DNA of 32,000 nt from Geobacter sulfurreducens PCA (GCF_000007985.2 NC_002939.5:1230001-1262000), one strand, 5' to 3'; counted from the stretch's first letter, positions 1 to 32,000 are shown. Numbers and translations are program-made. Notes: generated by a model from the sequence alone, not told the origin.

Positions 1-1910
1 GGGAAATAACGAAGTTTCGTGAAATGTTCCGCAAGGAGAACGACACCGTTGCATTGAAGGAGTTGGATGATGTGGAGGCTGCGTTTACCGCCTTTCACCT
101 CAGCGGCGTCAAGATGGCCAAGGTCTATATGGAGCAGGGAATTGGAGCGGGTAACCCTCTGATGAAAGAATTCGATAATGCCCACGAGGTACTGATCGAA
201 AAGGTCGAGAAGCTTCAAAAGAGCCAGGTGGATGAGGCTCTAGGCAATAGCCGCGACAATGTTGCCGCAGTCGGTAAGGTGACCATGGTCCTAATCGGAT
301 TCGGGATTGTAGCCGTTTTGATAGGCGTGGCCGTCGCGTTTTTCATTACCCGGAGCATTACGCTTCCGCTCGTCCGCGCCATGGAAGCCAGCAATCGCCT
401 TGCAGAGGGAGATTTGACCATTGAGATTGTTGCTGACCGCGAGGATGAGGCGGGGCAACTGCTGAAGTCCATGAAGAACATGATTGATTCCCTGCGGTCT
501 CTGGCTACAACGGCAGAGCGTGTGGCAGAAGGAGATCTGGCAGTCGAGGTTGTTGTCCGTTCAGATCGTGACGTTCTTGCCCGAAACCTCCACGGCATGC
601 TTGAGACGCTCAAAGGGCTGCGTCAGGAAACAGATGAACTTATCGGTGCGGTTCGTGACGGCAGGTTAAGCGTGCGCGGCAATGCGCGAACCTTCAGTGG
701 AGGTTGGGGGGAGCTTCTGACCGGTATCAACCAGTTGGTGGACGCTTTTGTGCAGCCGATACAGGTTACTGCTACGGCGCTTAATCGTATCAGCCGCGGT
801 GATATACCGGAGAAGATAACGGCGGAATACAAAGGAGATTTCAACGAAATCAAGATCAATCTCAACAGTCTCATCGATGCTATGAATTCAATTACCGCCC
901 TCGCCCAAGAGCTCTCTGCCGGCAATCTGACAGTTGAGGTTAAAGAGCGGTCTGAGCGGGACGAGTTGATGAAGGCACTTGCGTCTATGGTGACCAAGCT
1001 GCGCGATGTGGTGGCGGATATCATGATAGCTGCCGACAACGTCACGTCAGGCAGTCAACAACTGTCGTCCACGTCCGAGGAGATGAGCCAGGGGGCCACC
1101 GAGCAGGCTGCTTCGGCAGAGGAGGCCTCGTCGAGCATGGAACAGATGTCGTCCAATATCCGCCAGAATGCGGATAATGCGGCGCAGACCGAGAGGATTG
1201 CCATCAAGTCTGCGGCGGACGCCATCGAGGGAGGGAAGGCGGTCGGCAATACCGTGTCAGCCATGAAGGAGATCGCATCGAAGATTTCCATCATTGAAGA
1301 GATTGCACGGCAGACTAACCTGCTGGCGCTCAATGCGGCGATCGAGGCGGCGCGTGCCGGCGAACACGGGAAAGGATTCGCCGTGGTGGCGAGTGAGGTA
1401 CGCAAGCTTGCTGAGAGAAGCCAGAAAGCAGCGGGCGAAATCAGTGAGCTCTCTTCTTCGAGCGTAGAGGTTGCAGTCAGGGCAGGCGAATTGCTTGCCA
1501 CCATCGTGCCCGATATTCAGCGAACCTCTGAACTGGTGCAGGAGATCAGCGCCGCCTGCCGTGAACAGGATACGGGTGCCGAGCAGATCAACAAGGCCAT
1601 CCAGCAGCTTGATCAGGTGATCCAGCAGAATGCCTCGGCGGCGGAGGAAATGTCGTCCACGGCTGAGGAGCTTTCGTCGCAGGCCGAGCAGCTTCAGGAC
1701 ACGGTCGCTTTCTTCAGTATTGGTGGAGAGATGAAACGTAAGATTGCGCCAAAGCCGTCTCGACCGAACGCCAAGGCGAGCATCAGGCTCCCTGCGGCTC
1801 CTCACGGCACGGCCAACGGTTATGGCCGAACGAGTGCTTCTGTTACCGGCGGCTTTGCCCTGGATATGGCAGGCCACGATCATCTGGACAACGAGTTCGA
1901 AAAATTCTGA
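1..1910 (+). CDS. Methyl-accepting chemotaxis protein, 5'-truncated by the window edge, with a poly-HAMP array and MCP signalling domain
   Basis: The reading frame is open back to nt 3 with no upstream stop. The product starts inside a helical sensor segment. It then has one TM ([23 protein letters not shown]) and five consecutive HAMP-like units ([45 protein letters not shown]). The MCP hairpin tip is present: [46 protein letters not shown] methylation-type pairs are present and the protein ends ...DNEFEKF. Confidence 0.9.
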
Positions 1911-1995
1911 GTGATTGACGTAGGCATGTGTTGGCGGCTCAGCGAGTCGCTTTCGTGACCGGCACTCATTATGAGAGACAAGGAGGAGCTATCCG

Positions 1996-3585
1996 ATGCC
2001 GAGAGTGCTCAGCCTCTGGCAGCGTTATCTCGATCTCTCCGTCAATGCCAAATTGATGCTGTATGTGGCCTGCTTCACCGTCTGGCTCATTTTGGTGGGG
2101 GCGGCCGGGTTGTGGGGCATGGGAGTGTTGAGCACCGGCATCAACCGCGACGGGCTTGCATTGCGGCGTGTGCTTCTGGTGTCCGGGCTCAAGAACGATT
2201 TGCTCTACTTGCGCCACGACCTTGATCGCTATTTTCTCGAAAATGGAAATGCCGCGAGCCGTGCCATACACGATGCCGAACAACGGCTCAAAACCATTGC
2301 TGGTGGCATAGAGGCACTTGAACGTCACGAGCCCGACGCGGAGCAGCGCAGGCTCCTGGGGGTCTTCGCGCAAGAGTTTGCACTGTATCGCGAAGCAGTA
2401 GTGCGGCTTATTGACCTGCAAAAGCGAGCCCTTGAGACGGGAGATGTCACTGTGCGGTCAGCGGCGGCCTCCTATGCCCGAGAGGATATTCTGCCCCTCT
2501 TTTTCGGGGCTTCCGATGCGGTAACCGATCTGGTGGAGTTTGATCGCCAGCAGGCCTTGCAGACCGTAGATGCGAACGGCCTGCAGTATGCCCGGCTTTC
2601 ACGGGTTCTACCGGCACTGATCGTGGCAGCTGTTACACTGGGGCTTTTTTTCGGGATTGTCATTGCCCGTTCCATTACCAAGCCTCTCGCGCGTATTCTC
2701 GCTGCGGTCGAATCTCTTGCCACCGGCAACCTGAACGTGGATGCTCCCGTTGGTGCGCGAGACGATCTTGGCCGGTTGGCCGTGGGAATCAATGCCATGG
2801 TTGGGCGGTTCCGGGACGTTGTGACGTCGATATGCAGAGATAGCGAGGCTGTGGCCGGAGCTGCATCCCAGCTGTCGGGAACCGCCTGCCAGTTGTCCGA
2901 GGCCGCCACAGAGCAGGCTGCCGCTGCGGAAGATGCGTCGTCGAGCATGGAACAGATAAGCTCCGCCATCCGGGCGAATGTCCAGAACGCCCAAACAACG
3001 GCAGATGTTGCCAACCGGAGTTCCATCGATGCTGCCGCGGGGGGGGAAACGGTGACGGAAACCGTGGCGTTGATGAAGGAGATCTCCAGAAAGATCATGG
3101 TGATTGAGGAGATAGCTCGTCAAACCAATCTGCTGGCGCTCAACGCCGCCATTGAGGCGGCACGGGCCGGTGACCACGGGAAGGGGTTTGCCGTGGTTGC
3201 CGGTGAAGTCCGTAAACTGGCGGAGCGGAGCCAGTCGGCCGCGGCCGAGATCGGCCGGCTTTCGGTAACGAGCGTCGAGGTGGCTGAGCGGGCAGGCACC
3301 CTGTTCGGCGCCATTATTCCCGATATCCGCCAGACGGCTGAGCTTGTCCAGGGAATCAGCTCCGCCTGCCACGAGCAGGAAACCGGCGTTGGCCAGATCA
3401 ATCGGGCCATACGTCAGCTAGATGCCGTGATTCAGCAGAATGCTTCGGCTTCCGAGCAGATGGCGTCGACGGCGCAGGAATTGTCATCTCAGGCGGACAT
3501 GCTGCTTGATGCCGTCAGTTTCTTTCGACTGGGTGAGACTAACCGGTATCAGGAATCCCGTAGCGAACTATCGGGAATTTCCTGA
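1996..3585 (+). CDS. Methyl-accepting chemotaxis protein (two TM, periplasmic helical sensor, single HAMP, MCP signalling domain)
   Basis: AGGAGG at 1981-1986 lies 9 nt before ATG 1996. TM1 is [23 protein letters not shown], followed by a periplasmic helical region of about 170 aa. TM2 is [20 protein letters not shown], followed by a HAMP ([11 protein letters not shown]...TGNLNVDAP...[12 protein letters not shown]). The tip motif [42 protein letters not shown] is present. Confidence 0.92.
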
Positions 3586-3723
3586 GAAGCCTAAAGATTT
3601 CCGATTATTCGCCGATATCACAACCAAGCGATATCCACCGGCCCGAGACTCTTTCGTCGGGAGAGCATATCTGCTGTTCCCGCCCAGGGAGCTTGTGCCA
3701 TCCATGCGTTACGGAGGGTTACC

Positions 3724-4218
3724 ATGAGCGTTACTACAATCACCGAAACCAGGCAGTATCTTACCTTCAAGCTTGACGATGAGGTGTTTGCCGTTGACGT
3801 GGCAAAGGTTCGGGAGATCCTTGAGCTTACCTCCATTACCAAGGTACCGCAGACTCCTCAGTTCATGCGCGGTGTGATCAACCTGCGGGGAAGCGTGGTG
3901 CCGGTTGTTGACCTGAGGCTCAAATTCGGCATGTCCGAGACTGCGCCGACCGTCGATACCTGCATCATCGTTGTTGAAGTGGCCCATGAGCACGAGACGC
4001 TCGTCCTCGGCGCCCTGGCCGACTCAGTGCAGGAAGTTTTCGAAATGGAGCCGGGGCAGGTCGAGCCTGCCCCCCGGATCGGAACCAAGCTCAATACCGA
4101 TTTCATCCTCGGTATGGGAAAACACGATGGACAGTTCATCATGATCCTTGATATCGATCGGACTTTCACCAGCGACGAACTTGCAACTGCCGGTTCGGTG
4201 TCGGGCGAAGCGGCCTAA
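3724..4218 (+). CDS. cheW: Chemotaxis coupling protein CheW
   Basis: 164 aa, single-domain. It has the CheW-like pattern QYLTFKLDDEVFAVDVAKVREILE...VPQTPQFMRGVINLRGSVVPVVDLRLKFG...FIMILDIDR. A GGAGGG Shine-Dalgarno lies just upstream, and the gene sits in an mcp/cheR/cheD/cheB context. Confidence 0.9.
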   Translation: MSVTTITETRQYLTFKLDDEVFAVDVAKVREILELTSITKVPQTPQFMRGVINLRGSVVPVVDLRLKFGMSETAPTVDTCIIVVEVAHEHETLVLGALADSVQEVFEMEPGQVEPAPRIGTKLNTDFILGMGKHDGQFIMILDIDRTFTSDELATAGSVSGEAA

Positions 4219-4236
4219 AAACCGGGTTTCCGGATC

Positions 4237-5115
4237 ATGGATGGAGGGGGGATGTTCAGCGCTGCAACTGACAGGATTACCACGGCGGCTATGACCGACC
4301 GGGAGTTTGCCCGATTCAGCGAGTTTATCTATGACACCTGCGGCATTAAGATGCCGCCGGTCAAAAAGACTATGCTGGAGGCCCGGCTCCAGAAGCGGTT
4401 GCGCAAGCTGGGGATCAGCTCGTTCAAGGACTACTCGGAGTATCTGTTTAGCCGCACCGGTACCGAGACAGAGCTCGTCCATCTGATCGATGTCGTAACC
4501 ACCAACAAGACGGATTTTTTTCGCGAACCTGCCCATTTCGACTATCTGGTCTCCCAAGCCCTGCCCGAACTCATGGAGCGAACCGGCGCCGGCCTGCGCA
4601 AGCCGCTTTCCATCTGGAGCGCCGGCTGTTCCAGCGGCGAAGAGCCCTATACTCTCGCGATGGTTCTCTCGGAGTTCAGTGAGCAGCAGAATATTTCCTT
4701 TTCGATCCTCGCCACCGATATCTGTACCACCGTTCTCGACAAGGCCAGACTCGCCGTGTATGACGAAGAGCGGATCGATCCGGTTCCCATGTCGCTGCGT
4801 CGCAAATACCTGCTCCGTGGGAAAGGAGAGCAGAAGGGACTGGTACGGGTCGTACCCCAGCTCCGCCATCGCATCACGTTCCGGCGCCTCAATTTCATGG
4901 ACGGCGACTTCGGTATGCGGGAGCCGATGGACATCATTTTCTGCCGCAATGTGGTCATCTATTTCGACAAGGCGACGCAGGAGCGGCTGCTTAACAAGTT
5001 CTACCGCCAGCTGATCCCGGGCGGCTATCTGTTCATGGGGCATTCCGAGACCCTTTCGGGGCTGGATGTCCCCTTTGTGCAGATGGCATCCACCGTGTAC
5101 CGGAAACCGCTATGA
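4237..5115 (+). CDS. cheR: Chemotaxis protein methyltransferase CheR
   Basis: N-terminal helical domain (TDREFARFSEFIYDTCGIKM). SAM-methyltransferase motifs are present: TNKTDFFREPAHFDYL, IWSAGCSSGEEPYTLAM, DIIFCRNVVIYFD, GGYLFMGHSE. The start is uncertain: ATG 4252, preceded by GGAGGGGGG, or ATG 4291 are alternatives. Confidence 0.9.
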   Translation: MDGGGMFSAATDRITTAAMTDREFARFSEFIYDTCGIKMPPVKKTMLEARLQKRLRKLGISSFKDYSEYLFSRTGTETELVHLIDVVTTNKTDFFREPAHFDYLVSQALPELMERTGAGLRKPLSIWSAGCSSGEEPYTLAMVLSEFSEQQNISFSILATDICTTVLDKARLAVYDEERIDPVPMSLRRKYLLRGKGEQKGLVRVVPQLRHRITFRRLNFMDGDFGMREPMDIIFCRNVVIYFDKATQERLLNKFYRQLIPGGYLFMGHSETLSGLDVPFVQMASTVYRKPL

Positions 5116-5594
5116 CCGCCCGGCATCCCAAGCTGCCCCATGTCTACCTGAAGCCGGGAGAGTTCCATTTCGCCACGAAGCCGACTGTGGTAACTACCGT
5201 GCTGGGGTCCTGTGTTTCGGTCACGATGTTCGATGTATTCTCCCGTACGGCGGCCATCTGTCATGCGCTGTTGCCTGACGGACCGCGGGATGATGTCTTT
5301 CGGTACGTTGACTCGTCTATCATCCGAATGCTGGAGATGTTCATGTCACGCGGAATAACCCCGCGCCAGCTCCAAGTGAAATTGTTCGGCGGTTCGGATA
5401 TGCTGGGGGCGACCGCAAGCCGGCCGGGTGTCGGCAGCCGCAACGTGGACATTGCCCGACAGGTACTTGCGGCCGAAGGACTTGAGGTTGCTGCGGCAGA
5501 TGTGGGAGGAACCCGGGGCCGCAAGCTCTTCTTCTATACCCATACGGGTGAGGTGCTGCTCAAACGGTTGAACCGCACCGAGGCGGACAGTTGA
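5112..5594 (+). CDS. cheD: Chemoreceptor glutamine deamidase CheD
   Basis: 160 aa with CheD-type motifs [12 protein letters not shown] (Cys nucleophile) and AICHALLP (His). Its start codon overlaps the cheR stop (ATGA at 5112-5115), which implies translational coupling. Confidence 0.85.
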
Positions 5595-5622
5595 GCCGAA
5601 AAAGGCCGGGGTGGGCGGATTC

Positions 5623-6687
5623 ATGAAGAAAATCAAAGTACTGATTGTTGATGATTCAGCAGTGGTGCGTCAGACCATGGCGGATATTCTCGCCTCGGAT
5701 CCTCAGATCGAGGTAATGGCCACGGCTGCGGATCCCTTTATCGCAGCGGAGCGGATGAAGAGCGACGTGCCGGACGTCATTACCCTGGATGTGGAGATGC
5801 CGCGCATGGACGGCATCACCTTCCTCCAGAAGATAATGAGCCAGCATCCGATTCCAGTGGTCATGTGCTCCACGCTGACCGAGAATGGCTCTGAAACGGC
5901 CATGAAAGCCCTTGAGTACGGGGCGGTGGAGATCATCCAGAAACCGAAACTCGGCACAAAGCAGTTTCTCGAGGAGTCCCGGGTCAGGATCTGCGATGCT
6001 ATCAAGGCTGCCAGCCAGGCGAGGCTGAGAAAGATACCAGCCCGTCCCCACGCCGTTGCCCCAAAGCTCAGTGCCGACGTTATTCTTGAGAAGCCGGCCT
6101 CCCGCGCCATGATCCAGACTACGGAGAGAGTTGTGGTGGTGGGGGCCTCCACTGGCGGTACCGAGGCATTGCGCGTCTTCCTGGAGTCTTTTCCCGCCGA
6201 TTGTCCGCCCATCGTCATTGTTCAGCACATGCCCGAAGGGTTCACCCGGGCCTTTGCCCAGAGGCTCGACGGTATCTGTCGCATCTCGGTCAAGGAGGCC
6301 GCCGATAATGATTCGGTGATCCGCGGCAGAGCCCTCATCGCCCCGGGCAACCGGCACATGCTCCTCAAGCGGAGCGGCGCCCGGTACTATGTAGAGATAA
6401 AGGACGGACCACTCGTTTCCCGCCATCGCCCCTCGGTGGATGTTCTGTTCCGTTCGGCGGCCCGGTATGCCGGCAAGAACGCTGTGGGAGTCATTATGAC
6501 CGGCATGGGAGACGACGGCGCCAGCGGCATGCGCGAGATGAAGGATGCCGGTGCCATGACCATTGCCCAGGACGAAGCGAGCTGCGTGGTGTTCGGCATG
6601 CCCAACGAAGCCATCAAACGCGGTGGTACGGTCAAGGTGCTGCCTTTGGAATCCATTGCTGCGGACGTTATCCGGCACTGTAGTTGA
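5623..6687 (+). CDS. cheB: Protein-glutamate methylesterase/glutaminase CheB (REC plus methylesterase domains)
   Basis: The receiver domain starts [12 protein letters not shown] with phospho-acceptor context [15 protein letters not shown]. The C-terminal esterase domain carries [10 protein letters not shown] (Ser), VQHMPEGF (His) and MTGMGDDGA (Asp). I prefer ATG 5623 over the track's GTG 5611 because the REC domain starts immediately after it. Confidence 0.92.
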
Positions 6688-6772
6688 ATTGGGAGTAACG
6701 AGCAGATAGTGTGAGCGCGTTTCCTGTCGGAGAGCTACGCATTTCTGGACAAAGCCGGTCGGTAGATTATTA

Positions 6773-6781
6773 TGTGATAAT
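6773..6781 (+). promoter_or_regulatory. Possible extended -10 promoter element (TGTGATAAT) upstream of the first substrate-binding-protein gene
   Basis: TGnGATAAT lies in an AT-rich patch of the cheB-SBP intergenic region, about 58 nt upstream of ATG 6839. There is no convincing -35 element. Confidence 0.3.
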
Positions 6782-6838
6782 GATTCCGACTCGCCCAGAT
6801 AGCAGGTGACTCCTTTACCGACACGCGCGAGGTCCATC

Positions 6839-7900
6839 ATGCAGTGGTTTGCCGTTGTTATGCTCTTCTTTCTGCTCTGTTCTTCGGCTTGGCCTACGGA
6901 GCGTGTAGCCGGCTCCCCAGGCGATACCACGGTCGTGTCATTCGCCTACTTCCCGCAAGCGGTGCCCGTCGCGGTGCTGGGAGAGGTGATCAAGCGGGAC
7001 CGCCTGCTGGCAAAGGCTCTGCACAGGCTCAATACGGAGATTCGTTTTCAGACCCTTGCCAAAGGAAGCGATGCGCTTCCGCTTCTCAGGGCCGGGCAGA
7101 TCGACGGCGTCATGTTTTCCGACCTTCCTACCATTGAGGCGTGCTACCAGTCCAAGCTCCACATCGTGGGGATCGTGAAGCAGAGCTATTCCGTTGTGGT
7201 GGGTCGCAAAGGGACCATGGTCAGCGATCTGCGCGGCAAACGGATCGGCAATGCGATCGGTTCGACCTCCCATTATGCGCTGATGCAGGCGCTTGCCACG
7301 GCCCGGTTAACGGAGCACGACGTTACCATCGTACCCATGGATGTGGACGCCATGCCCCAGGCCCTGGCCCAAGGCGGGATCGACGCGTTCGCCGCCTGGG
7401 AACCCATACCGACCGCGGCCCTTTCCCGCTATCCGGACCGTTTCGCCATTCTTTTCCGCCAGAAGAGCAATTCCTATTTCGTTCTTGCCCAGAATCTCGT
7501 CACGACCCATCCGGACATTGCCCGCGAGCTAGCCGCGTCGCTCGTTCGGGCAATTCACTGGCTGGAACGGGACCGGAAGAACCTGAGCCGCGCCAGTTTT
7601 TGGACGATCCGGACGATGAGGGAGTTCGCCGGCAAAGAGCCGTCTTTAACCGAAGCGGACATCGCACGCATTACCCGTAACGATCTGATCGATATCCCTT
7701 CCGTCCCGCTGCTGCCCAAAGGTGCGGAGAACCCGGGCTCTATTCTTGCCAAACAATTCGAATTCCTCAAGCTGGTTGGACGCCTTCCGGTTGGGGCATC
7801 GTGGGAAACGGTCCAGCGCAGCTTTAACCGTGATTTAATCCAGCAGGTTCTTGCCAATCCGAAGCGCTATCCCTTGTACCGCTTCGATTATGCAATGTGA
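6839..7900 (+). CDS. Periplasmic substrate-binding protein, NMT1/SsuA-TauA-like (NitT/TauT-type fold)
   Basis: GAGGT lies 6 nt before ATG 6839, which is in frame with the track's GTG 6806. Signal peptide is MQWFAVVMLFFLLCSSAWP. Family-like motifs are LRGKRIGNAIGSTSHYAL, IDAFAAWEPIPT and HP(D)IARELAASLVRA. It is a paralog of the next ORF; both end in RFDYA. Confidence 0.75.
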   Translation: MQWFAVVMLFFLLCSSAWPTERVAGSPGDTTVVSFAYFPQAVPVAVLGEVIKRDRLLAKALHRLNTEIRFQTLAKGSDALPLLRAGQIDGVMFSDLPTIEACYQSKLHIVGIVKQSYSVVVGRKGTMVSDLRGKRIGNAIGSTSHYALMQALATARLTEHDVTIVPMDVDAMPQALAQGGIDAFAAWEPIPTAALSRYPDRFAILFRQKSNSYFVLAQNLVTTHPDIARELAASLVRAIHWLERDRKNLSRASFWTIRTMREFAGKEPSLTEADIARITRNDLIDIPSVPLLPKGAENPGSILAKQFEFLKLVGRLPVGASWETVQRSFNRDLIQQVLANPKRYPLYRFDYAM

Positions 7901-7909
7901 AAGGCTGCC

Positions 7910-8995
7910 ATGAATCCACGACGACTCTCTGGGCTGCTCCTGGTATTCCTGCTGGTGATGTCGGCCTTTTGCCTCTGCTCGACCGGCCCTGTCGCAGCGG
8001 CCGAGCTTTCCCGCGGCCCGCAGGCGGAAGTTACCGTGGCTTACCAGCCGCTGGCCTCGCCGGGGGGGATAATCGTCCAGGCAATGCAGCACGATCGCAT
8101 CTTGCGACGCGAACTGGCCCGGAGGGGGATGTCGCTCCGATTCGTCGCCGCCGGCAAGGGGGGCGATGTCATTCCCATGCTCCAGAAGGGGGATGCCCAC
8201 TTTGCAACCATGGCCGATATGCCTCTTATCGAGGCGGTCAACGTCGTCCCCCTGTCCATTATCGGTCAGCTCAAACGGAATTACGCCATGGTTGTGGGCC
8301 CTCGCGGGCTGTCGGCGAAAGACTTGAAGGGAAAGCGGATCGGGAACGCATTTGCGACGACCGGCCACTTCGCCCTGCTGAAGGTCCTCTCCAGCGCCGG
8401 CCTTTCGGAGCGCGATGTGGCTCTTGTTCCCCTTGATGTAAACCTGATGCCCGATGCGCTACGGAACGGCCACGTCGATGCGTTTGCCGCCTGGGAACCC
8501 ACCCCGTCACTTACCATCGGCAGGAACCCGGATCGCTACGGCGCCATCGGCCGGCAGCAAAGCATCTCGTTCCTTGTTTCCACAAGGGAGTTCACCGCTC
8601 AGCATCCCGAGGCTGCCAGGCAGGTCGCTGCCGCGCTGGTGCGGGCGATGCACTGGTTCAAAGTTGACCGGTCCCATGTCATTACTGCGGTCAGATGGAA
8701 CATCGCAGCAACTGAGGCATTGACCGGAGCCAAACCCCAAGTGGGCGAGCGGGAGTATGCAAAAAGCGCCAGAGCCGATCTGGAAGAGCTCGGCTATTCG
8801 CCCAAAATGTCCCGCTCTCTAACCAGTAAGCGATCCCTCCTTCTGGATGCGCAGGAGTTCCTCAAGTCAATCGGCAAGGTGCCCCGTGCCGCCGCTGAGG
8901 ATGCTCTCATCGGCAGTTTTACCTACGATATTGTCGAGGATGTGATGAAGAAGCCGACACAGTATTACCTCTCCCGCTTCGACTATGCGCCGTAA
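7910..8995 (+). CDS. Periplasmic substrate-binding protein, NMT1/SsuA-TauA-like (paralog of the preceding gene)
   Basis: Signal peptide is MNPRRLSGLLLVFLLVMSAFCLCSTGPVAAA. Motifs shared with the upstream paralog are LKGKRIGNAFATTGHFAL, VDAFAAWEPTPS, HPEAARQVAAALVRAMHW and the C-terminal YYLSRFDYAP. Confidence 0.75.
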   Translation: MNPRRLSGLLLVFLLVMSAFCLCSTGPVAAAELSRGPQAEVTVAYQPLASPGGIIVQAMQHDRILRRELARRGMSLRFVAAGKGGDVIPMLQKGDAHFATMADMPLIEAVNVVPLSIIGQLKRNYAMVVGPRGLSAKDLKGKRIGNAFATTGHFALLKVLSSAGLSERDVALVPLDVNLMPDALRNGHVDAFAAWEPTPSLTIGRNPDRYGAIGRQQSISFLVSTREFTAQHPEAARQVAAALVRAMHWFKVDRSHVITAVRWNIAATEALTGAKPQVGEREYAKSARADLEELGYSPKMSRSLTSKRSLLLDAQEFLKSIGKVPRAAAEDALIGSFTYDIVEDVMKKPTQYYLSRFDYAP

Positions 8996-10970
8996 TCTCC
9001 AAGGGGACATAGTCGCTTCCATCCCCTGGCGGAAAAGCATTGCCGGGAAAATGGTCCTCATTTTCTGTTCCCTGTTCGCGGTTGTGTTGCTGGCGGTACA
9101 GTCGGTAGAGTTGTATGGGCTTCCGTACGGTCTGTTCAAGGGGAGCATTGAGGAAATGATCGACCAGGAGTTCGTGGCGCTCGGCACGGTTGCGGACACC
9201 AAAAAGATCCTGATCGAGTCGTGGCTCAAGGAGCGCCGGAGCGATGCCAGGATCGTTGCGGTCAATCCGGTGGTCAGGGCACTCATCAATATCCCAAACC
9301 CCTCTGCTGCGATGACTAAAACGGTGTCGACCTGGCTGGCGAGCCTGCTCGACACGTACCAGTATGAGTCGATCAGCATCGTTGATGCCGTGACCGGACT
9401 TCCGATCGCCTCTGCGGGGAATCATCCCCCAGGCCCTGTTACTCCTTATTCTTACCTTCAGACTGCTGCCCGTCCCGGAGTTGATGAGAGCATCATAATT
9501 GTCGGCACTCAGGATCGCATTCACGTGGTACGCCAGCTTGGCTACGAGCAGTCCGACCACGGGGAGCCGCGGGCGCTCCTTGTTATCGAGCTGAACACGG
9601 ACGCAGTGTTCAAGCCGATCCTCGCTACCCCTATGGCGACCCTGCTCGGCAAATCATGGGAGGTGATCCTGGCCGATTCTGCTTCAGGCCGTCTTATCCA
9701 GCGCATGGCCGCTGACTCGGATTCGCCGGTGCCGGCAACGATTCGGGATAATGCCCTGCAACTGGCCCAGGGTGGGAGCGAGGGAACCATTATCGACACC
9801 GATTACCGGAACGTTCCGGTTCTTGCCGCCTACCGCCACATACCACTGTCGGCAGACAGTTCCTGGGGGCTCGTCATCAAAAAGGACAAAGCCGAAGTCC
9901 TTGCCCCGGCCCACAGAAACCGTCAGGTGTTTCTGTGGTTCAGCTTGTTCGGCATCTTCATAGTGTGCCTTATCTCGCTGATTATTTCGCGGGCATTGAC
10001 GGGGCCGCTGCGAATGATCATGAGCACGAGCGCGGAGATCGAAAGCGGCAACCTGTCGGCCCGGGTACCTGTTCTTGGGTCGGACGAACTGGCCGACCTC
10101 GGCCGAACCTTCAATGCCATGGTTGACCAACTCCAGGCCTGGCATGAAGAACTGGACGCGAGGGTTCTTGTCCAGACAGAGGAAATCAGGGCAATAAATG
10201 AAGATCTCGAGCGCCGTGTCGCTGCAAGGACGGAAGAGCTGCAGGCAGCCCTCAAGGATATGGAGTCGTTTTCCTATAGCATTTCCCATGACCTGCGCGC
10301 CCCATTGCGGGCCATCGACGGGTTTTGCGGGATCCTGAATGAAGAGTTCCGGGAGCGGTTGCCGGAAGAGGCCGGGAAGTACCTTGTCCGCATGTCTCAC
10401 AATGCCCGACGCATGGGGCAGCTCATAGACGACCTGCTGGCCTTTTCGCGTCTTTCGCGCCAGCCGCTCGAGCGTGAAACGGTTGATATGGGTCTGCTGT
10501 TCAGAGAGGTGTTCGAGTCGCTGATGTCCGATGGAGAACCGCGAAACGTTGTGTTCGAGGTGGCGCCGCTGCCGCAGTGCCAAGCCGACCCCAAGCTGTT
10601 GAGGCAAGTGGTAATCAATCTGCTGAGTAATGCTCTTAAGTTCAGCGGGGGGCGCTCACCGGCGAACATTGCGGTGACCAGCCGCAGTGTGGATGGCGAG
10701 ACGGTCTACTCGGTGACCGACAATGGCGTCGGTTTTGATCATGCCTACGCGGATAAACTGTTCGGCGTCTTCCAGCGCTATCACAAGAGCGAGGAGTTTG
10801 AGGGGACCGGCGTGGGGCTCGCCATCGTCCACAACATTATTCAACGTCACGGGGGACGGGTATGGGCGGAGTCGGAACCCGGCAAGGGAGCGACCTTTTC
10901 CTTTACGATTGGTAGTGAAGTGAGTGGGGAAGCGGCACCCGGGTGGAGCGGAGACGGGCGCACGGCATAA
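8985..10970 (+). CDS. Sensor histidine kinase (TM, periplasmic Cache-like domain, TM, HAMP, coiled coil, HisKA, HATPase_c)
   Basis: TM1 is MVLIFCSLFAVVLLAV. The periplasmic region of about 290 aa ends in a Cache-like signature (DYRNVPVLAAYRHIPLSADSSWGLVIKKDKAEVLAP). TM2 is VFLWFSLFGIFIVCLISLII, then a HAMP (LTGPLRMIM...ESGNLSARVP...LGRTFNAMVDQL). H-box is FSYSISHDLRAPLRAI, N-box LLSNALKF, G1 DNGVGF, G2 GTGVGLAI. ATG 8985 overlaps the SBP stop by 11 nt; ATG 9049 is an alternative start. Confidence 0.88.
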   Translation: MRRNLQGDIVASIPWRKSIAGKMVLIFCSLFAVVLLAVQSVELYGLPYGLFKGSIEEMIDQEFVALGTVADTKKILIESWLKERRSDARIVAVNPVVRALINIPNPSAAMTKTVSTWLASLLDTYQYESISIVDAVTGLPIASAGNHPPGPVTPYSYLQTAARPGVDESIIIVGTQDRIHVVRQLGYEQSDHGEPRALLVIELNTDAVFKPILATPMATLLGKSWEVILADSASGRLIQRMAADSDSPVPATIRDNALQLAQGGSEGTIIDTDYRNVPVLAAYRHIPLSADSSWGLVIKKDKAEVLAPAHRNRQVFLWFSLFGIFIVCLISLIISRALTGPLRMIMSTSAEIESGNLSARVPVLGSDELADLGRTFNAMVDQLQAWHEELDARVLVQTEEIRAINEDLERRVAARTEELQAALKDMESFSYSISHDLRAPLRAIDGFCGILNEEFRERLPEEAGKYLVRMSHNARRMGQLIDDLLAFSRLSRQPLERETVDMGLLFREVFESLMSDGEPRNVVFEVAPLPQCQADPKLLRQVVINLLSNALKFSGGRSPANIAVTSRSVDGETVYSVTDNGVGFDHAYADKLFGVFQRYHKSEEFEGTGVGLAIVHNIIQRHGGRVWAESEPGKGATFSFTIGSEVSGEAAPGWSGDGRTA

Positions 10971-11042
10971 GGTGCCTTGATGTTTCGTCGATAAAGGGTT
11001 AAGCTTGGCCCAAGCACGGCGTATACATGGTGGAGTGAACAT

Positions 11043-12278
11043 ATGGCGGAAGAAAAGTTTTTTCTGGGCAGACAACCAATCCTTGATCGGGAGCAACGGC
11101 TCTACGGCTTCGAACTTCTGTTCCGGTCAGCCGACTCTCTCCATGCCAATGTGACCGACTATCTCCAGGCCAGCGCCAGCGTCATTTTCGATGCGCTCTC
11201 CAGTTTCGGCTTCCGCGAGATTCTCGGCAAGCACAAGGGGTTTATCAACGTCAACGCCGATGTCCTCATGAGCGAGGCACTGGAGCTTCTTCCTCCCGAA
11301 AAGGTGGTCATCGAGCTTCTGGAGCATGTGCCGATTACCGAAACCGTTATCAGCCGTTGCCACGAGTTGCGAGAGAAGGGTTTTTCCCTGGCCCTTGACG
11401 ACCATATTTACGAACCGGTTTATGAACCACTCTACCATCTCGTCGATGTGATCAAGGTTGACCTGTTCAGAACCGGCATGGAAAACCTTGCCTCGGAAGT
11501 GGAAACCCTGAGGAAGTGGAACACCAAGCTCCTGGCCGAAAAGGTGGAGACGGTGGAACAGTACGAGCGATGCGCCGACCTCGGCTTTACCTATTTCCAG
11601 GGCTACTATTTCGCCCGCCCGGTGGTGCTCACCCGCACCCGTGTCGACGTGGGGCGGCTGGCTATCGTCAAGCTTTTCAACCAGTTGGTGGCGGAGGTTG
11701 AACTGGGCGAACTGGAGGAGACCTTCAAGCAGAACCCGAATCTGGTCCTCAATCTCCTGCGACTCGTTAATTCCGTCGCCGTTGGCCTTAAGGACAGGAT
11801 CACCTCGCTTCGCCACGCGATCATGGTGCTCGGCTACCACCAGTTGCGGCGCTGGGCCATGATGGCGCTCTTCGCCAACAACGCCCAGGGGGGAGGGGAC
11901 AACCCTCTGCTGGTCATGGCTGCTACCCGTGCCCGTCTCATGGAACTCATCATCTCGGAGCAGCCCGCTGCCCGGCTGGATCGGGACTACCCCGACCGCG
12001 CCTTCATGACCGGTATCCTGTCCTTGGCCGACGCCCTGCTCAAGGTATCCATGGACGAGGTCCTTGCCCCTCTCAATCTGGATAACGACGTGCGGGAAGC
12101 TCTGCTTTCCCGGACCGGGGAACTGGGAGAGCTCCTTACCTTGGTGGAGAAGATCGAAAAGGACGATTTCGAGAACATCGCTTCCAGCTTTGAGCAGTTC
12201 CAGCTCTCCATGGAGCGTCTCGCCCCTGTCCAGATGGATGCCTGCAACTGGGCAACCCAACTGGGCGAAGTCGCCTGA
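11043..12278 (+). CDS. EAL-domain (c-di-GMP phosphodiesterase-type) plus HDOD-domain signalling protein
   Basis: GGTGGAG lies 7 nt before the ATG. EAL-family landmarks are all present: RQPILDREQRLYGFELLFR, INVN, VIELLEHV (ExxE), LALDD, IKVD, LAEKVET, FQGYYFARP. The C-terminal half matches the HDOD pattern (NPNLVLNLLRLVNSVAVGLKDRITSLRHAIMVLGYHQLRRW). Confidence 0.85.
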   Translation: MAEEKFFLGRQPILDREQRLYGFELLFRSADSLHANVTDYLQASASVIFDALSSFGFREILGKHKGFINVNADVLMSEALELLPPEKVVIELLEHVPITETVISRCHELREKGFSLALDDHIYEPVYEPLYHLVDVIKVDLFRTGMENLASEVETLRKWNTKLLAEKVETVEQYERCADLGFTYFQGYYFARPVVLTRTRVDVGRLAIVKLFNQLVAEVELGELEETFKQNPNLVLNLLRLVNSVAVGLKDRITSLRHAIMVLGYHQLRRWAMMALFANNAQGGGDNPLLVMAATRARLMELIISEQPAARLDRDYPDRAFMTGILSLADALLKVSMDEVLAPLNLDNDVREALLSRTGELGELLTLVEKIEKDDFENIASSFEQFQLSMERLAPVQMDACNWATQLGEVA

Positions 12279-12309
12279 CCACGCCCAGCCGGACGTTATT
12301 CCATAAGCC

Positions 12310-12338
12310 TTGACTTTGCCGCTGCATGGCTCTATTCT
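12310..12338 (+). promoter_or_regulatory. Sigma70-like promoter (TTGACT-N17-TATTCT) upstream of the hpnJ-like gene
   Basis: -35 TTGACT at 12310-12315, a 17-nt spacer, and -10 TATTCT at 12333-12338. It lies about 50 nt upstream of ATG 12388, in a 109-nt intergenic gap. Confidence 0.45.
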
Positions 12339-12387
12339 GCCAGTTTATTCATGCGGATATGTCAGTCCCGCGCGCAGAGGAGCATCC

Positions 12388-13815
12388 ATGAAGCCCCTGT
12401 TTCTCAACCCCCCAACCTACGAAGATTTCGACGGCGGCGCTGGCGCCCGCTACCAGGCCTCCCGTGAGGTAACCTCCTTCTGGTATCCCACGTGGCTCTG
12501 CTTTCCGGCCGGTATGATCGAAGGATCCCGCGTGGTGGACGCGCCGGTGCAGCGCTTCGATCTGGACGCCTGTCTCGCCATTGCCGCTGAGTATGACATG
12601 GTGGTGATGTATACTTCCACCCCCACGCTTTCCCTGGACATCGAAACCGCCCACCGGATCAAGGAGCGCAAGCCGGCTACGGTGACTGTCCTGACCGGCC
12701 CCCACGTGACGGTCCTCCCGGAAGAGTCGCTCCGGCAGGGGGAAGGGGTCATAGATATCGTCTGCCGCGGCGAGTTCGACTATACCACCAAAGAACTCTG
12801 CGAAGGGCGCGAGTGGGAAAAGGTCGACGGGATCAGCTTCTGGAAAAACGGCGCCATCCACCATACCCCCGACCGTCCCCCAATTCAGGACCTGGACGCG
12901 CTACCGTTCGTGGCACCGGTTTACAAGCGGGATTTGCCGATTGCCGAGTATGTCATCCCCCACTTCAAGAACCCCTACGTATCCATCTACTCCAGCCGCG
13001 GCTGTCCGTCCAAGTGTATCTACTGTCTCTGGCCCCAGACCTTTTCCGGGCGCGCCATGCGGACCCGCAGCCCCCAAAACGTCTACGAAGAGGTGAAATG
13101 GATCGTCGACAACATCCCCGAGATGCGTGAGCTCTCCTTTGACGACGATACGTTCACCGCGGACCGGCGCCATGCCCGGGAAGTGGCGGCCAAACTGAAG
13201 CCGCTGGGCATCTCGTGGACCATCAACGCCCGGGCCAATTGCGACTACGAGACCCTCAAGATCATGCGCGAGGCGGGTCTGCGCCACGTGGTCGTCGGCT
13301 ACGAGACGGGGAACGAGCAGATCCTGAAGAACATCAAGAAAGGGGTCACCAAGGAGCAGGCCATCGAGTTCACCAGGAACTGCAAGAAGCTTGGTCTCTC
13401 CGTGCACGGCGCCTTCATCATGGGGCTCCCCGGTGAGACGCGGGACACCATCAGGGAGACCATCGAGTTCGCCAAGGCCCTGGATCTCAACTCCATTCAG
13501 GCCTCCCTGGCCTCGCCCTATCCGGGCACCGAGTTCTGGGACCTGTGCCGGCAGGAGGGATGGATCGCCTCCGACGCCTACATTGACGATACGGGCCACC
13601 AGATGTGCGTCATCAACTATCCCCACCTCTCCAATGCGGAGATCTTCAATGCCGTGGAGGAGTTCTACGACAAGTTCTACTTCCGCCCCAAGTTTATTCT
13701 CCGGACGGTCATGAAGATGATCACCGACGGCGAAGAGCGTCGCAAGCGGCTAAAGGAAGGGAAACAGTATCTGGAATACATGAAAAAACGCAAGGCCGCG
13801 GGCCATTCCTGCTGA
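12388..13815 (+). CDS. hpnJ: B12-binding-domain radical SAM protein, hopanoid biosynthesis-associated HpnJ-like
   Basis: GAGGAG lies 5 nt before ATG 12388; the track's TTG 12310 start overlaps the putative promoter. The N-terminus MKPLFLNPPTYEDFDGGAGARYQASREVTSFWYPTWL matches my recollection of the HpnJ family N-terminus. A Rossmann-like B12-binding region follows. The radical SAM cluster motif CPSKCIYC (CxxxCxxC) is present. It is followed by a YdjC/HpnK-like gene. Confidence 0.65.
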   Translation: MKPLFLNPPTYEDFDGGAGARYQASREVTSFWYPTWLCFPAGMIEGSRVVDAPVQRFDLDACLAIAAEYDMVVMYTSTPTLSLDIETAHRIKERKPATVTVLTGPHVTVLPEESLRQGEGVIDIVCRGEFDYTTKELCEGREWEKVDGISFWKNGAIHHTPDRPPIQDLDALPFVAPVYKRDLPIAEYVIPHFKNPYVSIYSSRGCPSKCIYCLWPQTFSGRAMRTRSPQNVYEEVKWIVDNIPEMRELSFDDDTFTADRRHAREVAAKLKPLGISWTINARANCDYETLKIMREAGLRHVVVGYETGNEQILKNIKKGVTKEQAIEFTRNCKKLGLSVHGAFIMGLPGETRDTIRETIEFAKALDLNSIQASLASPYPGTEFWDLCRQEGWIASDAYIDDTGHQMCVINYPHLSNAEIFNAVEEFYDKFYFRPKFILRTVMKMITDGEERRKRLKEGKQYLEYMKKRKAAGHSC

Positions 13816-13825
13816 TTCCGACCCC

Positions 13826-14692
13826 ATGAAACGCGTCATCATCAATGCAGACGATTTCGGCCTCTCCGACGGGGTCAACCGCGCCGTCATCAAGGCATGG
13901 CAGGAGGGAATCCTCACCTCGGCCTCGCTCATGGTGGGGGGCGACGCATTCCACGAGGCGGTCCATTTGGCAAAGGCCAACCCGGGACTCCACGTGGGGC
14001 TCCACCTGACCCTCGTTCAAGGGCGGGCAGTGGGGGAGCACGGCGGTTTCCCCTCCATCTGCGACAGCAAGGGGGCTTTCAGCGACGATCCGGTCCAGAC
14101 GGGGATGCGCTATTTCTTCATCCGCTCGTTCCGCAAGCAACTCTATCGTGAGATCGAGGCCCAGATCGTCCGTTTTCTCCAGACCGGCCTGCCGCTCTCT
14201 CATGTGGACGGCCACCTGAACATCCATATGCACCCGGTGGTCTTCGACCTCCTTTGCGGGCTCATGCGCAAGCACGGCATCACCACCTTCCGCCTCTGTC
14301 GGGAAAACCTGCGGGCAAACCTTACCCTGGATCGGGAACGCAGGTTCGGCAAGATGGTGGACGCCTTTATCTTCTCGAAGCTCGCCGGCCGGTGCCGGCC
14401 CATTCTCGACCACCTGGGCATCGGCTATGCGCAGGAGGTGAAGGGGCTCCTCAATTCGGGCCGAATGACCGAGGAGTACCTGCTTCGGGTGCTCGATACC
14501 CTTGAAGACGGAACCACGGAGCTCTACTTTCATCCCGGCTGCCTCCCCTGCGCCGAGATTACGCGCCGGATGCCGGACTACCGGCACGAGGAGGAACTGG
14601 CGGCTCTCATGAGCCCCCGGGTCAAGGGGCGTCTGAAGGAGCTCGGCATAGAGCTCGGCAACTACCGGGGAGAGGTCAAGACCTATGTTTAA
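13826..14692 (+). CDS. hpnK: YdjC-family carbohydrate deacetylase, hopanoid-associated HpnK-like
   Basis: YdjC-family N-terminus MKRVIINADDFGLSDGVNRAV...LTSASLMV plus HVGLHLTL and HVDGHLNIHMHP metal-site-like motifs. It lies 10 nt downstream of the hpnJ-like stop. Confidence 0.65.
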   Translation: MKRVIINADDFGLSDGVNRAVIKAWQEGILTSASLMVGGDAFHEAVHLAKANPGLHVGLHLTLVQGRAVGEHGGFPSICDSKGAFSDDPVQTGMRYFFIRSFRKQLYREIEAQIVRFLQTGLPLSHVDGHLNIHMHPVVFDLLCGLMRKHGITTFRLCRENLRANLTLDRERRFGKMVDAFIFSKLAGRCRPILDHLGIGYAQEVKGLLNSGRMTEEYLLRVLDTLEDGTTELYFHPGCLPCAEITRRMPDYRHEEELAALMSPRVKGRLKELGIELGNYRGEVKTYV

Positions 14693-15065
14693 AACAGTAA
14701 TCATTATGCTCATGGCTGTGTCGGCCGGTACCATCGGCGACATCCTCCTCGCCAAGGGGATGAAGGAACTCGGTGACCTGTCGGCCATGAACCTGCGGGG
14801 TATCCTCAATGTAGCCGGGCAGGCCCTTACCTCGCCGAAGCTGATTTTCGGCACCGCCATGCTGGCGATCTTCTTCTTCCTCTGGCTAGCGGTCCTCTCC
14901 TGGGAAGACCTGTCCGTTGCCCTCCCCATGCAGGCCCTCAATTACGTCCTCGTGGCGTTCCTTTCCCAGTGGTTTCTCGGCGAGACCGTTTCTCCTCTTC
15001 GCTGGACCGGCACGATTATGGTCTGCGTCGGAGTCATGCTGATCACGAAAAGCGGAACCCCCTGA
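14685..15065 (+). CDS. Small four-TM EamA-domain (DMT superfamily) membrane protein
   Basis: 126 aa with four hydrophobic segments (VIIMLMAVSAGTIGDILL, LIFGTAMLAIFFFLWLAVL, ALNYVLVAFLSQWFL, WTGTIMVCVGVMLI). Its size and topology resemble half-size DMT/ArnE-ArnF-type proteins. The start overlaps the hpnK-like stop (ATGTTTAA). Confidence 0.7.
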   Translation: MFKTVIIMLMAVSAGTIGDILLAKGMKELGDLSAMNLRGILNVAGQALTSPKLIFGTAMLAIFFFLWLAVLSWEDLSVALPMQALNYVLVAFLSQWFLGETVSPLRWTGTIMVCVGVMLITKSGTP

Positions 15066-15086
15066 TGGGAGAGAATGCTTCATACG

Positions 15087-15124
15087 CAACGAAAAAGGGA
15101 GCCCTGCGGCTCCCTTTTTCGTTG
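15087..15124. terminator. Bidirectional rho-independent terminator between the convergent EamA-like gene and tpsB
   Basis: Perfect 17-bp inverted repeat CAACGAAAAAGGGAGCC-ctgc-GGCTCCCTTTTTCGTTG. The GC-rich stem core GGGAGCC/GGCTCCC is flanked by an A-tract and a T-tract, so a T-run follows the hairpin on both strands. Confidence 0.85.
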
Positions 15125-15142
15125 TAGGACGGTCTCCGTTTC

Positions 15143-16819
15143 TCAGAGAATTTCGGAGCTGAGGGAGAAGTGAACCCTGACAGTCCCCGGATCGGGATCG
15201 CGTTCACCAACGGGGAAGCCGAAGTCGATCCGTCCCGTGAGATACTTGGCCAGATTCAGGATGAAGCCGAAGCCGGCGCTGGAGAGAAAATCATTGTGAT
15301 CGATGGATTCGCCGCTTCCCTTGTACGGAAAGGCGCCGCCGTGATCGAAGAAGATCGCTCCCCTGAGCAGGGGGCTAAGCCGGACATCGTAGACGGATGC
15401 GTCTGCCGGGAAGAGGGGAAGGGTCAGTTCCGCACTGACGAAGTAGCCGTCGTCGCCGATGAGGAGTCCCTCGTAGAACCCCCTGACAGTGGCTATGCCG
15501 CCGAGCTGAAATTGTTCGGAAGAGGGGAGCAGGTGATTGCCAGATACCTGGCCGCTTGCCCGCACCAGGGCCGAAAAATCGTCAGGCAGAATGAAAGTCC
15601 TGACCAGATCTCCATTGTATTTGAAAAAGCTCCGGTCGCCGCCGAAGTCGTGGAATCCCTGGGTAAGGACGTGCCGGGTGAACCAGGTGCCGTAGCCGTC
15701 GATGGCAAGCAGGTCACCACCCAGGGTAAGGGTCCTGGTTCTGTTTTCGAAGATGGTGTCGCCGCCGAAGTCTGTGGTCGATTTTTTCCAGTTGAACCCG
15801 GCAAAAGTGGTGACGCTCAGGGCTGGACTGAGTGCAAAGGGCTGACTGAGAGTGAGTCCCAGGTCGGAAGAGGTCCCATCCACGTCAAGTGACTCGAAGG
15901 GCCCCGAAGTAATCCAGATACTGGTGTAGTCGTAGGTGACGCCGAGCCGGGTACCGACCGGGGTGAGGGGGAGGCTGTATGAAGCATGAGCAGAGAGGGT
16001 GCCGTCCGCCACGGTCCCCCCGACGGTGAGGGGATCACGAATCCCCAGCAGGCTCAGGTCCTGCAGAGTGAGCCCCAGCCGCTCCTGGCCGATGTACCTG
16101 CCTCCTCCATTGTCGGCGAAAGCTACCACGCGGTAGTTGTCGGGCTCCTGAGTCCTGAGGATCAGGTCGGTGGTGCCGGTGGCTGTGCCCGGCTTGACCT
16201 CTGCCCGAAGCTTGACGTCGTTGATGGCATTGAAACGGAAGAGGTCGTTTTCGAGGGTGTCCAGCCGGACCAGGTCCCCCTCCCGAAGGTGCAGTCGTGA
16301 CGTAACGAACCAGTCCCGGGTATGGCGATTGCCCCCAACCGAGATCCTGCCGACGCGTCCCTCCACCAGCCTGATCCTGACCGTTCCCCTCTCAACCTTT
16401 TGCGGAGGAAGCACGGCGCGGGCGGTCAGGTATCCTTTCTGGCGATAGAGATCATTGATCCTGTCCACCATTGCCAGCAACTCGCGGATACTCACCTCCT
16501 TTCCCTCCAGTGGGGCGACGACCTGCCGCAGATCATCTTCCGTGAGAATTTCCGAGGGATCGGTGACGATATGGCTGATGAACACCCGCTGGCCGCCGTC
16601 GGCCGGAGGCTGTGGCGCCGGCTCGGTCCGGTCGGTAACCGCCTCCTCCGGGCGTGACTCCCGCGACTCCTTCAGTCTCTGCTGCAGCTCGTAGTAGTCC
16701 CGGACGTCGGACTCGCGTTTCATGACGGCACCGGCCTCGCTTCCCCGCAGGTCCTGGGCGTGAGCCGGGGCAGACAGGCAGGCGAGCAGTGCTGCGGTAA
16801 AGATCGTGGTCGTTTTCAT
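15143..16819 (-). CDS. TpsB outer-membrane transporter (ShlB/FhaC/HecB family, POTRA plus beta-barrel)
   Basis: Signal peptide MKTTTIFTAALLACLSAPAHA|QD. POTRA-like region (IRELLAMVDRINDLYRQKGYLTARAVLPPQKVERGTVRIRLVEGRVGRISVGGN). Conserved loop-6 type motif GGIATVRGF, then beta-strand-rich alternating sequence to the C-terminus. AGGGGA Shine-Dalgarno overlaps the tpsA stop codon, with 8 nt between the genes. Confidence 0.9.
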   Translation of the reverse strand: MKTTTIFTAALLACLSAPAHAQDLRGSEAGAVMKRESDVRDYYELQQRLKESRESRPEEAVTDRTEPAPQPPADGGQRVFISHIVTDPSEILTEDDLRQVVAPLEGKEVSIRELLAMVDRINDLYRQKGYLTARAVLPPQKVERGTVRIRLVEGRVGRISVGGNRHTRDWFVTSRLHLREGDLVRLDTLENDLFRFNAINDVKLRAEVKPGTATGTTDLILRTQEPDNYRVVAFADNGGGRYIGQERLGLTLQDLSLLGIRDPLTVGGTVADGTLSAHASYSLPLTPVGTRLGVTYDYTSIWITSGPFESLDVDGTSSDLGLTLSQPFALSPALSVTTFAGFNWKKSTTDFGGDTIFENRTRTLTLGGDLLAIDGYGTWFTRHVLTQGFHDFGGDRSFFKYNGDLVRTFILPDDFSALVRASGQVSGNHLLPSSEQFQLGGIATVRGFYEGLLIGDDGYFVSAELTLPLFPADASVYDVRLSPLLRGAIFFDHGGAFPYKGSGESIDHNDFLSSAGFGFILNLAKYLTGRIDFGFPVGERDPDPGTVRVHFSLSSEIL

Positions 16820-16827
16820 GTCATCCC

Positions 16828-19800
16828 CTAACGGTTTGCACCAGTATTGCCGGTGAGTACCTTCACCGTATCGGCTTCCAGCAGGGAATCGCTTGCGTCG
16901 ATGCCTACCGCTCCGGGCTGAATATCCACCGCGTCATGTCCGGAGGGCGCCATGTGCCGCTGCCATGGGCGGGATCCCGGTTCCATGGGGTCGTAGTACA
17001 GGCGGTTCTGCCGCTTGCCGGTCCAGATCATCTTTTCGGTCGTGCCGACCACGCTGTTCTCGGTGCTGAACCCGTTGACCACGAAGTGAGGATCATAGTT
17101 GACAGCGAATGCGGTGGTCGTGAAGCGTTTGTCGGCAGTCATCGTCAGGGAGAAAGGCTCCGTGGCATAGAGTTGCAGGTGGCACGGCCGAACCCTTTTG
17201 TCCCGGTTGCCGACGATAACGTGATACAGGCTGTTGCTGAAATCGCCCCGATTGCCGATACGGGTATCGAAGAGGCTCAGATTGTCCACATCGGCGGTTA
17301 TTACGGCGGTGTCGGACGAGAGATGATCAAAGTCGATGGCGGTGTTCGAATCGGTCCCGATTCGGACCATGTCCGCCATTGTCTTGCTGCCGCCGTCCAC
17401 GTCGAAGTGAAGCGTCCCGCTCCCCGTGTGATGGATTTCTCCCAAGAGCACCGTGTCGCCCCGGGCCATGACCGATTCGGCAACGTCGGCTTGGCCCACC
17501 ACGATGGTCCCGCCGGAGAAGGTGTTGCGCACGTCGAGTACTGTCGGGTCAACACGGTGGACCGTGAGGAGCGGACCGTTCGCCCGGATCGAAACCGTGC
17601 CGGGCGCGGAGATATGATCGGCGTCGACGGACCCGTCGGGCACCGTAAGGTGCACCGACCCGGTCTGGCTGACAACGCTGTCGACGGTGAGTCCGCCGCC
17701 TTGTTCTTCAAGGAAGAAGCTGTCCTGTGACAGCCCGGTCAGTATGCCCGCCGGCCGCAGGCGGGAGACAATGAACTTCTCCGCGGAGCCGACACTGCCG
17801 CCGGCCGCTTCAAGGCTCAGGTCGTCGGTGATCAGGTTCTCCCGGCCGTCGTCACGGCCGTTGACGATGTTAGCGGATGCGGTCATCCGGATTCGGCGCG
17901 GGGCGGTGATCCCGCCGACAATGGCCGAGCCGGCGGCGACCGACAGTTCCACTGCGCCGTTTGTGCTTGCGATAGTATCGATGGTGAGGTCGCCGTTCCG
18001 TTCTTCCAGGAAGAGATCGTCGCGGACCCAGGCGGTCAGGACTCCGTTGCCGGACAGGTCAGTGACCAGCGCGTTCGCCGATGTGCCGGCGCCCCCTGCC
18101 GAGGACTCGATGATCAGGTCGTCGCCGATGATGTTGACCCCGTTGTCATCCCGACCGTTAACGATGTTGCCGGATACTTCGAGCAGGACATGTCCGGGTG
18201 CGGAGATTTGGCCGATGGCGGCCGACCCGTTGGCGACGGTCAGTTCCACTGCGCCGTTCTGGCTGATGATGCTGTCGGCCGAGATGTCGCCGCCCGCTTC
18301 CCTGATGAAGATACCGTCCCTCGCCCGGGCGGTCAGCACACCTCCCAGTGACAGGTCGGTGACCAGCGGTCTGGCTGCGGAGCCGACCCCACCCGCAGAG
18401 GCTTCGAGGATGAGATCCCTGCCGATCAGGTTTGCCTCGTCATCGGTGCGGCCGTTGATTATTCCGCCTACGATCTTCAGGCGGATATCCCCGTTTCCTG
18501 CGTCGACCCGGTCGATGTTCACATCCGTTTCAGCTCCCAGGTAGACATGGTCGCGGGACTGGATGGTCACGCTCTGGGAGGCCCGCACATCCACGTCGTT
18601 CTTCAGTTGCACGATCAGGTTGCCATTGTCGATGGTGATATCGTCCTTCTCGGCACGGGCGACCATGATCCGCTGGTCGGGAGTCACCGTGCCGTTGCTG
18701 ATGGCGTCGGCGGAAATCACCTCGTCGGCAAGGACGCTGCCGACACCGGCCCCTGTCACGATGGTGACGTTGCGGCCCGAGACGTTCGCCTCTTCGATGA
18801 GAACCTCGGTCTTGCCCAGTTCGGGGATGGTGGTCAGGTTCTTGGCGTTGAGCAGTTCATCGGCGGTCCAGACGCCCTCGTTGAATTCACTCTGTTCCGT
18901 GGCGGTCAGGGTGTATTGCCATGACGGATCGTAGGTGGCGTCATACTGGTCGTCGCTCGGATCAAAGGGGGTACCGTTGTCGGAGAGGCGGTGTGCCGCC
19001 TGATACTGGCTTTTCTTCTGCTCCTTGTACTGATCGATGGATTGCTGGACTTTCGTGTCGTCGGTCAGTTTCAGGTCGTCCCAAGTTGTCAGGAGCTTGT
19101 CCTTCGTGTCGTCATCGAGGCCCTCGTTGAAGTTGTAATCCTCAAGGCCGCCGTCCACGGTAAGCACCACGTCTCCTTCCCGGGACGCAATCCGGTTGAT
19201 GTGCGCATTCCCCTCTTTTTCCGTCAGGTAGATGCTGTGGAGCGACTCCGCGGTCAGGATGCCGTCGGCGTTGACCACGAGGGCGTTGTCCCCGGTTCCG
19301 ATGCCGCCCGCCGTGGCAGTGAGAGAGATGTTGGTGCCGGTGATGGACGGTGAGGTTCCGGAACCGTCCCTGAGTGAGCCTGCCGATACGAGACGCACAT
19401 CCCCCGTGGTGGTGACGGTGTCGATCACCAGGTCTCCCTCCACCTCTTCCACATTGATCAGGCCGCCGGCAGTGGCCCTGAGACTCCCGCCAACCGTGTC
19501 GGTCCTGATCCCCTGGTCCAAGGTGCCGATGCTCCCCTCCGTGGCTGTGAGGGCGATATTCCTGCCGGTGACCAGATAGGTATCGTTGAGAGAGTAGATT
19601 CCGCCCCGGTCGTTCCTGATGCTCACGTTGCCGACTGTGTTCCTGATGGAGCCGTTCAGGTAGATGTCGGAGGGTCCGGCGGCGCCGCTGTTGAAGATGC
19701 TGATCCTCCCTTCGTCCAGATTGCCCAGGAATTCGATGCCGATGGGATTGTCCGCTTTCTTGCCGAACTGGTCGAGAATGGCCTGCTTCATGCCCGCATC

Positions 19801-22800
19801 CACCATCAGTGCGAACTGGAGCCAGAAGTTACCGGCGGTGAAGCGGGTAGTCCACCAGTTGTCCCAAGCTGCTGCCACATCCTTTTCGGTGATGGTCCAG
19901 TCGCTGAACGTAGCGACGCGCGCGCCGGCATGGGGTGCATAGGATGAAGACCGGCTGTCAGCCTTGTGGCTGTCCAGTTCGGTATAGATAAATTTTCTGG
20001 TCGCCGCGTCCCAGAGCTGATATCCCTGGGACACGTTGAGGGCGTCTCCGTTGCCGGTGATCAGGGTGAGGAGCTGGTTGTTGTCCCCCACGTAGATGCC
20101 GTTGTCAGTGTACTTGCGGCCGGTGTCGACGATCTTGATCTGGCCGTCGACCCGCGGTCCCACGTCCAGGGTGTTGATCACCACGTCCCTGGACGAGAGG
20201 TTCTCAATGACAATTTCGCCGTAGCCGTCCATGACCTTCAGGGCGCCCGTGCCGGTCGTGCTGACGATATTGCCGAACAGTTCCACCTTTCCGCCGCCGA
20301 AGTCCACCCGGTAGATGACGATCCGCTGGTTTACCGGGTCCCACTTGGCCACGCTCAACTCGTCGCCGATGGTCGGGATGACCATGTCCGGACCGAGTGT
20401 TTCGGGATCGAACTCGGGAATAGTGATGTAGCGGTAAGGAATGCCGCTCTGGATGGTGTCGTTGATGTCCAGTATCTCGCCGCTGATATAGATGTTGTTG
20501 CCGGCAATCAGGTGGCCCGGCTGGTAGAGGCCCGGCTGCCACTCGCGGACAAAGCCGCCCTGCATGACCATGTCCAGGTCGTCGGCGATAATGTTGCCGC
20601 CGACGGCGACGCTGCCGCTGTTGTTCCGGATGGAAACCCGGCCGCCGTAGTTGATGATGTCGCCCTTCAACACGATATCGGACGGGGTGAGGGCCCCGGG
20701 GAAGTCATCCAGATAGGCGTTGTTGAAGATCTCGATCCGCCGGCCCAGATTCTGTCCGGCAACGATCTGCAGCGTCTCTCCGCCATAACTGTGGGACGTG
20801 ATGGCCTTGCCGTTTAGATTGACATTGCCGCTGGCAGATTTGGGGATTTCCAGGTCGTTCAACTCCAGATGCGCCAGAGAGTTGTTGTCGATCCTGATCA
20901 TGAAGTCGGTCCCCGGCACCTTCAGGGTCCCGGTCCCCTTGAGGGTCGTTGTGGTGATATTGATGTCGCCCGACCCGGTCATGAGGTCCTTGACCGCGAT
21001 CAGGGGAACCGTAAGTTCCGCGTTGCTCTTCCCCTCCCACTCTGCCAGTTTCTGCTCCAGGATCTGCACCTCGGTCTTGAGGGCGTCGTACAAGATCTTG
21101 TCACCTTCCGGCAGGTTGGGATACGTGCCGGAAGGGTCGATCTCGGCAATCTTGGCGTCGAGTTTGGCCTTCTTGTCCAGCACCTTGTCCCGCAGGTTAA
21201 TGGTGGTCTGCTCGTAGTCAGCCGAGGTAAGGGTACCTCCGACCACCGTCCCGTCCGGTCCGATCACCAGGGTCTTGTGGCGGTTCAGTCCGCTTTCCAG
21301 GGTGCCGTTCACGGTGACGGACGGGCCGCTGACGTCGGTACCCTCGTGGTTGAAGAACCAGCTCCGCCGGCTTCCGTTGCTGTAGATGGTGATGGGTATG
21401 CCGAAGAGGAGGTATGATTTCTTTTTGGCCTTGGCATATCCCTCGACGGTGGCAAGGCCGCTGAAGGCGCCCAGATTGATGTCTCGGCCCGCCTTCAGGT
21501 TCGAGCCGGTGTCGATAAGGATGTCGTTGAAGTCATAGAGGTAGGCCCATCCCGTCACGTCGCTGACCGGGATGGCCCCCGACACCCAGGAACGGGCGTC
21601 TGCCCGGGAGATGAGACTGTTCTGGAGATCCGAGAGCCCCTGGCCGGCAAAGAGGTCGATGTCGTTGTCGGCACTGAGCGCGGCATTCGTCCCGACCACC
21701 ACGTCGTTGTCCGCCACAACGGTGTTGAGTGCGGTCCCATCGCCGCCGGCGGCGAATCCCCAAGTACTGGTGTTGGTGGTGGTTTGGACGTTGGCGTTGG
21801 TCTTGGCCAGAACGTTCAGGTCGTTGCCGGCGTGCACGTTCGCATTGGCTCCGATTGTGGCCGTGGCGGTGTTGTCGCTGGTGATGGCCGATCGCACGTC
21901 GGCGACGGCGATGAGCCCTCCAGCGGAAAGTTGTGCCATGTCTGTGGCCAGCACGGCGTTTTCAGCGGCCACCGTCAGGTCGCCGCCGGCGCTGATCGTC
22001 TGGTCCGACCCGCTGATGGTATTGCCTGCCAGGGTAGCAGTGGTGAAGGTGCTCAGGGAGGTGGAACTCTGCCCGGCGGCGCCGCCGAATACCCCGCCCG
22101 CCCCTGATGTGAGGTTGGCCGGGCGTTGCGGGCTGTACTTTACGATCTCATTCAGGGCCAGGACAGCCAGGTCCGTCCCGGCTTCGAGGGCGTTATTGGT
22201 TCCCACCGACGCCTCCACCACGGACGTTGCGGCATTGTCGGTCCGGGCGCCGCTCACCCCCACGAGGCCGGCCGTTGAGCTGTCGGCAAAAGCGTTGAGG
22301 GTAGTCAGAGCATCTGCCGTAATGGCGATACTATTCGTTGCATGGATCTTTCGGGCATTGTCATCGCTGCTGTCGGCGATGGCAGCGGTAGTGGTGTTGA
22401 CCTGGATAGTTTCGGCCCTGGTCGTGACCCCTGCTATGCCGCCGCCGGCACCGGCCCGGGAGTCGGCCAGGGCGACATTGGACGAGGTGGCGGCCACGTT
22501 AACGCTGTCGGTGGTTATGGCCGTATTGCCGCCGATGAGAGCACCTGTCGTTGAGCCAAACCAGGAGATGAAACGCCCCTGGGCGTCGTAGAGCGGCACT
22601 GCGGTGACGGCCGTGGCTGTGTTGGAGCCGAAGGCCGCCAATCCGCCGATCCAGCCGCTGGCATCGGAAGATGCGCTGTTGGTGGTGGTTGCGGTGACGG
22701 ATACGGCTCTGTCCGCCTCAATGGTGCTGCCGCTGCCGATGGCAGTGTTCACCTGCGGCAGGCCGGTCGCGGTTGAAGTGGTGCCGGCTATGCCGATCAG

Positions 22801-25800
22801 CGCCCCGGCAGACGCAGTAGCGTGGGTCGTGGCGGTAGTGGTCGCCGTGCCGCTTACCGTTACATCCTGTCCCGCAGTAATGACCGTCTCGTCGCCGATG
22901 GTGGCCCTGACCACGGGCATGGTCCGAGCCGTTGCCTCGGAGACCCCCACGCCGAGGGCTCCAATGCTGGCCCCGTTGGCCGTTGCCGTGCCCGTGACGG
23001 TGGCGGTTGCCATTGCCGCCACGTCGGTGTCGACGCGGGCGGCGGTCCGGTTGCCGATCTCGGCAGTTACCGTGGGGCCGATGTCTGCCGTGGCAATGGA
23101 ACCCTGGCCCGACAAGATGCCGCCCGCAGCGGCTTCGGAACGGGCCGTGCCGTTGGTGATGGTCTGGGCGCTCACGGACAGGCTGCCAACGGTATCGCCC
23201 GTGTTACGGCTGTCCTGGCCGATCCGGGTATCCTCGCCCACCGAGGCATCGATTGTGCCGCCGACACGGGCCTTTGCCAGGGAGAGACCGCCGGCAGCGG
23301 CGCCGGCACTGACGCCGAAGGTGTGGGCCGTTACGGTATGCAGACCGGTGGCGTTGATGTCGACCTGATCGGCCCTGTCGATTACCCCGCCGTCGCCCAG
23401 GTAAGCGGAGGTGCTTGCCGTGTCGTTGTAGATCGCCAGCGCGGCGTTGACCGCGACGATGCCGCCCGTGCCCACATAGGCGTCCACGGTGCCCGTGGCG
23501 TCGGTGTTGGCCGAAACCAGGATGTTGCCTGCCGCATTGGCCCGGCCGGAACCGAGGATGTACGCCTGGGTAGAACCGCTGACATTGACTATGCCGATAC
23601 CGGCCCCGAGGCCCAGAGCTCCCCCCGCGGCTGCGCCGGCGAGGATGTCGGCATCCACCGTCCGCCTGGCAGACACGTCCACATGGCGTCCGGCCTCCAC
23701 TGCAGCCCCGCCGATGAAGGCGGCAGTGCCGCGTGGGGTCTGATTATTCAACTGATCAGTGACGGCAACGTCCGAGCGCTTGGCTTGGGCATCGGCGGCG
23801 ATGGACCGGATGCGGCTGTCTCCGGAGCCGGTGAGCAGTGTGCCGATACTGTTGTCCGAGGCCTGGTCGTCGGCATAGCTATTGACGTCGGCGAAGTCGC
23901 CGCCATCGGATTTCAGCTGATCTTTGGCCTCCTGTTCCAGGCCGGTCCCCACCGAATAGACCGCAACCCCTCCGGCGATTGCTCCCAGACCGCCGGCAGC
24001 ACTCACCACGACCGAATCGATTTCGGTTTTTGCGAGGGCATTGACCTCCACGTCCCGGTTGGCGTAGATCTGGGCACCATCGGCGATGGACGCGCTGGTG
24101 TCGTTCCTGATGGCGCCCACGTCGACGCCGCCGGCCGCTCCCAGCGCACCGACCCCCAGCGCGCCGGTTATGACGTTGGTTCTGGCGCTGTTGCGGGCGC
24201 TCACGTTCACATCCTGCTCATCGTGACCATCCGTGACCCCTTCGTTGACGGAAGCATTGGTACCGATGGAGGCGCGGGTAGCGGAATCAACGGTCTGCAC
24301 CGTAACCGCACCCGATACGCCGGCGTAGAATCCGCCGGCACCTGCGGCCGCCACAGAGAAAATATCCTCGGAAGAGGCCGCCTCCACCGAAAGTCCCCTG
24401 ATTTGCCCGGTTGTATCACTGTCATCGCCGGTATAGGCGGTCATGGAGCCGGTGTCGTTGCCGCGGGCGTTCACCGTGGCATTGCTCCCCACGGTCGCCG
24501 TCGTTTCCTTGCTCACCGAAGTGACTCCCACTGCTCCGCCGACTCCGGCGCCCCCGATGCCGATGGCAACGGTGCCGGCGATCATGTCGGTTTCGGTGTC
24601 GTCCCGGGCCGCAATACGCACGTTGCCGCCCGCGTCCACCATCGAGTCCGTCCCGGTGCCGGCACTCGTGGTGTTGTCGATGGACAGGACGGATACGGAG
24701 CCGGAGACGCCGACCGTACCCGCCACGCCAAGGCTGGCGGAGATGGAGAGCACCTCTTCTCCTGCCAGGGCGCTTACCTCCACGTCCTTTGCGGCACTGA
24801 CCAGCGCGCCTTCGCCGATGTCCGCCGTGGTGGTCAGGTTCGCCACGGTCACATCGGCCCCGACGCCGATGCCTACCGCCCCGGCACCGGAGCCCGATCC
24901 GGCCACTCCCATATGGTAGTAGTCGTTTCCGGCGGCCACGAGGACCGACTGTCCGGCGTCGGCTGCGGCGGTATCCTGGTTGACCGTGGCCCCCGTGCCG
25001 ATGGTGGCTGAGGTGGTGGTTGTGATGGCGTTGACGTTGCCGGCCAGGGTGATTGCCGCTGTCCCCGCGATGGAGCCGGTTGCGGAGATCGATTCGATAT
25101 CGTCCTGATTCGTGGCGGTCACCGCAACTCCATTGACCGTCCTGGTGCTGGGGGGTGCGGAGCGCTGGCCGGTCAGGGCACCACTGTCGCTGCCGGAGCC
25201 ATTGGTGGTGGGTGCGCGGATTTCCCCCTCGTCGCCGGAATCGGCTCCGTAAGACACGGCAAACCCGCCGTCGGCAACCACGACCCCATCCCCTGTTCCA
25301 CGTCCCGTTACATCGGCCTGTTCGCCGATGGCGGCGATAACGGTCTTGGTGATCACCTGCACCGCCGCCGAGGCGCCGACGCCGGCGGTCCCCCCAAAGG
25401 CCCCGTTCCCGGCGATCATGTCCATCTCGGTGCCGTCATGGGCGCTGACTGCGACACTGCCATCGGCGCGCACCACGGCGCTGTTGCCGATGGTGGCGGC
25501 GGTGTTCAGCCCCAGATCATAGACCGATGCCGACCCTGCGATGCCGGCCGACCCGCCGGCAGAGAGCGAGGCCGCCACCGAGGTGATATCTTCGCTGCTG
25601 TCGGCCGTGACGACGATGTTCCCCTTTGCCTTGACCGTCGTGGGCGTCTGGGCGGACGAGGCGATGCTTGCCTCGGTGTCCTTGGTGATTACCCCCACGT
25701 CGGCCCCAGCTCCGACTCCACCCGATCCGCCGAAAGCCACCGCCCCGGCCACGCCGAGCAGGCCGGTCCTGTCCGATGCCCGGATAAGGACGTTTTGGGC

Positions 25801-28800
25801 GGCATCGCCGTCATCGGCATCGTTCACGTGTGCGCCTTGGCCGACGGTGGCGTAAGTTTTTTCGTCCAGGACGGTGACGGTGGCCGAACCCGCAATGCCC
25901 ACCTTGCCGCCGCCGGCTCCGCCGGCAGCGATGGTCTGGAGATTTTCGAAGGAGGCGGCTGAAACCGCCAGCCCGGTTACATCTTCTTTTGTCCGGTTCC
26001 CCGAGGCGTCCTTGTCGCCGGTATAGATCCGGCCCGCAGTGCCGTTGCCGCGGGCACTGACCGTGGCGCCGGCGCCAAGGGTCGCTTCCACGAGGTTATG
26101 AGTGACGAGCGTGGAGTTGGCGACGGCGATGGCCGCGCTGCCCGCGCCAGCCACGTTGCCCGCCAGGCTGAAGATATCCACGTCGTCCGAAGCGGTGACC
26201 AGCACGTTGCCGTCGGCGGTTACGCCGGACGTGCCGTCAATGGTGGCGGTCACGCTGTTGGTGCCTTCTGCCACCGATACTGATCCGCCGATGCCCACCT
26301 TGCTTGCGAAGCTCCCTCCCACGGCAAAGGCTTGCACCCGAGTGGTGGAATCGGCCGCAACCTCCACGTTACCCGAGGTAGATTCCACGTCTGCGCCGGT
26401 CCGGATGCCGGCATCAACAATGTTGCTCACATCGCTCCAGGCAAAGGAGAGGCCGAAGGCCGCCTTGCCGGAGGTGGCGGCGAGCCCGCCGGCAATGGCA
26501 AATATCCGCGACTGGTCGTCGGCGGCAAGGGAAATGCTGCCGACTGACTCGACGCCGCTGCCGTTGTTCTGGCCGGAGATCCAGGCATGGGTCTCGTTGC
26601 TGAGGGTGTTGACCGACACCGCGGCCTCGCCGGCCATGTCCCCCGTGCTGGCCCCGAGGGCGGCGGAGATGGTGTCGATGGCGTTGTTGGTGGTGGCCGA
26701 GACGGTGATGTCCCCAGTGGCGGTCAGGGCGGATGTATCCACATACGCCTGGGTCAGGTTGTCCAGGCTGTTCCAGGCGAAGGAGAGGCCGATTCCCGCC
26801 TTGCCGCCATAGGACACGGCGCCGGCGATGGATTTGATGATCGAGTCGTCCCGGGCGGTCAGGTCCACAGCCTCGACTCCTCGGACCGTACTCCCGGTCA
26901 GGTATGTCTGGGTTGTGTTGGTAATTTCATTGACCGACACCGAACCGGCAACCCCCACCTTCCCCTTTGTGCCCTGGACCGAGGCCGAGATGGTATTGAT
27001 CTCACCGTTCACCTGGGCATCCATGTCCAGGTCTCCGCTGATGGTAAGCGATGCGTCATCCAGGTAGGCGGCGGTCGTGCCGCCCAGGGTGTTCTGCGAG
27101 TAGGAACCTGCCAGACCGTTGCCTTCCTGCTGAGTGGAGATCGTTACGGCGCCGGCTAGGGCGTTGACGGCCAGGGTGTTGGTGGCGCTCAGGGTGGCGT
27201 TGCCGGCCTGGCTTACCGTGGCGCCGTCGCTGATGTAGGCCAGGGTGTCGGACGTGATGTCGTTTACCGACGCATCGCCCGACACGGCAATGCCGAACGT
27301 GCCTTTGCCGCTGCCGCTGGAACCGGCCACGCTGCCGGCGCCATCCTTCGTTTCCTGAGCATCCTTGGGGACTTCGGTCTGGGCCGTGCTGTTGGTGGCA
27401 AGGGCTCCAGTCACGGAATAGGCCCCGATCTCATTGGAGGAGGTTGCCTTGACCGTCAGAGAGCCGTCAGTGCTGACCTGGCCCAAGGCAGGTACATCAT
27501 CCTGCTGTAGCGGGTCGTAGTTGCCGATGTAAGCCGAAGCATCGGTATCGATGGTGTTGAGCGACACGGCGAAGCCGATGCCGACCTGGCCCTTGGTGGC
27601 CACCACGCCGCCGGCCACGGAAATGGTCTTCGCAGTTCCCTTGGCCTCAACGCTGATATTGCCTCCGGCGTCCACATCGGCATCATCGTCGATGGCCGCC
27701 ACTGCCCCGCCGGTGATGGTGTTTATGGAAACCGCCCCTTCAACTCCCACCTGGTCCGACGAACCGCCGGCCTCGGTCACGGTGACCAGGTGGTTCACGT
27801 TCTCCGCCTTGACATCGATGGTAGACTCGGATTTCACCACGGAATCGCCGCGGATGGTTGCCGTCGCGTTTTCCCTGATGTCGATAATATTGCCCGAGCC
27901 GCCGATTGCCGCCTTGCCGCCGCTGGTGCCGAGAAATTTCTTCGACAGCAGCCCCACCGCGTTGACGGTGCTGATGTCGTTTTTCGCGTGCACGGTGACG
28001 ATCTGGTTCGGCAGGGTCATGGCGTCTTTGTCGAAAACGGTGTTGATCCTAGCCCCTTCGTCGATCCATGCGTTGGCATTGTTTTCCAGGTTAAAGACGC
28101 TGACCGCCGCTGCCAGGCCCATGCCGCTCTTCCCGCCAGCCGAGTTGATTGCGTAGGAGGTGAGCAGCAGGTCGAGAATTCCGTCCTGGAGATGATTCAG
28201 GATCGTAACTGGCGAGTCCCAATCGATCTGCCAGGGGTAAGGGACGACGGTCTGGGCATCGACCAGCAGGCTTCCCGTGGCGTCGACCGAAGCGCCGGTC
28301 CCGATGCTGGCGCTGGCATTGTTGGTGAAGTCGGCGATAACGGCCGCCCCGCCGATGGCAGTGCCGGTAGAGGTGGCCTTGGAGCCGACGCTGGCGTTGG
28401 GACGATCATCGATCCGGGCGGTGACGTCGATGTTTCCCTGAGCCTGTACCGTGGCGTCCGGGGCTATGGCCGCGGTGGTGGTATTCACGGACTTGCTGTA
28501 GGTAACCGCTCCCGAGAGGTTGAACGTGCCTTCCTTGATGCCCGGGAAGATGAAGCCGGTAATGCGCTCGGAGGTTTCCGGCTTGAGCAGGCCGGTGGCG
28601 TCGATGATGCCTTTGGTGACGTTTCGCTTGATCCCGGCCTGGAAGTCGGTAATTCTGGCCGAGATGGTGTTCGGGTTGCCCAGCGTCGCCGCGTCGGCGC
28701 CGGTGTTATTTTTGGTGATGTCCGTGGTGGCTTTCACCGTGACGTTGCCGGCGTCGGCGGTAACGTTGCCGCCAAGGGTTGCCGTCGTCGTCGTGGTCGA

Positions 28801-30969
28801 CTCATTGACCGCCACGGCGATGCCCACGCCGCTTCCCCCGGCGTTTTTGGCCAGGGCATTGGCCGAGATGTCCGCCGTGGCTGCTGCGTTCACCTCAACC
28901 GCCCCGGCTGTGGTGGTGGTATCGTTTCCCACCAGGGATGTGGTGACGGCGGTATTCTTCGCATGAACGAATACGGCATCAACGGGTTTGTTGGTAGAGT
29001 TTACGTCGGCAGTCACATTAATCTCGACGTCGGTGGTCGCCTTGACTGTTGCTTTGTTGGCGGCGGACAGTTCCGTTGTTCCATTCACCAGGGTTTTTGC
29101 TTCAACGGTGGATTCGCCCCATGCCGCCGAGAAGAGCAGGGGGCTGGAAAAGGTGGGTTTTGCCGCTGATATGCCCTCGGAGCTGATGGTAAGCGTGTCC
29201 CCGGCACTGATGAAGGTGGCTCCGCCGACAGTTGTGTGCGCCGTGGCAGTTGAGAGGGATACCAGGGGTATTTCGCTGAAGTCGAAGAGTTGATCATTGA
29301 GAAGCTGGAGCTCGCCCGTGACCGGATCCGGCAACCAACTCTGGTCGGTCAGCTTCAGAACACTGCCAAGAACGTTGAAGGTAAGCGAGGTGTCGGCGGT
29401 GCTGGTGATGGAGACCTTATTGCCCCTGATGTAGCTTTTCGCAAGAACCGTGGCCTGGTCGGCGTCCCGCAGGTCGTCGATGATCACTTCGGCGACGGCG
29501 TTCTTTTTGAACCCGGCCCGGGCGCCGGCCTTTGCCTCGATGGTTACCGCGCCGGTCCCTTCGATAGTTGTGCCGTACAGCTCGGTCTTGGCCGTGGCGC
29601 TGGTCGTGACTGCCAGGTACTCGCCGCCGGGTCCGTCGGACACCAGGTCGTCCAGTTCGCTGTTCAGATAGGCCTGTGCCTCATCCAGCGAGAGGGTCGG
29701 GTTCTGTTCCAGCAGATGCACGATCAGGGATGTGTCCGCAATGGACGACAGGGTCACGTTCCGGCCGCGAATGACGGAGTTCACTGCCCTGATGCCGGCG
29801 TCTGCGGTGCGTGATGCGCCGATGGCGTTGATAGCGGATACCTTGAGCAGCACATCGCCTCCCTTGGCCGGGTCGCTGGCATGGCCGGCCAGGAGACGGG
29901 CGCCGTTATTGAGAGTGATGTTTTGCCCGGCAAGGAGCTCGATGTTGCCGGCAAGGTAGTCGCCGCTGGCATGAGTCAGCAGCCGGGCGCCGGAGCCCAG
30001 GGTGATGGTTGGCGCCTCAAGGGTCAGGTTGCCCGAGTTGCCGCTCGAATTATCGGTCAACAGGTGCACGGCGGCATCGGAGGGATCGCCCTCGATCTTC
30101 CGGGTGGAGATCGTTTCGCCATCCGCCACGATCAGTTCCGTGCCGGCCTGGAGATGGAGCGACTGGCCCTTGCTGTAAATTGATCCATAGTTCTCGACGC
30201 TTTGAGCAGCCACAATTTCAATGCCGCCGTTGCGCGCGACGATGTTGTTGCCGCTTTCAAGTCCGTCCGCGTTGACCATGGCTCTGAAGAGCGAACCCGT
30301 GTCGGCTGCTGTCCCGTAGGTGCCGGTGGAAGTGATCGTTCCGCTGTTGACGACGCTGCCGCCGCTGAGGCGAATAGTGCCGAGGGCATTGATCTGCCCC
30401 CTGATCGAAATGAGCCCGTCGGGGTTTATGGGGACTGTGCCGTTCAGCATCATGGCGGCGGCACTTTCAGAGGGGACACCGGGGGCCAGGAAAAAGCTCT
30501 CCATGAATGACGTGGTGGGCGTCATGACGGACAGGGCGCCGACGTTGACGCTTCCCGACGCGCCGACCAGAAAGCCGTAGGGGTTCGCGAAGAAGACGTT
30601 ACCGCCGATGCGGCCGTCCTTGTAAGCGTTGAGGATGCCGTCGATGGTACTTGCCTGGCCGTGGACCAGGTTCAGGAGGTTGACGGCGCTGTCCGGTACG
30701 TGAAGGTTGACCACGTTACCCCGGTAGACGTCGAAGGTCTGGAAAGAGTTGTAGGCATTGGCGCCACGGACGGTGGAGGTGGTGACGTCAGTGACGTTGT
30801 CCCTGATGGTGAGGGAGGTGCCGGTTCTGCCATCGGGAACGATCTGGGCGGGGAAGGCCTGGGGCGGGAGAGAGAGGGTCAGTGCTGCGCTGAGAGAAAC
30901 CAGTTTTCTGAAGGTGCTGCGTTTGCCGGTAAAGGCGCCAAGTGTCCTTTTGGCTCGTTTTCCGTTCAT
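16828..30969 (-). CDS. Giant TpsA exoprotein (4,713 aa): filamentous-hemagglutinin-type N-terminal TPS domain with very long beta-helical repeat arrays
   Basis: GGAGG (plus-strand cctcc at 30976-30980) lies 6 nt before ATG 30969. The track's start at 31080 adds 37 implausible residues. Basic N-region plus hydrophobic signal peptide (...KLVSLSAALTLSLPPQAFPA|QIV). TPS-domain landmarks: AYNSFQTFDV, VNLLNLVHGQASTIDGIL, GGNVFFANPYGFLVG (the NPNGI-equivalent). Thousands of residues of G/A/T/S/V/N/D-rich repeats follow. By eye there is only one Cys (RVRPCHLQ). A TpsB gene follows immediately. Confidence 0.93.
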   Translation of the reverse strand: MNGKRAKRTLGAFTGKRSTFRKLVSLSAALTLSLPPQAFPAQIVPDGRTGTSLTIRDNVTDVTTSTVRGANAYNSFQTFDVYRGNVVNLHVPDSAVNLLNLVHGQASTIDGILNAYKDGRIGGNVFFANPYGFLVGASGSVNVGALSVMTPTTSFMESFFLAPGVPSESAAAMMLNGTVPINPDGLISIRGQINALGTIRLSGGSVVNSGTITSTGTYGTAADTGSLFRAMVNADGLESGNNIVARNGGIEIVAAQSVENYGSIYSKGQSLHLQAGTELIVADGETISTRKIEGDPSDAAVHLLTDNSSGNSGNLTLEAPTITLGSGARLLTHASGDYLAGNIELLAGQNITLNNGARLLAGHASDPAKGGDVLLKVSAINAIGASRTADAGIRAVNSVIRGRNVTLSSIADTSLIVHLLEQNPTLSLDEAQAYLNSELDDLVSDGPGGEYLAVTTSATAKTELYGTTIEGTGAVTIEAKAGARAGFKKNAVAEVIIDDLRDADQATVLAKSYIRGNKVSITSTADTSLTFNVLGSVLKLTDQSWLPDPVTGELQLLNDQLFDFSEIPLVSLSTATAHTTVGGATFISAGDTLTISSEGISAAKPTFSSPLLFSAAWGESTVEAKTLVNGTTELSAANKATVKATTDVEINVTADVNSTNKPVDAVFVHAKNTAVTTSLVGNDTTTTAGAVEVNAAATADISANALAKNAGGSGVGIAVAVNESTTTTTATLGGNVTADAGNVTVKATTDITKNNTGADAATLGNPNTISARITDFQAGIKRNVTKGIIDATGLLKPETSERITGFIFPGIKEGTFNLSGAVTYSKSVNTTTAAIAPDATVQAQGNIDVTARIDDRPNASVGSKATSTGTAIGGAAVIADFTNNASASIGTGASVDATGSLLVDAQTVVPYPWQIDWDSPVTILNHLQDGILDLLLTSYAINSAGGKSGMGLAAAVSVFNLENNANAWIDEGARINTVFDKDAMTLPNQIVTVHAKNDISTVNAVGLLSKKFLGTSGGKAAIGGSGNIIDIRENATATIRGDSVVKSESTIDVKAENVNHLVTVTEAGGSSDQVGVEGAVSINTITGGAVAAIDDDADVDAGGNISVEAKGTAKTISVAGGVVATKGQVGIGFAVSLNTIDTDASAYIGNYDPLQQDDVPALGQVSTDGSLTVKATSSNEIGAYSVTGALATNSTAQTEVPKDAQETKDGAGSVAGSSGSGKGTFGIAVSGDASVNDITSDTLAYISDGATVSQAGNATLSATNTLAVNALAGAVTISTQQEGNGLAGSYSQNTLGGTTAAYLDDASLTISGDLDMDAQVNGEINTISASVQGTKGKVGVAGSVSVNEITNTTQTYLTGSTVRGVEAVDLTARDDSIIKSIAGAVSYGGKAGIGLSFAWNSLDNLTQAYVDTSALTATGDITVSATTNNAIDTISAALGASTGDMAGEAAVSVNTLSNETHAWISGQNNGSGVESVGSISLAADDQSRIFAIAGGLAATSGKAAFGLSFAWSDVSNIVDAGIRTGADVESTSGNVEVAADSTTRVQAFAVGGSFASKVGIGGSVSVAEGTNSVTATIDGTSGVTADGNVLVTASDDVDIFSLAGNVAGAGSAAIAVANSTLVTHNLVEATLGAGATVSARGNGTAGRIYTGDKDASGNRTKEDVTGLAVSAASFENLQTIAAGGAGGGKVGIAGSATVTVLDEKTYATVGQGAHVNDADDGDAAQNVLIRASDRTGLLGVAGAVAFGGSGGVGAGADVGVITKDTEASIASSAQTPTTVKAKGNIVVTADSSEDITSVAASLSAGGSAGIAGSASVYDLGLNTAATIGNSAVVRADGSVAVSAHDGTEMDMIAGNGAFGGTAGVGASAAVQVITKTVIAAIGEQADVTGRGTGDGVVVADGGFAVSYGADSGDEGEIRAPTTNGSGSDSGALTGQRSAPPSTRTVNGVAVTATNQDDIESISATGSIAGTAAITLAGNVNAITTTTSATIGTGATVNQDTAAADAGQSVLVAAGNDYYHMGVAGSGSGAGAVGIGVGADVTVANLTTTADIGEGALVSAAKDVEVSALAGEEVLSISASLGVAGTVGVSGSVSVLSIDNTTSAGTGTDSMVDAGGNVRIAARDDTETDMIAGTVAIGIGGAGVGGAVGVTSVSKETTATVGSNATVNARGNDTGSMTAYTGDDSDTTGQIRGLSVEAASSEDIFSVAAAGAGGFYAGVSGAVTVQTVDSATRASIGTNASVNEGVTDGHDEQDVNVSARNSARTNVITGALGVGALGAAGGVDVGAIRNDTSASIADGAQIYANRDVEVNALAKTEIDSVVVSAAGGLGAIAGGVAVYSVGTGLEQEAKDQLKSDGGDFADVNSYADDQASDNSIGTLLTGSGDSRIRSIAADAQAKRSDVAVTDQLNNQTPRGTAAFIGGAAVEAGRHVDVSARRTVDADILAGAAAGGALGLGAGIGIVNVSGSTQAYILGSGRANAAGNILVSANTDATGTVDAYVGTGGIVAVNAALAIYNDTASTSAYLGDGGVIDRADQVDINATGLHTVTAHTFGVSAGAAAGGLSLAKARVGGTIDASVGEDTRIGQDSRNTGDTVGSLSVSAQTITNGTARSEAAAGGILSGQGSIATADIGPTVTAEIGNRTAARVDTDVAAMATATVTGTATANGASIGALGVGVSEATARTMPVVRATIGDETVITAGQDVTVSGTATTTATTHATASAGALIGIAGTTSTATGLPQVNTAIGSGSTIEADRAVSVTATTTNSASSDASGWIGGLAAFGSNTATAVTAVPLYDAQGRFISWFGSTTGALIGGNTAITTDSVNVAATSSNVALADSRAGAGGGIAGVTTRAETIQVNTTTAAIADSSDDNARKIHATNSIAITADALTTLNAFADSSTAGLVGVSGARTDNAATSVVEASVGTNNALEAGTDLAVLALNEIVKYSPQRPANLTSGAGGVFGGAAGQSSTSLSTFTTATLAGNTISGSDQTISAGGDLTVAAENAVLATDMAQLSAGGLIAVADVRSAITSDNTATATIGANANVHAGNDLNVLAKTNANVQTTTNTSTWGFAAGGDGTALNTVVADNDVVVGTNAALSADNDIDLFAGQGLSDLQNSLISRADARSWVSGAIPVSDVTGWAYLYDFNDILIDTGSNLKAGRDINLGAFSGLATVEGYAKAKKKSYLLFGIPITIYSNGSRRSWFFNHEGTDVSGPSVTVNGTLESGLNRHKTLVIGPDGTVVGGTLTSADYEQTTINLRDKVLDKKAKLDAKIAEIDPSGTYPNLPEGDKILYDALKTEVQILEQKLAEWEGKSNAELTVPLIAVKDLMTGSGDINITTTTLKGTGTLKVPGTDFMIRIDNNSLAHLELNDLEIPKSASGNVNLNGKAITSHSYGGETLQIVAGQNLGRRIEIFNNAYLDDFPGALTPSDIVLKGDIINYGGRVSIRNNSGSVAVGGNIIADDLDMVMQGGFVREWQPGLYQPGHLIAGNNIYISGEILDINDTIQSGIPYRYITIPEFDPETLGPDMVIPTIGDELSVAKWDPVNQRIVIYRVDFGGGKVELFGNIVSTTGTGALKVMDGYGEIVIENLSSRDVVINTLDVGPRVDGQIKIVDTGRKYTDNGIYVGDNNQLLTLITGNGDALNVSQGYQLWDAATRKFIYTELDSHKADSRSSSYAPHAGARVATFSDWTITEKDVAAAWDNWWTTRFTAGNFWLQFALMVDAGMKQAILDQFGKKADNPIGIEFLGNLDEGRISIFNSGAAGPSDIYLNGSIRNTVGNVSIRNDRGGIYSLNDTYLVTGRNIALTATEGSIGTLDQGIRTDTVGGSLRATAGGLINVEEVEGDLVIDTVTTTGDVRLVSAGSLRDGSGTSPSITGTNISLTATAGGIGTGDNALVVNADGILTAESLHSIYLTEKEGNAHINRIASREGDVVLTVDGGLEDYNFNEGLDDDTKDKLLTTWDDLKLTDDTKVQQSIDQYKEQKKSQYQAAHRLSDNGTPFDPSDDQYDATYDPSWQYTLTATEQSEFNEGVWTADELLNAKNLTTIPELGKTEVLIEEANVSGRNVTIVTGAGVGSVLADEVISADAISNGTVTPDQRIMVARAEKDDITIDNGNLIVQLKNDVDVRASQSVTIQSRDHVYLGAETDVNIDRVDAGNGDIRLKIVGGIINGRTDDEANLIGRDLILEASAGGVGSAARPLVTDLSLGGVLTARARDGIFIREAGGDISADSIISQNGAVELTVANGSAAIGQISAPGHVLLEVSGNIVNGRDDNGVNIIGDDLIIESSAGGAGTSANALVTDLSGNGVLTAWVRDDLFLEERNGDLTIDTIASTNGAVELSVAAGSAIVGGITAPRRIRMTASANIVNGRDDGRENLITDDLSLEAAGGSVGSAEKFIVSRLRPAGILTGLSQDSFFLEEQGGGLTVDSVVSQTGSVHLTVPDGSVDADHISAPGTVSIRANGPLLTVHRVDPTVLDVRNTFSGGTIVVGQADVAESVMARGDTVLLGEIHHTGSGTLHFDVDGGSKTMADMVRIGTDSNTAIDFDHLSSDTAVITADVDNLSLFDTRIGNRGDFSNSLYHVIVGNRDKRVRPCHLQLYATEPFSLTMTADKRFTTTAFAVNYDPHFVVNGFSTENSVVGTTEKMIWTGKRQNRLYYDPMEPGSRPWQRHMAPSGHDAVDIQPGAVGIDASDSLLEADTVKVLTGNTGANR
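17599..18489 (-). repeat. Three in-frame tandem repeats of 297 nt (99 aa each) inside tpsA
   Basis: Units begin DIRLKIVGGIINGRTDDEANLIGRDLILEASAGGVGSAARPLVTDLS..., HVLLEVSGNIVNGRDDNGVNIIGDDLIIESSAGGAGTSANALVTDLS... and RIRMTASANIVNGRDDGRENLITDDLSLEAAGGSVGSAEKFIVSRLR.... Each ends ...ISAPG or ITAPR. Hand alignment of units 1 and 2 gives about 55 of 99 identical residues. Confidence 0.85.
21700..28850 (-). repeat. Degenerate Gly/Ala/Thr/Ser/Val-rich repeat array (predicted beta-helix shaft) inside tpsA; boundaries approximate
   Basis: Dozens of roughly 50-60-aa units share the pattern G-x-[AG]-G-[IV]-G-x-[SA]-x-[AS]-[VW]-[NS]-x-[IL]-x-N-x-T-x-A-x-[IV]...G-[ND]-[IV]-x-[VL]-x-A...[IV]-x-[SA]-[IV]-A. 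Examples are GGSGVGIAVAVNESTTTTTATLGGNVTADAGNVTVKATTD, GKAGIGLSFAWNSLDNLTQAYVDTSALTATGDITVSATTN and GKAAFGLSFAWSDVSNIVDAGIRTGADVESTSGNVEVAAD. Confidence 0.7.
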
Positions 30970-31052
30970 GGAAAGCCTCCCACTGCGCCGTGCCGGTGCA
31001 GATGACCCGTCCTGGGTAGAAATGGTATGAGATTTTGAATGTATGCATTTTA

Positions 31053-31080
31053 ATAATACGTTGATTGTCCGAAGAGTCAA
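31053..31080 (-). promoter_or_regulatory. Sigma70-like promoter for the tpsA-tpsB operon (TTGACT-N16-TATTAT on the minus strand)
   Basis: The minus strand reads TTGACTcttcggacaatcaacgTATTAT (plus-strand agtcaa 31075-31080, ataata 31053-31058). It sits inside the only markedly AT-rich patch of this region and predicts a 5' UTR of about 75 nt. Confidence 0.45.
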
Positions 31081-31127
31081 TGGGTTACTGCGGGCCAGCT
31101 GGTGGTGGCGATGAGAAGTGCAACGAA

Positions 31128-31151
31128 AAAGGGAGCCGAACGGCTCCCTTT
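31128..31151 (-). terminator. Rho-independent terminator downstream of the glutaredoxin-like gene (minus strand)
   Basis: The minus strand reads AAAGGGAGCC-gttc-GGCTCCCTTTTTCGTTGC, a GC-rich 7-bp core stem followed by a T-run, 30 nt past the stop at 31181. The sequence nearly duplicates the terminator at 15087-15124. Confidence 0.8.
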
Positions 31152-31180
31152 AGGTTTCGGAATATCTCCGACAAACGGTA

Positions 31181-31552
31181 CTATTTCTTGGACTGGACCT
31201 CTTTTACCGCCTTTTCGAATGCTTCGGGACTGAACCCCTTGAGCACCTTGTCATTGCCGATGATGATCACCGGCACGCCCTGGCTCTTGTATTTCTTCGT
31301 CAGCTCTTCCATCGCCGTGGCGTCCAGTTCCACGTCTTTGTTGATGAACGGAATGTTTTTGGTTGTGAAGTACTCCTTGGCCTCCTTGCAGTGGGGGCAC
31401 CACGCCACCGAGTAGAGAACCACCTTCGGGTAGGTCTGTTTTTTGGCGGACGCGTCGATCTTGCTCTGGGTGGGAGATACGTCGGCAGCCAGAACCGGCA
31501 CGGCCAGAGCCGCAATCGCCAGAACGCATGCCGCAGTGAATATTTTACGCAT
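31181..31552 (-). CDS. Exported glutaredoxin/thioredoxin-fold protein with a CPHC active site
   Basis: AAGGAGAA Shine-Dalgarno lies upstream of ATG 31552; the track's start at 31687 adds 45 unlikely residues and would overlap asnS. Signal peptide MRKIFTAACVLAIAALAVPVLAA. Glutaredoxin-like core: VVLYSVAWCPHCKEAKEYF...GVPVIIIGNDKVLKGF. Confidence 0.8.
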   Translation of the reverse strand: MRKIFTAACVLAIAALAVPVLAADVSPTQSKIDASAKKQTYPKVVLYSVAWCPHCKEAKEYFTTKNIPFINKDVELDATAMEELTKKYKSQGVPVIIIGNDKVLKGFSPEAFEKAVKEVQSKK

Positions 31553-31644
31553 GAATCTCTTCTCCTTTGCTGTACAATTGGCTTCGTCGTTCCTCCAGAC
31601 TATACCGAAGGGGAAGGGCAAGTCAAATGGGTAGGGGACACGCC

Positions 31645-32000
31645 ATGAACGAGCGGATACGGATACGGGAGATACTGGCCGGAACACCAGCCGGTACGGA
31701 AGTGATCGTCAAGGGGTGGGTCAGGACGAGTCGCGTCGGCAAGGGGGTTGCCTTTCTTGCGGTGAATGACGGATCGTGTCTGGCGAGTCTCCAGGTGGTG
31801 GCCGAACCGGGACTCGCCAACTACCATGAGCTGCGGGGCATCGGCACCGGCGCCGCCGTGGCGGTCCGGGGGATCGTTGCCGAATCGCCGGCCGCGGGGC
31901 AGGCCGTCGAACTCCACGCGACGAAGGTGGTCGTGGTCGGAGGCGCCGACGAACAGTATCCCCTGCAGAAGAAGCGCCACACCTTCGAGTACCTGCGGAC
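31645..32000 (+). CDS. asnS: Asparagine--tRNA ligase, N-terminal part (3' end lies beyond the window)
   Basis: This ORF is not in the supplied track because it runs off the window. Translation from ATG 31645 gives MNERIRIREILAGTPAGTEVIVKGWVRTSRVGKGVAFLAVNDGSCLASLQVV...EQYPLQKKRHTFEYLR. It closely parallels the E. coli AsnS N-terminus as I recall it ([24 protein letters not shown]...KRHSIEYLR). Confidence 0.85.
   Translation, partial: MNERIRIREILAGTPAGTEVIVKGWVRTSRVGKGVAFLAVNDGSCLASLQVVAEPGLANYHELRGIGTGAAVAVRGIVAESPAAGQAVELHATKVVVVGGADEQYPLQKKRHTFEYLR

What the first reader, a model, noticed from the sequence alone, without database searches (positions are those of the whole stretch)
15143..31080. 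16-kb two-partner secretion operon encoding a 4,713-aa exoprotein with composite architecture and no recognizable effector/immunity logic
- **TPS pair:** tpsA carries a clear TPS secretion domain (AYNSFQTFDV...NLLNLVHGQASTIDGIL...FFANPYGFLVG). It is followed 8 nt later by a ShlB/FhaC-type tpsB whose Shine-Dalgarno overlaps the tpsA stop.
- **Unusual cargo layout** (gene orientation, plus-strand coordinates descending):
  - signal peptide and TPS domain, about 30969-30070
  - a transition beta-helix, to about 28850
  - about 2,400 aa of Gly/Ala/Thr/Ser/Val repeats, about 28850-21700; these resemble the leukotoxin-LktA/filamentous-adhesin class more than FhaB-type repeats
  - a compositionally distinct aromatic-rich core with a coiled coil, about 21700-19650
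  - a second repeat class, 19629-17599
  - a unique 256-aa tail
- **Secretion-compatible composition:** only one Cys is visible in the whole protein, consistent with unfolded export through TpsB.
- **Operon order:** tpsA then tpsB, with no third gene. This differs from cdiBAI, from cdiAIB, and from lktBAC as I recall them.
- **Why it matters:** in a Geobacter-like metal reducer, a fibre of this length could act in attachment to minerals or electrodes, in aggregation, or in contact-dependent interaction. I am not aware that any of these roles has been tested for this protein class.
Basis: partly seen in the sequence, partly recalled or inferred. Interest (0 to 1): 0.75.

Follow-up and report, generated by a model that had tools for sequence, protein, structure and literature searches.

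The report
Giant secreted fibre protein of Geobacter
This is a real two-gene outer-membrane secretion system of Geobacter sulfurreducens (GSU1154/GSU1153) that exports a 4,713-residue rod-like surface protein; it belongs to a known, widespread family, carries no toxin or immunity module, and its actual role is still untested.

Summary
Window 16828-30969 (-) encodes a 4,713-aa TpsA. Eight nt downstream, 15143-16819 (-) encodes a 558-aa ShlB/FhaC-type TpsB. No third gene follows. The window is G. sulfurreducens PCA: GSU1154 ("surface repeat protein", RefSeq "leukotoxin LktA family filamentous adhesin") and GSU1153.

TpsA consists of:
- a signal peptide and an LktA-type TPS domain;
- about 35 copies of a 53-aa repeat (aa 614-3063);
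- a 1,600-aa C-terminal module with no Pfam, NCBIfam or PDB match.

AlphaFold models (pLDDT 86 and 82) show that module as continuous beta-solenoid with helical inserts and a disordered last 80 aa. No toxin fold is present.

The layout is not unique. An exhaustive HMMER search finds 570 representative clusters sharing the C-terminal module, including collinear 4,400-6,000-aa proteins. The "unique" tail is conserved in at least 30 of them. tpsA-then-tpsB order holds in 10 of the 11 related loci that reach the end of tpsA.

Published data:
- Tn-seq shows no fitness cost of insertions on electrodes.
- Both genes rise about fourfold in the biofilms of two regulator mutants.

Best reading: a long type Vb adhesin or matrix fibre, a new member of a known kind. 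Interest is modest.

The parts
31120..31150 (-). Terminator-like hairpin plus T-run after the upstream glutaredoxin-family gene (GSU1155). It marks the upstream boundary of the operon and is copy 1 of a 31-nt element.
   Evidence: Read directly. Pattern match, with 0 expected by chance.
31053..31080 (-). Sigma-70-like promoter (TTGACT, 16-nt spacer, TATTAT), about 84 nt upstream of the tpsA ATG.
   Evidence: 10 of 12 positions match. This is a consensus match only, not proof of function.
16828..30969 (-). tpsA (GSU1154), 4,713 aa plus the stop codon.
30850..30969 (-). Signal peptide, about aa 1-40 (basic N-region, hydrophobic core, ...AFPA/QIV).
   Evidence: Sequence inspection. Homologs align from the same QQI(I/V)PDG start. 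The cleavage site is inferred.
30199..30849 (-). TPS secretion domain, LktA/FxxPxG subtype (aa 41-257).
   Evidence: PF05860 at E 4.9e-14. NF012204 at 162 bits and TIGR01901 at 41.5 bits.
21781..29130 (-). Stalk: about 35 tandem copies of the 53-aa LktA-type repeat (aa 614-3063). Copies are degenerate at both ends.
   Evidence: NF012206 at 340 bits against a cut-off of 50. Own iterated HMM.
19600..21669 (-). Modules M0, M1 and M1b (aa 3101-3790). Predicted beta-solenoid with two protruding helical hairpins, at aa 3259-3310 and at the Trp-rich aa 3695-3735.
   Evidence: AlphaFold model, pLDDT 86 and pTM 0.74. Conserved in homologs. No Pfam, NCBIfam or PDB match.
19138..19572 (-). Two copies of a 76-aa repeat (aa 3800-3944), related to the 99-aa repeats further on.
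   Evidence: Modelled as beta-solenoid.
18592..19134 (-). Acidic, Tyr/Trp-rich insert (aa 3946-4126) with predicted helices at aa 3953-4042. It is the most widely conserved piece of the C-terminal module (motif YDPxWxYxLT...W...EL).
   Evidence: Hit in 115 of the 149 representatives analysed. Secondary structure.
17566..18591 (-). About 3.4 copies of a 99-aa repeat (aa 4127-4468), modelled as high-confidence beta-solenoid.
   Evidence: pLDDT 92-98.
17071..17565 (-). Conserved C-terminal end piece (aa 4469-4633) that continues the beta-solenoid. It carries the QLYA...VVNYDxxFxVNxFSTENS motif and the lone, semi-conserved Cys4596.
16831..17070 (-). Last 80 aa (aa 4634-4713), predicted disordered and poorly conserved.
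   Evidence: pLDDT 26-40. Alignment.
15143..16819 (-). tpsB (GSU1153), 558 aa: an Omp85/ShlB-FhaC-type transporter.
   Evidence: POTRA_2, ShlB and Omp85 domains. VRGF at aa 445 and FFDHG at aa 490.
15086..15116 (-). Terminator-like hairpin between the convergent tpsB and EamA genes. It marks the downstream boundary of the operon and is copy 2 of the 31-nt element.

Best explanation
GSU1154/GSU1153 is a type Vb (two-partner) secretion system.

Proposed mechanism:
1. The 4,713-aa TpsA crosses the inner membrane by Sec.
2. [quoted passage not shown]
3. The chain is threaded out unfolded and folds outside the cell into one very long beta-solenoid rod.

The rod has two parts. About 35 copies of a 53-aa repeat form a length-setting stalk. 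The conserved 1,600-aa C-terminal module forms a distal 'head'. The head is solenoid decorated with two helical hairpins and an acidic Tyr/Trp-rich helical insert.

The most likely role is non-enzymatic: a surface adhesin or biofilm-matrix fibre, functionally comparable to CdrA or FHA. It is not a toxin-delivery device.

What is shown and what is inferred:
- Shown: gene structure, family membership, absence of toxin and immunity modules, predicted fold, conservation, and expression and fitness data from the literature.
- Inferred: actual secretion, rod geometry (of the order of 100 nm by analogy with FHA), the distal position of the C-terminal module, and the adhesive role.
For: Family membership:
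- TPS domain and LktA repeats score above the curated cut-offs.
- TpsB has POTRA_2, ShlB and Omp85 domains and both hallmark motifs, VRGY/F and F/GxDxG (motif definitions from PMC5422565).

Operon:
- The 8-nt junction carries a Shine-Dalgarno.
- The operon has its own promoter-like site and terminators at both ends.

Fold of the C-terminal 1,613 aa:
- AlphaFold models with pLDDT 86 and 82 show nearly all-beta solenoid plus helical inserts.
- The only, weak Foldseek neighbours are beta-helical adhesins, autotransporter passengers, the FHA TPS domain and curli.

Conservation:
- The tail is conserved across phyla at 28-64% identity.
- Every G. sulfurreducens strain keeps an intact 4,713-aa ORF with at most 123 substitutions and no indels. 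This argues for a selected function.

No toxin logic:
- There is no immunity gene or other third gene.
- The same two-gene layout is found in relatives.

Expression:
- GSU1153 and GSU1154 are up about fourfold in the biofilms of the delta-gsu1771 mutant (on graphite) and the delta-csrA mutant (PMC10599522; PMC11934962).
Against: - No experiment shows secretion, surface display or adhesion.
- Tn-seq shows no fitness defect for GSU1154 insertions on poised electrodes: 165 sites, mean log2 ratio -0.09. GSU1153 is at +0.25. The fibre is therefore not required for electrode colonisation in a pooled culture, although a shared matrix component could be supplied by neighbouring cells.
- The family's name-giving member, F. 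necrophorum LktA, is described as a cytotoxin rather than an adhesin (PMC11350119).
- The conserved head has no recognisable ligand-binding fold.
Confidence: 0.6

Rival explanations
1. It is a membrane-damaging exoprotein like F. necrophorum LktA or the ShlA-type TPS cytolysins. The fibre or its head would insert into and damage foreign cells, for example protozoan grazers or competitors.
For: - It belongs to the LktA family by its N-terminal domain and repeats.
- LktA is reported to be cytotoxic to leukocytes.
- A Trp-rich, partly hydrophobic helical hairpin (aa 3695-3735) protrudes from the solenoid.
- The operon is co-upregulated with type VI secretion and phage-tail-like gene clusters in two mutant biofilm transcriptomes.
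Against: - The toxic determinant of LktA is not mapped, and I could not obtain the LktA sequence for comparison, so family membership says nothing about toxicity.
- There is no lktC.
- The hairpin is poorly conserved among close homologs (sequences).
- Most family members come from free-living anaerobes, planctomycetes and cyanobacteria.
- No pore-forming fold was detected.
Confidence: 0.15
2. It is a CdiA-like contact-dependent delivery system. The second half would be held in the periplasm and exported on contact, delivering the C-terminal tail as an effector.
For: The order of parts resembles the CdiA layout described in PMC9086364:
- GSU1154: TPS, repeat class 1, a distinct core, a Tyr-rich acidic insert, repeat class 2, then a tail.
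- CdiA: TPS, FHA-1, receptor-binding domain, YP domain, FHA-2, pretoxin domain, C-terminal toxin.
Against: - No Pfam or NCBIfam family of any kind, FHA-1, FHA-2, DUF637 and PT-VENN included, matches beyond the TPS domain and the LktA repeats.
- The tail is conserved rather than polymorphic.
- The tail is modelled as solenoid plus a disordered end, not a globular toxin.
- No immunity gene follows tpsA here or in 10 related loci.
Confidence: 0.05
3. It is a horizontally acquired cassette with little current function in G. sulfurreducens.
For: - No homolog from another Geobacter species appeared in the GTDB species scan. That scan was pattern-limited.
- Relatives sit in unrelated genomic contexts.
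- Near-identical 31-nt hairpins bracket the operon.
- Tn-seq is neutral.
Against: - A 14-kb ORF is kept intact, without indels, in every sequenced strain and in many assemblies.
- The operon is transcriptionally regulated.
- GC content fits the flanks once the Gly/Ala-rich coding is allowed for.
Confidence: 0.1

Closest known systems
Fusobacterium necrophorum leukotoxin LktA (lktBAC operon)
   Same: - It has the N-terminal FxxPxG-subtype TPS domain (NF012204, 162 bits) and the 53-aa tandem repeats (NF012206, 340 bits) that define the NCBIfam 'LktA family'.
- It has a POTRA_2-containing partner that probably serves for secretion.
   Different: - Gene order here is A-B with no lktC. In Fusobacterium it is lktB-lktA-lktC.
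- It is about 1,470 aa longer than LktA (3,241 aa, from my own recollection of the original description).
- The organism is a free-living metal reducer.
- Whether LktA shares the C-terminal module could not be tested, because no LktA sequence was retrievable with these tools.
- Toxicity was not tested.
Pseudomonas aeruginosa CdrA/CdrB (biofilm-matrix TPS adhesin)
   Same: - It is a two-gene tpsA-then-tpsB operon (PMC5422565).
- The passenger is a beta-helical exoprotein.
- Expression is linked to the biofilm state.
   Different: - No sequence relationship was tested or detected. CdrA is roughly half the size (own knowledge).
- c-di-GMP control is known for cdrAB but not shown here.
- CdrA binds the Psl polysaccharide (own knowledge). 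No ligand is known for GSU1154.
Bordetella FhaB/FhaC (FHA)
   Same: - It uses the type Vb mechanism: a TPS domain, a beta-helical rod, and a TpsB with two POTRA domains and the L6 VRGY/F motif.
- The weak top Foldseek hit is the FHA secretion domain, 1rwr.
   Different: - No Fil_haemagg repeat is detected. TIGR01731 reaches only E 0.24.
- The TPS subtype is different.
- No proline-rich prodomain is recognisable.
CdiA/CdiB contact-dependent inhibition systems
   Same: It is a type Vb system, with a similar order of repeat class 1, distinct core, Tyr-rich segment, repeat class 2 and tail.
   Different: - No FHA-1, FHA-2 or pretoxin-VENN domains.
- The tail is conserved rather than polymorphic.
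- No immunity gene.
Uncharacterised giant TpsA proteins sharing the same C-terminal module (e.g. P0030, 4,784 aa; Thalassospira marina WP_101286506.1, about 8,766 aa by CDS length)
   Same: - The module order is collinear: TPS, 53-aa repeats, M0, M1, 76-aa repeats, insert, 99-aa repeats, tail.
- tpsB follows immediately downstream.
- Identity to P0030 is 42-49% over the C-terminal half.
   Different: - Stalk length and repeat number vary.
- Some members, such as P0032, carry a classical NPXG-type TPS domain instead of the LktA subtype.
- None has a known function.

Membership tests
Two-partner secretion (type Vb) | TpsA carries an N-terminal TPS secretion domain after a signal peptide. | tested here: met
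   PF05860 at 53.3 bits against a cut-off of 33.5. TIGR01901 at 41.5 bits against 29.1.
Two-partner secretion (type Vb) | The partner is an Omp85-type TpsB with POTRA domains and a ShlB/FhaC barrel. | tested here: met
   POTRA_2 at 79.9 bits, ShlB at 72.4 bits and Omp85 at 46.4 bits.
Two-partner secretion (type Vb) | TpsB has the L6 VRGY/F motif and the beta13 F/GxDxG motif. | tested here: met
   VRGF at aa 445 and FFDHG at aa 490. Motif definitions from PMC5422565.
Two-partner secretion (type Vb) | TpsB-dependent export of TpsA is demonstrated. | not testable with these tools
   This needs fractionation of wild type against delta-GSU1153.
LktA-family filamentous adhesin (NCBIfam) | FxxPxG-type N-terminal domain (NF012204) at or above 60 bits. 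| tested here: met
   162.4 bits over aa 60-206. RefSeq uses this name.
LktA-family filamentous adhesin (NCBIfam) | LktA_tand_53 repeats (NF012206) at or above 50 bits. | tested here: met
   339.8 bits. About 35 copies by my own HMM.
LktA leukotoxin system (lktBAC) | Operon order lktB-lktA-lktC, with an lktC gene. | tested here: not met
   The order is tpsA-tpsB, followed by convergent unrelated genes. The lktBAC order is taken from PMC11350119.
LktA leukotoxin system (lktBAC) | Cytotoxic activity. | not testable with these tools
   No assay is possible. The LktA sequence was not retrievable for a C-terminal comparison (one search returned only short fragments).
CdiA / CDI | FHA-1 and FHA-2 repeat regions. 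| tested here: not met
   No Pfam hit of any kind beyond TPS, either in the whole protein or in 10 segments.
CdiA / CDI | Pretoxin domain with a VENN-type motif, followed by a polymorphic C-terminal toxin. | tested here: not met
   - No Pfam family reaches its curated cut-off in the query's C-terminal segments.
- No family recurs in more than 2 of the 18 and 20 homolog segments, and none of the stray hits is a toxin or pretoxin family.
- The tail is conserved in at least 30 representatives across phyla.
- The tail is modelled as solenoid plus a disordered end.
CdiA / CDI | An immunity gene lies directly downstream of the toxin-encoding end. | tested here: not met
   tpsB starts 8 nt after the tpsA stop. 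The same holds in 10 related loci.
FhaB-type filamentous haemagglutinin | Fil_haemagg / 20-aa FHA repeats. | tested here: not met
   There is no Pfam Fil_haemagg hit. TIGR01731 reaches only E 0.24, below its cut-off.

The most novel reading that the evidence does not exclude
The conserved 1,600-aa C-terminal module is an undescribed functional 'head' shared by hundreds of giant TpsA fibres in environmental bacteria. It comprises solenoid modules M0 and M1, a helical acidic Tyr/Trp insert, the 76- and 99-aa repeats and an FSTENS end piece.

It might work by a staged export in the manner of CdiA. The head would be held back or exposed on contact, mediating cell-cell or cell-mineral recognition without any toxin. 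In Geobacter that could bear on aggregate or syntrophic-partner contact.
Probability: 0.12. Interest if true: 0.6.

Novelty: new member of a known kind. Interest (0 to 1): 0.3.

Why it matters
- **For Geobacter biology.** This is the largest gene in the region and is conserved intact in every strain. It is a candidate surface or matrix fibre that responds to two biofilm regulators, yet it has never been deleted on its own.
- **More generally.** A 1,600-aa module found in at least 570 protein clusters of giant type Vb exoproteins has no Pfam or NCBIfam model and no structural relative. Defining it would improve annotation of many environmental genomes.
- **Limits.** The finding does not overturn anything. 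The secretion mechanism and the family are known.

Tried and rejected
1. **Word-indexed homology searches.** Searches on the C-terminal 1,613 aa, the tail and the TPS domain returned only 8, 1 and 29 hits, mostly fragments. That wrongly suggested a near-orphan module. The exhaustive HMMER search corrected this, so I disregard the low counts.
2. **The search for related loci with the 20-sequence alignment A3.** It failed because no stretch was conserved enough. It worked with the narrower alignment A4, but only through two peptide patterns, so the 11 loci are a lower bound. G. sulfurreducens itself did not appear.
3. **Structure and sequence comparisons with known proteins.** None gave a significant match.
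   - Foldseek against the PDB with both models: nothing at E <= 1e-3.
   - PDB sequence and profile searches: nothing.
   - Pfam on 38 homolog segments: nothing consistent.
4. **Rfam on the whole window.** No hit, so no riboswitch leader was found.
5. **F. necrophorum LktA.** I could not retrieve its sequence, so I could not test whether it shares the C-terminal module. I deliberately did not rely on my memory of the sequence.
6. **A conserved third gene downstream of tpsB in related loci.** Raw ORF lists were too noisy to use. I rely instead on called genes in L019, L007 and the Thalassospira record.
7. **Toxin reading of the tail.** I considered a CdiA-type or polymorphic-toxin reading and rejected it (see rival explanations).

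Full report
**What is in the sequence**

The window holds a 14.25-kb ORF on the minus strand (16828..31080) and a 558-codon ORF directly downstream (15143..16819). The long ORF's first in-frame start is a TTG. The sensible start is ATG 30969, which is preceded by GGGAGG. That gives 4,713 aa.

The junction reads CGT TAG GGGATGAC ATG. The gap is 8 nt, and an AGGGG ribosome-binding site overlaps the stop codon.

Upstream features:
- A small glutaredoxin-family gene with a signal peptide, ending at 31181.
- A hairpin plus T-run at 31120-31150.
- A sigma-70-like promoter at 31080-31053.

Downstream of the second gene lies another hairpin plus T-run (15086-15116). Beyond it are convergent plus-strand genes, EamA and YdjC-like. 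The unit is therefore a self-contained two-gene operon.

**Identity**

- The TpsB sequence is found exactly in G. sulfurreducens genomes.
- The TpsA is identical to AAR34530.1/WP_010941815.1 of strain PCA. It was formerly named 'surface repeat protein, putative' and is now named 'leukotoxin LktA family filamentous adhesin' by RefSeq.
- The Tn-seq table of Chan et al. lists GSU1153 (1248830-1250506), GSU1154 (1250515-1264656) and GSU1155 (glutaredoxin family). Their lengths and spacings are the same as in the window.

**Family assignment**

TpsB:
- It has POTRA_2, ShlB and Omp85 domains.
- It has the two hallmark Omp85/TpsB motifs, VRGF (aa 445) and FFDHG (aa 490). The motifs are defined in PMC5422565.

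TpsA:
- It gives no Pfam hit when scanned whole.
- Its first 330 aa hit the TPS domain PF05860.
- They hit the LktA-subtype domain NF012204 much more strongly, at 162 bits against a cut-off of 60.
- NF012206, the 53-aa LktA tandem repeat, scores 340 bits.
- An HMM iterated on the protein itself finds about 35 copies between aa 614 and 3063.

No Fil_haemagg, DUF637, PT-VENN or toxin family is detected.

**The C-terminal 1,600 aa**

Residues 3101-4713 match nothing in Pfam, NCBIfam or PDB sequences.

Self-comparison shows two repeat sets:
- A 76-aa repeat in 2 copies at aa 3800-3944.
- A related 99-aa repeat in about 3.4 copies at aa 4127-4468.
- An acidic, Tyr/Trp-rich segment (aa 3946-4126) separates them.

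I built two alignments from homologs and obtained confident AlphaFold models.

Model of aa 3101-3945 (pLDDT 86, pTM 0.74):
- It is almost entirely beta-strand solenoid.
- Two helical hairpins protrude. The other is the Trp-rich aa 3695-3735.

Model of aa 3946-4713 (pLDDT 82, pTM 0.70):
- It starts with a helical insert at aa 3953-4042.
- It then forms an uninterrupted, very high-confidence solenoid running through the 99-aa repeats and on through the 'tail' to about aa 4633.
- The last 80 residues are disordered.

Further comparisons:
- Foldseek against the PDB gives nothing significant. The weak neighbours are all beta-helical adhesins, autotransporter passengers, the FHA secretion domain and curli.
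- Profile searches of PDB sequences are negative.
- Pfam scans of 38 homologous segments are negative.

There is thus no sign of an enzymatic or toxin domain. The protein looks like one continuous rod with a decorated end.

**Is the layout unusual?**

It is not. The word-indexed searches suggested near-orphan status. An exhaustive HMMER scan with aa 3301-4500 shows otherwise:
- 570 representative clusters at E <= 1e-3.
- 117 clusters below 1e-30.
- Many are proteins of 4,400-6,000 aa.

Module mapping shows the same collinear order in these proteins: TPS, 53-aa repeats, M0, M1, 76-aa repeats, insert, 99-aa repeats, tail.

The tail occurs at the C-terminus of at least 30 of the 149 best-scoring representatives that were analysed. 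It carries a strongly conserved QLYA...VVNYDxxFxVNxFSTENS block. Cys4596 is shared by 7 of the 20 aligned sequences, the query included.

The closest relative, P0030, is 42-49% identical over the C-terminal half.

One relative, P0032, combines the same repeats and head with a classical NPXG-type TPS domain. The head is therefore not tied to the LktA-type secretion domain.

**Operon order and distribution**

tpsB follows tpsA directly in 10 of the 11 related loci that include the gene end:
- L006, L007, L010-L014 and L017.
- L019.
- A Thalassospira marina megaplasmid that encodes a TpsA of about 8,766 aa, judged from its CDS length.

The exception is L016, where a second tpsA follows instead. 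Where called genes are available, the next genes are convergent and unrelated. A-then-B order also has characterised precedents, cdrAB and hmw1ABC.

Named hosts include Desulfatiglans and other Desulfobacterota MAGs, Syntrophaceae, Planctomycetes, Gammaproteobacteria, Thalassospira and Dolichospermum. No other Geobacter species turned up, but that scan relied on two peptide patterns only.

**Published functional data**

- **Tn-seq.** GSU1154 tolerates insertions at 165 sites. Its log2 ratios against the parent library are -0.44 in fumarate and -0.06 and -0.11 on electrodes. GSU1153 averages +0.25 on electrodes. The system is dispensable for growth on poised electrodes in a pooled culture. A shared extracellular component could, however, be supplied by neighbouring cells.
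- **Transcriptomes.** Both genes rise about fourfold (log2 fold change 1.8-2.4) in biofilms of the delta-gsu1771 mutant on graphite (PMC10599522). They rise similarly in delta-csrA biofilms (PMC11934962). Type VI secretion and phage-tail-like clusters rise alongside them.
- **Gaps.** I found no paper that deletes or localises the protein.
- **Strain conservation.** All ten 4,713-aa sequences in its 90%-identity cluster (nine besides PCA, several from named G. sulfurreducens genomes) differ by at most 123 substitutions and have no indels. There is no repeat-number variation, and the ORF is evidently maintained.

**Interpretation**

The best-supported mechanism is ordinary type Vb secretion of a very long beta-solenoid fibre, with a repeat stalk and a conserved distal head. 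An adhesive or matrix role is the most likely. It resembles CdrA or FHA in function and the LktA family in sequence. I put 0.9 on 'TPS-secreted LktA-family beta-solenoid exoprotein without toxin or immunity module' and about 0.6 on the adhesin or matrix role.

Rivals:
- An LktA/ShlA-like membrane-damaging activity (0.15).
- A CdiA-like staged delivery (0.05). The order of parts is superficially similar, but every defining feature that could be tested was not met.
- A largely idle acquired cassette (0.1).

**Verdict**

The claims of unusual architecture, a unique tail and an unusual operon order do not survive comparison with homologs. The protein is a new, uncharacterised member of a known kind. 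What remains interesting is the widespread, unmodelled C-terminal head module and the absence of any single-strain phenotype test in a model electroactive bacterium.

Noticed in passing
window 31120-31150 (-) and 15086-15116 (-): The operon is bracketed by two direct copies of a 31-nt terminator-like element, AAGGGAGCCnnnnGGCTCCCTTTTTCGTTGC. The copies are identical except in the 4-nt loop. No other copy lies in the 32-kb window, and 0 are expected by chance. This could be a footprint of insertion next to a terminator, or a common Geobacter terminator type. The closest homolog's locus (L019) has no such flanking repeat.
   Followed up: partly
window 31181-31551 (-): The glutaredoxin-family protein GSU1155 has an N-terminal signal peptide (MRKIFTAACVLAIAALAVPVLAADV...), so it is apparently periplasmic. 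It lies directly upstream of tpsA but is separated from it by a terminator. The TpsA itself has only one Cys, so a functional link is unlikely.
   Followed up: no
window 24-6687 (+): A chemotaxis cluster is present: two MCPs (one with tandem HAMP domains), CheW, CheR, CheD and CheB. It is followed by two NMT1/phosphonate-binding-like periplasmic proteins, a dCache-HAMP histidine kinase and an EAL-HDOD protein (6806-12278).
   Followed up: no
window 12310-15065 (+): A B12-binding radical SAM enzyme, a YdjC-like protein and a small EamA-type membrane protein converge on tpsB. The role of this trio is unknown.
   Followed up: no
P0032 (one search hit), aa 1-140: This 4,485-aa homolog has the same 53-aa repeats and C-terminal head (49% identity), but a classical NPXG-type TPS domain (TIGR01901 at 80 bits, no NF012204 hit). 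The secretion domain and the fibre body have been shuffled between TPS subtypes.
   Followed up: partly
L016 (gammaproteobacterial MAG), 3-20465: Two LktA-type tpsA genes lie in tandem. The first appears split into three ORFs. No tpsB lies between them, which is an exception to the A-then-B pairing seen elsewhere.
   Followed up: no
tools:: The word-indexed protein search returned only a handful of mostly short hits for this low-complexity, repetitive giant protein. The exhaustive HMMER search found hundreds. Apparent orphan status from the indexed search is unreliable for such proteins.
   Followed up: yes
TpsB aa 1-22 (window 16754-16819): The signal peptide contains ...AALLAC|LSAPAHA. UniProt calls the protein an outer membrane lipoprotein, but the sequence also fits ordinary signal peptidase I cleavage after AHA. 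Lipidation of a TpsB would be unusual.
   Followed up: no
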